Source: an uncultured Acidobacteriota bacterium
GTDB taxonomy: Bacteria > Acidobacteriota > Thermoanaerobaculia > Gp7-AA8
Assembly (NCBI GenBank): GCA_963741955.1
Contig: CAVUKB010000004.1
Span: 160,001-224,000, forward strand
DNA length: 64,000 bases
Direction of reading: 5' to 3'
This document shows positions 1 to 64,000 of this stretch, piece after piece. Under the pieces are notes generated by a model. It ran no database searches, was not told the origin of the DNA, and was given only the letters and a program-made list of their open reading frames with translations. Every line of letters starts with the position of its first letter. The stretch's first letter is position 1. Both the position numbers and the translations under genes were made by a program.

Positions 1-2
1 GC

Positions 3-938
3 TGGTACGACCCGCAAACCGGCACGTTCATGAGCCCTGACCCTCTCGGCTATCGCGACTCCTCCAATCTATACGCGTTTGCTGGTGGCGATCCGGTCAA
101 TGGTCGCGACCCACTGGGCGAAGGGACCTTGGATAAGGTTGTCGGGTTCTTCCTTCCTGGATGGGACGAGAAAGGTCGCACGGAGACCTCAGCTCGATTG
201 CACGCCGCTGCTGATGCGATTGATGCCACAGCTGAAGAGGCCCTCAACGGGACCGACGATTCTCAGTGGTTCACTCGGTCGGCCGCACAAACCATGCAGC
301 TCGCGTCGGGCTTTTTGCGGCAAGGAGACGCTTCAGGGACTGAGCTAGGTAGTGGCGTATCTCCGTGGCAGGTCGTGCAAAACCGTGTCTACGAGGGAAT
401 GCCTCTCGAAGAGGCGCGGGCGCTGATTCAGGACTGGGATTACCTCAGCGATGAAGACCGAGCGCGACTGATTTCGTTGGGAATCTCGAAGACCGCTGCC
501 GTAGTCGGTGGGGCGCGGGGACTGCAGCAGACAATCTACAAACCGACGCCGGTTCTCCCGAAGCCAAGAAGCACGCCAACTGTAAACCTTGCTAAGCCGC
601 GGCCCTCGGCTCCTGCCCCACGTGTTGAGCCGCCATATGCGGTCACCCGTAGCAACTACGCGAAGAACTTCAAAGCAGTCAGTGCGACTCCGGCGGGTTC
701 CGAAGTTCATCACACGCTCTTCCAAAAGTATCGCGCTGCGTTCGCTGCGCGTGGGATCAACATCGACGAAATGCGTTTTCTTCGTGGCGTAGACCCGAAG
801 GTGCACTCGCGCATAACGACCGCTGTGAAGCGGCTTGAACGTCAGCTCGGCCGTGATCTGACGCCCGAAGAAGTCCTTGATCTCGCAGTCAAGTTCGACA
901 ATGAGTTCAGTGGATCGTTGATCCATCGGACACCTTAA
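3..938 (+). CDS. RHS protein C-terminal part (open at window edge) with HNH/EndoVII-like nuclease toxin domain (cassette 1)
   Basis: The frame is open from nt 3: WYDPQTGTFMSPDPLGYRDSSNLYAFAGGDPVNGRDPLG is the RHS core end with the DPxG cleavage motif. The C-terminus has EVHHTLFQKY...GINID...VHSRIT, a His-rich HNH-type pattern. Confidence 0.85.
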   Translation, partial: WYDPQTGTFMSPDPLGYRDSSNLYAFAGGDPVNGRDPLGEGTLDKVVGFFLPGWDEKGRTETSARLHAAADAIDATAEEALNGTDDSQWFTRSAAQTMQLASGFLRQGDASGTELGSGVSPWQVVQNRVYEGMPLEEARALIQDWDYLSDEDRARLISLGISKTAAVVGGARGLQQTIYKPTPVLPKPRSTPTVNLAKPRPSAPAPRVEPPYAVTRSNYAKNFKAVSATPAGSEVHHTLFQKYRAAFAARGINIDEMRFLRGVDPKVHSRITTAVKRLERQLGRDLTPEEVLDLAVKFDNEFSGSLIHRTP

Positions 939-955
939 CGGCCGGCAGGTACGAG

Positions 956-1309
956 ATGAATCTAAAAGAAGCATTCTTTCAGGATTTAGCGGCTCGCTTA
1001 ACGACGTGGCGCGACGACTTGGTCGCCGCAGTTAAGGATCCGTCTACTGCGGTTTGGGCGGAGTCGCAGCCCGCGATCGCACGGCTACATGGCAAGTTGA
1101 GCGAATCTGACATTGAAGATTTGCGCGTTGTGTTGGACGAGTGTTTTCGAGGGCTACTGCACTCTACGCTCGTCACGATTGACGGCGGGTCGGATGCGAG
1201 CACCTTCGGGAATCTTCAGCTTATTGACGCGGCGACGGGCCAAACGCTAACTGACGGGGCACTTCACGAGGATTTTGTGGAGTACCTCGCGGCTCACGAC
1301 ATGCTCTGA
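956..1309 (+). CDS. putative immunity protein for cassette 1
   Basis: Small acidic 117 aa ORF starting 17 nt after the toxin stop, with the same lower GC as the toxin tip. Confidence 0.7.
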   Translation: MNLKEAFFQDLAARLTTWRDDLVAAVKDPSTAVWAESQPAIARLHGKLSESDIEDLRVVLDECFRGLLHSTLVTIDGGSDASTFGNLQLIDAATGQTLTDGALHEDFVEYLAAHDML

Positions 1310-1322
1310 AGTCGCAGCCGTG

Positions 1323-1753
1323 TCACTCCGGAATCGCCCCCGTGCCGCCGGCGATGCGGTAGGGGGCGAGGAGGGGGCGGAGATCTTTGGGGAGGCCGGC
1401 GAAGGAGTAGCCGCCGCGTTCGGACCATGACTGCGTGGTGGCGATCGAGGTCTTTCGGAGGATGACTTCGAGCAGCTCGTCGTGCGGGTAGAGATACCAC
1501 TCGTCGCCGCTGCCGAACGCGATCCAGATCCCTTTGCCTCGATACTTCTCGGCGAATGCGAGCCTGCTCTTCAACTGCACGCGCAGCACGTCGCCGTTGA
1601 TGTGCAGCGCGATGAAGTCCGCTCCGGCCCAATCATCCGACAGCCGCATCGTCACGAACCCATAGTCGGCGAGCACGGCCGAGATCTTCTGAAAGTTGAA
1701 GTTCTCCTTCTGCCGGGCGTTGAGCCTCGCGTACGCGATCTTCTCGGCGGTAA
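1323..1753 (-). CDS. hypothetical PD-(D/E)XK-fold protein; 5' end probably clipped by the repeat at 1746
   Basis: The 1323..1676 ORF extends upstream in frame as ITAEKIAYARLNARQKENFNFQKISAVLADYGF. Motif GADFIA...RVQLKSR. No ATG is present before the repeat boundary. Confidence 0.6.
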
Positions 1754-2129
1754 TCGCGCTTGGGGGTCACACCTTCGTCTCTCGCTTGTTCCTCTAAGTA
1801 ACCGAATATACGCGGGTTGCGCGTCTGTTTGTCGCAGCGCCAAAGGAATAGAGCGCATGGAATAGCGAAGGAATAGGGTCACGCCTTCGCTCATCGGTTC
1901 TGCCGTCGGAGATCTCGACGGGACGCAGCCGTCGACACGAAGAAGGACCTCTCGATCCTCGACGGGTTCGACCTCGCAAACTTCCGATCTGCGCGAACGG
2001 TCGCCGGCCGCTTCGACCCCGACCAGCGAAAGAAGCTCGGCGAGACCACGTGGAGCCTCGAGCCTGCAACCTGGACTGCGGTGCCCGGTTCGGTTCACGA
2101 AACGAAGTCGCGGACCCTCTCGCTCGAGG
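1746..2129. repeat. 384-bp direct repeat copy 1 (Y1-element end fused to the start of an RHS fragment)
   Basis: Matches 5475..5858 with one mismatch seen. 1761..1929 also matches 19305..19462. Confidence 0.9.
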
Positions 2130-4354
2130 GGCTTCTCCCGAAGAAAGAGCTTTACGCATTCACCAGCGGGAACCGCACCGGCGACGGCGGAGCGACGCTT
2201 CACTACGACGAGAGTGATCGCCTGGTCGAGATCACGACGGCCCAACGACAGATTCTCTACGCCTATGACCCGCTCGACCGCCTCATCGGTCGAACGGTGA
2301 ACGTTCGCGAGTCCGCGGACGTGCCATGGGCGCTCGAGGACCGCACGACCGCGCTGGCGCGGGACGGACTCCCGCCGGCGGTGACGTTCGTATGGGATCC
2401 GATCGCCGACCGCCTCCTCGAGATTTTCGAGGCCGGGAAGGGGCCGAAGACGGCGACCGATCCGCCCAACCTCTACGCGGGGCTGATGCGGCAGTACATT
2501 CACGGAGATCAGGGCTACGACGATCCGATCGAAGTTCTCGCCGCGACCGAGCCCGGCGCACCGCCGAAGCGGTACCTCCCATTCATCGACCCGACCTCGG
2601 GCGGCTCGGTCACCGCGATCCTCGACGCGTCCGGGAACCTGGTCGAGCGCGTTCTCTACGCCGACAGCTATGGCGACGCTCCGCGCTACGTGGAGGGCCC
2701 GGTCATCGACGGGATCAAGGCCGAAGCCGCGAAGGACTCGGCCGGCAAGTTGGAGTCGATCCGGTTCCGCATCCACAGCTCCGAGGCGATCGACGCCGAT
2801 TCGATCGACGGCAATGTCGCGCTGGTCGTCAGAACGGGGAAGAACGTCGACGGAACGCCGATCGAGTCGGATTATCCGCTCGTGGCGAAAGCCGAGGGCG
2901 CGAACGTGGTCCTGGTCGAGCTGGATGCGACTCAGTGGGCGGATCTTGCCTCGGAGGCGACCGAGATTCGTCTCGAGGTCCGCTCGGGCCTCCGTTCTCC
3001 GGCCTGGGGCACGACCCCGGTCCAGCCCGCCCCCGCCTGGGCCACGAAGCTCTACGGTGTACAATCCTCGACGGCGACTCCGGTCGCCTGGAGCGAGTCG
3101 CTCGCGACTCTCTCCATGCTCATTGAGAATACATCGTCCGGGCAGAGCTCCGAGAAAACGCTCTACGAGATCCCCGATCTCTACCTCGCCGCGACCATCG
3201 ATTCGAAGACGAAACTCTTCACCGGGTTCAAGGCTGCACCGTTTGTCGAACCCGCCACGGGACTGGTCTACCTCCGCAATAGATGGTACGACCCTAGTAC
3301 CGGCACGTTCTTGACTCCGGATCCTGCCGGATACACCGACTCCTCGAACCTCTACGCGGCGTTCGCCAACGACCCGGTTAACAATTCGGACCCGTTAGGC
3401 CTAGAGAGTATCCGGCAATGGTTCGCCGCTGACGAGGACATTGCGGAAGGCGATTGGGCCTCGGGCTACGGGAAGAAGGGCGTTTACTTTGCTTGGAACG
3501 CTCTGACATTCGGATTCCTTGGCCGGCATGACGCAATTTACGAGGACTACGAGGCGTCCGGAGACACCGGGGCGTACGTCCGTGGGACGGGCGTTGAGAT
3601 TGGTCGAGCTGCCGTCATCGGGGTCGCTTCTTACTACACGGGTGGCCTCGCCGGAGGTTCGGCGACGACGTTCGGCGGGGCCGTTGTCCGAGGCGCTGCC
3701 GGAGGAGCCGCATCCGGCTTGGCAGTCACCGGCGCTGGCGATGTTTACGACCGGCTAACCGGCGGACCCGGAGCGACGTTTGAGGACTACGCAGCCGGAA
3801 TGACCGGTGGCGCGATCTTCGGCGGCGTTGCGGGAGGCATCAACTACCGGTTGACCTCAGGATCAGCCACTCCAACTGGACTAAGCCGTGGCGCTCGACT
3901 GCGCGCCAGGTACGGAAGTATCTCTCGCGAGGAACTCAATGCTCGCATCAACGCGCGCGGGGTCGAAAGTGCCATTCAGAAGAACGCTGAGCAATCCGCG
4001 GGTCTGGGGCGGCTTGATCGGACTCGTGGGTTGATCACGGAAGGACCTCAGGCGTTTGGGACTCGGGCCCATCTCTTCTTCGAACGTCTGAACAATCGTC
4101 TCGCCAGCCGGCTCGCCGGTACCGCGAGAATCACAACCGAAGAGTTCAGGAACCCGCTCGGCCGGGTGGTTTTCCCTCGCAGTGCGGGATCCATCGGGGC
4201 AGACGTCACCGTCAGAGGTTGGACGGGCGGTCCGCTCCAAGTCTTCGACCTCAAAACGTATGGCACGGTTCAGCGCCCAATCAGTGCGGCGCGCCAGCTT
4301 GAGTTCTTGGTTCGTTTTGGTGTCAGGGCGACCGAAATCTTCGTTCGGCGATAA
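2081..4354 (+). CDS. 5'-truncated (orphan) RHS core with restriction-endonuclease-fold toxin (cassette 2)
   Basis: YD repeats (YDESDRL, YAYDPLDRL) and core end TGLVYLRNRWYDP...DPVNNSDPLG. A Gly-rich linker leads to a tip FGTRAH...GADV...VFDLKT (PD-(D/E)XK-like). RHS-like sequence continues in frame upstream to about 1931, so 2081 is not a native start. Confidence 0.88.
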   Translation: MPGSVHETKSRTLSLEGLLPKKELYAFTSGNRTGDGGATLHYDESDRLVEITTAQRQILYAYDPLDRLIGRTVNVRESADVPWALEDRTTALARDGLPPAVTFVWDPIADRLLEIFEAGKGPKTATDPPNLYAGLMRQYIHGDQGYDDPIEVLAATEPGAPPKRYLPFIDPTSGGSVTAILDASGNLVERVLYADSYGDAPRYVEGPVIDGIKAEAAKDSAGKLESIRFRIHSSEAIDADSIDGNVALVVRTGKNVDGTPIESDYPLVAKAEGANVVLVELDATQWADLASEATEIRLEVRSGLRSPAWGTTPVQPAPAWATKLYGVQSSTATPVAWSESLATLSMLIENTSSGQSSEKTLYEIPDLYLAATIDSKTKLFTGFKAAPFVEPATGLVYLRNRWYDPSTGTFLTPDPAGYTDSSNLYAAFANDPVNNSDPLGLESIRQWFAADEDIAEGDWASGYGKKGVYFAWNALTFGFLGRHDAIYEDYEASGDTGAYVRGTGVEIGRAAVIGVASYYTGGLAGGSATTFGGAVVRGAAGGAASGLAVTGAGDVYDRLTGGPGATFEDYAAGMTGGAIFGGVAGGINYRLTSGSATPTGLSRGARLRARYGSISREELNARINARGVESAIQKNAEQSAGLGRLDRTRGLITEGPQAFGTRAHLFFERLNNRLASRLAGTARITTEEFRNPLGRVVFPRSAGSIGADVTVRGWTGGPLQVFDLKTYGTVQRPISAARQLEFLVRFGVRATEIFVRR

Positions 4355-4370
4355 GGAGGTGTTCAAGTTG

Positions 4371-5039
4371 ATGACTCCGGACGAGCTATTCCGCTATGCT
4401 GACCAGAAGCTGGGGCCAGCACTCTCCGCTGAAGGTTTTTCGGTTGGCCAGAATGGCGAGTTTGTTCGCGAATCGAGTGAGGGGTTGGATCGGGTTCTTC
4501 TCGACACGGACAGCAGAAAGGCGAAATTTTATGTCGGGTTGAGCTTCTACCCTGCCGAGATGGAAGTTCTGACTGACTTCCTCGGCGGGGAGGACCGGGG
4601 ATTTCCCTGTGGTCCCTATCTTACCCCTGCTGGGGTCAGGCGCGGGAAATACCGATGGTCTTATCAGCCGCAACACCTCGAGTCGTCTATGAAGAAAGTT
4701 GAAGAACTTCTCCAGTCTGTCGGGCTTCCTTGGCTGCGTCAGCTACGGAATCCGGAGTTCTTTGCGGCAGAAGTTGATCCTGAGGCGTTATTTGATGCTG
4801 GTCTGGCTCATGAACGCGCTGGCCATCACGCCAAAGCCGGGGAGATTTACCTGCGGTTGTTCGATCGATTTCGCGAGATGCTCTCGTATGCCGGTGATGA
4901 TCTCGTCATGAGAGAATCGGGCAAGCGGTTTATCTTTGTCGCCGAGAAACTCGGAGTAGAACCCGAGAGGGTTCGCCGGTTCCGGGAGTACCACCAGTAC
5001 TGGAGGCCGATCCCTCGTCTCCGGGATTCGTCGAGCTGA
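4371..5039 (+). CDS. putative immunity protein for cassette 2 (DUF4304-like N-terminus)
   Basis: An AAGGAGG RBS overlaps the toxin stop, followed by TTG/ATG at 4368/4371. N-terminal LGPALSAEGF pattern; directly downstream of the toxin. Confidence 0.7.
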   Translation: MTPDELFRYADQKLGPALSAEGFSVGQNGEFVRESSEGLDRVLLDTDSRKAKFYVGLSFYPAEMEVLTDFLGGEDRGFPCGPYLTPAGVRRGKYRWSYQPQHLESSMKKVEELLQSVGLPWLRQLRNPEFFAAEVDPEALFDAGLAHERAGHHAKAGEIYLRLFDRFREMLSYAGDDLVMRESGKRFIFVAEKLGVEPERVRRFREYHQYWRPIPRLRDSSS

Positions 5040-5474
5040 AGTCTCCTGATGCGAGACAGACGTCCTCAGAAACTCCGTCCGGAAGGCTCGATGCTATTGA
5101 AGGCCATTGGGGTCACCCATTGGGGCGCATTGTCAAGGCGGGCGGAAAATGAGGCGCCGCCTTTTGAGGTCTTTCGGAAATCGAGTGGACTGAAAACGGA
5201 AGGTCCCGGCTATGGAAAGTGGAAAAGGCTCCCCGTCCTGCTCAGAAACTCCGAATTGACGGTTCGATGCTATTGAAGATGGCGAACGACATCACGATCC
5301 CGGAGGAATTCGACGGGCGACGGCTCCGAGATCCGGTTCGAAGCGAGCAGACGGAAGCGCGATCGGGACAAAGGAGCCCGAAGGCGGTGGTGGTTTCGTC
5401 CTGCGGGCGATGTTCGAGCCAGGGTCCGAGGCGGACGCGGTGAACGGGTTTCGACTCGAACGCTCAGGCGACCA

Positions 5475-5858
5475 GGCGGTAATCGCGCTTGGGGGTCACA
5501 CCTTCGTCTCTCGCTTGTTCCTCTAAGTAACCGAATATACGCGGGTTGCGCGTCTGTTTGTCGCAGCGCCAAAGGAATAGAGCGCATGGAATAGCGAAGG
5601 AATAGGGTCACGCCTTCGCTCATCGGTTCTGCCGTCGGAGATCTCGACGGGACGCAGCCGTCGACACGAAGAAGGACCTCTCGATCCTCGACGGGTTCGA
5701 CCTCGCAAACTTCCGATCTGCGCGAACGGTCGCCGGCCGCTTCGACCCCGACCAGCGAAAGAAGCTCGGCGAGACCACGTGGAGCCTCGAGCCTGCAACC
5801 TGGACTGCGGTGCCCGGTTCGGTTCACGAAACGAAGTCGCAGACCCTCTCGCTCGAGG
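5475..5858. repeat. 384-bp direct repeat copy 2, cut by IS66
   Basis: Duplicate of 1746..2129, ending exactly at the IS66 inverted repeat. Confidence 0.9.
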
Positions 5859-5922
5859 GTAACTCCTCGCCGTACCCCGTCTTGACTGCCGGAGGCGACG
5901 GCAGAGTGGTGGGTAGAGGTCG

Positions 5923-7425
5923 TTACGAGAGAAGTTCGGCGGGGAGAACGACGATCCCGGGATTGGCGATCGACTTCCTAAGGGCGTAACTGAGGTAGGC
6001 CTTCGGCTCGACGCCGTGGAGCTTGGCGGTCTCGATGAGGGTGTAGTAGAGCGCCGCGACCTCGGTGCCGCGCCGGCTTTTCGAGCCGTAGTGGTTCTTC
6101 CGTCCGACGACCAGACCGCGAAGGGCGCGCTCGGTCGCGTTGTTGTCGAGCGGGATCCGCGGGTCATCGATGAAGCGGGTCAGCCCTTCCCACATCCCAC
6201 GGGTGTAGGCGATCGCCTTTCCCAGCCCGCTCTGCGGAAGAGCCGGGGTGAGCGAGATCCGACTCCAGAATCTGCCGCACCACGCCACGCGAACGCGTCT
6301 GGCGCAACTCGAGACGCAGAGCATCGCCCTCGCGCCCCGCAGGTGCGAGGGCGTCGATCGCGTACAGCTCCCGAATCAGAGCGAGCATCTCGCCGCTCTC
6401 GGTGGGGAAGTTCTCTTCGGTCTCGATGAACTTGCGTCGGACGTGCGCCCAGCAGTGCACGACGATCAGATCGGGCGAACCCCGCGAGAGCGAGTCGTAC
6501 GCTCCGTAGCCGTCGGCCATCACGATCCCGCGAAATCCTTCGAGCACCGTGGCCGCCGCCTGGGTCGAGCGGCTGTCGAGAATCCGGTAGAAGCTCGCTT
6601 CTTCGCTCGTGACGTTCCAGACCCACCAGCGCTTGTTGGTGCGCTCTTCGCCCCGGCTCGTGAGCATCAGCCATCGCGTCTCGTCCGCCCCGACCACGTC
6701 CGCCGCGAGCACCATCTGCAGGATCGCATCGTAGGTCGGCAGCAACGATCGCGCTGCCGCTTCGATCTGATCCCACAGCGTCTGTGAGGTCACCACGAGC
6801 CCTTCGCGGCGCATGATCCGGCACTGCCGCTCGAGCGGAAGGTGATCGAGATACTTCTGGGTGATCACCTCCACCGTGAACCCGGTCCCATACCGCCCTC
6901 CGGGGATCAGCTTCGCCGGTCCGGGCGCCGTCACGACGCACCCGTTGCAGCCGCAGCGATACTTGCGACGCCGATGACGAACCAGGACGAACCGTCGCTC
7001 CACGACGTCGACCTCTTCCGACTCTTCGAACTGATCGCCGAGCGGTTCGAGCGACCCGCCACAGCTCGGGCACTGTTGCTCGCCCGGCGGCAGCTCGTGC
7101 TCTTCGCTCACCAGTTCGAGCTCCGGCTGTTCGGTCGGACCATGACCCTTCCGAGGCTTTTCTTCCGCGCCCTCCTCGGAGCTCTTCTCGTCAGACTTGC
7201 GCTTCTCCGACGAGCGGCCGAAGATCCTCCGCTCACGCATCGCGAGCAGCTCGCGGAGCATCTCGATCTCGGCCTGCGCCTTCGATGCGATCCGATTCCT
7301 TTGAGACGACTCAGCTCTTCAGTGGCAATACGGAGCTTGTCGATCAGGCGGGTGTTCTCGTCCGAGAGAAGAAGGGCGATCTGCCGTAGAACTTCCGGAT
7401 CACTCTCCCTCTCAATCGGCCGCAC
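5923..7425 (-). pseudogene. tnpC: IS66 DDE transposase TnpC with two frameshifts (about 7290 and about 6260)
   Basis: Three overlapping ORFs (7108..7425, 6164..7261, 5923..6324) together give the coiled coil, FGRSSEK, CPSCGG zinc finger, ADET, DGYGAY, CWAHVRRKF and LDNNATERALR...GRKN motifs. Confidence 0.9.
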
Positions 7426-7471
7426 GAGTATGTATTATGCAGATATACACCGCTCCTTCAAGGGCTTTCTG

Positions 7472-7846
7472 TTACAAGTGTGTACGTTGTGTGTGAACTG
7501 TGTATAGAGGCGGAGACAGAGGGAGCCGGCCGCGCAGTTCCATCCCTTCGAGAAGCAGTTGCAGCTCACTCGTGGTCAGCTGCAAAGGTCCTTCCGCACC
7601 GCAGCTCCAGGGCGCGCTGAACCGGCCCTGCTCGAGCCGCTTCGCATACACGCACAGTCCCGTTCCATCCCAGAGCAGAACCTTCGCTCGCTTCCGGTTC
7701 CGGCTCACGAACAGATACAGCTCGCCGGAGAGCGGATCTTCTCCGATCTTCTCCCGCACGATCGCCGCCAACCCATCGAACGACTTCCGCATGTCCACCG
7801 GCTCGTCGTACGCCAGTACCCGCACGCTGCGGGAGCCCGTGATCAC
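7472..7846 (-). CDS. tnpB: IS66 accessory protein TnpB
   Basis: PVDMRKSFDGL...LFVSRNRKRAKVLLWDGTGLCVYAKRLEQGRF signature. Confidence 0.95.
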   Translation of the reverse strand: MITGSRSVRVLAYDEPVDMRKSFDGLAAIVREKIGEDPLSGELYLFVSRNRKRAKVLLWDGTGLCVYAKRLEQGRFSAPWSCGAEGPLQLTTSELQLLLEGMELRGRLPLSPPLYTVHTQRTHL

Positions 7847-8202
7847 CCGACTCTCCGCAGCAGCTCTGCCAGTCCGTCGAGGGTCAGCCCCTCGACTCGA
7901 ATCCCGGAAGGCGTGATCACGATCGCGGATGACGCCCGGAGCTCATCAGATGCTCCCGATCCCGCCTCGACCAACTCCACGGCCCGGAAGCTCCCGCCCC
8001 GCCGCTGCTCCCACTTCGCGAACGTGTAGCGGTTCACTCCGAGCTCCTCTGCGATCTCCGAATCGCTCTTGCCTTCGGCCCGCGCCTGTCGCGCGTAGAG
8101 CACCGCACGTTCCCTCAGCTCTCGCGGATACCGCCGACGCTCTCGCCGCCGGCTCTGCCGCTCCAGCTCGCGCCGCAGCTTCTTCACTTCCCGATCGATC
8201 AT
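7843..8202 (-). CDS. tnpA: IS66 TnpA (HTH) protein
   Basis: RRYPRELRERAV...IAEELGVNRYTFAKW HTH and FRAVEL...VITPSGIRVEGL; overlaps tnpB by 4 nt. Confidence 0.85.
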   Translation of the reverse strand: MIDREVKKLRRELERQSRRRERRRYPRELRERAVLYARQARAEGKSDSEIAEELGVNRYTFAKWEQRRGGSFRAVELVEAGSGASDELRASSAIVITPSGIRVEGLTLDGLAELLRRVG

Positions 8203-8276
8203 CGTCCGCTCCTTTCCCGGAGAAGACTGACCGATCCGCTGCCTCAACGCCAGACGGGGTACGGCGAGGAGTTACC

Positions 8277-8829
8277 ATCAACCTCCTCGGCGTCTCGAAC
8301 GGCGCGCGTCATTCGCGTTTCGCATACGACGCCAGGAGCCGCCTCGCCGGGTCGATCTACGGGACGACGACCGACGCACAACCGTCCGTCGGCGCTCCGA
8401 GCACCGGGCAGTCCACCGAAGACCTGACCCCCGCCGACTTCCGCTCCGGGCAGGAGCGGACGCCGCAGCTTGACGCGACGGCGCGCTCAGTTCTCGCCTC
8501 GCGCGGGATTGACCTCTCGCTCCTCGACCCGCCGTCGATGACGGCCACCGAGTCGGCGGCGGGACACAAGATCGAATCGATCAGCAGCGGCTCCACGACC
8601 GAGACGCTCCACTACCCGCAGTCGCAGAGAACCGAAGATGGGAGCTTCGTCTACGAGTGGGATGAGAAGGGGAGACTGACGAGCGTCACCGAGAAGCCCA
8701 CCTCCGCGAACGGGGAGATCCGGCGGATCCTGTACGACTACGACGGCAACGACCGACTCGTCGGACGGCGCGCGGAGATGGCCGAGGTTACCGATCCCGC
8801 GGCGGACCCGGACACACTCTCCTGGGAGC
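8277..8829 (+). pseudogene. RHS core fragment (5' part of cassette 3), bounded by IS66 and a MITE
   Basis: FAYDARSRL, YEWDEKGRL and YDYDGNDRL repeats. It joins 9010 onward once the MITE is removed, as shown by the uninterrupted copy around 15590. Confidence 0.85.
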
Positions 8830-9009
8830 CGGCTCGGATCTCTCCCACCATCTCTGCTGCGTTGGCGGATAGCGGCCTGTCTGCTGCGTTGCGCTTGCTT
8901 CGGCTCCTCGACATAGTCACCACTATGCCTTCGTCGTCGAAGCTGCGCACGCCTTGCATCCAGACCCCTCTCCACCTTCTCGCGACGAGACGGTGAGAGA
9001 AATCCGAGC
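8830..9009. mobile_element. MITE-like insertion (about 180 bp)
   Basis: Absent from the paralogous site CTGGGAGCTCGAGG at about 15593. Imperfect 23-bp terminal inverted repeats (8832-8854 and 8987-9009, 20/23) and an internal hairpin ACATAGT-CACC-ACTATGC. Confidence 0.8.
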
Positions 9010-9065
9010 TCGAGGCCCGTCCCGACGTCCTCGCGAGCGACGGGCTTCCGGCGGACGTCACGCTC

Positions 9066-10934
9066 GTGTGGGATCCGCTGTCCGATACGCTCGTCTCCAT
9101 CTTCAAGGCGGGGGCGAGCCGGAACGCATCGATCGATGCGAACGGCGGGCTCCTCGCGCAGTTCGTCCACGGCGGGCTCTCGTACGACGACCCGATCGAG
9201 ACCACCCGCGTTTCCACGCGCCCGGGCACGACTGGCAGCGAGATCGACCGCTTCTATCCGGTCTACGACGAGGCCGGGACGGGGAATCTCGACGCGGTGC
9301 TGAACGCGAGCGGCGAGATCGTCGCGCGCAACGTGCCGAACGATCCGTTCGGCGCGCACGAGCTCGATTTGAGCGGCGCCGCGGTCGACCGGATCGCAAT
9401 CAGCGCCGAAAAGGACCACGACGGCAACCTCACTACGGTGGAGGTCACGGTGCGGACCACCGAGGCGCTGAGCGCGCCGACGCTCGCAGCGGGTCTGCGG
9501 CTCGCGGCTGTGGACGGCGGGGGAGCGGTGGTAAGATCGTCGGGCGCAATACCGCAGCTCATTGACAACGATCCGTACTCGGCACGCTTCACGCTGACGG
9601 CGGCGCAATGGGCCGCACTGACGGATGCGGCCCCGGTGGGGACGCTCACGCCGGCGGCGCTGTCGGTCGCGGTGACGAAGGAGCTCCGGGCCGCGGCGTG
9701 GGGAGCGGACGTTCCGATCCTCCCGGCGCCCGACTGGGCGACGGCGACGCAACCGGTGACGAGCTCCGGCAATCTTCCGGTCGAAGTGCGCGAGTCGCTC
9801 TCGAGCCTTTCGAGCTGGCTCGCAGGGGTTCCGGCGGACGGCGACGACAGGAAGACGCTCTACGAGGTCGACTCGCTCGCCCTCCTCGCCTCGGCGGCGC
9901 CGGTCTCGGGCGGCGGCGAGAGCCCGATGGGCGCGATGCTCACGGCGCGCTTTCAGGCCCAGCCCTTCACCGAGCCCCTCACCCGCCACAACTACGTCCG
10001 CGCGAGATGGTACGACCCGGAGACCGGGACGTGGCTCTCGCCCGATCCCATGGGGTACCGCGACAGCTCGAACCTCTATGCGTTCGCAGGCGGGGATCCA
10101 GTCAATGGGAGGGATCCGAGGGGAGAGGGGGATCCCCGCGTGCGACTCCCAGCCCAACTCGATCCTAGTCACGGAATGTTGGCATCGTCGGCGCCGATCC
10201 GGCCGGCGCTCACGAAGGTGACGGCGATTTGCGTCTCTTGCGTACTCAAGAGACTGCGTGACGCCATTTTCGAGTGGGAAGCGCAGCGTCAACAGAGCCT
10301 TCGAAGAAGACAGATAGAAGACCGGATTCGCGCGGAGAGGTTCTTAGCCAATTGGTTTCATCTTTCTCCCGAAGAAGCGAGAGATCAGCTTGATTTCTTG
10401 GAAACCGTCGGCCAAGTAGGGAACCTCATGATCGGCGTGGGTAAGGTCGGACCGGAAGTCCCGATCTCGGGCGAACTCGGGCTGAGCGCAGAAACGGAAG
10501 GAGTCGCAGCGGTTCCCAACAGTGGCCTTGATGTGGTCCCAAGACCGAACATGCCGGTGCGGAGAGTTCAAGATCCGATGGGACGTATTGTAACCGTCTG
10601 GGGACAGGCAGAGCACGCTTCGTCGAAAACTCCCGGTCATGCCGAGGCGATCAATCAGACCGTCGACGAAATGATCTCCAGCGGCGAATACGAGTACATT
10701 ACTATTCAACGGAGCTGGCGGACCGCGACAGGGAGAGTCGGGGAAAGCGCCCGCATTCCTGACATCATCGGTGTTCGACGAACCGGCGAGGTTGATGCGA
10801 TCGAGATCATGTCCAAGACAGATACCGAACTCGGATTACAGGAGAGGCTGCAAAAAGCGATGGAATCAGTGCCGGAGTCGCGAAGAGGATTCATATCGGT
10901 GCGACCTCCGTTAGACGGAGGGGGTGGATGGTAA
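9066..10934 (+). CDS. RHS core (3' part) with PD-(D/E)XK nuclease toxin (cassette 3)
   Basis: NYVRARWYDPETGTWLSPDPMGYRDSSNLYAFAGGDPVNGRDPRG, then a tip with RIPDIIGVRRTGEVDAIEIMSKTD. Confidence 0.88.
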   Translation: MWDPLSDTLVSIFKAGASRNASIDANGGLLAQFVHGGLSYDDPIETTRVSTRPGTTGSEIDRFYPVYDEAGTGNLDAVLNASGEIVARNVPNDPFGAHELDLSGAAVDRIAISAEKDHDGNLTTVEVTVRTTEALSAPTLAAGLRLAAVDGGGAVVRSSGAIPQLIDNDPYSARFTLTAAQWAALTDAAPVGTLTPAALSVAVTKELRAAAWGADVPILPAPDWATATQPVTSSGNLPVEVRESLSSLSSWLAGVPADGDDRKTLYEVDSLALLASAAPVSGGGESPMGAMLTARFQAQPFTEPLTRHNYVRARWYDPETGTWLSPDPMGYRDSSNLYAFAGGDPVNGRDPRGEGDPRVRLPAQLDPSHGMLASSAPIRPALTKVTAICVSCVLKRLRDAIFEWEAQRQQSLRRRQIEDRIRAERFLANWFHLSPEEARDQLDFLETVGQVGNLMIGVGKVGPEVPISGELGLSAETEGVAAVPNSGLDVVPRPNMPVRRVQDPMGRIVTVWGQAEHASSKTPGHAEAINQTVDEMISSGEYEYITIQRSWRTATGRVGESARIPDIIGVRRTGEVDAIEIMSKTDTELGLQERLQKAMESVPESRRGFISVRPPLDGGGGW

Positions 10935-11695
10935 CGGAGAGTTCGGTTGCAGTGGTAGCAGCTCTGTATGGCATACAGAATCCGGCGGTTGATTCCTATA
11001 CCGACATCATCGTTCGTTGGCTGCGCGCGCGCGGCCTGAATTTCGACAAGGCCGTAATAACGTTAGCGTCGGGGGATACCTTAAGCGGCCGGTTCGAGGA
11101 CGTGTTCTCGAAGTCGCGTCCCTGTCGTCAGTACTTGGACGTTAGCCTTTACATCCTGCTGCCAGACGCACGTGTAATGGCTCGGGATCATCTGGTGGCA
11201 CTGGTTTATTCCAAACGCCTCGATTGCGTTGCGTTGTCGGTCCGCCGGTCCGTGGTCAGTTTCGACGCGGATGAGTGGCGCGCAATCGTAGGAGACCTTG
11301 TCACGTTGGTACGACCTTGGTACGGAATCGCTTACGAACGTCCCGCTCACCTTGGCCCGGTAATGTTTGCGATCGGCATTTCGCAGGGCTTGGGTTTCGC
11401 ATCAGAGGATCTGAAGGCCGCCTCAGAAATTTCACGATGGGGTTCAACAGGCCTTCGTGAGAAGGTGTACATGAAAGGATTGCTGCGCGATGTATACCGG
11501 TGGAACATCCTCTCAGAGGTGCACCTAAATTCTCGGGTCGGCGGGATGGCCTTGGATGAATGGATCAAGAACGGCCAAGGCACCCGCGGAGCCGTCGACG
11601 TGCTTGCAGATGGAAGATGGTTGTGGCGTGTACCGCCCGAAGGTCTTGACGCGATGAGGCGAGCTTTGCGCGGCGAGGGCCTATTATGGGTTTAG
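10928..11695 (+). CDS. putative immunity protein for cassette 3
   Basis: 255 aa ORF overlapping the toxin stop, preceded by a GGAGG RBS; lower GC. Confidence 0.75.
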   Translation: MVTESSVAVVAALYGIQNPAVDSYTDIIVRWLRARGLNFDKAVITLASGDTLSGRFEDVFSKSRPCRQYLDVSLYILLPDARVMARDHLVALVYSKRLDCVALSVRRSVVSFDADEWRAIVGDLVTLVRPWYGIAYERPAHLGPVMFAIGISQGLGFASEDLKAASEISRWGSTGLREKVYMKGLLRDVYRWNILSEVHLNSRVGGMALDEWIKNGQGTRGAVDVLADGRWLWRVPPEGLDAMRRALRGEGLLWV

Positions 11696-11716
11696 GGGAA
11701 TCGTGATCGGAAGATC

Positions 11717-12370
11717 GGGGCCAGGCCTTCGATTCTCGCTTGCAGGTGTAAGCGACTCGATGGTCTGTAGTTAGCGACACGGTGACTTTGACTCTGAACG
11801 GAGAAAGCGGGGTGAGCGCGTCGCTTCTCGGATAATTCGTAAGATGCTCGATCGAATGCGGCGTAGTGGACTGGTGTCGATGAAGATCGGAACGGATTCG
11901 GCCTCCGTCTCGTGGCGAAACCTGGACCGGGCGTCACTTGGAACGAGGCTCCGCCAGGGCGAATCGTGAAGAGTGGTCAGTCTTCAGGCCGATCGCGCCC
12001 GCCTCAGAACGGTGGTGGGCCGGCTGAGTCGCGGATGATGTCCGGGGGCGGGAGCATCGGCCAGATCGGGACGGGCCGCTTCGGAGCGGATTCGGGGACT
12101 CCGGCCTGAAGCGACGCGAGGCACTGGTCGGCGAGAACGCGAAGGAACGGATCATTCGCGAGCTCGCGCTCGCAACGCGAGATCACGTTCGAGACATGCC
12201 CGGTGCTGCCGAGGCGCAGGGTGGCCGCGATCGGGCGAAGCCGTTCGGCGCTCTCGTAGCGCCCGAGCCACGATGATCGAGGCCATTCTCGGCTCAGCCC
12301 CTCCCGCGGCACGCCTTATCCGAGGTGCCTTCGGACGGCGGCGGAGTTTCTCATCGGTAAGGCCTGATCT
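11717..12370 (-). mobile_element. remnant of GGGGTCA-type Y1 (RAYT-like) transposase element: end plus transposase C-terminus
   Basis: End GGGGCCAGGCCTTCGATTCTCGCTTG at 11717. 12000..12272 is homologous to 19633..19905 (WLGRYESAERLRPIAATLRLGSTGHVSNVISRCERE). Confidence 0.65.
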
Positions 12371-12380
12371 CGACTCTCCA

Positions 12381-12641
12381 CTATTCGTACGCTTTGCTGC
12401 GATGGCGTATCCGCACGATGTCGACGGCCCTTTTTCTGTCATCAATCGCGTAGATAACGCGCCAGTCGCCCGCGCGAATGCGCCACAGATCGAGCGCACC
12501 TTTGAGCTTCTTCACGCCTGGAGGACGCGGATTGCTCGATAGTGCGGCGATCTTCGCTTCGATCCGTGATGCGATCGTCGGCGCGAGCTCGTCGAATTCT
12601 TTCGCTGCCGATGGCTTGACGGTGATGCGGTATTCAGCCAC
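12381..12641 (-). CDS. RelE/ParE-family type II toxin
   Basis: MAEYRITVKPSAAKEF...NPRPPGVKKLKGALDLWRIRAGDWRVIYAIDD...IRHRSKAYE; GTG start overlaps the antitoxin end. Confidence 0.93.
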   Translation of the reverse strand: MAEYRITVKPSAAKEFDELAPTIASRIEAKIAALSSNPRPPGVKKLKGALDLWRIRAGDWRVIYAIDDRKRAVDIVRIRHRSKAYE

Positions 12642-12828
12642 GCGCCTGCCGTCGGCGTCGTGCAAGCCGGCGTCGGACGACATCGAATGGGATGCTCTTC
12701 TCCGCCTGGCGCTCCTCGGCGACGAGCTGATCGTAGAAATCCTCCCACGCATCGCCGTACAGATCGAGGTCGATCAGGACGGCGACCTTTTTGCCCTTGT
12801 CGTCGGTCACGAAGTGAATCCCTTCCAT
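12634..12828 (-). CDS. cognate antitoxin (RelB-like, 64 aa)
   Basis: MEGIHFVTDDKGKKVAVLIDL...EDFYD...SIPFDVVRRRL, upstream of and overlapping the RelE gene, with a GGGAG RBS. Confidence 0.85.
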   Translation of the reverse strand: MEGIHFVTDDKGKKVAVLIDLDLYGDAWEDFYDQLVAEERQAEKSIPFDVVRRRLARRRRQARG

Positions 12829-12928
12829 CTCATCTCCCGAGTCGGTCGTTCGCCGAAGCTTTCGCCATCCGGTGTGTACAACATGATCGCACGAATGAGG
12901 CTTCCCGGGACGCACTCCACGTGAAATC

Positions 12929-13148
12929 GACCTGACCCCCGCCGACTTCCGCTCCGGCCAGGAGCGCATGCCGCAGCTCGACTCGGCGACGCGCTCGGTT
13001 CTCGCCTCGCGCGGGATCGACCTCTCGCTCCTCGACCCGCCGTCGATGACGGCCACCGAGTCGGCGGCGGGACACAAGATCGAATCGATGACCAGCGGCT
13101 CCACGACCGAGACGCTCCACTACCCGCAGTCGCAGAGAACCGAGGATG
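12929..13148 (+). pseudogene. RHS core fragment (5' piece of cassette 4)
   Basis: Near-identical to 8421..8640 (DLTPADFRSGQER...HYPQSQRTED). Confidence 0.85.
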
Positions 13149-13157
13149 AGAAGAATT

Positions 13158-13350
13158 GGGGTCAGGTCTTCGTCTCTCGCATGCTTCCGTTAAACCACTG
13201 TGGAAGCGTCACTTCGACTCATCCCATCGCGCCGTGGATTGTACGGCATCCACGCCGACGCCAGCCGTTCCTGCCTCCGCTCACCCTCCTCGAGACCCGT
13301 CTCCGATTCTACGAGGGGTAGAACCTCGGTATTTCGCGAAAGCCGAGGTA
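13158..13350 (+). mobile_element. upstream end of the GGGGTCA-type Y1 element (diverged copy, inverted relative to 20040..20234)
   Basis: Starts GGGGTCAGGTCTTCGTCTCTCG and ends in CCGATTCTACGAGGGGTAGAACCTCGGTATTTCGCGAAAGCCGAGGTA, colinear with the reverse complement of 20040..20234. Confidence 0.65.
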
Positions 13351-13370
13351 CTGTGGGGGTCAAAAACGAT

Positions 13371-14755
13371 TGTCACGTCGGATTAGGAGTGTCGAAGTGG
13401 CGAGAGAGGCGTGCGAGAGGGAGCTCCGCCGACTCGGTCGATCGTCTTTCAAGGCGAGGCCGGATCGAATTGTCGCCATTCGAGGCGGTGATCCGCTGAG
13501 GATCTGACGTGGAGGTAGCGCTTTCGCTCTCGGCCTGGTCGGCCGCGGCGGATGATCTTTGAAAAGCAGTTCGGTCTGACGCTACGCTGCGCGATCGCGC
13601 ATCTCGAGCCGGTACTCGTGATGGAGCCCGCCGAGGTGCGGGATGGCGACGACGGCGGCGCCGTTCGGGAGTCGGTGTCGGCCGGAGGCGATGAGCCGGG
13701 GTTCGGTGTAGTAGGCGCGGTAGTGGGCGAGAAGGCGATTGAGGTGGCGGACGCCGAGGGGCCAGATCCGGTCGAGAAGCTCGCGACGGAGGGTGCCGAT
13801 CATCCGCTCGGCGAACGCGTTCGCCTGCGGAGAGCGCGGAGGGATGCGGAGCGCTTCGATGCCGAACGAGGCGAGAGTCGCGTCGACACCGCCCCAGAGC
13901 GGGTCGTTGTCGCGGACGAGGAAGCGGTGCCGATGATCGCACGGGATCGCTTCGCGCAGCTTCTGATTGATCCAGTCGCGAGTCGGGTTTTCCGTTGCTT
14001 CGAGGCATAGCAGCCGTCGTGACCCGATCTCGAGCAGGACGAGGACGAAGACCTCCCGGAGCTTGCCGCTGAGTGAGGGAACGTAATCGACTGCGAAGTC
14101 CATCGCGAGGGTGACGTTCGCATGGTTGCGGATGAACGCCGACCATCGCTGATCGCCACGCGGGCGCGGGCCACGTACCTCGCGAATATAGCGGCGGACC
14201 GTGTTCCGTGAGACGGAGACCCCGAGCTTCGCGATCTCCCGGAGGATCCGCCCCGCTCCCCAGAGCCGGTTCTCGCGCGCCATCTGCCGCACGAGCTCGC
14301 GCGTCTCTTCCGGGAGCCTGCGCCGCCGCAGATGCGCTGACGCCGCCGCATCAGAATCGCGACCCACTCGCGCCGCCATCGCATCACCGTGCGCGGGGTG
14401 AACGCGATCGAGAGATCCCTCCAACGAGGTACGAGCCGCGAGAGGATCGCGAACACGATCTTCTCGCTGCGCGTCGCGCGCCGGACGCTCCTTTTCGTCA
14501 TCCGATACAGCCGCAGCTGCCGCTCGAGCCAGAGCGCGTCGAGCGTATTCGCTTGAACGAGCGTAAGGCTCAGAAAGACGATGACGAGCAACTCGCCGAG
14601 AGCGGAGAGGAGAAGAAGAGAGCGGAGCAAGAGTTGACCTCGTGAGGGGCGCGGCACTTGGTGGGCGTGCGCGCTTGGCGAAGGATCATATCAATGCGAA
14701 GATCCGTCTGGAACGGCGTCTAAGGGGACGGAGTCGAATACCCGTCGACGTGACG
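13371..14755 (-). mobile_element. IS481/IS3-like element with rve integrase-core transposase
   Basis: Short inverted ends TGTCACGTCG (13371) and CGACGTGACG (14746-14755) flank the transposase pseudogene. Confidence 0.55.
13582..14657 (-). pseudogene. integrase-core (rve) DDE transposase, frameshifted near 14340
   Basis: N-terminus (TPRTVMRWRR) lies in ORF 13800..14657. MARENRLWGAGRI, AMDF, LVRDND, SPQANAFAERMIGTLRRELLD and LGGLHHEY lie in ORF 13582..14424. Confidence 0.88.
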
Positions 14756-14775
14756 CGGTAATGCGATGAATTCGA

Positions 14776-15138
14776 TCAAGAGCGCGACTCTCGATGAGTC
14801 GAGCGGGAAGTGATTTCAACGAGAGTCTCGCCATTCTCGATCATCCGGAGTGCTTCCGGCAGGGCCTTCTCGAGGAGGTGCCGGAGAAAGGCGTTCGATG
14901 TGTTACCCGAGGTAATCCAGATCACCCGGGGCGGTGCACCACGGCTCTCGAGAAGGCGAGGGAAGTCGGCATCTTTCGTGATCACCACCGCATCGGCCGT
15001 ACGTGCGGCGTCGAAAATCTCGCGATCGGATGCATCGCGCAGACCGAGTCGTTTGATCGAAAGAGCCTCGACATCGAAGGTGGCGGTGATCCACGGCGCG
15101 AGCTCGGGAGAGAGTTGTGCGTCAACCCAGAGGATCAT
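14776..15138 (-). CDS. DUF5615 PIN-like toxin (VapC45-like)
   Basis: MILWVDAQLSP...LRDASDREIF...VITKDADF...PPRVIWITSGNTSN. Confidence 0.9.
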   Translation of the reverse strand: MILWVDAQLSPELAPWITATFDVEALSIKRLGLRDASDREIFDAARTADAVVITKDADFPRLLESRGAPPRVIWITSGNTSNAFLRHLLEKALPEALRMIENGETLVEITSRSTHRESRS

Positions 15139-15359
15139 GCTGCGATCACAGGATGGTCGATACGGTGACTCGCGTACCGCAGGCTCGCCTGAATGTCCTC
15201 GATCTCGAGGTCCGGCATTTCGATCAGGATTTCGTCGGTGGTCAACCCCGATGCAAGGAGATCGAGGACGTCGGAGACGCGGATGCGCATACCGCGGATG
15301 CAGGGACGACCTCCACACTGTTCCGGATCGATCGTGATTCGGGGTTCGAATTCAACCAT
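15135..15359 (-). CDS. DUF433 antitoxin
   Basis: RITIDPEQCGGRPCIRGMRIRVSDVLDLLASG...EDIQASLRYA; ATGA overlap with the PIN gene. Confidence 0.93.
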   Translation of the reverse strand: MVEFEPRITIDPEQCGGRPCIRGMRIRVSDVLDLLASGLTTDEILIEMPDLEIEDIQASLRYASHRIDHPVIAA

Positions 15360-15458
15360 TGACCGTTCTCCTTCGACTCGAAGCGCGCCAGATTCTGCGA
15401 GAACAGAGTATAGCTGCCGCAGAGTCTTCGATCCAAACCGGATGCCCATCGGCTGGCG

Positions 15459-16305
15459 ACCGAGAAGCCCACCTCCGCGAACGGGGAGATCCGGCGGATC
15501 CGGTATGACTACGACTGCAACGACCGTCTCGTCGGACGCCGCGCGGAGATGGCCGAGGTTACCGATCCCGCGGCGGACCTCGCGACGCTCAGCTGGGAGC
15601 TCGAGGCCCGTCCCGATGCCCTCGCGAGCGACGGGCTCCCGGCGGACGTCACGCTCGTATGGGACCCGCTGTCCGATACGCTCGTCTCCATCTTCAAGGC
15701 GGGGGCGAGCCGGAACGCATCGATCGATGCAAACGGCGGGCTCCTCGCGCAGTTCATCCACGGCGGGCTCTCGTACGACGATCCGATCGAGACCACCCGC
15801 GTTTCCACGCGCCCGGGCACGACTGGCAGCGAGATCGACCGCTTCTATCCGGTCTACGACGAGGCCGGGACGGGGAATCTCGACGCGGTGCTGAACGCGA
15901 GCGGCGAGATCGTCGCGCGCAACGTGCCGAACGATCCGTTCGGTGCGCACGAGCTGGATCTCAACGGCGCCGCGGTCGACGGGATGGCGATCGACGCCGC
16001 AAAAGACCGCGACGGCAACCTCACTACGGTGGAGGTCACGGTGCGGACCACCGAGGCGCTGAGCGCGCCGACGCTCGCAGCGGGTCTGCGGCTCGCGGCT
16101 GTGGACGGCGGGGGAGCGGTGGTAAGATCGTCGGGCGCAATCCCGCAGCTCATTGACAACGATCCGTACTCGGCACGCTTCACGCTGACGGCGGCGCAAT
16201 GGACCGCACTGACGGACGCGTCTCCGGTGGGGACGCTCACGCCGGCGGCGCTGTCGGTGGCGGTGACGAAGGAGCTCCGGGCCGCGGCGTGGGGAGCGGA
16301 TGTCC
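15459..16305 (+). pseudogene. RHS core of cassette 4, upstream of a +1 frameshift
   Basis: Near-identical to 8688..9716 without the MITE. An extra C in GTCCCCGATC at about 16304 (GTTCCGATC in cassette 3) shifts the frame. Confidence 0.85.
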
Positions 16306-17550
16306 CCGATCCTCCCGGCGCCCGACTGGGCGACGGCGACACAACCTGTGACGACCTCCGGCAATCTTCCGGTGGAAGTGCGCGAGTCGCTCTCGAGCCT
16401 CTCGAGCTGGCTCGCAGGGGTTCCGGCGGACGGCGACGACAGGAAGACGCTCTACGAGGTCGATTCGCTCGCCCTCCTCGCCTCGGCGGCGCCCCCGTCC
16501 TCTATGTCGGGCGGCGGCGAGAGCCCGATGGGCGCGATGCTCACGGCCCGCTTCCAGGCGCAACCCTTCACCGAGCCCCTCACCCGCCACAACTACGTCC
16601 GCGCCCGCTGGTACGACCCGGACACCGGAACGTGGCTCTCGCCCGATCCGATTGGATACCGCGATAGCTCGAACCTGTATGCGTTCGCGGGCGGCGATCC
16701 GGTGAACTGCGCAGACCCTACAGGCCAAGCGGCGTCAGTGACCAAGACGGGTTTGGTGGTCGGCCGACGGCCGGACGGCACGTCCTACCGGATCGAGCCG
16801 GGGGCCGACTCGGCGGAAATGATGCGCATTCTGGAGACCGACGCTGACGTTGGGAGCGAAGAGCGCGAGGAGATAATAGAGACCGCTCTGCGCCGGGGGC
16901 CGGGGTCGATCAGCGCGATGAGGGGGAGTCCAGGCCCTGGCGCGTTCTGGTGGGCGGTCGACACAGCAACCGTTGGCTTCTTCTCTATGCCCGGTGGCAA
17001 CTACAGTCCGTTGAGAGAAGACGAACCTGTCCAGGCGTCGCTCGATCTGCGAACTTTCAAAAGGGAATATCCGAAGACGATCTTTGTGGCGGACGCCGCG
17101 CAAGCGCTGACGGCGAAAGGCTGGGCTGTGAAGGCGATGGGAATCGTCGGCGCAGGTCTTGGTCTCGCCGACAATCTTGGTCGCAGCAAGCCTCTGCAGC
17201 CTGGCGAATCTGGGCGATTCTCGGATCTGGATCGACGCGGTGTTACCGGGGATGACCTGACGCCACATCACATGCCACAGGCCGCCGCTGGCTTCACGTC
17301 CAGAGAAGAGGGTGGCGCTCTCGTAATGGAGCATGGAGAGCACATTCAAACGCGAACGTACTTCAGCAAGGGGCGAGCTGTCGCGAGAGCGGAGGCCGGC
17401 ATGTCGTTTCGCGATGTGCTGGCACGCGACATTCGCGATGTTCGGAAGATCGTCGGGACGGAGTACGACGAGGGGATCTTGCACCTGCTCAAGTACTACA
17501 GAAAGTATTTCCCTGAGCTGATGGAGAAAGTGGCAAAGGTGGCGAAATGA
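16300..17550 (+). CDS. RHS core end with HNH/EndoVII-like nuclease toxin (cassette 4)
   Basis: RARWYDPDTGTWLSPDPIGYRDSSNLY...DPVNCADPTG, then a tip GDDLTPHHMPQ...GGALVMEHGEHIQTRTY...LARDIRDVR. Confidence 0.85.
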   Translation: MSPILPAPDWATATQPVTTSGNLPVEVRESLSSLSSWLAGVPADGDDRKTLYEVDSLALLASAAPPSSMSGGGESPMGAMLTARFQAQPFTEPLTRHNYVRARWYDPDTGTWLSPDPIGYRDSSNLYAFAGGDPVNCADPTGQAASVTKTGLVVGRRPDGTSYRIEPGADSAEMMRILETDADVGSEEREEIIETALRRGPGSISAMRGSPGPGAFWWAVDTATVGFFSMPGGNYSPLREDEPVQASLDLRTFKREYPKTIFVADAAQALTAKGWAVKAMGIVGAGLGLADNLGRSKPLQPGESGRFSDLDRRGVTGDDLTPHHMPQAAAGFTSREEGGALVMEHGEHIQTRTYFSKGRAVARAEAGMSFRDVLARDIRDVRKIVGTEYDEGILHLLKYYRKYFPELMEKVAKVAK

Positions 17551-17843
17551 TCCGTAAAGAAGTTCTGGAGCTAAAGCTTCTTGGGCCGCTGCCGGATCAG
17601 CACGCAGATGAAGAAGCGTTCGAAAGGCACGAGAAGGTGCTGTCGGCGATTACGCCGCCTGTCAGTGCTGAAGAGGCGAAGATCCTCGTCAGACTGTTCG
17701 GGCCGGATGACGCATACGGCGCAGCATGGACGCTTCTTCATCTGATTGAGTCTGCGCCGAGTTGGCCAATCGAGGAGTGCCTGCGGGGCGCCGGTCTGTG
17801 GATTGACACCCTCCGGCGTCGGGCGGCCGATCTGAAGCGGTAG
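17547..17843 (+). CDS. putative immunity protein for cassette 4
   Basis: 98 aa ORF with ATGA overlap on the toxin stop; LFGPDDAYGAAWTLLHLIESAPSWP pattern. Confidence 0.8.
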   Translation: MIRKEVLELKLLGPLPDQHADEEAFERHEKVLSAITPPVSAEEAKILVRLFGPDDAYGAAWTLLHLIESAPSWPIEECLRGAGLWIDTLRRRAADLKR

Positions 17844-17936
17844 TGTCCAAAAAGTTCTGCAAAAAGGAAAAGGGCCAAGGAGGTCTCCTGTAAAGTTCAA
17901 GTCGCTAAAGCAAGAACGAGAACAGGAGAGAACTCG

Positions 17937-19127
17937 ATGGCCCGAAAGGATAGTACCGCAGTTGACGTCAGAAGACTCGTCGAGGAGTCCGCAGATCCGG
18001 TGCGAGCGATCGTGAAGGAGACGATCCAGCAGATTCTCGAGTGCGAGATGGAAGAGGCATTAGGGGCTCGGAACGGGGAACGAACAGCGGAGCGGCTGGG
18101 GTACCGAAGCGGGTACTACGAACGGTCGTTCATCACTCGAGTCGGGAAGCTTGAGCTCCGGATTCCGCAGGACCGAAAGGGACTGTTTCGAACGGAGTTG
18201 TTCGAGCGGTATCAACGGAGCGAGAAGGCGTTGTTCGCGGCGTTGACGGAGATGTACGTGCAAGGGGTGTCGACGCGGAAGGTCAAAGCGATCACCGAAG
18301 AACTGTGCGGACACTCGTTCAGCGCGAGTTCGATCAGCGAGATCACAAAAAGGCTGGACCAGCAGTTGGAGGCCTTCGCGAAGCGAAAGCTGGAAGAGGA
18401 GTACCCGTACCTGATCATGGACGCGAGATACGAGCGGATCCGAGAGAACGGAACGATCCAGAACCGAGCAGTGCTGATCGCGATCGGGATCAACAAGGAT
18501 GGACGGCGTTGCATCCTGGGAGTGGAGCTGGCGCACCGAGAGAGTCGGAACAGTTGGACTGAGTTTCTGGTGGGCCTACGCGAGCGGGGCCTGCACGGGG
18601 TCGAGTTCGTGGTCAGCGACGACCACGCAGGGCTGAAGGCTGCGATCCGGGAGGTACTGACCGACGCGGCCTGGCAGCGCTGCTACGTCCACTTTCTACG
18701 AAACGCACTCGATTACCTGCCAAGACGAGGAGATCACGACTGCCTGCAGGAGTTGCGATGGATCTTCGGGCGACGCAACGTCGAGGAGGCCCGCAGAGAC
18801 CTGGCGGCTTGGATCGCGAAGTGGGAAGGAAAGTATCCGAAGCTATGCGACTGGGTAGAGCAAAACATCGAAGAGACGTTGAGCTTCTATCGGTTGCCGG
18901 CCGAGCACCACAAGCACCTGAAGTCGACCAACATGCTCGAACGGCTCAACGAAGAGATCAAGCGACGGACCCACGTGGTCCGGATCTTCCCGAATGAAGC
19001 AAGCTGTCTGAGGCTGGTCCGGGCGCTGGCGGTCGAGACGCATGAGAACTGGATCGAGGCGACTCGGTACCTGAACATGGATCTGTTGGCCGAACACAAG
19101 AAACTCATGCTGCGAGGTGTCGCGTAG
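17937..19127 (+). CDS. IS256 (mutator-family) transposase
   Basis: GYRSGYYER...IPQDRKG, MYVQGVSTRKV, VVSDDHAGL, WQRCYVHFLRN, STNMLERLNEEIKRRTHVVRIFPN. Confidence 0.97.
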   Translation: MARKDSTAVDVRRLVEESADPVRAIVKETIQQILECEMEEALGARNGERTAERLGYRSGYYERSFITRVGKLELRIPQDRKGLFRTELFERYQRSEKALFAALTEMYVQGVSTRKVKAITEELCGHSFSASSISEITKRLDQQLEAFAKRKLEEEYPYLIMDARYERIRENGTIQNRAVLIAIGINKDGRRCILGVELAHRESRNSWTEFLVGLRERGLHGVEFVVSDDHAGLKAAIREVLTDAAWQRCYVHFLRNALDYLPRRGDHDCLQELRWIFGRRNVEEARRDLAAWIAKWEGKYPKLCDWVEQNIEETLSFYRLPAEHHKHLKSTNMLERLNEEIKRRTHVVRIFPNEASCLRLVRALAVETHENWIEATRYLNMDLLAEHKKLMLRGVA

Positions 19128-19134
19128 GAACCAA

Positions 19135-19190
19135 GGGGTGTGGAAACTGCGGAAAACGCCGGTCGGCGTTTCCCGCAGTTTCCACACCCC
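19135..19190 (+). terminator. long hairpin after the IS256 transposase
   Basis: GGGGTGTGGAAACTGCGGAAAACGCC-GGTC-GGCGTTTCCCGCAGTTTCCACACCCC, an almost perfect 26-bp stem with no U-tract. Confidence 0.5.
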
Positions 19191-19306
19191 CCCACCACCA
19201 TCAACCCATGGATCCGAGGAGAACCGAACAGGAGACCCAATAACTCTAGTTTTGCAGAACTTGACAGACACAACTTCTGAAGCGATAGCACGAGAAGGTG
19301 GGGGTG

Positions 19307-20234
19307 GGGGTCACGCCTTCGTCTCTCGCTTGTTCCTCTAAGTGACCGAATATACGCGGGTTGCGCGTCTGTTTGTCGCAGCGCGAAAGGAATAGAGCGC
19401 AAGGAATAGGGTCACGCCTTCGCTCATCGGTTCTGCCGTCGGAGATCTCGACGGGACGCAGCGGGAAGCGGACGTAGAGACCGTGGTCGGGATCCAATGA
19501 GGTCGTCTCGATCGGTTGGAATCGGTGATCAGGCCATCGAAGTCTCGCTTCGGAAGCGATGAGGCTGCAGTCCAGACGCAGCTCCGCCCTGAAGTCGTGG
19601 AGGTCCGGGTGATTTGGAGCAACCTGGCGCGTCGCCTCAGAACGGCGACGGGCCGGGTGCGTCGCGGATGATGTCTGGCACCGGGAGCATCGGCCAGATC
19701 GGGATGGGCCGCTCGGGAGCGGATTCCGTCGTCCCCGCGAGGAGCAATGCGAGGCAGCGATCGGCGAGATCACGGAGAAGCCGGTCATTCGCGAGCTCGC
19801 GCGCTCGCAACGCGAGATCAGGTTCGAGACGTAGCCGGTACTGCCGAGGCGCAAGAGGGCCGCGATCGGGCGAAGCCGTTCGGCGCTCTCGTAGCGCCCG
19901 AGCCACGCGGTCAGCGGGTGAGGAACACTAGGCGATCCGCATCGCATCGGAAGATCGGCTTGCGCTCGTTGCGGCGCGAGGTCACGTGGAAAACCGCGCC
20001 GGGGAACTCGAGGCGAAGTGGTCGTGCCATGCGATCGAGAATACCTCGGGTCTTCCGAAATACCGAGGGCTCTACTCCTCGTGGAATCGGCGGCGACTCC
20101 CGAGGCCCTGCTTGGAGGCGCGAGTCGGTGATCCGGCAGCGGGTGTCGTAGAATATCGTGCGACAAACGAGGCGAAGAAGTAACGCCGTGACAAAGAGAT
20201 AGGGGAGAGAACCGACAGGCGAAGCCCTGACCCC
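19307..20234 (-). mobile_element. GGGGTCA-terminated Y1 (RAYT-like) transposase element with internally deleted transposase
   Basis: Left end GGGGTCACGCCTTCGTCTCTCG; right end (reverse complement) GGGGTCAGGGCTTCGCCTGTCG. Both the N- and C-terminal remnants of the transposase lie between them. Confidence 0.7.
19637..20030 (-). pseudogene. Y1/HUH (IS200-like, RAYT) transposase with catalytic core deleted
   Basis: N-terminus MARPLRLEFPGAVFHVTSRRNERKPIFRCDADRLVFL is joined at about 19912 to the C-terminal helical part AWLGRYESAERLRPIAALLRL; the HUH and Tyr motifs are missing. Confidence 0.85.
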
Positions 20235-20235
20235 A

Positions 20236-20475
20236 AAGTTCCTGAACAAATGGATCCGACACCGACTCCGCTCGCTGCTGTGGCGACAGTGGAAGACGTG
20301 CCGGAAACGTCGGAAGGCGCTGGTACGACTCGGAATCCCGCTGGAGGAGGCCCGACAGGTCGCCTCCAGTCAGCGCGGACCGTGGCGCGTGAGCAGTGGC
20401 CACGTCCTGCATCGAGCCATCGGCAAGGGCCACTTCAGTTCACTCGGTCTCGTCGAACTCTCGTTGAACGGTTAA
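20236..20475 (+). pseudogene. group II intron maturase C-terminal (X domain) fragment
   Basis: Own translation: FLNKWIRHRLRSLLWRQWKTCRKRRKALVRLGIP...SSQRGPWRVS...LHRAIGKGHFSSLGLVELS*. Confidence 0.85.
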
Positions 20476-20480
20476 CAGCC

Positions 20481-20554
20481 GAACCGCCGTGTGCGGACCC
20501 GCATGCACGGTGGTGTGGGAGGGTGGAAGCCGCGAGGCTTCCCCCTATCCCGAT
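20481..20554 (+). ncRNA. group II intron domains V-VI (class C type), 3' end of a 5'-truncated intron
   Basis: GAACCGCCGTGTGCGGACCCGCATGCACGGTGGTGTGGGAGG (domain V with CGC triad), then a domain VI hairpin ending CCTATCCCGAT. Confidence 0.9.
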
Positions 20555-20621
20555 CGAGCGATCTGGTGGTGGCTGGCGAGCCGGACGGTCGCAGGCTATG
20601 ATGGCGGGGGAATAGAACACC

Positions 20622-21848
20622 ATGGCAGAGCCAATCGCGCCGGAAGCGATTGCAGAGACGCACCAGCCGCGTTTTCGTACGGAGATTCACGCAGACCTCG
20701 AGGTCTCGGTGGTGATCCCATGTCTGGACGAGGAGGATACCGTCGGAATCTGTGTGGCCGAGGCGTTGCGGGTGATGCGTGCGAGCGGGATCCGCGGGGA
20801 AGTGATCGTCGCAGACAACGGAAGTACGGACGGCTCTCAGGATGTCGCGGTTGCCGCCGGTGCTCGGGTGGTGGCGGTCGAACGCCGCGGATACGGGAAT
20901 GCGTTGATGGGAGGAATCGAACGAGCGCGAGGCGATCTGGTCGTGATGGGGGATGCGGATGACAGCTACGACTTCGGCGAAATTCCGAAGTTCGTGGAGG
21001 CACTCCGGGAGGGTGCCGATCTCGCGCAAGGGTGCAGACTTCCTTCGGGCGGAGGACGGATACTGCCGGGAGCGATGCCTCCGCTGCATCGGTGGTTGGG
21101 AAATCCGATGTTTTCGGGACTGGCCAGACGGATGTTCTCCGTCCCAGTACACGACATCAATTGCGGGCTCCGCGCATTCCGTCGCGATCTGTACCGGAGT
21201 CTCGATCTTCGCTGCACGGGGATGGAGTTTGCGACGGAGATGGTGATCAAATCGAGACTCTACGGTGCGCGGATCGTCGAAGTGCCGACGGTTCTTCATC
21301 CCGACGGACGGAGAGGTCGCGCGCCGCACCTGCGGACTGTCCGGGACGGCTGGCGAACATTGAGGTTCTATCTCCTCTACAGTCCGAGATGGCTGTTTCT
21401 CTACCCATCGGTGGCGCTCATTCTGTTCGGTCTGATCGGGTACGCGCTCGCGTATCCCGCTGTCCGCATCGGGCCTGCGACGCTGGGCGTGCACACCCTT
21501 CTGGTGTCGAGTCTCGCGATTCTGATCGGACACCAGGCGCTCCTTTTTGCCATCGCGTCGAAAACATTCGCCATCGCCGAAGGGCTTCATCCTCCCGATC
21601 CACACCTCGACAGATTCTTCCGTCTGATGAATCTGGAGACGGGGATTCTGGTGAGCGTCATGACTCTTGCCGCGGGGATCGGACTGCTCGCTTTGTCAGT
21701 CGACCAGTGGATCTCGGTCGGATTCGGCCCGCTCGATTACTCCAGGACGATGCGCTGGGTGATTCCGGGCGTCACTCTGACTGCGCTCGGATTTCAGACG
21801 CTCCTCTGGAGCTTCTTCGTCAGTGTTCTGGGGTTGCGGCGGAAGTGA
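20622..21848 (+). CDS. GT2 glycosyltransferase (polyprenol-phosphate sugar synthase-like) with C-terminal TM helices
   Basis: VSVVIPCLDEE, VADNGSTDGS, GYGNAL, MGDADDSYD, GMEFATEM; four hydrophobic segments at the C-terminus. Confidence 0.93.
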   Translation: MAEPIAPEAIAETHQPRFRTEIHADLEVSVVIPCLDEEDTVGICVAEALRVMRASGIRGEVIVADNGSTDGSQDVAVAAGARVVAVERRGYGNALMGGIERARGDLVVMGDADDSYDFGEIPKFVEALREGADLAQGCRLPSGGGRILPGAMPPLHRWLGNPMFSGLARRMFSVPVHDINCGLRAFRRDLYRSLDLRCTGMEFATEMVIKSRLYGARIVEVPTVLHPDGRRGRAPHLRTVRDGWRTLRFYLLYSPRWLFLYPSVALILFGLIGYALAYPAVRIGPATLGVHTLLVSSLAILIGHQALLFAIASKTFAIAEGLHPPDPHLDRFFRLMNLETGILVSVMTLAAGIGLLALSVDQWISVGFGPLDYSRTMRWVIPGVTLTALGFQTLLWSFFVSVLGLRRK

Positions 21849-22513
21849 ACTGGATCGAGGGTCTGCACGGGAGAGTGATTGTCGGCCGGCGAGTCGAGTC
21901 GCTCGCGAAGGGGCTCGCTGAATTCCTTCCGGCTGCGGGATCCGTTCTCGACGTCGGCGCAGGTGACGGAAAGTTGGCGTGGCGACTCCAGCAGGGTCGC
22001 TCCGAGCTGCGTTTCTGCGGTGTGGATGTCCTGAGGCGGGAGGAAACGCTGATCGATGTGATCGAGTACGACGGTCGTACGCTCCCGTTCGGCGATCGTT
22101 CGTTCGACGCGGTGGTCATCGTCGACGTGCTTCATCACGCGGGTGACCCTCGACAGCTGCTGATCGAGTCGGCGAGAGTCAGTCGTCAGAGGATGATCGT
22201 GAAGGACCATCTCTGCGAGAACGGATTCGATCGAAAGCTTCTCTCGTTCATGGATTCGATCGGGAATCGTCGCTTTGGCGTGGCGTCTCCCGGACGTTAC
22301 ATGAGCCGCCACGAATGGAACGAAATGTTCGGGGCTCTGCCGTTCTCTCTGAAGGGCTGGATTCCGCGTCTGCACCTGTATCCGTGGCCGTTGTCTGCAA
22401 TGTTCGAAAGGAATCTCCACTTCGTGGCGCTTCTCGAGCGATCGGATGAAATCGAAGGCCCTCCCCCGGTCCACTCTCGCGGGCAAAGCCCGGAAAAGGA
22501 CGAAGAAACTTGA
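21845..22513 (+). CDS. class I SAM-dependent methyltransferase
   Basis: GTG start in a GTGA overlap; VLDVGAGDG, LPFGDRSFDAV, DVLHH. Confidence 0.9.
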   Translation: MNWIEGLHGRVIVGRRVESLAKGLAEFLPAAGSVLDVGAGDGKLAWRLQQGRSELRFCGVDVLRREETLIDVIEYDGRTLPFGDRSFDAVVIVDVLHHAGDPRQLLIESARVSRQRMIVKDHLCENGFDRKLLSFMDSIGNRRFGVASPGRYMSRHEWNEMFGALPFSLKGWIPRLHLYPWPLSAMFERNLHFVALLERSDEIEGPPPVHSRGQSPEKDEET

Positions 22514-24189
22514 CCGGATCGGGGTCGATCGAGCCCATTCCGGCGGGAACCCCGCGCGGTACGAGCGCGGTGTTCCTCGCGATCCTCGAATGGTGTGTCT
22601 TTGCGATTCAGGCCGTGGCTCTCGGGATCGTTGCAGCACGTAACTTCTTCGCATTGAACCCGGATGCGATGTCGTACTTCCGGATTGCGAAGTACTACGC
22701 GGAAGGGCGATTCGGGCTCGCAGTGAATGGCTACTGGAGTCCGATGCTGAGCTGGATGATGACGCCCCTGGTCGCTACGGACGTCGGCGCGCTGACCGCC
22801 CTTCGGGTCGCGATGATGCTCTCCGCGCTCGTGTTCACGGCCGGATACGACTTCCTCCTGCGCACGGTAGTCGCGGATCGAGCGCTCCGCGTGCTCCTAC
22901 TGGCGCTCCTCGCGGTGGCGACGCTCGCCTGGTCGGTCGAGAACATCACTCCGGACCTCCTGGCCGACGGCATCGTTCTTTTTGCACTCGCCTCCACTCT
23001 GAGGGCGGTTCGGTCGGGATCGAGCGGGATCGGATTCGGTGCCGGAGCGCTCTGGGGGGCGGCGTACCTGGCGAAAGCGGTCAACCTTCCGGTCGCTCTC
23101 GGTTCGCTGCCTCTGCTCGTGCTTCTCATTCATGCCGAGGATGGGGATCGGTCGCGCTCACGGCAGGCGCGGCTGCTTCTGTTCGCCGGAGCCGGTCTCG
23201 CCGCCGTCGCTCTTCCGTGGATCGTGACGCTGTCGATCCTGTATCAGCGTCCGACGTTCTCGACGGCGGGGAGGATCGCGCACGCGATCGTCGGGCCGAC
23301 GGACCGAGACCGGCGGCTCCCGATGTTCGTGAACTTCGTCACGCCGCCACAGGGTCGGATCACGATCTGGGAGGAGCCCTCGCGTTCTCCATTCGCGTAC
23401 TGGTCACCATTCGAGAGTTCGGCGTATTTTCGGCATCAGGTGAATCTGTTCCGCTCGAATGCCGCATTGATCTGGAAGACGCTCGCCAGCTTCGATCTCC
23501 TCGGCTTCGGCTTGACCGCTGGTCTCGCATCGTTGTTCGCGCTGCTCGTGCGGCCCTCTATCGAACGAAAGTTTCCGTGGATCGTATCGATCGTGCCCTT
23601 TCCATTGGTCTGCCTCATTTATGCGCAGGTCTTCGCGGTCGACAGCCGTTACTATTACGTGGTCTGGCCACTTCTACTGCTCTGTGCGGTCGAGTGGGGA
23701 CGCGTCGCCGGGATGCGGCTCTTCGGCCGGCGCGGTGCGCACATCGCGGCGGCGATCGTGATGGCGTCCTTTGCGCTCGCTCTCCGCCGGCCGGTGGAGG
23801 CGGCGTGGGGAGGGCTGTCGGACGATGCAGGTCGATCCGCGTACGCTCTGGCCGCCGCTCTACGGCGGGAGGGGCGGGTCGGGCCCGTCGCGGGTGCTGC
23901 CGACGTCCCGGGCGGGATGGGTGGACTCGATCTCGCGTTCTTTCTGGAACAGCCGTGGTGTGGTGACGAGCCGGAACTGTCGGTCGACGATCTTCGGAGA
24001 TCGGACGCGCGTCTCTACGTGCTCGCTTCGAGTGATGAAGCGGACGAGGCAAAGCTCGCCCGCGCGCCCGATTTCGTGCGGCTCGACTTGGGGAGCGGAT
24101 TGCCGCAGAACGGATCGAATTTCCCGTTGACGGTTTTCTGGCGGAAGGAAGCCGTGAGCGATGACGGTCGTGTTCCGCGCTCGCGATGA
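22510..24189 (+). CDS. multi-pass membrane protein, probable GT-C glycosyltransferase
   Basis: NPDAMSY...GYWSP loop after TM1, TPDLL, YLAK, DSRYY; about 12 TM segments; coupled to the GT2/methyltransferase genes. Confidence 0.65.
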
Positions 24190-24368
24190 ATGCGGAGGGT
24201 GAGCGGGGGAGCTCCGGCCGCGGGAATCACGAGTTTGTACGGGCACGACAGTGGCATGCGGTTTCGCGCGGATCCGGGAGTGGTGTAAGCTCCGGGAGGA
24301 GTGAGGCATCCGGCTGCGATCTGCGGCCGCGCGGCGTTTCGGCTGCCCGGGAGCGCCAGAGCGAAGTC

Positions 24369-25430
24369 ATGGAACGAGTGAGGGCCATTCTCTGGGGGGG
24401 ATCGTTCACGGCGGTCGTCGCGATTCTCGTCGTCGTCGGTTCACGGAACCTCGAGCACTTCGACGCCGCGCTGGTCGGCTACACGTTCGCCGTTCTTTTC
24501 GCGACGTTCGCCATCGTCTACCGCTACGCGATGTGGCTCCAGCGTCCTCCCACCGCACTCTACTGGCGCCGCGGATGGCAGTTGTTCTTCCGTCCCCGCT
24601 TTCTCGCGAGCAATGTCCGCGAATGGTTCGTGCGGGTGGTCAGCGAGTTCGCGCTCAACCAGTTCATCTTCCGGCGCGACCGGCTTCGCGGGATCACGCA
24701 CTGGCTGATCATGTGGGGCTGCATCCTCGGCTGTGCGATCACGTTTCCCCTCGTCTTCGGGTGGATCCATTTCGAAACGGTGCCCGGGCATCTCGACACG
24801 TACCAGGCGTACCTCTTCGGGTTTCCCACCACCACGTTTCCGATCGAATCGTTGACCGGCTTTCTGGTTTTCCACGGACTGGTGTGGGCGTCCTTCCTGG
24901 TCATCGCGGGCGTGATGCTCGCGATGCGGAGGCGGATGCGGGACCACGGAGCCGCGGCGGTCCAGCGTTTCGGCGAAGATTTTCTTCCGCTGATCCTTCT
25001 CTTCTCGATCAGCGTGACCGGGCTGATGCTGACCGCGAGTTACACGTGGATGAAGGGATACGCGTACGACTTTCTCGCGATCCTCCACGCGGTCACGGTG
25101 ATCTTCACTCTCCTGTGGTTGCCGTTCGGAAAGTTCTTCCACATTTTCCAGAGGCCGGCGCAGCTGGGCGTGGCGTTCTACCAGAAGGTGGGGGCCGCCG
25201 AGGAGATGGCCCGATGCGCGAGGTGTAGTGAGGAGTATGCGCCGCTCATCCAGATCGAAGATCTGATGAAAGTGGAGCGGAAGCTCGGCTACCACTACGC
25301 ACTCGAACGAGGGGGCGTGGATCATTACCAGAGGATCTGTCCCGCATGCCGCCGTTCCATGCTCGGCGTCGCGCAGGGGAGGATCTGGGAACGGAGCGCC
25401 GGTCCGAATCCGCCGGCGGAGTCGATCTGA
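24369..25430 (+). CDS. NarI-like multi-pass membrane subunit with C-terminal Cys4 motif
   Basis: TM segments with His residues ([34 protein letters not shown]); CARC...CPAC tail. Confidence 0.75.
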
Positions 25431-25433
25431 ATC

Positions 25434-27665
25434 ATGGCAAAACTTCCGGCAGCACCCGAGACTCTGGCCGAACATTTCGGACCGCACCTCGCGCGGTCGG
25501 AGGGCGCGAGGCTGGAGACCGACGTCGAACCGGACCGGCTGGTGAAGACGCACTGCTGCTTCTGCGGACAGCAGTGCGGCATTCAGCTGAAGGTCCGCGA
25601 CAACGAAGTGATCGGATTCGAGCCGTGGCTGGAGTTTCCCTTCAACAAGGGGATGCTCTGTCCGAAGGGGGTGAAGCGCTACCTCCAGGGCTCGCATCCG
25701 GACCGGCTGAAGACGGCGCTCCGGCGTGATCCATCGTCGCCGAAGGGGTTCAGCCCGATCGGATATGACGAGGCGATCCGCCGGGTGGCGGGAGAGATCG
25801 AGCGGATCCAGCGCGAGCACGGGCGGGACGCGTTCGCGCTACTCAGCGGCGCGAGCATCACCACCGAGAGGGCGTACCTGATCGGGAAGTTCGCGCACAT
25901 GACGCTCCGCACCGCGAACATCGATTACAACGGGCGGCTCTGCATGGTGAGTGCAGGAGCGGGGAACAAGAAGGCGTTCGGAATCGACCGGGCCGCGAAT
26001 CCATGGTCGGACATCCCGAAGGCGGACGTGGTCTGGATCAGCGGAGCGAACATCGCCGAGTGCGCGCCGATCACGACGAACTACGTCTGGCAGGCGCGAG
26101 AGAACGGGGCGAAGATCATCGTGGTCGATCCCCGGATCACTCCGATCGCCCGGACCTGCGATCTTTTTCTGCCGGTCAAGCCGGGACGCGACGTGGTGCT
26201 CTTCAACGGGATTCTCCATCTGATGATCGAGAACGACTGGGTCGACCACGATTTCATCGAACGTTGGACGATCGGATTCGACGCGGTTGCGGAGAACGTA
26301 CGCGAATGGACGCCGCGCAAGACTGCGGAAGTCACAGGGATCGCAGAGAAGGCCATCCGCCAGGCCGCGGAGATGTGGGGGACGGCGAAGAGCAGCTTTC
26401 TCCTCCACGCGCGCGGAATCGAGCACCACAGCCACGGCGTGCAGAACGTTCTCGGCGCAATCGACATCGTGCTCGCTTCGGGTCGCATCGGACGGGAAGG
26501 CTGCGGTTACGCCACGATCACCGGCCAGGCGAACGGGCAGGGTGGCCGCGAGCATGGACAGAAATGCGATCAACTTCCGGGATACCGGGACCTCGGCAAT
26601 CCGGAGCACCGGGAGTACATCGCCGGCGTGTGGGGAATCGCGGCGGACGATCTCCCGCAGCCGGGTGTCGACGCGTACGAGATCTTCCGGAAGATCGACA
26701 GTGGGGAGATCAAGGGTCTCCTCAGCATCTGCTTCAACCCGAAAGTCTCGCTGCCGGACAACAACTTCATCACCCGCGCGCTCGGCAAGCTCGACTTCTA
26801 CGCCAATATCGAGTTCTTCCTCAGCGAGACCGCGCAGCATGCGGACATCGTTCTTCCAGGCGCCCTGCAGGAGGAGGACGAAGGAGTCGTGGCGCAGCTC
26901 GAGGGGAGAGTGATCAAGATCAACAAGGCGGTCGATCCTCCCGGTGACGCGAGGCAGGACTGGCGCATCATTCAGGATCTCGCCCGCGCGCTGGGGCGGG
27001 AAAAGGGGATGACCTTCGCCTCGCCGCGGGAGATGTTCGACGAACTGCGCGTCGCGTCCCGGGGAGGAATCGCGGACTACTCCGGGATCACCTGGGAGAA
27101 GATCGAGAAGGAGGGAGGGGTCTTCTGGCCGTGCCCGGACGAGAGCAGTCCGGGAACGCCGCGCCTGTTCGAGACGGGGTCGTGGAATCCGATCGCAAAA
27201 GGGGCGGGACCGTTCTATTTCCCCGACGGGAAGGCGCGGTTCAACGTGGCTGTCTACACCCCGCCGGCCGAAGACGTCGACCAGGAGTATCCGATCATCC
27301 TGACCACCGGACGGGTGGTGAGCCAGTTTCTCTCGGGGACCCAGACGCGGCGGATCGGGCCGCTGGTGGACCAGTACCCGGAGCCGCGCATCGAGATGCA
27401 TCCGCGGATGGCGGAGAAATACGGGATCGCGGACGGCGACTGGGTGACCGTCGAATCACGTCGTGGAGACCTGACCCTTCAGGCGATGGTGGTGACCACC
27501 ATCCGTCCCGACACGATCTTCATTCCGTACCACTGGGGCGGAAGGAAGGCGGCGAACCAGCTGACGATCTCCGCCCAGGACCCGATCTCCAAGATTCCCG
27601 AGTACAAGGTCTGCGCGGTACGGATTCGGAAGGGAGAGGCGAAACCAGCATGGGCGAACGAATGA
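25434..27665 (+). CDS. molybdopterin oxidoreductase catalytic subunit (NasA/NapA/FdhF clade)
   Basis: [10 protein letters not shown]...LCPKG 4Fe-4S motif, NGRLCMVS ligand, [13 protein letters not shown] and PEYKVCAV in the Mo-bisPGD-binding C-terminal domain. Confidence 0.93.
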
Positions 27666-27682
27666 CGGGCGACCACTGAGAG

Positions 27683-28318
27683 ATGGTACCGGAGTCGATG
27701 GAGTTCTTCGTGGATCCGAACCGATGCATCGGATGCCAGTCGTGCGTCCAGGCATGCTCGGAGTGCGACACCCACAAGGGTCACTCGATGATTCATCTCG
27801 AGTACGTGGCCCGGCCGATCTCGGTGCAGACGGTTCCGGTGATCTGCATGCACTGCGACTCGCCGACCTGTGCCGAGGTGTGTCCGGCGGATGCGATCAA
27901 GCGGACCGAAGACGGAGTGGTGCAGAGCGCGCGAAAACCGAGGTGCATCGCGTGCAACAACTGCGTGTACGCGTGCCCGTTCGGTGTCCCGAAGATGAAG
28001 ACCGAACTGAAACTGATGATGAAGTGCGACATGTGCTACGACCGGACCACGGTCGGAAAGAAACCGATGTGTGCGACGGTCTGTCCGAGCGGGGCGCTGC
28101 ACTACGGAACGCGGGCGGAGATCGAGTCGCTGCGTCCGCGGTCGACGCCGATCCACGAGTTCCGATTCGGCGAACAGACCATCACCACGAAGGTGAACAT
28201 GATGGTGCCGAAAGATCAGCCCGTCGCGAACATCGACGTCACGTCTGCGATGGACGAAGGGCCGGTCGGCCGTGAGCGGCCGATGAACCTTCTGGACGAC
28301 ATTTTCGAGAGCGACTGA
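27683..28318 (+). CDS. 4Fe-4S dicluster (DmsB/NrfC-like) electron-transfer subunit
   Basis: [42 protein letters not shown]...CATVCP. Confidence 0.95.
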
Positions 28319-28327
28319 GACGAGACC

Positions 28328-28879
28328 ATGGTTCGCATCGAGGATCCCGACCGACTGAGCATTCCTCCCGACGCGCGTCCGGACGAGGAGCAGCCGCAGT
28401 GGCGAAAAGACTTCGCCATCGACTGGCCGAAGGACGACTACATCGCGAGGCGCGACTTCACCAAGTTCATGGTGCTGACGAGCTTCGCATTCGTGATGGG
28501 ACAGTTCTGGATCGTCTTCCAGAACCTGGCGCGGAGCAGAAAAGGGGAGCCGCCGATCCGGAGGATCGCGGCACTCAGCGAGATTCCGCCCGGAAGCGCG
28601 AAAGGCTTCACCTACCCGGAGCCGCATGACGATTGCCTCCTGGTGCGCTTTGCGTCGGGCGAGCTCGCCGCGTTCAGCCAGAAATGCACCCACCTGTCGT
28701 GCGCGGTGAAGCCGGAATTCGGCTCGGGGCGGTTCCACTGTCCCTGCCACGAAGGGTGGTTCGACATGGCGAGTGGGGCGCCGCTGGCCGGACCTCCGCG
28801 GCGTCCGCTCCCGCGAATCCGGCTGGAGGTCCGGAACGGCGAGATCTACGCGACGGGTGTGGAGTTGAGGACGACATGA
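28328..28879 (+). CDS. Rieske 2Fe-2S protein with Tat-like signal anchor
   Basis: CTHLSC and CPCHEG motifs; ARRDFTK followed by a hydrophobic stretch. Confidence 0.93.
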
Positions 28880-29100
28880 GACGACCGTTCTCGAGATCCC
28901 AGAAGACGACCATCGTGTACGGCATTCTCTGTATCGTGATGCTGATCGTGGTTCTGCAGCTCTGGCTGCTGACGGCGACGATGAACGCATGGCTCGGCGG
29001 AGACGTTTCGGTCGTCCTTCCCGCCGCGTTCGCGAGCCTCGGCTGCTTCGGGTTGAACGGAGGGCTGCTCTGGTATCTCTACCGGCTCGATCGGGCGTGA
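28876..29100 (+). CDS. small two-TM membrane protein (DUF6755-like)
   Basis: 74 aa, ATGA overlap; [20 protein letters not shown]. Confidence 0.75.
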
Positions 29101-29113
29101 GGCGACGGCTGGA

Positions 29114-30202
29114 ATGACGGGCTCGCGCGCGCTCACGCAACCCCGCTGGAAGCGTGCGGTGGAGGAGTTCTCCGCGGTGAACTTCGCCATGGTGATGGCC
29201 ACCGGCATCGTCTCCATCGCCGCCGAGCTCCTGGGGTGGGAAGCGGTCGGCATCATTCTCTTCTGGGTCAACGTCACGGCGTTCGCGCTCTTTCTGGTGA
29301 TGATGACGGCGCGGGTGGCGCTCTTCCCGCGGCGGGTGTTCTCCGAGATGATCGATCACATGCTCGGGGCTGGATACTTCACCGCCGTCGCGGCGTCGTG
29401 CATTCTCGGGACGCAGCTGATCCGGCTCTTCGGGAACTATCACCTGGCGATGGTCCTCTGGATCTTCGGCATCGTTCTGTGGGTGGGGCTCACGTACACG
29501 TTCTTCACCGCGCTGACGGTGAAGGAAGAGAAGCCGCTGCTGAATGAGGGGATCAGCGGGGCGTGGCTCGTGGCGGTGGTCGCCACACAGTCGATCGCGA
29601 TCCTCTCCACGCTGATGGCCGCGCACTGGCCGCAGCCGTGGCGTCTGATGGCGAACTTCCTCGGGTTGTCGATGTGGCTGTGGGGCGGAATGCTCTACAT
29701 CTGGATGATCTCGCTGATCTTCTACCGCTACACGTTCTTCAAGTTCCCGCCGGGAGACCTGACCCCGCCGTACTGGATCAACATGGGAGCGATGGCGATC
29801 TCGACTCTGGCCGGTTCGCTGCTGATCGTGAACAGCGGTCCCGAGGCTCCGTATCTGATGTCGCTTCGTCCGTTTCTGGAAGGATTCACGGTGTTCTATT
29901 GGGCGACCGGAACGTGGTGGATTCCGATGCTGGTGCTGCTCGGGTTCTGGCGCTACGTCTACAAGGGATATCCGCTGCAGTACGACCCGCTGTACTGGGG
30001 CGCGGTCTTTCCGCTCGGGATGTACACCGCGGCGACGTTCCAGATGGCGCACGCGATGAAGCTCGGGTTCCTCCTCCCGCTCCCCCGAGGCTTTTTCTTC
30101 ATCGCGCTCGGCGCGTGGCTGATGACGTTCGTGGGACTCTGCCGATCCTCGCTGCGGAGCGGAGGGATGGCGCTGTCCGCAGGGGGAGGGCGCGGGGTGT
30201 GA
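29114..30202 (+). CDS. TDT/SLAC1-family (tellurite-resistance/dicarboxylate) transporter
   Basis: FAMVMATGIVSI, GAWLVAVVATQS, LTPPYWINMGAMAISTLAG, YWGAVFPLGMY. Confidence 0.92.
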   Translation: MTGSRALTQPRWKRAVEEFSAVNFAMVMATGIVSIAAELLGWEAVGIILFWVNVTAFALFLVMMTARVALFPRRVFSEMIDHMLGAGYFTAVAASCILGTQLIRLFGNYHLAMVLWIFGIVLWVGLTYTFFTALTVKEEKPLLNEGISGAWLVAVVATQSIAILSTLMAAHWPQPWRLMANFLGLSMWLWGGMLYIWMISLIFYRYTFFKFPPGDLTPPYWINMGAMAISTLAGSLLIVNSGPEAPYLMSLRPFLEGFTVFYWATGTWWIPMLVLLGFWRYVYKGYPLQYDPLYWGAVFPLGMYTAATFQMAHAMKLGFLLPLPRGFFFIALGAWLMTFVGLCRSSLRSGGMALSAGGGRGV

Positions 30203-30330
30203 GTGGTTTTTCCACGGCATCCGAAGGCGCGTGAGCTCCCCTCTGCTGGGGGAGTCGTCCGGGCGAGGCATCAGCGTTCCGTTTCCGGGGGCGCCTTGAC
30301 GCCTCATGTGTACCGTGGTACATTCGTACC

Positions 30331-30645
30331 ATGATCGAAGTTGACCGCACCCAGACCGGCGTCCGGATCGAGAAGCGGATCCTGAAGGTCCTCAAAGGGC
30401 TCGCCGAGTACCACGACCTCACCCTCGGCGATCTGCTCGAGGGGATCGTCCTCCACGTCTTCGAAGGGAAGACTCCGTTCGGGCCGACCTCGCTGAAGAA
30501 GATCGCGGAGCTGAAGAAGACCTACGAACTGGATCTCGACGCGAGCGCTTCGCACCAGCTGGTGGAGCGGAAGGCGGGCGAGACACGGCGCGCGACGAGT
30601 CGCAAGCCGTCGGCGTCCCCGAAGAAGAATCGTTCGAAGGGGTAG
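30331..30645 (+). CDS. small conserved protein, possible ribbon-helix-helix DNA binder
   Basis: RTQTGVRIEKRILKVLKGLAEYHDLTLGDLLEGIVLH. Confidence 0.7.
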   Translation: MIEVDRTQTGVRIEKRILKVLKGLAEYHDLTLGDLLEGIVLHVFEGKTPFGPTSLKKIAELKKTYELDLDASASHQLVERKAGETRRATSRKPSASPKKNRSKG

Positions 30646-30732
30646 GGCTCACGCCTCGGCGCGATCTCCGACGGAGAGATGCACGCGCGCGGGATCTCCA
30701 CTTTTCAGCGATCGATGAGCCGAGGTGCGGAG

Positions 30733-31320
30733 ATGAAAGTGTGGATCGGGTTTGCAGCAGGAGTGATCGCGGGAGCGTTGGTGGTTCCGCCGCTCCTCCA
30801 CCATCTTCATGCAGCAATGAAAGGAACGGTTCCGATGACGTCCGCGAATGCCTCTGCACTCGCACACACCCGCGAGAGTTTTTCATTCACCGCGAACGGC
30901 CCGATGAGCGAGGTGGCGCCGCTCTTCGGCGCGGAGAGGGAGAAGGAGTGGGCGAGGGGTTGGGAGCCGCGATTCGTCTGGCCCACGCCCGCCGTTGATC
31001 GGGAAGGGATGGTGTTCACGGTGGCGCACGGCGACAGGACCGCGGTGTGGGTCAACACGCGTTTCGACCTCGAGAAAGGCGACGTGCAGTACGTCTACGT
31101 GATCCCGGAGGTGATGACGACGCGGATCACGCTGAAGATCTCGCGAGACGGGGAGCGGACGCGCGTGAAGGTCGACTATGAGCGTACGGCATTGAGCGCC
31201 GGCGCGGCTCGGCTGGTGCGGGAGATGGCGGAGCACGACGCCACCGCGGGAGAAGAGTGGCGAACCGAGATCGACGCCGCTCACGCGAAGAGGTCGGCGG
31301 GGAGCGCCCGGCGATCGTGA
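30733..31320 (+). CDS. SRPBCC/START-like hypothetical protein with N-terminal anchor
   Basis: APLFGAEREKEWARGWEP pattern; RBS before ATG 30733. Confidence 0.6.
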   Translation: MKVWIGFAAGVIAGALVVPPLLHHLHAAMKGTVPMTSANASALAHTRESFSFTANGPMSEVAPLFGAEREKEWARGWEPRFVWPTPAVDREGMVFTVAHGDRTAVWVNTRFDLEKGDVQYVYVIPEVMTTRITLKISRDGERTRVKVDYERTALSAGAARLVREMAEHDATAGEEWRTEIDAAHAKRSAGSARRS

Positions 31321-31400
31321 GTGAGAGCTGCGACTGACCGACGATCGCGTCGTCGATCCGAGCCGATACGGCCACGAATCGGCGACGGGGTCGGATCGAG

Positions 31401-31841
31401 TCACCGGTTCTGCTGCAGCGTCTCCTGGGCCGACACCGCGCGCCAGTGGCCGTCGCGGAGGAGAAAGATGTCGGTGAAGCGGATCCGGGCGAGATCGGAG
31501 GGGTCCTTCCCTTCGAGGACGTTCACGCCGGTGACGATGGCAGTGTCGCGTCCGTAGCGACGGACCTTCAGCTCCTCCAACCTGATGGAGTGGTAGGGCC
31601 CTCCGGCGGGAGGGCCGGTGAGGACATCGGCCTTCGTGCGGATGCCGCCGCGGAAGGTCGAGTCGACGAAGGAGTCGTCGAGAAGACGGTCGAGAAACGC
31701 CGTGTCGTGCGTGCGAAGCGCGTCGACCCACTGCTGCTCGATCGCGACGAGATCGGCCGGTGCTGACGGTGGTGCCGACGCGCAGGAAGAGAGCAAGACA
31801 GCGAGGCATGCGGTGACAATACGGATTCGCGTGCTCTTCAT
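31401..31841 (-). CDS. NTF2-fold (DUF4440-like) lipoprotein
   Basis: Lipobox LLSSC; EQQWVDALRTHDTAFLDRLLDDSF...RFTDIFLLRDGHWRAVSAQ. Confidence 0.85.
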   Translation of the reverse strand: MKSTRIRIVTACLAVLLSSCASAPPSAPADLVAIEQQWVDALRTHDTAFLDRLLDDSFVDSTFRGGIRTKADVLTGPPAGGPYHSIRLEELKVRRYGRDTAIVTGVNVLEGKDPSDLARIRFTDIFLLRDGHWRAVSAQETLQQNR

Positions 31842-32002
31842 TTCGGGTGCCCCCCGGTCCGGCGAGTATAGCCTGACCGGCAGTGCCGAGGAGTGCCAGG
31901 AGTACATCAAGGCGGTCTTTTCCGACGGCTCGGTGTCGGATCCGAAGAAGTTCGACTTCTGTGAGGACGATCTGGAGATCGAGTTCGAGTAGCGGTTCGG
32001 GG

Positions 32003-32737
32003 CTAGAGGCTCGGGCTTCCAGCCTCCCTCAACACTTCTTCGAATTTTGCGAGGAGCTCCACGGTGGAGCCGACCGGTTCGACGCCGGGGGGAGGGAGCT
32101 CCTTTCGCTCGAGGCTCCGGACGAAGAATCCGTGGCCGCGGGCGGCGGCCCATTCGAGCGCCGCGAAGTCGGTGATGTCGTCGCCCGCATACACGACGCG
32201 TGAGGCTCGCGACTCCTCTGCGAGGAAGCGGAGCGCATCGATCTTCGTGAAGCCGGGAACGGAGGCCTCCAGGACGCAGCGGCCTTCGATGGGGTGAAGG
32301 CCGTTGGCCTCGGCCCAGCGCGCGAATTCCCCCACCAGAGGGTGGCGCCGATTCACTCCCTCGGCGGTCCGCCAGTGAACGGCGACACCGTACTTCTTCT
32401 TCTCCAGGGTGAGGCCGCACTCCCCGACCTGCCGCATCCACTCGTCGGGAGGACGTACGGTGAGGGGTTTGCCGGAGCGGAGAATCCGGCCCTCCGGATC
32501 GGCGACGTCGAGCCCGTGCGATCCGCTGCGCCAGGCGTGGATTCCGGCGGTGCGGAGGGTCAGGTCTTCCAGGTCGCGCCCGGAGAGGAATGCCACTGAC
32601 ACGCCGTCGCGATTCGAGGCGTTCTCGAGGAGCTCCCGCGCCTCGTCGCGGATGACGACATCCTCCGGCCGGTCACGGATATCCGCGAGGGTTCCGTCGA
32701 AGTCGCTGGCGAGGAGAAGCTCGATGGCGTGGTTCAT
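32003..32737 (-). CDS. otsB: trehalose-6-phosphate phosphatase
   Basis: HAD motifs SDFDGTLA, LSGR, GSHG, YAGDDITD; adjacent to otsA. Confidence 0.92.
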   Translation of the reverse strand: MNHAIELLLASDFDGTLADIRDRPEDVVIRDEARELLENASNRDGVSVAFLSGRDLEDLTLRTAGIHAWRSGSHGLDVADPEGRILRSGKPLTVRPPDEWMRQVGECGLTLEKKKYGVAVHWRTAEGVNRRHPLVGEFARWAEANGLHPIEGRCVLEASVPGFTKIDALRFLAEESRASRVVYAGDDITDFAALEWAAARGHGFFVRSLERKELPPPGVEPVGSTVELLAKFEEVLREAGSPSL

Positions 32738-32777
32738 GAGGTCGTCCTTCCGGGGTGGCTCGACGAACCGCTCCGGA

Positions 32778-35009
32778 TCAAAGCGGCTGATGATGATCGC
32801 GCCAGGAGGCGTTCCGTCGTTCCCAGATCTCGGCGAGATCGCTCAGCAGCGACGCCGACCAGTCGTAGATGGTGTTCTTCTCGACGGATGCGCGCATTGC
32901 CGTCATCCGTGCGGTGCGCTCGGCCGGTGACATGGTGAGCACGCGGTAGATGGCCTCGGCGACCTCGCTGGTGTCGTAGGGGTTGACGACCACGGCTCCT
33001 TCCAGTTCGGTCGCGGCACCGGTGAACTTGCTGAGGATGAGGGTGCCGTCGGAATCGGATCGCGACGCGACGAACTCCTTCGCCACGAGATTCATCCCGT
33101 CGTGGAGCGGCGTGACGAGTGCGACGTCGGCGGTGGCGTAAAGGGCGCGCACTTCCTGCGGTGTGAAGTGGCGGATCTGGAGCATGATCGGGATCCATCC
33201 GTCGCGACCGTATTTACGGTTGATGCGGGTGGCGGTCTCTTCGAGCTCGCTCTGAAGGTCGCGATAGCGCTTGATGTGGGTGCGGCTCGGGGCCGCGATC
33301 TGGGCGAGCACGAAGCGACCCACGAGATCGGGATGGCTGCTCAGGAGCGCGTCGACCGCTTCGACCTTCTCGATCAGTCCTTTGGTGTAGTCGGCGCGAT
33401 CGACGCCGACGGCGACGCGCATCTCGGGATCGATTCCGAGCTTCTGGCGGATCGCCGCTTTTGCGCCCTGGTCCACGGGAGGGTAGGGCCATTGAACGCT
33501 GATCGGGTACGGCTTGACGCGGGTGACGTGTCCCTGGAATTCGACGGTCATGGTCTCCAGAGCCACTTTGCATTCGAGGTAACGACTCACGGTGTTGAGG
33601 AAGTTGAGGCAGTGATAGCGGGTGTGGAACCCGATCACGTCCGCGCCGAGCATTCCGGTGAGGATCTCTTCCTTCCAGGGGCAGATGCCGAAAACTTCGT
33701 CGTTCGGCCACGGGATGTGCCAGAAGAGACTGATCACGCTTCCCGGTGCGAGTTCTCGCAACTCGGCCGGAAGGAGCGCGAAATGATAGTCCTGCACGAG
33801 CACCAGTCCGTGCTCGCGCGCTTCCTCTGCGGCGGCTTCGGCGAATTTCCGGTTCACGATCTGGTATTGCTCCCAGTCTTCGGTCCGGAACGTGGGACGC
33901 GCGTGCGCGATGTGGCAGAGCGGCCAGAGCCCCTCATTCGAGAAGCCGTAGTAGTAGCCTTCCTCTTCGCGCTGGGTGAGCCAGACGCGCCGGAGGACGT
34001 ATTCCGGCTGGTCGGGGGGGACGGCGAGGCGCCCCTTCGGATCGGCGACCTCGCGATCGGCGGAGCCACTTCCGTGACCGACCCAGATGCCTCCACACGC
34101 CCGGAGGAGCGGCTCGACTCCGGTCACCAGACCGCTGGCGGGACGGTCCAGCCGGATCCGCTCGCCGTCGCGGACGTGGATGTAGGGTTCGCGGTTTGCG
34201 ACGAGAACGAGCGGCGTCTCCGGCATCCGTTCGGCGACGAGATGGCGGAGCCGCTCCGGACCCGCGACGTGATCTTCGCCACGTTCGCTGCGGAGGCGTG
34301 CCACTGTTGCATTGAGATTATCGAGGATGCGACTCACGTCGGGAGGGAGATCCGTTTCTTCTCCGCGCGCCGCACGGCGGAAGAGGTCGAGCATCCGGCG
34401 CCCCTGTCGTACACGCATCGCCCGCGCTGCCTGATAGAGAGCGAAGGCGATGATGACGATGGCGAGGATTCCTCCGGCCAGCGCGATCCGGAGGAGTCCC
34501 TGCCGGCGCGACCAGATGAAGCCCTGGTCCTGAACCACCAGAACGCGGGCGTGGGGAATCTTCTGCAGCGGATAGACGGAGATCTGAACATCGTTGCCTG
34601 CGAGGTAGGCAGAGATCGGCTCTTTCGCTGCGAGGGCTCGTTTCACGAACGTGGAACGGCAGCCGAGGATGCTGGCGACGGCGCGATTGCCGAGGCTCCG
34701 GCGGTCGGGAAAACAGATCAGGACTCCGATCAGCCGGCTGTCAGCAGACATGTTCTCCAGACGCTCGACGAGGTCGGCGTCGGGTAAGGTTCCGATGTCC
34801 GGCTCGAGAGCGCGTACGACGAGCTCTGCCCGGCGCTCCAGATCCCGCTCGTGCCACGAGCGGACCGCCGAGTCGGCCCAGAGCACACCTCCGGTGAGAA
34901 TGGCGATGAAGACGACCATCGCCGCGATGGCGAAAATCTGGTCGTCGAACGGCCGGCGGGTGCCGGGTTTCTGAGGCATTGGTTCTGGTTCGGGTTGCAT
35001 CATCATCAT
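32778..35009 (-). CDS. otsA: trehalose-6-phosphate synthase with N-terminal two-TM extracytoplasmic domain
   Basis: GT20 motifs [45 protein letters not shown]; start uncertain (35009-34979). Confidence 0.93.
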
Positions 35010-35110
35010 GACGAATGGCTCGCGACCGAGCCGCGGCGTACGGTTCGGGCTGCTTGCGAGACTGAGGCCAGGTCCCCTTTTACATATCATGGATCGTCTT
35101 TCGGTGCCGT

Positions 35111-35296
35111 GAGGGAGAGGGAGAGGGAGAGGCGAGAGGCGAGAGGCGAGAGGCGAGAGGCGAGAGGCGCGGGGGGAGAGGCGCGGGGTTCGAGGCTCGA
35201 GGCTCGAGGCTCGGAAAGCATACGGGAGCAGAGACAACGGGGAGCAGAGACAACGGGGAGCAGAGACAACGAGGTGCGGAGACAAGGGGGAGCAAC
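35111..35296. repeat. short tandem repeats (GAGAGGC x6, TCGAGGC x3, 16-mer GGAGCAGAGACAACGG x3)
   Basis: Read directly in the intergenic region. Confidence 0.9.
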
Positions 35297-35341
35297 GCGC
35301 ACGAGGAAGCCGAGGATTGGTGCCGGAGAGGGAGAGCGGAT

Positions 35342-36664
35342 TCAGGCGAGGGAAGTGAGCTGGTGAGGGCGGAGGACGGCGGCGAGGTCCTTTGCGAAAC
35401 GCGACGCGTCATCCTCGTGCAGCGCGGAGATGGTGACGCGGATCGCAGGCGGGGTGCGAAGGCGGAAGCGCTCGCCCGCACTCACGGCCCATCCGCGGTC
35501 GCGGAGTGCGGTGACGACGCTGCTCTCTCCGGGGACGGGAATCCAGACATTGAGCCCCGACCGGCCGTGGGCTTCGATTCCTGCCGATTTCAGCGCGTCG
35601 AGAAGAGCGCGGCGGCGTTGGGTGTAGGTTCGTGACGCGGCACGAAGTGCGGCGCGGCCTCCGTGTCCGCCGAGGAGTGCGAGAGTCAGCTCCTGCAGGA
35701 CGAAGCTGACCCAGCGCATCCCGACGCGCTGGCGCGCTTCGACGCGACCGACCGTCAGGGGGTCGCCGGTGAGGAACGCGACCCGAAGGTCGGGACCGAG
35801 GAATTTCGAAACGGAGCGAACCACCACCCAGTGAGAGATCTCGCGGATGGCGAGGGTTCTCGCGGCGATGCCGGCCACCGGACCCGCGTGATCGTCTTCC
35901 ACGAGGAGAATCGAGGGGTGACGCCGCAGGATTTTCCGGAGCGCGGTGACGCGAGACTCGGAGAGGGCGGCTCCGGTCGGGTTCTGCGCGCGCGGGGTGA
36001 CGATGAGCGCGCGGACGTCGGAGGCGAGTGCGCTCCGGAGATCTTCGGCGATGGGACCATCGTCGTCGACGACAAAGGGAACGGGGATCAACCCGAGCGA
36101 TGCGACGAGATGGAGGATGCCGTGGAAGGAGGGGTCTTCGACGGCCACCCGGTCGCCGGAGCGGAGGTGCTCGCGGAGGACGCGCTCGATTCCGTCGAGC
36201 GCTCCCGCGACGACGGCGACCGGGCCGTGGGGGATGCCGTCGCGATCGAGCTCCTGCCGGACCAGACGCACGAGGCGCGGATGCGCGAGCTCCTCCCCGT
36301 ACAGACGGATGCCGGGGTGGAGCGCGTGGAGGGCCGCGGAGAAAGGGGGGAGAAGCGCCGGATCGGGATTGCCGTCGGAGAGATCGTGAAGGGAGGAGGG
36401 GACGGGCGGTGCGGGGTTCGTGGCGAATTGCGGGCGAGGCTGGATCCGGGTTCCGCGGCGGCGGTCTCCGGCGGCGACGCCGCGGTTTCGGAGGATGCGG
36501 TAGGCCGCGGCGACCGTCCCGGGACTCACACCGAGCTCGGTGGCGAGGGCGCGGACGGGAGGGAGGAGGTCTCCGGAGGCGAGCTCGCCGGCGTCGACCA
36601 TGGATTCGACCGCGGCGGCGATATTGACCGCGCCGCTCCCGGTGAGGTATTTTTGTATAGTCAC
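35342..36664 (-). CDS. MocR/GntR-family PLP-dependent transcriptional regulator (PtsJ-like)
   Basis: N-terminal wHTH LPPVRALATELGVSPGTVAAAY and aminotransferase domain TPRAQNPTG, EDDH, RSVSKFLGPDLR. Confidence 0.93.
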   Translation of the reverse strand: MTIQKYLTGSGAVNIAAAVESMVDAGELASGDLLPPVRALATELGVSPGTVAAAYRILRNRGVAAGDRRRGTRIQPRPQFATNPAPPVPSSLHDLSDGNPDPALLPPFSAALHALHPGIRLYGEELAHPRLVRLVRQELDRDGIPHGPVAVVAGALDGIERVLREHLRSGDRVAVEDPSFHGILHLVASLGLIPVPFVVDDDGPIAEDLRSALASDVRALIVTPRAQNPTGAALSESRVTALRKILRRHPSILLVEDDHAGPVAGIAARTLAIREISHWVVVRSVSKFLGPDLRVAFLTGDPLTVGRVEARQRVGMRWVSFVLQELTLALLGGHGGRAALRAASRTYTQRRRALLDALKSAGIEAHGRSGLNVWIPVPGESSVVTALRDRGWAVSAGERFRLRTPPAIRVTISALHEDDASRFAKDLAAVLRPHQLTSLA

Positions 36665-36689
36665 AAAGGTTAGTTTGTATCAGAACAAA
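36652..36689. promoter_or_regulatory. tandem palindromic operator TTTGT-N6-ACAAA x2
   Basis: TTTGTATAGTCACAAA (36652) and TTTGTATCAGAACAAA (36674), 22 bp apart, in the AT-rich divergent junction. Confidence 0.7.
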
Positions 36690-36699
36690 GGAGATGTCA

Positions 36700-37395
36700 A
36701 TGGCCTCCTACGACTCCACTCCACGGACCAGAGTCCGCCGCAAGCGGGAGCGCGGCACCCACGAGAGTGAAGTGATCCACTCCATCCTCGACCAGGCGAT
36801 GATCTGTCACGTCGGGTTCGTCGACGAAGGCACCCCGTTCGTCATCCCCACCATTCACGCCAGAGTGGGGGAGGTCGTTTACCTTCACGGCTCGCCCGGA
36901 AGCCGGATGCTGAGGATCGCCGGGTCGGGCCAGGAGATCTGCATCACCGCGACGCTGGTCGACGGCCTGGTGCTCGCGCGCTCGGCGATGCACCACTCGA
37001 TGAACTACCGCTCGGTGGTGGTTCTCGGCCGCGGTCGGGCAATCACCGGACGCGAGGAGAAGCTCGCCGCGATGCACGCGATCGTCGAGCACGTCGCGCC
37101 GGGTCGCTGGAACGAGAGTCGCGAGCCGTCCGAGAGCGAGCTCGCCGCGACCGCAGTGGTCGCGGTGGAGATCCGTGAAGCGTCGGCGAAGCGCCGGAGC
37201 GGTCCACCCGTGGATGCCGAGGCGGATTACGTCCTGCCACATTGGGCGGGAGTGATCCCGATGCAGATGATGATGGGCGAGCCTCTTCCGGATCCACGAC
37301 TCGAAGGCGAGCTGCCGCTCCCTCCGTCGGTCGAGGCGATGGTCGAGATGCAGGAACTCGGGGAATCTTCCGTTTCGGGACGCGACGGGGTATAA
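36700..37395 (+). CDS. pyridoxamine 5'-phosphate oxidase-like flavin-binding protein
   Basis: RKRERG, CHVGF, YLHGS, DGLVLARSAMHHSMNYRSVV; AAGGAG RBS (start 36694 or 36700). Confidence 0.92.
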   Translation: MASYDSTPRTRVRRKRERGTHESEVIHSILDQAMICHVGFVDEGTPFVIPTIHARVGEVVYLHGSPGSRMLRIAGSGQEICITATLVDGLVLARSAMHHSMNYRSVVVLGRGRAITGREEKLAAMHAIVEHVAPGRWNESREPSESELAATAVVAVEIREASAKRRSGPPVDAEADYVLPHWAGVIPMQMMMGEPLPDPRLEGELPLPPSVEAMVEMQELGESSVSGRDGV

Positions 37396-37409
37396 ATCTC
37401 CCACCCCAC

Positions 37410-39260
37410 GTGAACGCCACGGAAGAGCTGATCGCGCCGAACGCCCGCCGCGCTCCCCGCGCCCTCCGCCGCGCCATTCTTTGCGCGATACCCATCGTAA
37501 CGGTGCTCGCGGTGATGTTCGCGATCCGGATTCCGCTTCTCACCGCGGCGGGTGTGGTGCGCGGGTGGAGCAGCGACTCCGCCATCATCGCGATGATGGG
37601 GAAGAAGATCTACGAAGGACGCGGGTTCGACATCTTTTTCTGGGGTCAGAATTATCTCGGTCCGCTCAGTGCGCTCTACACTGCGGCGGCCGCGGTTCTG
37701 GTTAGGATTCTTCATCCGTCGGAGAACATCTGGCCCCTCGCCTCGAGGATCGGAAGCATCGCCTGCTACGCCTCGGGCGTGGTCTTCTACTGGCTCGGCT
37801 TCCGCCATGTTTCGGAGCGCGCCGCGGTGATCGTGGCGATTTTCCTGGCGATCGGCCCTCCCTTCTACTTCCACGATTCGGTCATCTCGTACGGTCCGGA
37901 GATGGCGTTCCTCCTCGGCGGCCTCCTTTTCTGGATCGGAGCCGGCCAGCTGACCGCTTCTCCCGGCCGCGGTCCACTCGATTCTTCCGCGGGGCGTTTC
38001 GCATTCGGTCTCGTTGCGGGGCTCGGGTGGTGGATGAACCAGGGAGTGGTCTTCTCTCTCGCAGGGATCGTCTGGGTCCTGGTGATGCGAGCCTCCTGGT
38101 ATCCGGCGTTCCGGGCGAAATGGAAGATCGCCGACCGGCTGCTCGTCCATACCGAGCGGCTGGGGTGGGAGCCGCTCGCTTCTGCCGCCCGCTTTGCGCT
38201 GCTCGGAGTGGAGAGCCTCGCGCTCATTCAGATCGTGCTGTTCGTGATCGATGATCTCGCGCCTCTTCCGTTCAACCTCTTCTTCCTCTATTCACCGCTG
38301 CTGGAGCCACTCCTCGTGGTGGTCGTCCTTCAGTTCGTGCTGGCGGTTCGTGGAGGTGAGCTCCGGATCTCGCTTCACGGAGCGAAGCGAGGGTCGGAGG
38401 CCGCGGCCGGAGAGCTCCCGCGTCCGTCACAAATTCATCGCGGATTCCGTTTGATCGTCCCGGTCGCAATCGGTGCCGTGATCGGGTATGCACCGGTCTG
38501 GCTCGGCGGGATGCTCGGCTGGTACGAGCGCTCGTATTCGTTCTATATCGACATCAACTATCCCCGGGGACTCTTCGTCGAGACGATCCTCACTTTCACT
38601 CGCGCGCTACCCGAGCTGATCGGCGCCGGCGCGGCACCGCTGGGCGCACTCTGGGGCGCAGGAGTGGTCGTGCTTCTCGGGTGGAGCGGGTGGCGTAATC
38701 GACGGGAGGTCGTGGCGTTCATCTTTCAACAGCCGGCGCGCTGGGGCGTGACCGGTCTGGCAAGTGCGATCTTCACTGCGAACCTGGTCTTCTTCTGCAT
38801 CGGCCAGCGTCCGCTGGGGAAAATGCATTACCTGATCGCGGCTCTCCCCATGGCGTTCGGCGTGCTCTCGATCGAGATCGAAGCGGCGGCTCGTCTCGGA
38901 AAGCGACAGGAGTTCCTGATGTCCGTTCTCCTGCTCCTCGGAATCGGATCTCTCGCGCTCGGCGCCCGAACCGTGACGGGCTCGATTCTCTCGGAGCCGG
39001 ATCCGATGAGAGTGGTGAGATCGATCGAGCGCGAAGGATACCGGGTCTGTTACGCGGACTTCTGGGTTGCGTACAAAGCGGAGTTCCTCTCCGGAGGTCG
39101 AATCCGGTTCATTCCCTACCTTTCGCAGGACAGGACGCGCCGCGAGAGCGCGGCACTCGAGGCGTTGCCGGTGCCGAAGTGCATCGTGCGCTCCGATGGG
39201 ACCGTTGCGAGGTTCACCGCCGCCGACGTGCCGACGTCAGTGGTGACACCGCGGCGTTGA
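37410..39260 (+). CDS. multi-pass membrane protein, probable GT-C glycosyltransferase
   Basis: WSSDSAIIAMM...FFWGQNYLG loop after TM1, many TM segments, YADFWVAY; start uncertain. Confidence 0.65.
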   Translation: MNATEELIAPNARRAPRALRRAILCAIPIVTVLAVMFAIRIPLLTAAGVVRGWSSDSAIIAMMGKKIYEGRGFDIFFWGQNYLGPLSALYTAAAAVLVRILHPSENIWPLASRIGSIACYASGVVFYWLGFRHVSERAAVIVAIFLAIGPPFYFHDSVISYGPEMAFLLGGLLFWIGAGQLTASPGRGPLDSSAGRFAFGLVAGLGWWMNQGVVFSLAGIVWVLVMRASWYPAFRAKWKIADRLLVHTERLGWEPLASAARFALLGVESLALIQIVLFVIDDLAPLPFNLFFLYSPLLEPLLVVVVLQFVLAVRGGELRISLHGAKRGSEAAAGELPRPSQIHRGFRLIVPVAIGAVIGYAPVWLGGMLGWYERSYSFYIDINYPRGLFVETILTFTRALPELIGAGAAPLGALWGAGVVVLLGWSGWRNRREVVAFIFQQPARWGVTGLASAIFTANLVFFCIGQRPLGKMHYLIAALPMAFGVLSIEIEAAARLGKRQEFLMSVLLLLGIGSLALGARTVTGSILSEPDPMRVVRSIEREGYRVCYADFWVAYKAEFLSGGRIRFIPYLSQDRTRRESAALEALPVPKCIVRSDGTVARFTAADVPTSVVTPRR

Positions 39261-39297
39261 TCGGGCGGCCGCTTCGTTGCGAAGGGCGCCTCCGCGC

Positions 39298-39313
39298 TGG
39301 TATCTCAATTGCT
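39298..39313 (+). promoter_or_regulatory. candidate sigma-54 promoter
   Basis: TGGTATCTCAATTGCT fits TGG-N8-TTGCW, about 65 nt upstream of ATG 39378. Confidence 0.45.
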
Positions 39314-39377
39314 CTCCTGAGAGATGCGGGCGTCGCCAGGCGCTCGACGAAACTTCGACGAAGCCTCAGGAGAGCCC

Positions 39378-39971
39378 ATGTCTGACCTCGAATACAGACC
39401 GAAACAGAGAGGATCGGGTTGGGCCTGGCTGATGGTGCTCGTGGCGGTGCTCGCGGTGATCTGGATTCTGGTCGCATGGCTCGGCCAGCGACGCTCCGCG
39501 GCAGCGACCCGCGAGACATCCACGACCGCAGCGGAGATTCCGCTGACCACAGTTGCGACCTCGGATCACAACTCGGGTACGGCCATCACCGACCTTCTTC
39601 CCATTCTCTCCACCGCCGATCCCACCACACTGATCGGCAAGCGTGTCCAGCTTCTCGACGCTCCCGTCCAGACGGTCCTCGGCGATCGCTCCTTCACCAT
39701 CGGCCCGGACCGGAAGGATCAGCTCCTCGTCGTTCTCGACGGACAACCGACGCCCGGTACGCCGATCGAGAGGAGGGTCGACGTCGATCACGGAGACGTG
39801 GTCGACGTGACCGGAACGATTCAGTCCATCCCGCCGGTGGAGACCGCGCGCAGGGAGTGGCAGCTCGGCGGAATGAGCGACCGGGAGATCCAGAACCGCC
39901 CGATTCTGGTTCACGCGGAGAAGGTGACCAGGCGTGCGGCGAAACGGGAGCGGAAGTCGCAGTCTTCGTGA
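39378..39971 (+). CDS. membrane-anchored hypothetical protein
   Basis: AGGAG RBS; single TM WAWLMVLVAVLAVIWILVAW; beta-rich C-terminal domain. Confidence 0.75.
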   Translation: MSDLEYRPKQRGSGWAWLMVLVAVLAVIWILVAWLGQRRSAAATRETSTTAAEIPLTTVATSDHNSGTAITDLLPILSTADPTTLIGKRVQLLDAPVQTVLGDRSFTIGPDRKDQLLVVLDGQPTPGTPIERRVDVDHGDVVDVTGTIQSIPPVETARREWQLGGMSDREIQNRPILVHAEKVTRRAAKRERKSQSS

Positions 39972-40099
39972 CGAGGTTCTGCTCGTGCAGTTTGCCCGTT
40001 CCCAGGGCTCACGCCCTGGGCTACAGATATATCGTCTGCTTCGCGGACTTCGTCAGCCGCGCCTCGGCCGGCGCCCGCTCTCGATAGCCTCGATCCGGG

Positions 40100-41248
40100 G
40101 CGATGAAGAGGGAAGTTGTGGCTGGACGCGAAGCGTCGGTGCGTTCGGCTGCGCGCGTTCTATGGGGGTGCGGATCCTCCGATCCGCCGCGCGAATCGTG
40201 TTGCACGCGCTGAAGAGGGAAATTGTGGCTGGGCGCGAAGCGTCGGCGGTTGCATCGAACCGCTCCGCTTCTGCCGCAGGGATGGTCTCGATCCGATCTG
40301 AACGCGAGTGTGGCGTGCGGATCAGAGGATCCGCGCTCCCCTCGGTGCTCGGACACCTCCGCGCTCGCTCCCCACGGCGCTCGCTCCTCGGCGCGTTCCG
40401 CTGCGCGCGTTCTATGGGGGTGCGGATCCTCCGATCCGCCGCGCGAATCGTGTTGCACGCGCTGAAGAGGGAAGTTGTGGGTGGGCGCGAAGCGTCGGCG
40501 GTTCGAAGCGTCGGCGGTTGCATCGAACAGCTCCGCTTCTGCCACAGGGATGGTCTCGATCCGATCTGAACGCGAGTGTGGCATGCGGATCAGAGGATCC
40601 GCGCTCCCCTCGGCGCTCGCTCCCCACGGCGCTCGCTCCCCACGGCGCTCGCTCCCCACGGCGCGCGTTCTATGGGGGTGCGGATCCTCCGATCCGCCGC
40701 GCGAATCGTGTTGCACGCGCTGAAGAGGGAAGTTGTGGGTGGGCGCGAAGCGTCGGCGGTTCGAAGCGTCGGCGGTTGCATCGAACCGCTCCGCTTCTGC
40801 CGCAGGGATGGTCTCGATCCGATCTGAACGCGAGTGTGGCGTGCGGATCAGAGGATCCGCGCTCCCCACGGTGTTCGGACACCTCGGCGCTCGCTCCCCA
40901 GGGCGCGCGCTCCTCGGCGCGTTCGGCTGCGCGCGTTCTATGGGGGTGCGGATCCTCCGATCCGCCGCGCGAATCGTGTTGTTCGCGATGAAGAGGGAAA
41001 TTGTGGCTGGACGCGAAGCGTCGGTGGTTCGAAGCGTCGGCGGTTGCATCGAACCGCTCCGCTTCTGCCGCAGGGATGGTCTCGATCCGATCTGAACGCG
41101 AGTGTGGCGTGCGGATCAGAGGATCCGCGCTCCCCTCGGTGTTCGCACCCCACGGTGTTCGCACCTCGGCGCTCGCTCCCCTCGGCGCGTTCCGCTGCGC
41201 GCGTTCTATGGGGTGCGGATCCTCCGATCCGCCGCGCGAATCGTGTTG
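40100..41248. repeat. tandem array of REP-like doublets (about 4.5 units of 252-268 bp)
   Basis: TATGGGG(G)TGCGGATCCTCCGATCCGCCGCGCGAATCGTGTTG recurs at 40161, 40413, 40671, 40939 and 41207; each unit also holds the inverted GCGGATCAGAGGATCCGCGCTCCC. Confidence 0.92.
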
Positions 41249-41438
41249 TACCCGGACTCTGGCCCGGATACCGTCTCCGGAGCGCGGTCGAAATGTCGCG
41301 TCCGGTTCAAGGGTCGGTTATCATCTCTGAACCTGTGATCGGGGCAAAGCGTGACCTTTATCACTGCCGTATCGATCGCCATCGCTCACGATACAGGTGC
41401 AGGAAGTGGCGCGGCCGCCACCTCACCCCTCAATTCGA

Positions 41439-43208
41439 ATGAATACGACCTCGCGAAGAACGTTCCCCTGGATTCTTGCCGGGATCTACCTCGGGGTTTC
41501 GGCGGTCTGGATCATCGCATCGGATTCGGTTCTCCACGCGATGGTCGGAAACGCCGCCGAGGTCCAGCACTGGCAGACCGCGAAAGGACTCTTCTTCATC
41601 GCGGGGACGACCGCGATGCTGTTTGCGATCGTGCGTCGATACGACGAGAGTCTCGAGGCGCGTTCGCGCGAGCTTCGCGGGTCACGGGAGCAGTTCCGGA
41701 GTCTCTTCGACACGGCGATGGACGCGATCATCACCATCGACGAAAACCAGAACGTGGTGATGGCGAACGAGGCGGCCCGGGAGATGTTTCGCTGCGGGGA
41801 CGAGGATCTGGCCGGGAAGTCGATCGATCTCCTCATCCCGACCGCGGCAAGAGAGCGGCATCGGGCGATGGTCACCGAGTTCGGAGAGTCGGGGCGGACC
41901 GATCGGTCGCTCCGACACAAGCCGGTTCTGACCGGACGCCGCCTTGACGGAACCGAGTTCCCGATGGAAGCGAGCATCTCCCGCTATACCGTCGAGGGAA
42001 ACATCTATTTCACCGCGATCGTGCGGGACGTCGCGGATCGGGTGATACGGGACGAGGAACGTCGCCGGCTCCTCGAGCGGACCGAGCTGCTGATGGATTC
42101 GACGAGCGACGGGTTCGTCCTGGTGGACGAAGATGGGCGGCTCCTTCTCCTGAATCGGAGCGGTGAGGCGATGCTGGGAAGTGCCGCCGAGGAGCTGATC
42201 GGAACGAACATCCGCGACGCGGTGCGCTCCGTCGAGTCGCAGGACGACCATGACAAGGCGCTCTCGGTCGTCTTCGCCGGGATCCCGATCGAGCACCGGA
42301 AGCTGGAGCTGACCCGGCGCGACGGGACGACGCTTCCGATCGAGCTCTCGGCCACGCCTCTGAAGCAGGACGGTGAGATGCGCGGAGCGGCCGTCTCGAT
42401 GCGGGATCTGACGCTGGTGCACCAGCTGGAGAGCCGGCTGGAAGAAGTGCGGCGCGTGGAGAGTCTCGGAAAACTCACCGCGGTCGTGAGCCACGAGATG
42501 AAGAACATCCTGATGAGCATTCAGGCGTTCCTCGATGTGATCCGACGCGTGGATGGGATGGGAGAGAAGGTACACACCGCGATCAGCGGAATCTCGCGCG
42601 CGATCGAGCGTGGAAGGACCATTACCAGCGAGGTTCTACGTTTCTCGAAGGCGCAGTCGCCGGATCCGGAAGTGATCGACGCAGCTCGTTTTCTCTCCAC
42701 GATCGAGCCCGGGCTTCGGAGTCTCCTCACGCCGAAGGTCGAGCTGGTGATGGACATCGCCACGGAGAGAGTGGGACGGTTCAGCGCGGATACCGGTCAG
42801 CTCGAACAGGTCTTCGTGAACCTGGTGGCGAACGCGCGGGATGCGATGCCCCAGGGGGGGCGTCTGAAGATCACCGCCGACGTACCACGGACCGAGATCC
42901 CGGGCCTCGGCGGACGCCACGGGATCGAACGCTACATCCATTTCGCGGTCTCGGACACGGGGATCGGGATGTCCGCCGAAGTGCGGGATCACGCGCTCGA
43001 GCCGATGTTCACCACCAAGCGCGCAGGGACCGGCCTGGGACTGGCGGTCGCGCAGCGCATCGTCAGCTCACACGGTGGTTCCCTCCTGATCGACAGCCGT
43101 CTCGGGATCGGGACCACCATCCACATTCTTCTTCCGCGGGAAGTAGAGCCGAACCGCGGCGCCTGGATGCAGCAGGGACCGGATCTCGAGTCGTCGGCGC
43201 CCTGCTGA
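41439..43208 (+). CDS. PAS-domain sensor histidine kinase
   Basis: Two N-terminal TMs, two PAS domains, H-box VSHEMKNIL, N-box NLVANARDAM, DTGIGM, FTTK, GTGLGL. Confidence 0.95.
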   Translation: MNTTSRRTFPWILAGIYLGVSAVWIIASDSVLHAMVGNAAEVQHWQTAKGLFFIAGTTAMLFAIVRRYDESLEARSRELRGSREQFRSLFDTAMDAIITIDENQNVVMANEAAREMFRCGDEDLAGKSIDLLIPTAARERHRAMVTEFGESGRTDRSLRHKPVLTGRRLDGTEFPMEASISRYTVEGNIYFTAIVRDVADRVIRDEERRRLLERTELLMDSTSDGFVLVDEDGRLLLLNRSGEAMLGSAAEELIGTNIRDAVRSVESQDDHDKALSVVFAGIPIEHRKLELTRRDGTTLPIELSATPLKQDGEMRGAAVSMRDLTLVHQLESRLEEVRRVESLGKLTAVVSHEMKNILMSIQAFLDVIRRVDGMGEKVHTAISGISRAIERGRTITSEVLRFSKAQSPDPEVIDAARFLSTIEPGLRSLLTPKVELVMDIATERVGRFSADTGQLEQVFVNLVANARDAMPQGGRLKITADVPRTEIPGLGGRHGIERYIHFAVSDTGIGMSAEVRDHALEPMFTTKRAGTGLGLAVAQRIVSSHGGSLLIDSRLGIGTTIHILLPREVEPNRGAWMQQGPDLESSAPC

Positions 43209-43358
43209 TCCGCTTTCGCAGTAGGACGGTTTCTACCGCGCAGACTCCGAGGAGCGGCCCCATGTGACGGTGGATTCACGCCGGAATGTGACGTTCGTCA
43301 CCGGGGCAGCTGGCCCTTCGCACAGGCGCGATGGGACCTCTCTGTTACAACTTCCATC

Positions 43359-43910
43359 GTGAATAACCTGCAGGAGTCCGTGCTGCGTCTGTGGCCGGAG
43401 ATCGAGTGGATCAGTGAGTCCGATCTCCGGGAGAAAGTGCTGCGAACGTGGGTTCGCGCATTCGAGCTGAGCCCCCTCGAGCCGTCCGATCTCGAGCGGA
43501 TTCCCTTCACTCTTCTCGTGCCGGATTGCCCGGTGACGTTCATGGAGCACAAGAGGTGCGTGGTCCACATCGCACGCCGGGCCGCCGAGTCGATGCAGGA
43601 GTTCATGGGAAACAGCCTGCCGATCGACCTCGACGTGGTGATTGCGGGCGCGATTCTCGCCGATGTCGGGAAGGTGCTGGAGTACGAGATGAAGGACGGG
43701 AAATCACGGCAGAGCGAGCGCGGACGGCTCCTCCGTCACCCGTTCACCGGCGTGGCCGTCGCGATGGAGTGCGGGGTTCCCGACCGGGTCTGTCACATCA
43801 TCGCTGCGCATGCCGACGAAGGGAATCTTGTCAAGCGCTCGACGGAAGCGATCATCGTGCATCACGCCGACTTCATGAGTTATCTCCCGTTCAAGAACCT
43901 CGTTCACTGA
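43359..43910 (+). CDS. HD-superfamily protein (HD doublet replaced by AD)
   Basis: EHKRCVV...GAILADVGKVLEY...LLRHPFTG...HIIAAH...HHADF. Confidence 0.85.
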   Translation: MNNLQESVLRLWPEIEWISESDLREKVLRTWVRAFELSPLEPSDLERIPFTLLVPDCPVTFMEHKRCVVHIARRAAESMQEFMGNSLPIDLDVVIAGAILADVGKVLEYEMKDGKSRQSERGRLLRHPFTGVAVAMECGVPDRVCHIIAAHADEGNLVKRSTEAIIVHHADFMSYLPFKNLVH

Positions 43911-43923
43911 GAGGACCCAGGTC

Positions 43924-45315
43924 ATGTCAACCGTCATGGATCGAGTCACCGCAACGATGTCGCAGTGGGCCGCCGGGGTCGAATACGACGACCTTTCGCC
44001 CGAAGCAGTCCAGCAGGCGAAACGTTTCCTGTTCGATTCGCTCGGCTGTGCGATGGGAGGCTATCAGCAGCACGACGTGCGGATCATGCTCGAGGTGATC
44101 GAGGAGACTGCGGGCGCGGGACGCTCGACTCTCTTCGGCACCGGCCGGCGGATCGATGCGTCCTCCGCCGCGCTGGCGAACTCCCTGATGGTCCGGGTGA
44201 TGGACTACAACGACATCTACTGGCAGCAGGACCCGTCGCATCCTTCGGACCTGATCCCTGCCGCCGTGGCCTGTGCCGAGCGCTCGGGGGCGAACGGACG
44301 TGAGCTGCTGGTCGGCATCGCCATCGCCTACGAGATGGAGATGCGTCTGTGCGAAGCGGCGTTCCCCGGAATTCGAGAGCGCGGATGGCATCATGCGACG
44401 CTCACCGCCTTCGCGTCGCCCGTGGTCGCCGGCCGGATGCTTCGTCTCACACCTGCGCAGATCCAGCATGCGATCGGAATCTCCGGCAGCCGGCACGCGA
44501 CGCTCGGAGCCGTCACGGCGGGCAAGCTGACCATGATGAAGAACACCGTCGATCCGATGGCGACGCAGAGCGGGGTCTTCGCCGCGCTCCTCGCGGAGAA
44601 GGGTTACACCGGGCCGGAGCACGTGATCGACGGGAAGGAAGGATTGGCAGAAGTCTTCGGTCCCGAATGGAAGCTCGGCGTTCTCACCGAAGGTCTCGGC
44701 GCATCATGGCGGATCACCCGCTGCGGGATGAAGGCTTTCCCCACCGAGGCGCTGACGCACGCTCCGATCTCCGCGGTGCTGGACATCGTCCGGGATCATG
44801 ACCTGACCCCCGAAAAGGTGGTGAAGGTGGAGATCCGCTCGCTGGAGCGCGCTGCCGACATCCTCGCGGACCCTTCCAAGTACGAACCGCATTCGAAGGA
44901 GACCGCGGACCATTCGCTCCCGTACGTGATCGCGGCGGCGATCGTCGACCGGCAGGTGACCCCGCGCCAGTTCACGAACGAACGGATCGAAGATCCGCAG
45001 GTCCGGGCTCAGTTGAAGAAGGTGGTGGTGGTCGCCGATCCGGAGATCGAAGCGGTCTTCCCCGCGCTGCAGCGAGTCATCGTCCGGGTGACCACGAGCG
45101 ACGGATCGGTGATCGAGCGGCAGCTCGACTATCCGAAGGGTGATCCGCGTAATCCGCTCACCGATGCCGAGATCGAGGAGAAGTTCGACGCGCTGGCGGA
45201 CGGGGTCCTCTCTCCGATGCGATCGGCGGAGCTGAAGAGCGCGATCCGCAATCTCGAGAATCTCGGCTCGGTATGCGAGTTGACCGGAAATCTGGTTTCA
45301 GAACCGAGGGACTGA
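43924..45315 (+). CDS. prpD: MmgE/PrpD-family dehydratase
   Basis: DYNDIY...SHPSD, RERGWHH, GKLTMMK, ETADHSLPY, YPKGDPRNP. Confidence 0.88.
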   Translation: MSTVMDRVTATMSQWAAGVEYDDLSPEAVQQAKRFLFDSLGCAMGGYQQHDVRIMLEVIEETAGAGRSTLFGTGRRIDASSAALANSLMVRVMDYNDIYWQQDPSHPSDLIPAAVACAERSGANGRELLVGIAIAYEMEMRLCEAAFPGIRERGWHHATLTAFASPVVAGRMLRLTPAQIQHAIGISGSRHATLGAVTAGKLTMMKNTVDPMATQSGVFAALLAEKGYTGPEHVIDGKEGLAEVFGPEWKLGVLTEGLGASWRITRCGMKAFPTEALTHAPISAVLDIVRDHDLTPEKVVKVEIRSLERAADILADPSKYEPHSKETADHSLPYVIAAAIVDRQVTPRQFTNERIEDPQVRAQLKKVVVVADPEIEAVFPALQRVIVRVTTSDGSVIERQLDYPKGDPRNPLTDAEIEEKFDALADGVLSPMRSAELKSAIRNLENLGSVCELTGNLVSEPRD

Positions 45316-47261
45316 TGGGACAGACAGTCGTCGAAAAGATCGCGCAGTCGCATCTCGCCGAGGGGCCTGATCGTCCGCTTCGCGCGGGCGATTTCGTTTC
45401 CATCCGACCCCGTCACATCCTCACTCACGACAATACCGCCGCAGTGATGAAGAAGTTCAGGACCCTCGGCGTCGACCGGGTCCACGACCCGCGGCAGCCG
45501 GTCTTCGCTCTCGATCACGACATCCAGAACACCTCGGAGGAGAACCTCTCCAAGTACCGTGCGATCGAGACGTTCGCGCGCGAGCAGGGGATCGATTTCT
45601 ACCCGGCAGGCACCGGGATCGGACATCAGATCGTGATCGAGCGGGGCTACGCCGTCCCCGGCTCGTTCGTCGTCGCGTCCGACTCGCACTCGAACATGTA
45701 CGGCGCGCTCGGCGCAGTCGGGACTCCGGTGGTGAGGACCGACGCCGCGGCGGTGTGGGCGACCGGAAGCTTCTGGTGGCAGATACCGCGGACTGTGCAG
45801 GTGGTACTGGACGGAAAGCTCGCCGAAGGAGTGACCGGGAAGGACGTGATCATCGCCCTCTGCGGTCTGATCGGCGATGAGGTTCTGAACGCAGCGATCG
45901 AGTTCACCGGACAAGGCGTGCAGTCGCTGACCGTCGAGGAGCGTCTGACCATCGCCAACATGAGCACCGAATGGGGCGTTCTGGTGGCGTGGTTTCCGCC
46001 GAGCGGGATGACGTTTCAGTTTCTGCGGCGCCAGCACGAACGGCTGGTGGAGGAGCAGACACGGGTCGCCTTTGCCGAAGACGATCTGCGACGATGGGAG
46101 GCGGATCCGATCGCACCCGATCCGGACGCGGTGTACGCAGCGCGCCTGGAGCTCGATCTTTCGACGGTGGTCAGGACGGTCGCAGGGCCGGACACGGTTC
46201 AGCTCACGCATTCTCTCGCCACGATCGCTCCGAAGCGGGTGAAGATCGACAAGGCGTATCTCCTCTCCTGCGTCAACTCGCGCCTGGAGGACCTGACCGC
46301 AGCGGCAGAGGTGCTTCGCGGAAAGAAGATCGCTGCCGGAGTGAAGTTCTACGTGGCGGCAGCGAGCCGTCAGGTTCAGCAGGAGGCGGAACGGACCGGA
46401 GTCTGGAACGTTCTGGTGGAGTCGGGAGCGACGCTCCTCCCTCCGTCGTGCGGACCGTGCATCGGGCTGGGAACGGGACTCCTCGAAGCGGGAGAGGTCG
46501 GGATCTCGGCGACGAACCGTAACTTCAAGGGGCGGATGGGATCCCGCGATGCGGCCTGCTATCTCGCCAGTCCGGCGGTGGTCGCGGCATCGGCGCTGGA
46601 GGGAGTGATCACCGCGCCGGGGACCGGATCCGGTGAAACGCGAGTCCGCTTCACCGTGCTGGAGATGCCGGCCGCCGCGCCCGAACTGGTCGACATCGTG
46701 CCGGGCTTTCCCGCCGAGGTTCGCGGGCGGATGCTCTTTCTGCCGTCCGACAATCTGAACACCGACGGCATCTACGGGAAAGACTACACTTACCGTGACG
46801 ACGTCACGCGCGAAGAGATGGCGCGTGTGGTGATGCAGAACTACGACCCGGAGTTCGCGCTTCGGGCTGGAGAAGGTGACGTGATCGTTGCCGGAGCGAA
46901 CTTCGGCACCGGATCGAGCCGCGAGCAGGCGGTCACTGCGCTGCAGGCGCGGGGGATCCGGATGGTGATCGCCACGAGCTTCTCTCAGACCTACCTGCGC
47001 AACGCATTCAACAACGGCTTCCTCTGTGTCGAATGTCCCGAGCTGGTGGCGGCGGCAAAACGCGATCTAACCGGATCGGTGACCGGTGCGAAGACGGTGA
47101 TCTCCGGAGACGTACTGGACATCGACTTCAGAAGCGGGTCGATCCGGTGGAGGGGCCAGGTCTTTCATTTTCAGGCTCTCGGTTCGGTTCCGCAATCACT
47201 GGTCGCGGCGGGTGGGATCGAGAACCTGGTGCGCAGCCGTTTCGCGGCGGCTGCGGTTTGA
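45315..47261 (+). CDS. lysF: single-chain homoaconitase, fungal Lys4/LysF type
   Basis: THDN, LDHDIQN, YPAGTGIGHQI, ASDSHSNMYG, TPVVRTDAAAVWATG..WWQIP, SCVNSR, CGPCIGLG and fused swivel domain NFGTGSSREQA; these closely recall yeast Lys4. Confidence 0.8.
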   Translation: MGQTVVEKIAQSHLAEGPDRPLRAGDFVSIRPRHILTHDNTAAVMKKFRTLGVDRVHDPRQPVFALDHDIQNTSEENLSKYRAIETFAREQGIDFYPAGTGIGHQIVIERGYAVPGSFVVASDSHSNMYGALGAVGTPVVRTDAAAVWATGSFWWQIPRTVQVVLDGKLAEGVTGKDVIIALCGLIGDEVLNAAIEFTGQGVQSLTVEERLTIANMSTEWGVLVAWFPPSGMTFQFLRRQHERLVEEQTRVAFAEDDLRRWEADPIAPDPDAVYAARLELDLSTVVRTVAGPDTVQLTHSLATIAPKRVKIDKAYLLSCVNSRLEDLTAAAEVLRGKKIAAGVKFYVAAASRQVQQEAERTGVWNVLVESGATLLPPSCGPCIGLGTGLLEAGEVGISATNRNFKGRMGSRDAACYLASPAVVAASALEGVITAPGTGSGETRVRFTVLEMPAAAPELVDIVPGFPAEVRGRMLFLPSDNLNTDGIYGKDYTYRDDVTREEMARVVMQNYDPEFALRAGEGDVIVAGANFGTGSSREQAVTALQARGIRMVIATSFSQTYLRNAFNNGFLCVECPELVAAAKRDLTGSVTGAKTVISGDVLDIDFRSGSIRWRGQVFHFQALGSVPQSLVAAGGIENLVRSRFAAAAV

Positions 47262-47383
47262 GGAAGTGCTGCCTCCGGAACCGGAGGGATGGCTGAAAGA
47301 AAGTCGCAGAGGAGTCGAGCGGCGACAAGGCATGACGACGGCTGGACCGCCAGCCGGATGCCGCGCTCCCGGAAGGAGAAGAG

Positions 47384-48592
47384 ATGGCGCGCTACGAAGT
47401 TGTGACGATGCCCGGAGACGGGATTGGGAAGGTGGTTCTGCCGGAAGCGATCCGGGTCCTGGAGAGCGTCGGATTCGACGCGAAGTACATTCACGGGGAC
47501 ATCGGATGGGATTTCTGGTGCTCCGAAGGAAACGCGCTTCCGGACCGCACCATCGCCCTCCTCGAAAAGTACAGGCTGGGACTGTTCGGCGCGATCACTT
47601 CGAAGCCGAAGAAGGAAGCTGATGCCGAGCTCGATCCGTCGCTGAAGGGGAAGGGATACGTCTACTACAGCCCGATCGTGACCATGCGGCAGCGCTTCAA
47701 CCTCGATCTCTGCGTGCGCCCCTGCCGTTCGTTTCCCGGCAATCCATTGAACTTCGTCCGCAAGTCTCCCACCGGGAAAGTGGAGGAGCCGAAGGTCGAT
47801 GCGGTGATCTTCCGGCAGAACACCGAAGGAAGCTACACCGGAGTGGAGTGGACGAATCCTCCCGCTCAGGTGCGTGATGCTCTCGCGACGCACGCGCGGT
47901 TCCGCGCATTCGACGCGGTCCCGGGTGAAGATCTCGCGGTCTCGACCCGGATCGTCACCCGCGGGGCAGTGCAGCGGATCATCCGCGCCGCGTTCGAGTA
48001 CGCGAAGAAGTTCGGCTACCGGTCCGTCACGGTTGCCGAAAAGCCGAACGTCCTTCGCGAGACCTCCGGGATGTTCGAAGAGGAAGCGAAGAAGATCAAG
48101 GCGGAGTTCCCCGGGGTCCAGCTCTGGTCGACGAACATCGACGCGCTGATGATGTGGTTGACGAAGAACCCGGAAGAGTACGGAGTGATCGTGGCGGAGA
48201 ACCTGTTCGGCGACATCATCTCCGATGCGTTCGCCGGCCTGGTCGGAGGGCTCGGTTTCGCCTGTTCCGGAAACGTCGGCGACGAGGTGGCGGTATTCGA
48301 GCCGACCCACGGCTCCGCGCCGAAGTACGAGAAGCTCGATCCTCCGATCGTCAACCCGATCGCGATGATTCTCTCTGCGGCCATGCTTCTCGATCACGTC
48401 GGAGAGACCGAGAAGGGCGACGCGGTGCGCGCAGCGGTGGCGGCCGTCGTCGCGGAGGGGAAAGTCCGCACCTACGACATGATGAGAATCGCCGGCGGTG
48501 CCGACGTCTTCTCGAAAGGCGCCGCGACGACCTCGCAGGTGACCGACGCGATCATCGCGAAGATCGGAAGCAACGTGATGTCGCCGGCGTGA
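47384..48592 (+). CDS. isocitrate/isopropylmalate dehydrogenase family, homoisocitrate-dehydrogenase-like
   Basis: PGDGIG, LFGAITS, YYSPIVTMRQ, RQNTEG, KPNVL, NLFGDIISD, EPTHGSAP. Confidence 0.88.
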   Translation: MARYEVVTMPGDGIGKVVLPEAIRVLESVGFDAKYIHGDIGWDFWCSEGNALPDRTIALLEKYRLGLFGAITSKPKKEADAELDPSLKGKGYVYYSPIVTMRQRFNLDLCVRPCRSFPGNPLNFVRKSPTGKVEEPKVDAVIFRQNTEGSYTGVEWTNPPAQVRDALATHARFRAFDAVPGEDLAVSTRIVTRGAVQRIIRAAFEYAKKFGYRSVTVAEKPNVLRETSGMFEEEAKKIKAEFPGVQLWSTNIDALMMWLTKNPEEYGVIVAENLFGDIISDAFAGLVGGLGFACSGNVGDEVAVFEPTHGSAPKYEKLDPPIVNPIAMILSAAMLLDHVGETEKGDAVRAAVAAVVAEGKVRTYDMMRIAGGADVFSKGAATTSQVTDAIIAKIGSNVMSPA

Positions 48593-48613
48593 GCCGCGCG
48601 ACGGGAGGACGAG

Positions 48614-49846
48614 ATGACGGAACCAGTCGCAGACGTCCGGTACGGTGAGGCCGGGCGCACCGGGGACGACATACGATCCGATCTGCTGGTGCGGATCGAG
48701 CCGCGAACCGGCGGGGGGATCGAGATCGAGCTGGCCTCGAAGGTCGGTGCCTACTACGGCGAAGCGATCCAGCGACAGTGCCGCGAAGTGCTGCGTGATC
48801 TCGGAGTCACCGATGCAGTCCTCCGCATCGACGACCGCGGTGCGCTGCCGTTCGTCATCGCGGCACGGGTGGAGGCGGCGGCGCGCCGCGCCCTCCTCTC
48901 GGACCTCCGCTCGCTTCCGGTTCGAATCGGCATCTCACCCCCTTCGAAGAGCGACCGGCTCCGGCGCTCGCGGCTCTATCTGCCGGGCAATGAGCCGAAG
49001 TACTTCGTCAGTGCTGCGTTGCACGGACCGGACGCCGTGATTCTCGACCTCGAGGATTCGGTCCACCCCAACGAAAAAGATGCGGCGCGAATCGTGGTGC
49101 GCAACGCCCTCCGGGCGGTCGACTTCGGAAGCTGCGAGCGGATGGTGCGCATCAACCCCTTCCCACTCGGGCTCGAGGATCTGGACGAAGTGATTCCGGA
49201 GATGCCCGACGTGATCCTGATCCCGAAGGTGGAGCGGGCGGACGAAGTGATCGAGATCGAAAGGCGGATCGACGAGATTCTCCTCGCCCGCGACCTCGAC
49301 CGGCCGATCTGGCTGATGCCGATCCTCGAATCGGCCCGAGGGATCGAGAACGCATACGAGATCGCCTCGGCGACCTCTCGCGTGGTGGCGCTCACCATCG
49401 GCCTCGAAGACTACACGGCGGACCTCGGCGTCCCGAAGACGAAAGAAGGTCGCGAGTCGGAGTACGCGCGGATGCGGCTGGTCAACGCAGCGCGGGCGGC
49501 CGGAATCCAGGCGATCGACTCGGTGTGGGGTGACGTCGGCGATACGGAAGGGCTGCGCGAATGGGCGCTTCGCTCGCGCGCTCTCGGTTTCACCGGAATG
49601 GGATGTGTGCATCCGCTGCAGGTGGAAGTGATCCACGAGGCGTTTGCACCGACTGCCGAAGAGATCGCGAAGGCAGAGAGAATCGTGAAGGCGTTCCGGG
49701 AGGCGCAGAGGAGGGGACTCGGAGTGGTGAGTCTCGGTTCGAAGATGATCGATCCACCGGTGGTGCTACGGGCGGTGAGACTGGTCGAGCAGGCCTCCGC
49801 GATGGGATTGATCTCCGAGCAGGCAGTGGAAGAGGGTCAGGTATGA
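48614..49846 (+). CDS. citE: citrate lyase acyl-carrier (CitD-like) + beta subunit (CitE) fusion
   Basis: N-terminal approx. 95 aa GEAG...IRSDLLVRIEP...DDRGALPFVIAARVEAA (CitD-like), then LRRSRLYLPGN, DLEDSV, IPKVE, LESARG, GCVHP, KMIDPP. Confidence 0.88.
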   Translation: MTEPVADVRYGEAGRTGDDIRSDLLVRIEPRTGGGIEIELASKVGAYYGEAIQRQCREVLRDLGVTDAVLRIDDRGALPFVIAARVEAAARRALLSDLRSLPVRIGISPPSKSDRLRRSRLYLPGNEPKYFVSAALHGPDAVILDLEDSVHPNEKDAARIVVRNALRAVDFGSCERMVRINPFPLGLEDLDEVIPEMPDVILIPKVERADEVIEIERRIDEILLARDLDRPIWLMPILESARGIENAYEIASATSRVVALTIGLEDYTADLGVPKTKEGRESEYARMRLVNAARAAGIQAIDSVWGDVGDTEGLREWALRSRALGFTGMGCVHPLQVEVIHEAFAPTAEEIAKAERIVKAFREAQRRGLGVVSLGSKMIDPPVVLRAVRLVEQASAMGLISEQAVEEGQV

Positions 49847-51411
49847 CGATCGAGAGTCTGGACGTCGAATTGGTGCGCAACGCCGCGGGACGGCAGGTTC
49901 CCGGAGTGGTGAACGGAAATGCGCAGGTGCCGTTCGAGGGCGTGGACGTTCACCGGCCATCGGGAAGGAAGGCCGCACCGCCGGTTCGCAGCGCGGCGGA
50001 CTATCTGCGGGATGGGGTGAAGCTCGTGCCCGATCTGGCGACGGCCCTCGCCGAATGCGGTCTGCGCGATGGAATGGTCATCTCGACGCATCATCATCTT
50101 CGGGACGGCGATCGGGTCGCCGTGGCGGCGCTCGAAGCAGCGGCGTCGCTCGGAGTGCGGGACCTGATGTGGTTTCCGAGTGCCTCGTTCCCCAGTCAGG
50201 CGAGCGTGATCGACCTGATGGAATCGGGAGTGGTCCACCACATCGAGGGGAGCATGAACGGGCCGCTCGGCGACTACTGCACGCAGGGAAGGATGCGCGG
50301 GCTGGGAGTGCTTCGCTCGCACGGCGGACGGTGGCAGGCGATCCAGGACGGCGAAGTGCACATCGACATCGCGGTGATCGCGGCGCCGAGTGCGGATCCG
50401 TTCGGTAACGCGAACGGATCTCACGGCCCGTCGGCCTGCGGATCGCTCGGGTTCGCGCTCGCCGATTCGACGTATGCGGACAAGGTGATCGTGGTGACGG
50501 ACAACCTGGTGCCGTTCCCCTGCATCCCCTGGCAGATCCAGGGCAACAATGTGGACAAAGTGGTGGTGGTCGACTCGATCGGAGATCCGGCGAAGATCGT
50601 CTCGGGGACGACCCAGATCACGCGTTCGCCCGACCGGCTGCGCATCGCGAAGCTGACTGCGTCCTTCATCCGCGAAGCCGGAATCATGAAGAACGGCTTC
50701 TCATTTCAGGCCGGGGCCGGCGGAATCTCACTCGCCTTCGTCAGCTATCTGCGCGAGATGATGAAGGACGCAGGGGTCAGGGCGCGATTCGTGCGCGGCG
50801 GTTCGACCAAGGTCCTGGTGGAGATGCTCGAGGAGGGATTGATGGACTACATCCTCGACGGGCAGACCTTCGATCTCGACGCGGTGCGATCGATCGCATC
50901 GAATCCGCGACACGTCGCGACCTCGCCCTTCACCTCCTACAACTTCCACGGGAAGGGAAACTTCGCCTCCATGATCGACGCGGTGGTCCTCGGCGCGACG
51001 GAGGTGGACACCTCGTTCAACGGGAACGTGGTGACGCATTCCGATGGACGGCTGCTGCACGGCATCGGCGGATGGCAGAATTGCCTGTACGCCGGCTGCA
51101 CGATTCTCGCGGTGCCGTCGTTCCGCGACCGGACTCCGGTGATCGTGGACGAGGTGACGACGCTGACCGGTCCCGGTGAGCTGATCGACGTGGTGGTGAC
51201 GGAGCGCGGAATCGCGATCAACCCCCGGCGGAAAGATCTGCTCGACGCGGTCGCGGGGTCAGGTCTCCCGATCCGGCCGATCGAGGCGCTGAAGGCGGAG
51301 ATCGAGAGCATCTGCGGAAGGCCGGAGAGGCCGAAGCGGACTGCCCGCCCGGCCGCGGTGGTGAAATGGGTGGACGGTACGGTACTGGATACGGTGTGGG
51401 AGCTGGAGTGA
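49843..51411 (+). CDS. citF: citrate lyase alpha subunit (CoA/ACP transferase)
   Basis: GLRDGMVISTHHHLRDGD, RSHGGR, SACGSLG, SFQAGAGG, LGATEVD, DVVVTERGIAINPRR, DGTVLD. Confidence 0.92.
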   Translation: MTIESLDVELVRNAAGRQVPGVVNGNAQVPFEGVDVHRPSGRKAAPPVRSAADYLRDGVKLVPDLATALAECGLRDGMVISTHHHLRDGDRVAVAALEAAASLGVRDLMWFPSASFPSQASVIDLMESGVVHHIEGSMNGPLGDYCTQGRMRGLGVLRSHGGRWQAIQDGEVHIDIAVIAAPSADPFGNANGSHGPSACGSLGFALADSTYADKVIVVTDNLVPFPCIPWQIQGNNVDKVVVVDSIGDPAKIVSGTTQITRSPDRLRIAKLTASFIREAGIMKNGFSFQAGAGGISLAFVSYLREMMKDAGVRARFVRGGSTKVLVEMLEEGLMDYILDGQTFDLDAVRSIASNPRHVATSPFTSYNFHGKGNFASMIDAVVLGATEVDTSFNGNVVTHSDGRLLHGIGGWQNCLYAGCTILAVPSFRDRTPVIVDEVTTLTGPGELIDVVVTERGIAINPRRKDLLDAVAGSGLPIRPIEALKAEIESICGRPERPKRTARPAAVVKWVDGTVLDTVWELE

Positions 51412-51420
51412 GGGGAAAAC

Positions 51421-51595
51421 GAATTCAGGATTCAGGATGAAGAATTGAGAATTGAGGATGAAGAACGAAGATCCTTGTCGGTCCTGGCTCCTCGATCTCC
51501 TCGCGGAATCTCCCAACCTCTACCTCAAAGGGTGAACTGATTCCTCCTCCGCTCTCTTTTCTGCATTCTGAATTCTGAATTCTGCATTCTGAACT
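51421..51595. repeat. oppositely oriented heptamer repeat tracts between convergent genes
   Basis: GAATTCA/GGATTCA/GAATTGA-type units at 51421-51460 and TTCTGCA/TTCTGAA x5 at 51559-51593. Confidence 0.75.
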
Positions 51596-52134
51596 CATCT
51601 TCTCTCTCGTAAGGCGTCCACCACCGCTTCGAAGCGCCCCTCGGCACAGAGCCCGCTCATGCCAGCCTCCTCCCAGACTCGGGTCGCGATCTGCGCCGGC
51701 GTCTCGACCGCGAGCGGCGGAGGCGTCGTCATTCGCTGACGGAGTGTCTCGAGAAGCTCCTCTTCCTCGCCGGGGGCGAAGGCGACCCGGCTCTCCATCT
51801 CGATCGCGTCCATGACTTCCGCGCGGGTGGCTGCGCGCGAGACGGGATAGATGTGGAGGTGGAGATGTGGCACCTGGAGGCCGAGCTTGAGGAGGATGGC
51901 GCGGTCGGCGCCGGTCACTGCGAGGAGCGCCTCCTCCACGCGTCTGAAGAAATGGACGAATTCGCCTGCCTGTTGCTCTGATAGAGAGGAGAGATTCTCG
52001 ACGTGCCTCTTCGCGACCACTACGGCGTGGCCACGGAGTGCGTGGTCGTCGCTGAGGAGGGCCAGGGCGACCGGGCTCTCGGCGAAGACCTCGGGGCGGT
52101 TGATGTCGTAGCCGCAGAAGTGACAGGCACTCAT
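51595..52134 (-). CDS. HIT-family protein with C-terminal extension
   Basis: CHFC, GHAVV, QVPHLHLHIYP histidine triad. Confidence 0.9.
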   Translation of the reverse strand: MSACHFCGYDINRPEVFAESPVALALLSDDHALRGHAVVVAKRHVENLSSLSEQQAGEFVHFFRRVEEALLAVTGADRAILLKLGLQVPHLHLHIYPVSRAATRAEVMDAIEMESRVAFAPGEEEELLETLRQRMTTPPPLAVETPAQIATRVWEEAGMSGLCAEGRFEAVVDALRERR

Positions 52135-52287
52135 TGATTCGGCTCCCGTGAACGGATCGTGAAAACGGTTGGGCCTCGCTTCGGGAGGCAGCTTCATTGT
52201 CGCACTGGCATGCGGAATGAAGAATATACGAATAGCCTTGCGGTGCGCGGCCGCACCCGGGGCGAGATCAAGATCCGTGAGGGAGCA

Positions 52288-53190
52288 ATGTCAGGCTGGT
52301 GGTTCGAAGAAAAGCAGGAACGTAATCCATATCCTCTGATCCTCGCGGCACTCGGCGTAGTGGGATTCACCGGGGGGGCAGAGTTTTTCCGGAGACTGTT
52401 TCGAAACTCGCAGCTGTTCTGTCCCGAGGCCGAGCCATTGATCTCCTGGGACCCGCGAGATTACGGATTCGATCCGGAGCGTGTGGAGGAAGTCCGGTTC
52501 CGCGCGGACGACGACACGCTGCTGACGGGGTGGTACTGTCGCGCCGCGGATCCGATCGGCTCGGGACTCTACTGTCATGGAAACACAGGGAACTTCACCA
52601 AGGACCTCGCCGCACTGCGGAGATTCGTCGACGACGGACTGAACGTCCTCGTCTTCGACTATCGCGGATTCGGGAGAAGCGAAGGACGTCCGACGATCCG
52701 GGGAGTGGTCCGGGACGCTCACGCGGCGGCGGAGCTTCATGAAAGGATCCGCCCGGCGCATCTCCCCTCGCTGCTGTACGGGTTCTCACTGGGAGGGGCG
52801 GTGGCGGCACAGATCGTCCGCGACCATCCATTCGACGCGCTGGTACTCCAGTCGACGTTCACGAACCTCCCCGAAATGACACGCACGATCTTTCCGAATC
52901 TCCCGCTCCACATCCTGGCGGGACACGACTTCGACACACTCTCCATCGTGGAGTCGCTGGAGATTCCGCTCCTGGTGATCCACGGAACTGCGGATGAGAT
53001 GATTCCCTGCTCGATGGGCGAGACGCTGCACGAGCGCTGTGCGACCGCGCGTCCGATCGAGATCATCGAGAACGGGATGCACAGCGACCTGTTCGACATT
53101 CAGGGAGACCGGATCGTCGACGTGATCCGGAATCTCGCTCTCGATCTGCGAAGTCAGAAGGCGGATGAAGCGCTCGGCGAGGCGAGCTGA
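52288..53190 (+). CDS. alpha/beta hydrolase (ABHD13/17-like)
   Basis: HGNTG, DYRGFGRS, GFSLGG nucleophile, HGTADEMIP, GMHSD. Confidence 0.92.
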   Translation: MSGWWFEEKQERNPYPLILAALGVVGFTGGAEFFRRLFRNSQLFCPEAEPLISWDPRDYGFDPERVEEVRFRADDDTLLTGWYCRAADPIGSGLYCHGNTGNFTKDLAALRRFVDDGLNVLVFDYRGFGRSEGRPTIRGVVRDAHAAAELHERIRPAHLPSLLYGFSLGGAVAAQIVRDHPFDALVLQSTFTNLPEMTRTIFPNLPLHILAGHDFDTLSIVESLEIPLLVIHGTADEMIPCSMGETLHERCATARPIEIIENGMHSDLFDIQGDRIVDVIRNLALDLRSQKADEALGEAS

Positions 53191-53294
53191 GAACCTGGTG
53201 CGGTGTTTCATGAATCCCTTGCACCTGGTCGCGGGCACCGACAGGCGGGATGCTCTCCCTTCTGGCTCCGTGATCCGTTACACTTCTCTCTCTC

Positions 53295-54230
53295 ATGAAA
53301 AGGCTCGCGCTCGGCGTCGCACTTCTCGCGATTGCTGCCGCTGCTCCCGCTGCGCACCGGCATCGAGCCGTGCGCCGGGTTCCGGCGGCGGTGTCGACTC
53401 CACCTCTGATCGCAGGATGCTCGCTCTATCCGCCGGACAACGAGTGGAACCGGGACATCTCTGCAGATCCGGTCGACCCTAATTCGTCCCGCTACATCGC
53501 GCACATGAACGGTGCAACGAAGTTCCTTCACCCCGACTTCGGAGCGAATCAGGAGTATGGGATTCCGTACAACGTCGTGCCGGCCTCGCAGGCTCTGGTG
53601 CCGATCAGTTTCGATTACGCCGACGAGAGCGATCCGGGACCGTATCCGATTCCGGACGACGTGAAGATCGAAGCGGGAAGTGACCGCCACATCCTCGTGC
53701 TGCAGAGCGGCTCGTGCATGCTTTACGAGGCGTGGGACTGCGGCCGCGCGGGTCCCGGATGGCACTGCGGTTCAGGGGCAGTCTTCGACCTCTCGTCGAA
53801 TCGCCTCCGCCCCGACGGATGGACGTCCGCGGATGCCGCGGGACTTCCGATCCTTCCGGGTCTGGTCCGCTACGACGAGATCGAGGCGGGCGAGATCCGT
53901 CACGCGCTCCGCTTCACCGTCCAGTCGACCCAACGTGCCTACGTTCACCCTGCGACGCATTTCGCGAGCAGCAACACCGACCCCGACGCCCCTCCGATGG
54001 GTCTTCGCGTCCGCCTCCGGAGCGATTACGATCTCTCGCGGTTTCACGGTGCGGCGAAGGTCATCCTGGTGGCGATGAAACGGTATGGAATGTTCCTCGC
54101 GGACAATGGTTCTGACTGGTTCGTCACCGGAGCGACCGATCCGCGGTGGAACGACGATGACCTCGAGCAGTTGAAGAGTGTTCCCGCGAGCGCGTTCGAG
54201 GTCGTAGAGCTCGGCCCCATCTTCCGCTGA
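53295..54230 (+). CDS. secreted conserved hypothetical protein
   Basis: Signal peptide, RHRAVRR motif, then [54 protein letters not shown]. Confidence 0.85.
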
Positions 54231-54330
54231 CCGGGATCCCCGAGCTCGAATCCGGAGCACCGGATCCGCGGGCAGAGGAGATGGTGGACGCAATGCATTT
54301 CAATTCGAGATTCGAGACACGAAACCAGAT

Positions 54331-56001
54331 ATGAACAAAATCATCTATTCAATGATCGGAGTCGGGAAGTTCTACGACAAGAAACCGGTCCTCGAGAACA
54401 TCTACCTCTCCTACTTCTACGGAGCGAAGATCGGCGTCATCGGTCTGAACGGCTCCGGCAAGAGCTCTCTTCTCCGCATCCTGGCAGGGGTGGACAAGGA
54501 GTTCGTCGGTGAGACGGTAATCGCTCCCGGTCACAGTGTCGGCTTTCTCGAGCAGGAGCCGAAGCTCGACGATTCGAAGACGGTCCGCGAGATCGTCGAA
54601 GAGGGAGCGCAGGAGACGGTCGATCTCCTCCGGGAGTTCGACGAGATCAACGCGCAGTTCGCCGACCCGATGGACGACGACGCGATGACGAAGCTTCTCG
54701 AGAGGCAGGGCTCCGTCCAGGAGAAGCTCGATGCCGCCGGCGCGTGGGATCTCGACAGCCGCCTGGAGATGGCGATGGACGCACTCCGCTGTCCTCCTGG
54801 GGAGACTCGGGTCGAGGTTCTCTCCGGAGGCGAGCGGCGACGCGTTGCACTCTGCCGCCTGCTGCTGCAGAAGCCCGACATCCTTCTTCTCGACGAGCCG
54901 ACCAACCATCTCGACGCGGAGACGGTCGCATGGCTCGAGCATCATCTGAAAGAGTACGAGGGAACGGTCATCGCGGTGACCCACGACCGCTACTTTCTCG
55001 ACAACGTCGCCGGCTGGATTCTCGAGCTCGATCGCGGCCGCGGGATTCCGTGGGAAGGGAACTACTCCTCGTGGCTGGAGCAGAAACAGAATCGCCTGGC
55101 CCAGGAAGAGAAGGCGGAATCCCAGCGCCAGAAGACGCTGCAGCGCGAGCTGGAATGGATCCGGATGTCGCCCAAGGGCCGCCACGCGAAAGGGAAGGCC
55201 CGCATCAACGCGTACGAGTCGCTCCTCGGACAGGAGTCGATCGAGCGCGAGAAGGAGCTCGAGATCTACATCCCGCCCGGACCGCGTCTCGGTGACGTGG
55301 TGATCGAAGCGGAAGGAGTTTCGAAAGGCTACGGCGAGAACCTTCTGGTCGAAGGGATGAGCTTCTCCGTCCCGCGAGGAGCGATCGTCGGAGTGATCGG
55401 CCCGAACGGCGCCGGAAAGACGACCCTCTTCCGCATGATCACCGGACAGGAGCAGCCGGACGGTGGATCGATCCGACTCGGTGAGACGGTGAGCCTCGCC
55501 TACGTCGACCAGAGCCGCGACTCCCTCGACGGAGACAAGAGCATCTGGGAAGAGATCTCTGCCGGACAGGACGTGGTGGTCCTCGGCTCGCGCCAGGTGA
55601 ACTCGCGTGCCTGGGTGGCGCGGTTCAACTTCTCGGGGTCAGACCAACAGAAGAAGGTCGGGAATCTATCCGGTGGCGAACGCAACCGGGTTCACCTCGC
55701 GAAAATGCTCAAGTCCGGAGCGAACGTGCTCCTCCTCGATGAACCGACCAACGATCTCGACGTCAACACCATGCGTGCGCTGGAGGAGGCGTTGGAGGCA
55801 TTCGGCGGATGCGCCCTGATCATCAGCCACGACCGCTGGTTCCTCGACCGGATCGCGACTCACATTCTGGCCTTCGAAGGTGACAGCAGTGCCGTCTGGT
55901 TCGACGGCAACTACTCCGAGTACGAGACCGACCGGCACCAACGCCTCGGCACGGCCGCCGACCAGCCTCATCGGATCAAGTACAGGCAGCTCACGCGCTG
56001 A
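54331..56001 (+). CDS. ettA: energy-dependent translational throttle protein (ABC-F)
   Basis: Two ABC domains ([16 protein letters not shown]), [16 protein letters not shown] linker, PHRIKYRQL end; 556 aa. Confidence 0.96.
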
Positions 56002-56036
56002 GTGCAGTGCTTCATGAATCCCTTACATCCGGCTCA

Positions 56037-57035
56037 ATGACCCTCGAATCCGCTCCCTTCGTTCCCGCCTGGTGGGTTCCCGGCGCGCACCTTCAGACGG
56101 TGTGGGGGAGGATGACTCGTCCGCGGCAGCTCGTTCGGATGCGGCGCGAACCGATCGAGATGCCGGACGGCGACGTCCTGGTTCTCGATCACGTGGACAT
56201 ACCCGATGGATCCGGCAATCTCCGCGCGGTGCTCCTCCACGGACTCGAAGGGAGCTCGTATTCGGTCTACATCCAGGGCGTCCTTTCGCTCCTCTCCGCG
56301 AGGGGGATTCCGGCGACGGTGATCAATTTCCGCTCCTGTGCACGCGATCCGCTACGGACGAAGATCCATCTGCCGAACCGGCGTCCGCGTTTCTACCATT
56401 CAGGGGAAACGACGGATCTCGATCACGTGATCCGGCTCCTCTCCGCGCGCCATCCGCAAAGCCGCTTCGTCGCATTCGGAGCGTCCCTCGGCGGGAACGT
56501 CCTTCTGAAGTGGCTGGGAGAAAACCGAGGGCAGAAGCTCGTCGAGCGCGCCGTCGCGGTCTCCGTCCCTTACGATCTCGCCGCGGGCGCGCGGTACCTC
56601 GAAACGCCGATGGGACGGTTCTACTGCGAGGTGTTCTTCCGCAGCCTCCGTCCGAAAGTCGAGCGGCTCGTACGCGAATTTCCAGACGTGGGAGCACGGG
56701 TCGATCTCGAGCGAATCCGGCGGGCAAAGTCCTTCTTCGATTTCGACCAGTGGGCAACGGCCCCGATCCACGGATTCGCCGGAGCGGAAGACTACTGGGA
56801 GCGCTCGAGCTCCATTCGGGTCCTCTCGCAGATCGACGTGCCGGTGCTCTGCATCAGCTCGGCCGATGATCCTTTCCTTCCTCCTCGCGTGATCGACGAG
56901 GTCGAAGCGGTCGCCTCATCGACGATCACTCTGATCCGCACGAGGGGCGGCGGACACGTCGGATTCGTCGGCGGGCGCCGTCCGTGGGAACCGGCGTACT
57001 GGGCGGAGAGAAAAGCCGCCGAGTATCTGACTTGA
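56037..57035 (+). CDS. YheT-family alpha/beta hydrolase
   Basis: HLQTVW, HGLEGSS, YHSGETTD, GASLGGN, DDPF, GGHVGF; start 56007 or 56037. Confidence 0.9.
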   Translation: MTLESAPFVPAWWVPGAHLQTVWGRMTRPRQLVRMRREPIEMPDGDVLVLDHVDIPDGSGNLRAVLLHGLEGSSYSVYIQGVLSLLSARGIPATVINFRSCARDPLRTKIHLPNRRPRFYHSGETTDLDHVIRLLSARHPQSRFVAFGASLGGNVLLKWLGENRGQKLVERAVAVSVPYDLAAGARYLETPMGRFYCEVFFRSLRPKVERLVREFPDVGARVDLERIRRAKSFFDFDQWATAPIHGFAGAEDYWERSSSIRVLSQIDVPVLCISSADDPFLPPRVIDEVEAVASSTITLIRTRGGGHVGFVGGRRPWEPAYWAERKAAEYLT

Positions 57036-57064
57036 AAGTACGAGCGCAGACGGACTCCTGATTC

Positions 57065-57700
57065 CTACTTCCATTCCATCTCGAAGCTGCAGACGGCGTC
57101 GCCGCGGCAGTGGCATTTCACTTCCACGACCCTGGGATCGGTTCCACCATGACGGAGGATCGCTTCCTTGTAGAAGCCGAGCGCGCTCGCACAGTAGTAA
57201 GGGCTGTAGCAGGGATACTCGAGATAATCCATCCGTGCGCCGTGAGGCGTCTTGTGAAACTCCACCCGTCCGTATTTCTGGTACTGCTGGTGGAACGACG
57301 CGATGTTCTCGAGAAACTTGAGCAGCTCGGTGTTGTCGAGCATGCGGTAGACGCGACCGATGCCGAGCTCGGCGGAGGCAGCGCCGACCAGCTCGAGAAT
57401 GTGCGGATGCTTCTCTTTTCCGAACTCGTAGATCGTCTTGTCGAGCTCCACGAGCGCGGCGAAGTCGTACCACGCGCTGGCGAGAGGAGTCCGCGTGATC
57501 TTGAGCGTCTCCGGTGACAGCCGGGCGAGCACGGCGTAATACCCCTCTTCGCCGAATTGATCGAGGAGGAACTGTTTGCGTCCTCCGAACATCACCCCTT
57601 TGATCTTGCAGACGGACGGATCGGGGCCGAGCAGTACCTCGTTTCCGGCGAGAGGCGCAGGTGTACCGAGAGATGATTCGGATTCGAGAAGGAGCGACAT
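57065..57700 (-). CDS. hypothetical protein with V4R-like C-terminus (DUF2378-like)
   Basis: IKGVMF...LASAWYD N-terminus and EVKCHCRGDAVCSFEMEW end; GGAG RBS. Confidence 0.7.
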   Translation of the reverse strand: MSLLLESESSLGTPAPLAGNEVLLGPDPSVCKIKGVMFGGRKQFLLDQFGEEGYYAVLARLSPETLKITRTPLASAWYDFAALVELDKTIYEFGKEKHPHILELVGAASAELGIGRVYRMLDNTELLKFLENIASFHQQYQKYGRVEFHKTPHGARMDYLEYPCYSPYYCASALGFYKEAILRHGGTDPRVVEVKCHCRGDAVCSFEMEWK

Positions 57701-58029
57701 GGCGGTTTCTCCAGGGAGCACCCACCCGTTCCGCCGGATGGCGTGTCTTCTTCCATCATAGCGCCGAGATCGTCAGCACGCAGATCTTCTCTCCGGGATC
57801 CGACGTCCTGGGCCGCAAGAAATCGTCCGTACTGCCGGCCGGAGAACGCGGAACCGCGATGCCGCGTCGCAACCGGAGCGGCGGCGCATGATCGTGGCTC
57901 AACCATCGAAAGATTGCGCGCCCGAAAGGTTGCGCGCCGGAGCGGCGATCCGGCTTCTGTCCGGTTCGGGGGTTGCAGGAAGTGAGCTGGAGTGGCACCC
58001 GGGCTTGCCGGATGCCTGGATGAAAAACG

Positions 58030-58950
58030 ATGTCAGCGAGCCGTACGACAACCCGACTGAGCGGCGCCACGAAAGCGTGGATTGCGGTTGCCCTGACCTG
58101 GGTGAGCGGTTTCGTCGATGCGGTCTGTTACGTCACCCTTTTCCGAGTCTTCGTAGCGAACATGAGTGGAAACAGTGTGGCGATCGGAATCGGGATCGGG
58201 GAAGGAAGATGGAATCTGCTGTTCCGGCGCGGATTCGCCGTGCCGCTCTTTTTCGCCGGTCTGGTGATCTGCCGTCTGGCAGTGGATTGGGCGAACCAGC
58301 AGAAGATCCGGCGTATCTTCGGGTGGATCTTCGCCGTCGAGGCCGGCCTGCTGGGTCTCTTCGTCGCGGTTGGATGGGGATTCGTGGAAGGGAAGCGGAT
58401 GACCGGGATCTCCGATGCGCGTTACTTCACGTTGATCGCGCTCCCGGCGGTCGCGATGGGACTGCAGAACGCGGCGCTGACGCACTTCGGTCCGCTGACG
58501 GTCCGCACCACACACGTCACCGGAACTCTGGCGAAGCTGGCCGACCACGTCGCCCGCTGGCTCCTGTGGATGAGGAAACGGATCAGAAGCGCCGAGGGGA
58601 GGAGAGGATTGATGCGGGAGAGCGTGAGGCACGGTTCATTTCGAACCGCGTCGCTCCTCTTCGCGGCGTGGTGCGGATACGTGATCGGCGCGGCCACGGG
58701 GGCGTGGCTCAAGACTCTGATCGAGCTCTCGAGCCTCCTCGTGCCGATCGCGATTCTGATCGCACTCGTCGCCATCGACTGGATCGACCCGTTCGCCGTC
58801 GGGCGAGGCGAGGGAGAGGCATCGAGGATCGAGTATCGAGGATCGAGTATCGAGGATCGAGTATCGAGGATCGAGTATCGAGGATCGAGTATCGAGGATC
58901 GAGTATCGAGGATCGAGGATCGAGGATCTGAGAGGCGAGGATCGGAGTAG
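58030..58950 (+). CDS. YoaK/DUF1275-family membrane protein with repeat-encoded tail
   Basis: SGFVDA, FVANMSGN, AMGLQNA, RTTHVTG. Confidence 0.9.
   Translation: MSASRTTTRLSGATKAWIAVALTWVSGFVDAVCYVTLFRVFVANMSGNSVAIGIGIGEGRWNLLFRRGFAVPLFFAGLVICRLAVDWANQQKIRRIFGWIFAVEAGLLGLFVAVGWGFVEGKRMTGISDARYFTLIALPAVAMGLQNAALTHFGPLTVRTTHVTGTLAKLADHVARWLLWMRKRIRSAEGRRGLMRESVRHGSFRTASLLFAAWCGYVIGAATGAWLKTLIELSSLLVPIAILIALVAIDWIDPFAVGRGEGEASRIEYRGSSIEDRVSRIEYRGSSIEDRVSRIEDRGSERRGSE
58821..58925. repeat. heptamer tandem repeat ATCGAG(G/T) x15
   Basis: Counted directly; followed by CCGACCC-type units at 58975-59003. Confidence 0.95.
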
Positions 58951-59004
58951 GACAGTATTGTTCTTCGCCGCTCGCCGACCCCCGACCCCTGATCCCCGAC
59001 CCCT

Positions 59005-59376
59005 CTACTCCTCGGGTCGGATCTCCGTTCCGGCTTCGATGCTCTCACCGGTCCGGAATGTAAGCCGTGTGAGCTGCCCCGAGCGCGTCTCGATCTCGAC
59101 GCTGTGATCGATTCCCGATTCCTGATCCACGCGCACGGTCGTCGGATTCGGTACAACCAGCCGGGTGTGCCGCTCGGGCCGCTTGCCGACGGTGACGACG
59201 ATCTCGTTGTGTTGCGGCGGGTCGACCCGCGCGGTGATTCCCTCCAGCGGCAGCTCTTCGAAATCGCACATCGAATTTCCGCGAGCGCGCTCGGCGGTCA
59301 CCAGCCAGCTGTCGTGCTGCATAGTGAAATCTTCGAAAAATCGCCCCCACTCCTGCTGTGGAATCTCTCGTTCCAT
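59005..59376 (-). CDS. DUF5335-like protein
   Basis: MEREIPQQEWGRFFEDFTMQHDSWLVT...ELPLEGIT; GGAGG RBS. Confidence 0.8.
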   Translation of the reverse strand: MEREIPQQEWGRFFEDFTMQHDSWLVTAERARGNSMCDFEELPLEGITARVDPPQHNEIVVTVGKRPERHTRLVVPNPTTVRVDQESGIDHSVEIETRSGQLTRLTFRTGESIEAGTEIRPEE

Positions 59377-59660
59377 CTCCACCTCCACATTCTCGCGCGA
59401 CGGACGACTCTGCCGCGCAGATTCATAAGACGTAGCGATTCTGAAAATCCGCCACGGATATCTCCCGGCTGCAAGAAATGTGCGGTGCAGTGGTGTGCGA
59501 CTTGCTGCCGATTGTGGGGCGGTGGGGGCATTGCGCACTGCCGGTCCACGACCTCGGATTCAACAGCAGCGAGACGCTTCCGGCCGGCCTGGCGAGGTCG
59601 GGCGTGAGGTGGACCGGCGGGCTCGTGAATCGCTCTCACCGATGAGAAAAGGAGGACGCT

Positions 59661-60239
59661 ATGGCGAACCCGAGACAGGACAATCCGCAGCAGCACCCGA
59701 CAGAGCGCGAGCGAACCGCGCGCAATCGCGACATCGAAAAGCGTCAGCACCGCGAGAACCTGCCGACCGCGCGTTATTCGCCGGCCCGATATTTCGATCC
59801 ATTCGAAGTGATGCGATCGATGCGTGACGAGATGGATCGCATCTTCGACACATTCAGCTTCGGAACGCTGGGGAGAAATCCAGCGCTTCCGACGGAACAG
59901 GCCGCGCGCCACTGGTCTCCGCAGATCGAGATGTTCGAGCGCGGAAACAGGCTGGTGGTCCGCGCCGATCTGCCGGGGATGAAGAAGGACGACGTGAGCG
60001 TAGAGATCGAGAACGACGTACTGCGTCTCGAGGGCGAACGGACGAGCGAATCCCGTGAGGAGAAGGAAGGCTTTTTCCACACGGAGCGCAGCTACGGCCA
60101 CTTCTATCGCGCGATCCCTCTCCCCGAGGGAGTGCACGGGGAGAACGCCCGGGCGAACTTCCATGACGGCGTGCTGGAGATCGAAATGGACGCGCCGAAG
60201 CAGACGCGCGAGAACCGTCGCAGGATCGACGTGAAGTGA
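59661..60239 (+). CDS. Hsp20/alpha-crystallin small heat-shock protein
   Basis: WSPQIEM, RADLPGM, ERSYGHFYRAIPLP, ANFHDGVLEI; AAGGAGG RBS. Confidence 0.96.
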   Translation: MANPRQDNPQQHPTERERTARNRDIEKRQHRENLPTARYSPARYFDPFEVMRSMRDEMDRIFDTFSFGTLGRNPALPTEQAARHWSPQIEMFERGNRLVVRADLPGMKKDDVSVEIENDVLRLEGERTSESREEKEGFFHTERSYGHFYRAIPLPEGVHGENARANFHDGVLEIEMDAPKQTRENRRRIDVK

Positions 60240-60405
60240 TCCGGGTCGTTGCTCCGGAATCCGGCAGGGTGGCGTCGCGCGCCGCCCTGCATCGATCAGA
60301 GCGTCGAGCGGTTGCCTTCCGGTCACCGTTTCGGTGAAGATGCATCGAATCCGTCGAAATCGTCCGCATCTCCATCGAGACCGTCTGCACCGGAAGGGGA
60401 GGTTC

Positions 60406-61302
60406 ATGCGTCGCATTCCTTCGTTACTGCTCGTTGCCTCGATTCTGCTCCTGCCGGCCGTCGCGCTCGCGCAGCCGGTGCAGTACATCCACGAAGATCT
60501 CGAGTTCGACCGCCCCGAATCGTGGGCGATGAAGTACTTCGCCTCGATCTCGCTCCTTTCGACTCTCGCTGCCCCCCGTGAGCGACCCGCCGGAGCGATC
60601 GACGCGTCGCTCGAGCTGTCGACGATCCCGTCGCTCTCGGCGCGGGAGCGGACGGTCGGTTTTCACGGGACGAAAGAAGAGGACCTGAACAAGCTGCCGG
60701 CGCTGGTCCGGCCGCGCGTGACGATCGCACTTCCTCGCGATTTTTCCGTCACCGCGGCATGGGTCCCGCCGGTGGGACTCAACGGCGTGCGTGCGAACAT
60801 CGTCTCCCTCGGTGTCGGAAAGGCGATCTTCAGACGCGACGTCTGGAATGCGGCGGCGAATCTCTACGGGCAGAGCGGAACGATCAGGGGAGCGTTCACC
60901 TGTCCGGAAGATTTCGTGAAGTTCGACCCTCAGGGGCTGTATGGCTGCGAGCGGCCATCGAGTGACACGACGAAGCTGCGATACGTCGGACTGGAGCTCA
61001 GCGGCGGACGCCGCATCACTGCACTCGGCTCCCCGACGCTCCAGATCTCGGGAGCGGTCAACTATCTCGACCTCGATTTTCAGGTGAATGCGTTGACCTT
61101 CGGCTTCATCGACCGGCGCCACATGTTCGCTGACGGAACGACGTGGACGGCCGGAGCCGGCGCGACCTGGGCGGTCGCTCCGCGGACGGACCTCGGCGTG
61201 AACATCTTCTATGCGCCGCTCGGCATTCGAAGGCTCGACGCAAACGTCGAGAACGATCCGCTGGTCAACGCGCGGATTCTGCTCCGCTACCGGCTGCGCT
61301 AG
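60406..61302 (+). CDS. exported protein, probable outer-membrane beta-barrel
   Basis: Signal peptide (ALA-Q), alternating amphipathic strands, C-terminal RILLRYRLR; GGAGG RBS. Confidence 0.7.
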   Translation: MRRIPSLLLVASILLLPAVALAQPVQYIHEDLEFDRPESWAMKYFASISLLSTLAAPRERPAGAIDASLELSTIPSLSARERTVGFHGTKEEDLNKLPALVRPRVTIALPRDFSVTAAWVPPVGLNGVRANIVSLGVGKAIFRRDVWNAAANLYGQSGTIRGAFTCPEDFVKFDPQGLYGCERPSSDTTKLRYVGLELSGGRRITALGSPTLQISGAVNYLDLDFQVNALTFGFIDRRHMFADGTTWTAGAGATWAVAPRTDLGVNIFYAPLGIRRLDANVENDPLVNARILLRYRLR

Positions 61303-61490
61303 AGCTCGGGGTTCGGAACCTTCGGTTCGATTCGGAGGATGAACGGGATGGCGATGGAGCAGAGTGCGATTCCGACGAGGATGAGAGCGACTTGCATGAT
61401 GGTCTCCCGACGAGGCGTTGTGTGGCGAGAACAGGATACGCCCTTGTCGGGATTCCGGATGACGGATATCCCGTCGCGAGGATCGAGCCC

Positions 61491-62122
61491 GAGGGGTGCG
61501 GATCCTCCGATCCGCCGCGAGAATCGTGTTGTACGCGATGAAGAGGGAAGTTGGTGTGGGCGCGGAGCGTCGGTGATTCCGGAGGTCCGCTTCGCTTCTG
61601 CCAAAGGGATGGTCTCGATCCGTTTTGAACGCGATTGTCTCGGCGGATCAGAGGATCCGCGCCCCCTGGCGCGTGTTCCCTGAGGCGCGAGAATCGTGTT
61701 GTACGCGATGAAGAGGGAAGTTGGTGTGGGCGCGGAGCGTCGGTGATTCCGGAGGTCCGCTTCGCTTCTGCCAAAGGGATGGTCTCGATCCGTTTTGAAC
61801 GCGATTGTCTCGGCGGATCAGAGGATCCGCGCCCCCTGGCGCGTGTTCCCTGAGGCGCGAGAATCGTGTTGTACGCGATGAAGAGGGAAGTTGGTGGTGG
61901 GCGCGGAGCGTCGGTGATTCCGGAGGTCCGCTTCGCTTCTGCCAAAGGGATGGTCTCGATCCGTTTTGAACGCGATTGTCTCGGCGGATCAGAGGATCCG
62001 CGCCCCCTGGCGCGTGTTCCCGAGGGGTGCGGATCCCGCTCGGCGGGATCCGCAGCGAAAATCGTGTTGCACGCGATGGAGAGGGAAGTTGGGGGTGGGC
62101 GCGGAGCGTCGGTGATCCGCGG
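61491..62122. repeat. tandem array of the same REP-like family as 40100..41248 (three units with 170-bp period plus a partial fourth)
   Basis: GAATCGTGTTGTACGCGATGAAGAGGGAAGTTG at 61521, 61691 and 61861, variant at about 62059; shares GCGGATCAGAGGATCCGCG and GGGATGGTCTCGATCCG with the 40-kb array. Confidence 0.92.
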
Positions 62123-62163
62123 GATTCCCCGAGCACGCCGGATCGGATATAAGTGCGGTTCGC

Positions 62164-62655
62164 ATGGACGACAGACATCTCCGCATCGTTCCCGCCACCG
62201 AAGCCGACGTTCCGCTGCTTCTCTCCTTCATCCGGCAACTCGCCGAGTACGAGCGTCTCGCGCATGCCGTCGTCGCGACGGAGGACGACGTGCGACGTTC
62301 ACTCTTCGGCGAGAAACCGGCCGCGGAGGCGCTCTTCGCGATGTGGGACGGGGAGCCGGTCGGCTTCGCGATCTTCTTTCACAACTTCTCCACGTTCCTC
62401 AGCCGGCCGGGACTCTATCTGGAAGACCTCTTCGTCAAACCGGAAATGCGAGGGAAGGGAATCGGAAAAGCGATCCTCGTGCATCTCGCGCGGATCGCGC
62501 GGGACCGCGGCTGCCGCCGCTTCGAGTGGGCGGTCCTCGACTGGAACCACTCTGCGATGCGCTTCTACGAATCGCTCGGCGCGAAGGCGGTCAGCGAATG
62601 GACCATCTTCCGGCTCGCCGACGAAGCGATCGACCGGTTGGCGGAGGAGAAGTAG
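62164..62655 (+). CDS. GNAT N-acetyltransferase (diamine/thialysine acetyltransferase-like)
   Basis: LAEYE, FSTFLSRPGLYLEDLFV, RGKGIG, EWAVLDWN. Confidence 0.93.
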   Translation: MDDRHLRIVPATEADVPLLLSFIRQLAEYERLAHAVVATEDDVRRSLFGEKPAAEALFAMWDGEPVGFAIFFHNFSTFLSRPGLYLEDLFVKPEMRGKGIGKAILVHLARIARDRGCRRFEWAVLDWNHSAMRFYESLGAKAVSEWTIFRLADEAIDRLAEEK

Positions 62656-62684
62656 ACCCGGAGTGAGCCGAACGTCCGGCGTCG

Positions 62685-64000
62685 CTATCTGTCCACCACC
62701 GTGACGTGCGTCTCGTCGCCGTTCGCCCGGATCTCCGGAACGTACATCGCCTCGCCCATCAGTGGCAGCGCATGGAACGTCCCGGGCGTTTCCGCCCGCA
62801 TCGCGTACCGGATCTCCCAGATCCCCTCCGGGAGGCGATCGACGAAGAGGGCGACCTTCCGGTCGCGGAGCTCCTGGTAGACCCAGGCCTGGCGTCCGGT
62901 GTACTCGGCCTGGGGTGACCGCTCCGGTGCGGCCGCGGGCCGCTTCTCCTCCGGCGTCTCGGCCGCGTGGTTGCCGAAGCGCCGGATCGACGCATCCGCT
63001 CGCAGCTCGCGCGCGAAGATCGGCTCTCCACTGCGGAGCTCCACCGCTTCGAATCCTGCAGGCTTGAGGTCCTCGAAGAGGAGGTACTGGTAGTCGTTCT
63101 TTCCTTCGACCGTGAGGACGACTTCGACGCGATCGCCGCTGGTGAGGCGATCACCATCGCGGAGAGGGACTTTGTCGTACTGGTAGCCGGAGAGGAGAGT
63201 GGGCCGGCCGACGATCCGATAGTAGTCGCGTCTCACGAAGATCTCGTTTCCTGCGGCGCGGACCGGTTCCTCCAGACTGAAGAAACGAGCCTCTGCGGAG
63301 AAGTAGAGCGGAGCGCTCCCCTTCGTCCGCTCGACGCGGATCTGGTTCTCGCCGTCGCGGATCCACTTCGGGTCGACCGCGAACCGCGAGGGGGCCGAGA
63401 TCAACTCGCTCTTCGAGAGCGTCCGCGACCCGATCGGGTGGCCGTTCACGGTGAGATCGAACGAGACCGGCGAGGCGATCTCGCCCGAGGCGCGAAGATA
63501 CTCGTCGAGAGTGAGGACCGTGATCGCGGTATCCCGGGTGTTGTTCCACTGGGCACCTCGCCGGTTTCGGACCAGCCAGTTGGTGACAGGCTCGATCAGT
63601 GCGTTTTCCGGATCGATGGCGACGAGTGCACGGAGTGCGAAGGCGGTCGTCTCGACCGGACTGTCGCTCCAGCGCCACCAGATGCCGTCCGCACCCCAGT
63701 GGGCGGTTGCGAGCACGTTCGGATTGCTTCCGGTGGTGCGGATCAGAATCGAACGGTCGGGTGAACGGTCGATCTTCACTCCGTTCTCCAGGTTGCGGAC
63801 GAGTGTCGTCGCTCTCGCAGTGTCGCCGAAGTGGTGCGCTGCGATGGCGAGGAGGGCGCGGCCGTACGTGTTCAGCCTCTCGCGGTTGGAGAAGAGATTC
63901 TCGAGAGCCTTCTTCTCGAACGTGGCGGGCGTGCTCGACGGATGCGCAACGGAGAGGGCGTGGAGCATCCATGCCTGAAGATCGAGATCGTTCTCTTCCT
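62685..64000 (-). CDS. alpha-2-macroglobulin family protein, C-terminal part (open at window edge)
   Basis: VETTA, WNNTRDTA, GDRVEVVL, EDLKPAGFE, ELRDRKVALF, RAETPGTFHALP...AMYVPE. Confidence 0.92.
   Translation of the reverse strand, partial: EENDLDLQAWMLHALSVAHPSSTPATFEKKALENLFSNRERLNTYGRALLAIAAHHFGDTARATTLVRNLENGVKIDRSPDRSILIRTTGSNPNVLATAHWGADGIWWRWSDSPVETTAFALRALVAIDPENALIEPVTNWLVRNRRGAQWNNTRDTAITVLTLDEYLRASGEIASPVSFDLTVNGHPIGSRTLSKSELISAPSRFAVDPKWIRDGENQIRVERTKGSAPLYFSAEARFFSLEEPVRAAGNEIFVRRDYYRIVGRPTLLSGYQYDKVPLRDGDRLTSGDRVEVVLTVEGKNDYQYLLFEDLKPAGFEAVELRSGEPIFARELRADASIRRFGNHAAETPEEKRPAAAPERSPQAEYTGRQAWVYQELRDRKVALFVDRLPEGIWEIRYAMRAETPGTFHALPLMGEAMYVPEIRANGDETHVTVVDR

Follow-up and report, generated by a model that had tools for sequence, protein, structure and literature searches.

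Four defective TIRtron copies in a decaying RHS orphan array of an uncultured Acidobacteriota bacterium

Four independent TIRtron copies have landed in a 20-kb RHS orphan array of an uncultured Acidobacteriota bacterium, where all are now defective; a segmental duplication of 3.7 kb then made a further copy of one of them (A). The array lies at the start of the 64,000-nucleotide stretch of DNA that we analysed (the window). A sequence-only reading had proposed that this element family captures, delimits or reorders toxin cassettes in an integron-like way. We consider it probable, at roughly three chances in four, that dead TIRtron copies and further mobile DNA piled up in a decaying RHS array, the TIRtrons being passengers and not a machine for cassette recombination.

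The 26-nt pattern GGGGYCASNNCTTCGNYTNTCGSWTS has six exact matches in the window against 0.02 expected, at 1763, 5492, 11717, 13158 and 19307 on the plus strand and at 20209-20234 on the minus strand, in agreement with every position at which an end had been noticed. The 15-nt core has 10 matches at up to one mismatch (0.74 expected). A profile built from 17 ends returned nine matches at E<0.001 in a search of the window, all inside 1763-20234, and nothing better than E=1 in 20235-64000. This GGGGTCA-type motif is the terminal inverted repeat, about 26-36 bp long, of a TIRtron. A second, subterminal copy, overlooked by the sequence-only reading, lies as a direct repeat about 100 nt inside the left end (1875, 5604 and 19408 with two mismatches; 11809 with three). 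On both strands, four ends fold no better than shuffled sequences, with no sign of an ssDNA hairpin (z -1.1 to +0.5).

That the motifs are the ends of a Y1 (HUH) transposase element, as had been supposed, is borne out by the nearest full-length relative, P0002 (350 aa; Pfam Y1_Tnp 2.5e-12, 47 bits with the cut-off at 23). A tblastn search of the window with P0002 yielded remnants only, at 74-92% identity, which also upholds the expectation that mobility would need an intact transposase supplied in trans. H60/H62 and Y119 are near-invariant among 51 relatives, whose profile matches DnaA domain IV (E=2.6e-11) and TnpA_REP 4er8 (E=0.0075) in PDB. The AF2 model (pLDDT 89.6) has 4er8 as its top Foldseek match (TMt 0.71) and also matches the DnaA DNA-binding domain 3pvp_B (TMt 0.88, rmsd 1.4); Pfam reported no Bac_DnaA_C-type domain at E≤0.1 on the single P0002 sequence. 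The element is a TIRtron with a RAYT-like Y1/HUH transposase (TIRYT, TnpA_REP subclass 2.1) that bears a C-terminal DnaA-domain-IV-like DNA-binding domain.

Elements of this kind, the Acidobacteria group included, are already known from the literature. In the portions available, Di Nocera et al. 2013 (PMC3733652) define TIRtrons and TIRYTs, give the TIR motif as GGGGWSAS and place an Acidobacteria group on record, and Quentin et al. 2018 (PMC6006769) class TIRYTs as subclass 2.1, with Bac_DnaA_C/HTH tails. The elements described there share with ours a RAYT-like Y1/HUH gene between long inverted repeats GGGG[AT][CG]A[CG], a Bac_DnaA_C-like C-terminal domain, repeats that also occur as dimers and clusters, and an Acidobacteria-specific group. 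Four of the five distinct window ends fit this motif, whereas the end at 11717 begins GGGGCCAG, with C instead of A/T at position 5. The array has four decayed copies in 20 kb, drawn from at least three sequence types, which is also closer to IS behaviour than the low copy number per genome in the available description, and the subterminal second repeat of the window copies is not among the TIRtron features set out there.

Fragment A (1763-1929, plus strand) comprises 167 nt of a left end, with its terminal 26-nt repeat at 1763 and the subterminal copy at 1875. The sequence-only reading had this end fused directly to the truncated RHS cassette 2; the junction at 1929/1930 is real, but it falls within the left end, 167 nt away from the terminus, which argues for a deletion outcome and not for Y1 cleavage. 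Fragment C (11717-12315, plus strand) combines a left end (11717, subterminal copy at 11809) with the last 90 transposase codons (minus strand, 12276-12007; aa 261-350, 79% identity to P0002). Fragment D (13158-13350, plus strand) carries a right-end-type terminus with an exact motif, together with the leader that precedes the transposase gene, and is cut before the start codon by an IS481-like element; its segment 13288-13350 corresponds to 20105-20042, inverted, at 80%. TIRtron B (19307-20234, minus strand) has kept both inverted-repeat ends, at 19307 (+) and 20234 (-), and no target duplication is seen around it. Its transposase gene retains aa 1-38 (20030-19917) and aa ~249-350 (19947-19640), with a frameshift at 19801, and about aa 39-257 are gone, the HUH motif and catalytic Tyr among them. 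The left ends of A and B (1761-1929 and 19305-19462) are 91.7% identical in direct orientation and diverge at 1929/1930. Three transposase-gene remnants (B, C and the D leader) of different sequence types thus lie within 9 kb, and the catalytic part is deleted in all window copies. A view of the ends as solo sites was rejected; they mark the termini of four whole insertions, all since decayed.

The six ends do not stand for six separate events. That at 5492 is a copy of that at 1763, because 1746-2130 and 5475-5859 are duplicates (99.7% identity over 385 nt) that include 17 nt of non-element flank. The duplicate (5475-5858, plus strand) holds this flank, a left end A' (5492-5658) and about 200 nt of RHS, and is cut at its end by IS66. 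The duplication unit of 3,729 nt starts beside A; one border lies 17 nt outside the element and the other, at 5474, is not within an element either.

The array consists of four cassettes, recognised by TIGR03696 core ends in four ORFs; as in RHS orphan arrays, a 5′-truncated core runs into a variable tip, behind which comes a small ORF. No Pfam toxin domain was found in the cassettes, and the positions of tips and downstream ORFs suggest toxin and immunity functions. Cassette 1 (3-1309, plus strand) begins with the core end (first ~39 codons; TIGR03696 at aa 1-39 of ORF 3-938), has its C-terminal tip to 938 and ends in an ORF (956-1309) that has no Pfam match and is a candidate immunity gene by position. 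It is separated from end A by a PD-(D/E)XK-family gene (1323-1754, minus strand) whose 5′ end adjoins that end. One of the 1101 homologues of this gene (~143-145 aa) is named PD(D/E)XK endonuclease domain protein; in the alignment the codon opposite the homologues' Met is ATT (1752-1754), and GC3 is 0.87. Cassette 2 (1930-5474, plus strand) has a 5′-truncated core in an open frame from 1877 to 4354, a core end near 3404 (TIGR03696 at aa 390-441 of ORF 2081-4354) and a candidate immunity ORF (4182-5039); a weak, sub-threshold DUF4304 match falls in this cassette. Cassette 3 (8276-11695, plus strand) is truncated in its core at the IS66 end and has a premature stop at 8994, a core end near 10125, a tip to 10934 and a candidate immunity ORF at 10928-11695. 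Cassette 4, also on the plus strand, is split into a 5′ piece (12929-13151), which shares 94% identity with 8421-8643 of cassette 3, and the rest (15459-17843), which has a frameshift between 16267 and 16665, a core end near 16729 and a tip to 17550; its candidate immunity ORF, starting at 17547, is interrupted by IS256. Up to the core end, cassettes 3 and 4 share 92-94% identity; beyond it they diverge.

IS66, IS256 and IS481-like elements, a group II intron remnant and two toxin-antitoxin pairs share the same 20 kb. The IS66-family element (5859-8275, minus strand) has three genes with a frameshifted transposase (Pfam DDE_Tnp_IS66, zf-IS66, TnpB_IS66, HTH_Tnp_1) and inverted ends at 5855-5882 and 8252-8279; its junction flanks, CTCGAGGG and CATCAACC, hold no 8-bp target duplication. 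The IS256-family element (17840-19276, plus strand; Pfam Transposase_mut 9e-147) has inverted ends and an 8-bp target duplication, CTGAAGCG. An IS481/IS3-like transposase remnant (13373-14657, minus strand) spans two overlapping frames (Pfam rve_3, HTH_32) and scores 82 bits with the NCBIfam IS481 model, under its cut-off. The two pairs, both on the minus strand, are a ParE/RelE-like toxin gene (Pfam ParE_toxin 6e-14) with a small upstream ORF (12634-12831) that by position may encode the antitoxin (12381-12831 together), and a putative DUF5615 (PIN-like)/DUF433 pair (14776-15359; Pfam 6e-23 and 2e-24). The end at 20234 does adjoin a truncated group II intron, as had been noted: the 5′-truncated 3′ remnant (20235-20560, plus strand) contains RNA domain V-VI (Rfam RF00029, 46.4 bits, 20482-20554). 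ORF 20203-20475, which we take to be the tail of the intron's maturase ORF, has no Pfam match. The 38 ORFs in 20.2-64 kb include no transposase and the motif is absent from these 44 kb, which are all the non-array DNA of this genome available for comparison.

Exact matches to the strict pattern led to 21 related loci from Acidobacteriota MAGs, a sample of few copies per genome. Additional copies of the motif, or a Y1 gene, are present in eleven of the 21. Tandem copies occur in five (L001, L006, L007, L008 and L016), and six inverted doublets of 55-134 nt in five loci; the repeats thus form a dispersed family with dimers and clusters, as TIRtron repeats do. In L016 a 1,539-nt element is bounded by inverted repeats at 2001 (+) and 3539 (-), ORFs of L007 and L016 match Y1_Tnp, and a left end followed by a transposase tail recurs in B, C, L007 and L016. 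Spacings of 20, 24 and 28 nt separate the motif from the preceding ORF end in L007, L008 and L001; in related MAGs it sits 20-28 nt behind stops of housekeeping genes. None of the 21 loci matched any of 10 RHS/immunity translations from the window, and RHS was absent from 25 flanking ORFs of 13 loci. Copies are scarce on plasmids (29 of 72,556 records).

The earlier proposal was that the ends serve as attC-like sites for a TIRYT supplied in trans, which would capture, delimit or reorder RHS toxin-immunity cassettes and toxin-antitoxin cargo. Part of its basis stands: the immunity-3 ORF ends at 11695, 21 nt before the motif at 11717, and the stop that immunity 4 had before the IS256 insertion lies at 19286-19288, 18 nt ahead of 19307, both spacings as claimed. 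The same left-end fragment also flanks cassette 2 on both sides, toxin-antitoxin pairs adjoin C and D, and both the RHS-4 break (13151/13158) and the intron truncation (20234/20235) coincide with element termini. The claim that every cassette is followed by an end holds for cassettes 3 and 4, but the PD-(D/E)XK gene intervenes behind cassette 1 and the site behind cassette 2 is the duplicate, which leaves only two of four cassettes with an end about 20 nt past the immunity stop. The end at 13158, near the RHS-4 break, is of the right-end type; it interrupts cassette 4 and does not come after it. The repeat around cassette 2 includes 17 nt of foreign flank and 201 nt of RHS sequence and is therefore a segmental duplication. 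Ends C and B are succeeded by transposase remnants, not by a next cassette, and the 5′ breaks of the cassettes fall at an internal point of a TIRtron (cassette 2), at the IS66 end (cassette 3) and beside the ParDE module (cassette 4). With no hairpin in the ends, no intact enzyme in the window and RHS near the motif in 0/21 related loci, we regard integron-like shuffling as very improbable. A different possibility is that the motif belongs to the host, as a REP-type sequence for regulation or termination at operon 3′ ends, and that transposase genes merely happen to adjoin it. The 18-28-nt spacing behind stops, in the window and three related loci, and the gene-free inverted doublets would fit this; the left-end-plus-tail architecture common to B, C, L007 and L016, the inverted copies that bound a gene in B and L016, the poor folding of the ends and the lack of a motif copy behind any of the 38 ORFs in 20.2-64 kb make it extremely improbable.

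Host recombination between the dead A and B left ends, which bracket the array, could passively amplify or delete RHS cassettes, as their 91.7% identity over ~160 nt in direct orientation and the start of the duplication unit beside A might suggest. The single readable rearrangement, however, proceeded without element homology, since the borders of the duplication lie outside the elements, and no A-B recombinant is visible in the window; we consider this route unlikely. The broader idea that RHS tip-immunity modules are repeatedly duplicated, deleted or imported, whether by an intact TIRYT acting in trans or by host recombination on the ~160-nt left ends, is decidedly unlikely; if true, it would make TIRtrons a driver of toxin-repertoire turnover in Acidobacteriota. 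We favour passive accumulation. The copies would have been moved by an intact TIRYT from another locus of the genome and may settle, or just survive, in short intergenic stretches behind stop codons; this would account for the spacing of 18-21 nt between two TIRtrons and the immunity genes ahead of them. The TIRtrons and the RHS genes would then have been truncated together, through later deletions and further insertions, in an array that probably served as a tolerated dumping ground for mobile DNA. Two observations weigh against a pure passenger role: immunity stops are followed twice, at 18 and 21 nt, by independent left ends, and four insertions in one 20-kb array are a real concentration ((20.2/64)^4 ~0.01), which a permissive island explains but does not prove. 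Moreover, TIRtron B joins the immunity-4 tail to the truncated intron, not necessarily its former neighbour, which implies at least one rearrangement exactly at an element terminus.

Integron attC/IntI systems resemble the array in a repeat soon after the stop of two cassettes and in an enzyme expected to act on single-stranded DNA. They differ in that the array has no adjacent recombinase, attI site or promoter, and that its sites are ends of whole decayed elements, without hairpins, next to cassettes with unrelated 5′ borders; a site at every cassette 3′ end (here two of four within 21 nt) and bounding on both sides are lacking, and we do not class it as integron-like. REPIN-RAYT systems (Bertels and Rainey 2011; Bertels et al. 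2017, PMC5581495) have a related enzyme fold (4er8 being our best structural match) and short non-autonomous inverted doublets in intergenic DNA, as in the relatives here, and are rare on plasmids. Their repeat unit is an imperfect palindrome of 20-40 nt that bears a GTAG (or CGTC) tag. The window ends, however, have no palindrome tagged by GTAG, single ends have no hairpin, the gene is not single-copy and housekeeping-like, and the enzyme carries the extra DnaA-IV-like domain, and REP/REPIN-RAYT membership was rejected. IS200/IS605 elements share the Y1_Tnp domain and, with the full-length relatives, the HUH and Tyr motifs, and B likewise has no target duplication; they have no terminal inverted repeats and use subterminal hairpins (PMC6006769), placed at both ends on one strand, whereas inverted repeats are present here and hairpins were not detected, so that this family was set aside as well. 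Similar in setting is the H-rpt of E. coli, a member of the ISAs1 family. The accessible part of PMC3032704 describes it as an IS-like sequence that regularly lies directly behind Rhs tips and orphan modules, and shows no part for it in their movement. The TIRtrons are of an unrelated element type in another host phylum.

Matches to the 15-nt core of the repeat motif (GGGGYCASNNCTTCG) number ten in the window at up to one mismatch, against 0.74 expected, and a 26-nt pattern fitting all ends matches exactly six times, against 0.02 expected: at 1763, 5492, 11717, 13158 and 19307 on the plus strand and at 20209–20234 on the minus strand. The motif is real and non-random, and the six sites listed by the sequence-only reading, including the inverted one at 20234, all stand as exact matches. 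An end profile built from 17 ends (five from the window and 12 from related loci) gave nine matches at E<0.001, all inside 1763–20234; we found no motif in 20235–64000, where the best end-profile match has E=1. One 15-mer match (8417–8431) was rejected as an end, as it lies within RHS coding sequence, fails the longer pattern and scores E=0.14 with the profile. Every left end carries a subterminal second copy of the repeat 92–112 nt inward, at 1875, 5604, 19408 (two mismatches) and 11809 (three mismatches). Two to three tandem copies resembling it occur at the ends of intact relatives (L016:3440–3539 and L007:2001–2270, in the orientation of this analysis), an arrangement that suggests several protein-binding sites per end. 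No common target sequence beyond the ends was apparent by eye in the flanks of five window ends and 21 external matches. Single-stranded DNA folds of four distinct ends, on both strands, are no better than those of shuffled sequences; we therefore dropped a REP- or attC-like hairpin reading, and this lack of hairpin folding sets the element apart from classical REP and IS200/IS605 systems.

We identify the element as a TIRtron with a TIRYT enzyme in the sense of Di Nocera et al. (PMC3733652), whose report describes RAYT-like genes lying between long inverted repeats with the common motif GGGGWSAS, repeat families occurring as dimers and clusters, and a sharply defined Acidobacteria group. In the scheme of Quentin et al. 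(PMC6006769), TIRYT proteins are TnpA_REP subclass 2.1 and carry Bac_DnaA_C/HTH tails, and GGGG[AT][CG]A[CG] is described as unlike a DnaA box. The full-length transposase relative P0002 (350 aa, Pfam Y1_Tnp 2.5e-12) matches 43,732 cluster representatives at E<=0.001; at the stricter threshold of E<=1e-30 the number is 2,518. Profile and fold searches were needed, because the single-sequence phmmer search of P0002 against the PDB returned only a peptide deformylase, which we judged spurious. A profile of 51 members matched TnpA_REP (4er8) weakly (E=0.0075), and its last ~120 positions matched DnaA domain IV (E=2.6e-11). The AF2 model (pLDDT 89.6) has 4er8 as its best fold match (TMt 0.71), followed by the IS608 and ISDra2 transposases, and its tail superimposes on the DnaA DNA-binding domain 3pvp with TMt 0.88 and an rmsd of 1.4 Å. 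In plasmids, P0002 matched 29 of 72,556 records, none at >=80% coverage, a result with no bearing on the RHS question.

Four decayed copies, A to D, lie in the RHS array, and the window contains no intact transposase gene. TIRtron B (19307–20234) has inverted ends at both sides and a minus-strand gene retaining the first 38 and last ~100 codons. It lacks aa 39–257 of its full-length relative P0002, the segment that holds the HUH histidines H60 and H62 and the tyrosine Y119, all nearly invariant among 51 relatives. No target duplication was found for B, and its right end adjoins the stump of a group II intron, as the sequence-only reading had proposed for the 20234 end. TIRtron C (11717–12315) consists of a left end and aa 261–350 of the transposase, cut at almost the point where the B deletion ends, ~aa 258; the remaining tails span 19640–19947 in B and 12007–12276 in C. 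TIRtron D (13158–~13350) has the other end type and the leader upstream of the gene (13288–13350, an inverted match to 20105–20042), and is cut by an IS481/IS3-like remnant. Of TIRtron A (1763–1929), 167 nt remain, from a left end of the B type; the A and B sequences coincide up to 1929/19462 and then part, A continuing into RHS. No further partner ends of C and D were found at <=4 mismatches or by profile search, and 15360–15458 resembles an element end only vaguely.

What repeatedly persists of the transposase in this sample is its DnaA-domain-IV-like tail. Elsewhere, C-terminal-only ORFs encode the related proteins P0001 and P0071 (191 and 110 aa), and one related locus (L019:1338–1804, in the orientation of this analysis) has a ~467-nt repeat-bounded piece overlapping a match to aa 216–316, which extends about 90 nt beyond the right repeat. 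In P0007, a related protein from another contig, the TIRYT frame match stops at aa 151 and is followed by 'ELWGQGFA.RFS', the translation of an end like that at 20234, which suggests that one TIRtron inserted into the gene of another.

The array itself has four RHS core ends (TIGR03696), each followed by an unrelated tip and a small ORF, to which we assign putative toxin and immunity roles by position. Cassette 2 has an open frame from 1877, beginning within a TIRtron left end. The frame of cassette 3 is broken by a premature in-frame stop at 8994, that of cassette 4 by a frameshift at 16267–16665. Cassette 4 (12929–13151 and 15459 onward) is 92–94% identical to cassette 3 and encloses TIRtron D, the IS481-like remnant, at whose borders no inverted repeats were resolved, and a DUF433/DUF5615 pair, with ~44 nt of RHS lost. 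The segments 1746–2130 and 5475–5859 are 99.7% identical. Because this repeat starts 17 nt outside the element and takes in 201 nt of RHS, the 5492 end derives from a 3,729-nt segmental duplication; the six motif sites hold, but not as six independent events. An IS66 element with a frameshifted transposase (5859–8275) cuts the duplicate. No 8-bp target duplication surrounds it (CTCGAGGG on one side, CATCAACC on the other), and it links the copy of RHS cassette 2 with RHS cassette 3; we therefore place it on a recombinant junction.

Over the idea that the element captures and shuffles toxin cassettes, we favour the reading that it is a passenger within a permissive island, to which we give a probability of about 0.75. 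There are four independent TIRtron insertions rather than six cassette sites: two just past immunity stops, one within an RHS core and one beside an unrelated gene. The first two confirm the proposed spacings, 21 nt from the end of ORF 10928–11695 to the motif at 11717, and 18 nt from the pre-insertion stop (19286–19288) of ORF 17547–17843, which is interrupted by IS256 (17840–19276, target duplication CTGAAGCG), to that at 19307. An end behind every RHS cassette, as had been claimed, is not what we find: end A adjoins no immunity gene but a PD-(D/E)XK gene on the minus strand, at its 5′ end. End A is indeed fused to truncated RHS 2, but through a deletion ending 167 nt inside the element rather than at the terminus, where IS608-type chemistry would lead one to expect Y1-catalysed joining. 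Of the remaining RHS 5′ breaks, one falls at IS66 and another next to ParDE. That four events cluster in the array is a real effect (~0.01, by our own arithmetic), but the array also harbours IS66, IS256, the intron and the IS481-like remnant, which favours the passenger reading. The left ends of A and B may possibly have acted as dispersed homology, being 92% identical, in direct orientation and bracketing the array, but the one readable duplication border lends this no support.

Relatives bear on the same choice. A genome scan with the motif returned 21 loci, mostly from Thermoanaerobaculia and other Acidobacteriota MAGs and none from the window's own contig. Further motif copies or a Y1 gene accompany 11 of the 21; eight are lone matches, possibly due to chance, and L003 and L004, both from Acidobacteriota MAGs, have one copy each. 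L016 is a 1,539-nt element between inverted repeats, and the Y1_Tnp proteins of L007 and L016 are 53–56% identical to P0002. Six inverted doublets, 55–134 nt long and spread over five loci, represent a non-autonomous miniature version. Ten RHS or immunity translations from the window found no match at any of the 21 loci, and none of 25 flanking ORFs at 13 loci is RHS; among these ORFs are an AMP-binding enzyme, gamma-glutamyltranspeptidase, shikimate kinase, a MutY-like protein, a NadR-like ATPase, a LuxR regulator, a radical SAM protein and two toxin-antitoxin genes. At these 21 loci no RHS link was seen, and together with the internal RHS-2 junction and the other breaks at IS66 and ParDE this speaks against cassette shuffling. 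In L007, L008 and L001 the motif begins 20, 24 and 28 nt, respectively, beyond the ORF that precedes it; spacing of about 20 nt behind a stop is thus a recurrent trait of the family and not special to immunity genes. Toxin-antitoxin genes adjoin TIRtron ends in the window (ParE-like, 12381–12831; DUF5615/DUF433, 14776–15359), as do PemK and Phd genes at L005 and L009; they may be cargo or simply neighbours.

Were shuffling true, a single-strand HUH enzyme would join the known ways in which bacteria diversify polymorphic toxins. The evidence points to something plainer, a clear instance of decaying TIRtrons that can be annotated as such in an uncultured lineage of Acidobacteriota; the element type is already published, and the context is ordinary and rich in mobile DNA. 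RHS orphan arrays act as collecting sites for mobile DNA of various types. E. coli offers a known parallel in the IS-like H-repeat that lies behind its Rhs tips (PMC3032704). Our literature search, which was not aimed at excluding one, found no paper tying TIRtrons to RHS. Such remnants can be recognised in annotation from the motif together with the family of the 350-aa protein, and not misread as new cassette sites.

In the other 44 kb, 38 ORFs have GC3 support, with Pfam matches to metabolic and regulatory families; no transposase is among them, and the motif is absent. Two intergenic tandem arrays, 40236–41248 (period 268, 3.8 copies at 91%) and 61516–62025 (period 170, 3.0 copies at 99%), have a ~73–116-nt core in common; neither matches an Rfam family at gathering score, and their RNA folds are not clearly above shuffles (z −1.7 to +0.2). 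A 14-nt microsatellite (ATCGAGGATCGAGT) stands in nine copies at 58821–58949, where an ORF of the DUF1275 family (58024–58947) has its 3′ end.

Follow-up and report, generated by a model that had tools for sequence, protein, structure and literature searches.

A conserved six-gene operon of soil bacteria that combines a fungal-type homoaconitase with a citrate-lyase-like complex and may act on homocitrate-series acids

A self-contained unit of six genes, kept in many soil bacteria, lies within the 64,000-nucleotide stretch of DNA from an uncultured Acidobacteriota bacterium analysed here (the window). All six families are present and the catalytic motifs of the operon families are intact. Taken together, they may form a thioester-conserving, four-step module that shortens or elongates 2-oxoacids by way of homocitrate-series tricarboxylates, a tentative reading to which we give almost an even chance. 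The net reaction would be 2-oxoadipate + CO2 + NADPH ⇌ 2-oxoglutarate + acetate + NADP+, and because the thioester is recycled, it would proceed without the use of a CoA ester or ATP.

The open reading frames fill the whole interval 43359-51411 and are tightly packed (Table 1). ORF calls, Pfam and NCBIfam bear out the six co-oriented, partly overlapping genes of the first-pass annotation, including its end coordinate, and the two family collections agree on the assignment of all six proteins. The ATG of the aconitase gene has one base in common with the stop codon of the MmgE/PrpD gene, and citF begins with a 4-nt ATGA overlap with the citDE stop, a longer citF frame from 49561 being an over-extension. 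The HD-domain protein may alternatively start at 43380, giving 176 aa.

Table 1. Genes of the operon, with positions in the window
Gene product	Coordinates	Strand	Length	Defining family
HD-domain protein	43359-43910	+	183 aa from GTG at 43359	
MmgE/PrpD-family protein	43924-45315	+	463 aa	PF03972 + PF19305
Fused aconitase (large + swivel domains)	45315-47261	+	648 aa	TIGR00139
Iso_dh-family beta-decarboxylating dehydrogenase	47384-48592	+	402 aa	PF00180
CitD(ACP)-CitE fusion	48614-49846	+		PF06857 + PF03328
CitF-like acyl-ACP:carboxylate transferase	49843-51411	+	522 aa	PF04223

The aconitase has 591 genomic relatives, and gene order was compared across the loci of the closest 80. Sixty of these loci have adequate flanking sequence (at least 2.3 kb upstream and at least 4.5 kb downstream of the aconitase gene), and because 58 of the 60 contain all six genes, the arrangement is far beyond chance; the set picked out in the first-pass annotation is thus conserved as a unit. 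Among the same 80 loci, the HD and MmgE/PrpD genes form a pair in 70/70 and the dehydrogenase, citDE and citF genes occur together in 61/64. The lyase genes are missing from three loci (L007, L031 and L059) despite 10 kb of downstream sequence, which counts against the homocitrate module. The carriers fall in four phyla, represented by Acidobacteriota, Gemmatimonadota, Rhodothermales and Latescibacterota, and include a Ca. Solibacter genome (L079).

Sequence comparison identifies the aconitase as the counterpart, in bacteria, of fungal Lys4/LysF. Its score against the homoaconitase model TIGR00139 is 702.8 bits (cut-off 529.9; next model 382), and that against the aconitate hydratase model PRK07229, for which the cut-off is 612, is 371 bits. 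Identity to A. nidulans LYS4 (LYS4_EMENI, P0304) is 47% (333/713) over residues 3-645, swivel domain included. In a quick IQ-TREE phylogeny the aconitase and the fungal sequences share one 32-row clade (SH-aLRT 100), separate from LeuC-like and PRK07229 aconitases, and the resemblance to yeast Lys4 proposed earlier, with its suggestion of a bacterial relative of LYS4, is upheld. The [4Fe-4S] ligands C319, C379 and C382 are invariant in the alignment, and their motifs recur throughout the orthologues from the 80 loci (SC[VA]NSR in 80/80, CGPCIG in 79/80). The specificity loop reads YTYR in the window protein and has a basic residue in 78 of the 80 orthologues ([Y/H]TYR in 76, YTYK in 2), compared with YLRT, also containing Arg, in M. 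jannaschii HacB and YLVY in isopropylmalate isomerase. The enzyme is probably a hydratase that interconverts cis-homoaconitate and homoisocitrate. Fungal Lys4/LysF reportedly hydrates cis-homoaconitate only, and Lys4-type enzymes are not known to catalyze the homocitrate ⇌ cis-homoaconitate half-reaction. In the fungal alpha-aminoadipate pathway (Aco2/AcoA + Lys4/LysF + Lys12), as in the proposed module, a beta-decarboxylating dehydrogenase comes after a Lys4-type fused homoaconitase, and the homocitrate ⇌ cis-homoaconitate step requires a second protein. That partner is an aconitase in fungi, whereas here it would be the MmgE/PrpD protein together with the HD protein.

The MmgE/PrpD protein is a candidate homocitrate dehydratase. 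This activity is read from gene context, because the protein is nearer to an epimerase and decarboxylases than to PrpD. It exceeds both Pfam thresholds (PF03972, 251.8 bits; PF19305, 160.2 bits), but the earlier label of PrpD does not hold: scores against the PrpD models TIGR02330, NF006943 and NF042438 are 61.3, 87.5 and 109.8 bits against cut-offs of 458, 575 and 950, identity to E. coli PrpD is 23%, and the protein is a member of the superfamily only, not a PrpD orthologue. Its nearest PDB relatives are IDS epimerase (154 bits) and the IRG1/cis-aconitate decarboxylase group (B. subtilis IRG1, 128 bits; CAD, 104 bits), with true PrpD structures at 35-58 bits. This ranking favors a different role, in which the protein is a decarboxylase or isomerase and the operon handles an itaconate-like acid, such as 2-methyleneglutarate from cis-homoaconitate, bypassing homocitrate. 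The same reading draws on five of the seven mappable positions of the CAD active site, D93, H103, H159, K207 and K272, which are conserved in the alignment. However, these five may be family-wide, the other two are changed (T97 to Ile, H277 to Glu), and the CitDEF-like lyase would be left without an operon-made substrate, all of which make this role highly doubtful. PrpD itself is said to supply the dehydration of (2S,3S)-2-methylcitrate that aconitase cannot perform. The methylcitrate cycle (PrpC-PrpD-AcnB-PrpB) therefore resembles the proposed module in that an MmgE/PrpD-family dehydratase makes a cis-alkene that an aconitase-family enzyme rehydrates. It differs in its PrpD, to which the operon protein is so distantly related, and in PrpC and PrpB, of which the former is unlinked to the operon and the latter not conserved nearby. 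The operon dehydrogenase would also exclude the 2-methylisocitrate series, because its family needs a secondary alcohol and 2-methylisocitrate is a tertiary one.

The HD gene was given no interpretation in the first-pass annotation, yet it is integral to the operon and as conserved as the other five, invariably first and invariably adjoining the MmgE/PrpD gene. Its product is, judged by sequence, a small non-canonical HD-domain protein. It matches Pfam HD (PF01966) at 36.8 bits, above the cut-off of 22, and its AF2 model (pLDDT 87.4) has a generic HD fold with YhaM as the best PDB match (E 4e-4). The dyad of canonical HD metal-dependent phosphohydrolases lacks its His, even though the Pfam match and the fold are there: His-Asp is replaced by Ala-Asp (GA[IV]LADVGK) in 69/70 orthologues. 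Ala-Asp is also found in aligned AcnX-fused HD homologues, and in 46 of 55 longer HD homologues the protein is fused to the AcnX swivel domain PF01989.

The dehydrogenase represents a distinct subfamily of beta-decarboxylating dehydrogenases. It matches PF00180 (262.5 bits) and misses every NCBIfam cut-off, HICDH models included; the best of these is an AksF-type HICDH model (257.2 bits, cut-off 540), and another gives 255.2 against 500. Residues Y151, K220, D253, D277, D281, R102, R112 and R144 are invariant in the window protein, E. coli Icd, LeuB and four orthologues; by analogy with E. coli IDH we assume them to be the catalytic Tyr and Lys, the metal-binding Asp and the substrate-binding Arg residues. 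The cofactor motif HGSAPKY, present in the window protein and in 68/68 orthologues from the loci of the 80 closest relatives, indicates a Lys-Tyr site of the NADP-IDH type; the NAD-type Asp-Ile after GSAP, seen as APDI in Thermus HICDH and E. coli LeuB, does not occur in the window dehydrogenase. NAD+ is the cofactor of the HICDHs characterized from lysine synthesis. In the window protein and in at least 64 of the 68 orthologues the substrate loop reads S-P-I-V, compared with S-L-N-V in E. coli Icd and G-A-I-R in Thermus HICDH. The earlier proposal of a specific affinity to Lys12 is not supported, as among solved structures Thermus HICDH (185 bits) and an NAD-IDH (179 bits) match best, whereas S. 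pombe HICDH reaches only 137 bits. Asn115 of E. coli Icd, which presumably binds the gamma-carboxylate of isocitrate, corresponds to Ile in the window protein and four aligned orthologues, and Thermus HICDH likewise has Ile at this position, which is Asn in both E. coli Icd and an NAD-IDH. These features suggest an enzyme that probably interconverts homoisocitrate with 2-oxoadipate and CO2.

The Ile-Val of this loop would suit a hydrophobic 3-alkylmalate too, which counts against the homocitrate module; the corresponding residues are Leu-Leu in E. coli LeuB and Ile-Arg in Thermus HICDH, and an R85V mutant of the latter reportedly gains isopropylmalate activity. The operon may serve another series of 2-substituted malates (citramalate/citraconate/3-methylmalate, 2-isopropylmalate or an unidentified plant or soil tricarboxylate), releasing acetate and the matching 2-oxoacid or running as an elongation. 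Such a role is also consistent with the citramalate lyase of clostridia, which is a CitDEF-type complex, and with the CitE part of the operon fusion, which at 271.1 bits is far under the citE cut-off of 443.4. Set against it are the basic residue of the aconitase loop, where isopropylmalate/citramalate isomerase has YLVY, the 47% identity of that aconitase to the fungal homoaconitase, and the fact that none of the 80 loci has a linked transporter or regulator that would serve an external substrate. A malate series of this kind is considered unlikely.

The lyase complex comprises a CitD-CitE fusion, with a carrier domain at about residues 1-95 (PF06857 ACP, 70.1 bits) and a CitE-like C-C lyase at about residues 115-400 (PF03328, 178.8 bits), and a CitF (PF04223, 435.4 bits). 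The carrier exceeds the cut-offs of both citD models (67.1 vs 63.5 and 67.8 vs 65), and CitF reaches 484.2 bits against the TIGR01584 cut-off of 501.45, 17 bits short. Identity is 37% between the CitE part and E. coli CitE and 38% over 482 residues between the CitF proteins. The R-S-D serine of the carrier (Ser22) is kept in 64/65 sequences and lies one MAFFT column from Ser14 of E. coli CitD, the prosthetic-group site of that protein. The carrier serine of CitD bears a 2'-(5''-phosphoribosyl)-3'-dephospho-CoA group, and citC, citG and citX are known to make and charge this group in every characterized citrate lyase. Because these three genes are absent from the window and the 80 loci, activation of the carrier domain here is only putative. 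In sum, the complex shares its conserved-serine carrier, CitE lyase and CitF transferase with the CitDEF enzyme of the citCDEFXG operon of E. coli and Klebsiella, but it has CitD and CitE fused, is embedded with homoaconitase-type genes, scores under the equivalog cut-offs for CitE and CitF, and occurs with neither the three accessory genes nor a citrate carrier in the window and the 80 loci.

Because CitF nearly reaches the citrate-lyase cut-off and the CitD domain passes, citrate is a possible substrate, and the operon could encode a CoA-independent branch one carbon shorter: 2-oxoglutarate + CO2 + NADPH ⇌ isocitrate ⇌ cis-aconitate ⇌ citrate ⇌ acetate + oxaloacetate. The dehydrogenase shares with E. 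coli NADP-IDH its length, its insertions, a Ser at the position of Ser113 and the K344/Y345/V351/Y391/R395 pattern. Nevertheless, its Ile in place of Asn115 and its conserved SPIV speak against isocitrate, the aconitase falls in the Lys4 clade and scores far better as a homoaconitase than as PRK07229, and the MmgE/PrpD and HD genes would be left without a function, since one aconitase is enough for citrate. Plain citrate is disfavored because isomerization appears to be split between two enzymes, and this shorter branch is held to be distinctly unlikely.

Under the homocitrate reading, the NADP-type dehydrogenase would carboxylate 2-oxoadipate with NADPH to homoisocitrate, the Lys4-type aconitase would convert this to cis-homoaconitate, and the MmgE/PrpD protein, probably with the adjacent HD protein, would hydrate the latter to homocitrate, each step being reversible. 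CitF would then put homocitrate in place of the acetyl group that the CitD-like carrier bears as a thioester, freeing acetate, and CitE would cleave the homocitryl-S-ACP to 2-oxoglutarate and acetyl-S-ACP. Combined as the first-pass annotation put forward, a hydratase-only homoaconitase, a dehydratase candidate distinct from it and a lyase thus make up four steps that are chemically coherent. If the lyase is of the pro-3S (Si) type, it would take the homocitrate enantiomer opposite to the product of Re-type homocitrate synthases. Dehydrating this enantiomer would be beyond an aconitase-type enzyme and would call for a partner of the PrpD type, as happens in the methylcitrate cycle.

Several genes expected of known pathways do not travel with the operon. 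In tblastn searches of 81 sources (the window and the 80 loci), E. coli CitC, CitG, CitX, CitT, LeuA and PrpC each matched 0/81, while E. coli CitD, CitE and CitF matched 30, 66 and 64; LeuA belongs to the homocitrate-synthase family. In neither the window nor the 80 loci does a LeuA-type or citrate-synthase-type enzyme accompany the operon. PrpB gave weak matches only (26-30% identity) in 5/81 sources, each 6-10 kb from the operon, and the cluster has no space for a gene of the size of LysW (about 54 aa). The absence from the cluster of homocitrate or methylcitrate synthase, citC/citG/citX, PrpB and LysW genes, noted in the first-pass annotation, is thereby corroborated. Among the 80 closest loci no transporter or regulator is linked to the operon, no lysine-catabolic or lysine-biosynthetic genes are linked, and neither an aminotransferase nor LysW/X/Z/Y/J/K genes are conserved neighbors. 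Each flanking gene family is confined to 14/80 loci at most, and the recurrent ones are housekeeping genes. It also weighs against the homocitrate module that no linked gene shows the source or fate of 2-oxoadipate.

These surroundings bear on the direction of the module. Housekeeping neighbors, with no catabolic regulator or transporter, would fit a module that serves, with no synthase, as the opening half of lysine synthesis through alpha-aminoadipate, running from acetate and 2-oxoglutarate to 2-oxoadipate. The four steps equal a complete round of 2-oxoacid elongation, and since the reaction of citrate lyase lies close to equilibrium at a standard state of 1 M, the oxidative decarboxylation could draw the module toward synthesis. 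Against this stand the missing aminotransferase and Lys genes, the NADP-type site, which differs from the NAD+ use of characterized lysine-synthesis HICDHs and from the Asp-Ile of Thermus HICDH, and the citrate-lyase-type enzymes, known physiologically only as lyases. Furthermore, according to PMC5584792, Ca. Solibacter usitatus has a lysine riboswitch on asd-lysC, which belong to the aspartate/DAP route. This suggests that lysine is made from aspartate in this lineage and, with the operon in L079, weakens the earlier proposal of a synthase-free entry to aminoadipate and lysine. Synthesis of this kind is judged very unlikely, and for the homocitrate module the cleavage direction, as 2-oxoadipate disposal, is slightly favored.

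The proposed module has the four-step chemistry of prokaryotic 2-oxoacid elongation (Thermus LysS/T/U/Hicdh; methanogen AksA/D/E/F), and its dehydrogenase best matches Thermus HICDH and AksF-type models. Those systems, in contrast, have a split HacA/HacB, a LeuA-family acetyl-CoA-dependent synthase and NAD+ as cofactor, where the operon has a fused fungal-type aconitase, no synthase and an NADP-type site. The fungal pathway likewise differs in its dehydrogenase, since the one encoded here combines a cofactor site of the NADP type with insertions like those of IDH, and in that the operon carries a lyase complex in the place of homocitrate synthase and includes none of the later lysine genes. 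Full-text literature searches found no description of the operon or the route. If the homocitrate reading is true, the operon would provide these soil bacteria with a so far undescribed route linking 2-oxoadipate with 2-oxoglutarate and acetate.

The six forward-strand genes (table) encode an HD protein, an MmgE/PrpD-family protein, an aconitase, a dehydrogenase, a CitD-CitE fusion, and CitF. They are preceded in the window by a PAS histidine kinase gene and followed by a convergent HIT gene, a hydrolase gene, and EttA (Pfam and NCBIfam assignments), and none of these neighbors recurs in related loci. An Rfam scan of window positions 42800-52000 returned no riboswitch or other family above the gathering score, and signals from promoter and terminator scans did not rise above those of shuffled sequences.

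Genes of the operon and other features of the window, with strand, basis of the call, and Pfam content
Feature	Position	Strand	Basis or remark	Pfam content
HD gene	43359-43910	+	ORF listing, start-codon inspection; alternative start 43380, used in one public record	PF01966, 36.8 bits
MmgE/PrpD-family gene	43924-45315	+	ORF listing, start-codon inspection	MmgE_PrpD_N, 251.8 bits; MmgE_PrpD_C, 160.2 bits
Aconitase gene	45315-47261	+	One base common to its ATG and the preceding stop	Aconitase, 351.8 bits; Aconitase_C, 66.6 bits
Dehydrogenase gene	47384-48592	+	ORF listing, start-codon inspection	Iso_dh, 262.5 bits
CitD-CitE fusion gene	48614-49846	+	ORF listing, start-codon inspection	ACP (PF06857), residues 22-93; HpcH_HpaI, residues 118-334
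CitF gene	49843-51411	+	ATGA overlap with citDE	CitF family match, 435.4 bits
Imperfect inverted repeat	51421-51582		In the gap between the citF-like and HIT genes	
ORF, 757 aa	2081-4354	+		No match
IS66-family transposase	6164-7261	-	First third of window	
RHS-repeat ORF	7929-8996	+	First third of window	
Mutator-family transposase	17937-19127	+	First third of window	
ORF, 942 aa	27479-30307	-		No match
ORF, 835 aa	32778-35285	-	Residues 360-818, glycosyltransferase family 20 (trehalose-phosphate synthase type)	N-terminal ~350 residues without match
GntR-aminotransferase (MocR-type) regulator	35342-36664	-	Divergent from the following gene	
Pyridoxamine-phosphate-oxidase-like gene	36694-37395	+		
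ORF, 672 aa	37242-39260	+		No match

The citF-like and HIT genes converge on a gap of 183 nt, which is filled by an imperfect inverted repeat of 42 nt. This repeat is 79% complementary and built of short GAATTC/AGGAT-like repeats; it folds as RNA at -63 kcal/mol (z = -3.8) and has only a sub-threshold hairpin match in Rfam. It may serve as a terminator in both directions or represent a small repeat element. Elsewhere in the window, the first third has patchy G+C (0.58-0.68) and, with its two transposases and RHS ORF, may be mobile or recently acquired. The MocR-type regulator and its divergent neighbor have the arrangement typical of a PLP-related regulator and its target, and the three long ORFs that lack any Pfam match may represent either unknown proteins or frames that arose spuriously in high-G+C DNA.

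The aconitase scores 702.8 bits against the NCBIfam homoaconitase equivalog (cut-off 529.9), with the next model at 382, and is 47% identical (333/713) to LYS4_EMENI, the Aspergillus nidulans LYS4 protein, over the whole length, including the fused swivel domain. High among its matches in a collection of 1.84 billion cluster representatives is a full-length protein, P0124, 52% identical, whose cluster is that of Aspergillus LysF and is named 'homoaconitase, mitochondrial'. In a quick maximum-likelihood tree with 40 rows, the window's protein and those of related loci form a 12-row clade (SH-aLRT 99). This clade and the fungal one (SH-aLRT 100) both belong to a 32-row group (SH-aLRT 100), with LeuC-like and PRK07229-type aconitases branching outside it. 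The resemblance to yeast Lys4 remarked on in the first-pass annotation is thus borne out by model score, identity, and grouping. The Fe-S cysteines are kept among orthologs, and in the swivel domain the loop that sets substrate specificity is YTYR in the window, [Y/H]TYR in 76 of 80 orthologs, and YTYK in two more, versus YTYQ in LysF, YLRT in Methanocaldococcus jannaschii HacB, and YLVY in isopropylmalate isomerase.

At least 8000 relatives of this aconitase are present in databases. The best 119 matches besides itself are 66-70% identical, and those with names are annotated as homoaconitase and belong to Acidobacteriota/Terriglobia and similar taxa. When one genome from each GTDB species was scanned with an alignment of 20 of these proteins, at least 591 genomic relatives emerged; the best 80, retrieved with flanks of up to 10 kb, underlie all context counts. 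Most are from Acidobacteriota, Thermoanaerobaculaceae among them, with others from Gemmatimonadota (L037, L064, L072, L073), Rhodothermales (L058, L068), and Latescibacterota (L066). By tblastn, the HD and MmgE/PrpD genes occur in every one of the 70 loci whose upstream flank is 2.3 kb or longer, the dehydrogenase, CitDE, and CitF genes in 61 of the 64 whose downstream flank reaches 4.5 kb, and the complete set in 58 of the 60 with both flanks, mostly at 62-82% identity to the window's proteins. The six genes therefore behave, in the loci checked, as the single unit they had been taken for. In an independent clustering of ORFs, 51 of the 80 show exactly this colinear order, and contig ends interrupt most of the others. 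Every ORF family besides the six occurs in at most 14 of the 80; the recurring flank genes are housekeeping ones, encoding for example a PNP-type phosphorylase, MGMT, GidA, and a SAM hydrolase. The best of 46 records from a plasmid collection was 34.8% identical to the aconitase, and no close relative was found there.

Genuine departures from this arrangement exist. Three loci (L007, L031, L059) have 10 kb downstream of the aconitase without lyase genes, L007 lacking the dehydrogenase as well, and unrelated genes come next, including an efflux system and a sigma-54 activator; HD and MmgE/PrpD accompany the aconitase in L007 and L059, and the L031 contig starts inside its MmgE/PrpD gene, so that HD falls off the contig. 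In four others (L056, L060, L062, L067), the acn-idh-citDE-citF genes are still together and the HD-MmgE/PrpD pair lies several kb upstream on the opposite strand with its own adjacency kept, and because the pair moves together, this indicates a two-gene sub-module. Queries with Escherichia coli CitC, CitG, CitX, CitT, LeuA, and PrpC each matched none of 81 sources (the window and the best 80 loci), and PrpB gave weak matches at distant places in only five, agreeing with the initial observation that the cluster lacks a homocitrate or methylcitrate synthase and citC/citG/citX; CitD, CitE, and CitF queries from the same E. coli operon matched 30, 66, and 64 of the 81.

The name PrpD, given to the second gene in the first-pass annotation, does not hold. 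Three PrpD models score the protein at 61-110 bits versus cut-offs of 458-950 (NCBIfam), identity to E. coli PrpD is 23%, and the protein is accordingly judged on sequence not to be a PrpD ortholog. Its nearest structures are IDS epimerase (154 bits), Bacillus subtilis IRG1 (128), and cis-aconitate decarboxylase (CAD; 104), with PrpD at 35-58. Of seven active-site residues of human CAD that could be mapped, D93, H103, H159, K207, and K272 are kept, with T97 replaced by Ile and H277 by Glu. The type of reaction cannot be read from the sequence, and a dehydratase role is suggested by gene context.

The dehydrogenase falls below every NCBIfam cut-off, with AksF-type homoisocitrate dehydrogenases (HICDHs) as best models (257 and 255 bits versus 540 and 500). 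Among solved structures it is closest to Thermus HICDH (185 bits) and to an NAD-dependent isocitrate dehydrogenase (179), followed by E. coli isocitrate dehydrogenase (~143) and Schizosaccharomyces pombe HICDH (137); a PDB search with a 71-residue piece returned no fungal HICDH among its matches. Alignment with E. coli Icd and LeuB shows the catalytic residues to be intact. The substrate loop reads S-P-I-V, compared with S113-L-N115-V in E. coli Icd and G-A-I-R85 in Thermus HICDH, and SPIV recurs in at least 64 of 68 orthologs and HGSAPKY in all 68. By these comparisons the enzyme belongs to a distinct subfamily, for which isocitrate is an unlikely substrate because the Asn of the loop is lost; the enzyme is compatible with homoisocitrate. 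All five NADP determinants of E. coli isocitrate dehydrogenase (K344, Y345, V351, Y391, R395) are matched, and the enzyme probably works with NADP(H), in contrast to the HICDHs known so far, which use NAD+.

The lyase genes resemble those of citrate lyase, with 38% identity to E. coli CitF and 37% to E. coli CitE. CitF falls narrowly below its equivalog cut-off (484.2 versus 501.45), the CitE part clearly below (271.1 versus 443.4), and the CitD domain passes the NCBIfam citD cut-off. An R-S-D serine lies one MAFFT column off Ser14 of E. coli CitD, and its presence in 64 of 65 CitD-CitE fusions argues that the carrier function of this domain is under selection.

The HD protein is as conserved as the enzymes, at 72-80% identity across phyla, yet its HD dyad is without the canonical His ('LAD' in 69 of 70 orthologs). 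Its model has a confident HD fold (pLDDT 87.4); a fold search with it found only generic HD domains, one at E <= 0.001, and no specific structural relative, and an Atlas search with the protein found only uncharacterized HD clusters. Among 55 longer homologs, 46 are proteins of ~317 residues (P0394-P0408, P0410-P0440) that, where aligned and scanned (alignment A5), have an N-terminal AcnX (aconitase X) swivel domain (PF01989) followed by an HD domain 41-46% identical to the operon protein over ~94% of its length; one named fusion of this kind is from a Chloroflexi MAG. The HD family thus has a second, independent tie to aconitase-superfamily dehydratases. These fusions and the fixed adjacency to the MmgE/PrpD gene suggest an accessory role in the dehydration step(s), and that the family is an unrecognized accessory domain of such dehydratases. 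Apparent HD fusions to citrate synthase (P0444), YbhB (P0443), and MmgE/PrpD (P0409, P0441) seem to stem from frameshifts or truncations in gene calling and are disregarded. Four conserved cysteines were considered as a metal-cluster site and rejected, as they are not kept in the AcnX-fused homologs. A predicted complex of HD protein and aconitase, run without controls, scored 0.00, which counts neither for nor against an interaction.

The most likely mechanism, we infer, is one in which the four activities would form one closed reaction sequence, 2-oxoadipate + CO2 + NADPH <-> homoisocitrate <-> cis-homoaconitate <-> homocitrate <-> acetate + 2-oxoglutarate, with the carrier-domain thioester conserved through acyl exchange. 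The homo-series is favored because the aconitase is of Lys4 type, and since fungal enzymes of this type are known to catalyze the second half-reaction only, a separate dehydratase would be needed. A methylcitrate series is excluded because the dehydrogenase requires a secondary alcohol, and plain citrate is disfavored because it needs neither an extra dehydratase nor a substrate loop unlike that of isocitrate dehydrogenase. From the stereochemistry of citrate (pro-3S)-lyase, Re-type homocitrate synthases, and PrpD, the lyase is predicted to handle (S)-homocitrate, which would give a reason for keeping an MmgE/PrpD-type dehydratase.

As to the direction of this 2-oxoadipate/2-oxoglutarate sequence, cleavage is slightly favored, given the NADP-type site, the lyase family, and a lysine riboswitch on asd-lysC of Ca. 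Solibacter usitatus (PMC5584792). The operon's place among housekeeping genes, with neither a transporter nor a regulator, suits a constitutive and endogenous role whichever way the sequence runs. A joint reading of the whole, tentative and on balance doubtful, is an ATP- and CoA-independent, near-equilibrium shuttle between C5 and C6 2-oxoacids, in which a CitDEF-like complex would recycle its carrier thioester while making or cleaving the 'wrong' (S)-homocitrate, hence a dedicated MmgE/PrpD dehydratase beside a hydratase-only homoaconitase; the HD protein would represent a novel type of accessory subunit of hydroxy-acid dehydratases, and the system would occur widely among the dominant phyla of soil (Acidobacteriota, Gemmatimonadota, and others).

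Every protein of the operon is a member of a known superfamily, and annotation pipelines already call the aconitase 'homoaconitase'. The gene combination matched no described pathway in the openly accessible full-text literature. The predicted function is 2-oxoacid chain chemistry with a citrate-lyase-type complex, and to our knowledge such a route between 2-oxoadipate and 2-oxoglutarate is absent from every metabolic map and annotation pipeline. PGAP and IMG give each such gene a name of its own, such as homoaconitase or citrate lyase, and thereby tacitly suggest lysine biosynthesis and citrate fermentation. 2-Oxoadipate is a breakdown node of lysine, hydroxylysine, and tryptophan and the precursor of aminoadipate; if the proposed sequence is true, abundant soil bacteria would link it to 2-oxoglutarate without spending a CoA ester or ATP. 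It would also assign a function to the Lys4-type homoaconitase clade for the first time in bacteria, extend the little-understood MmgE/PrpD family by a new activity, show a new substrate for a citrate-lyase-type complex with no linked CitC/G/X, and offer a starting point for work on a small HD family found alongside dehydratases.
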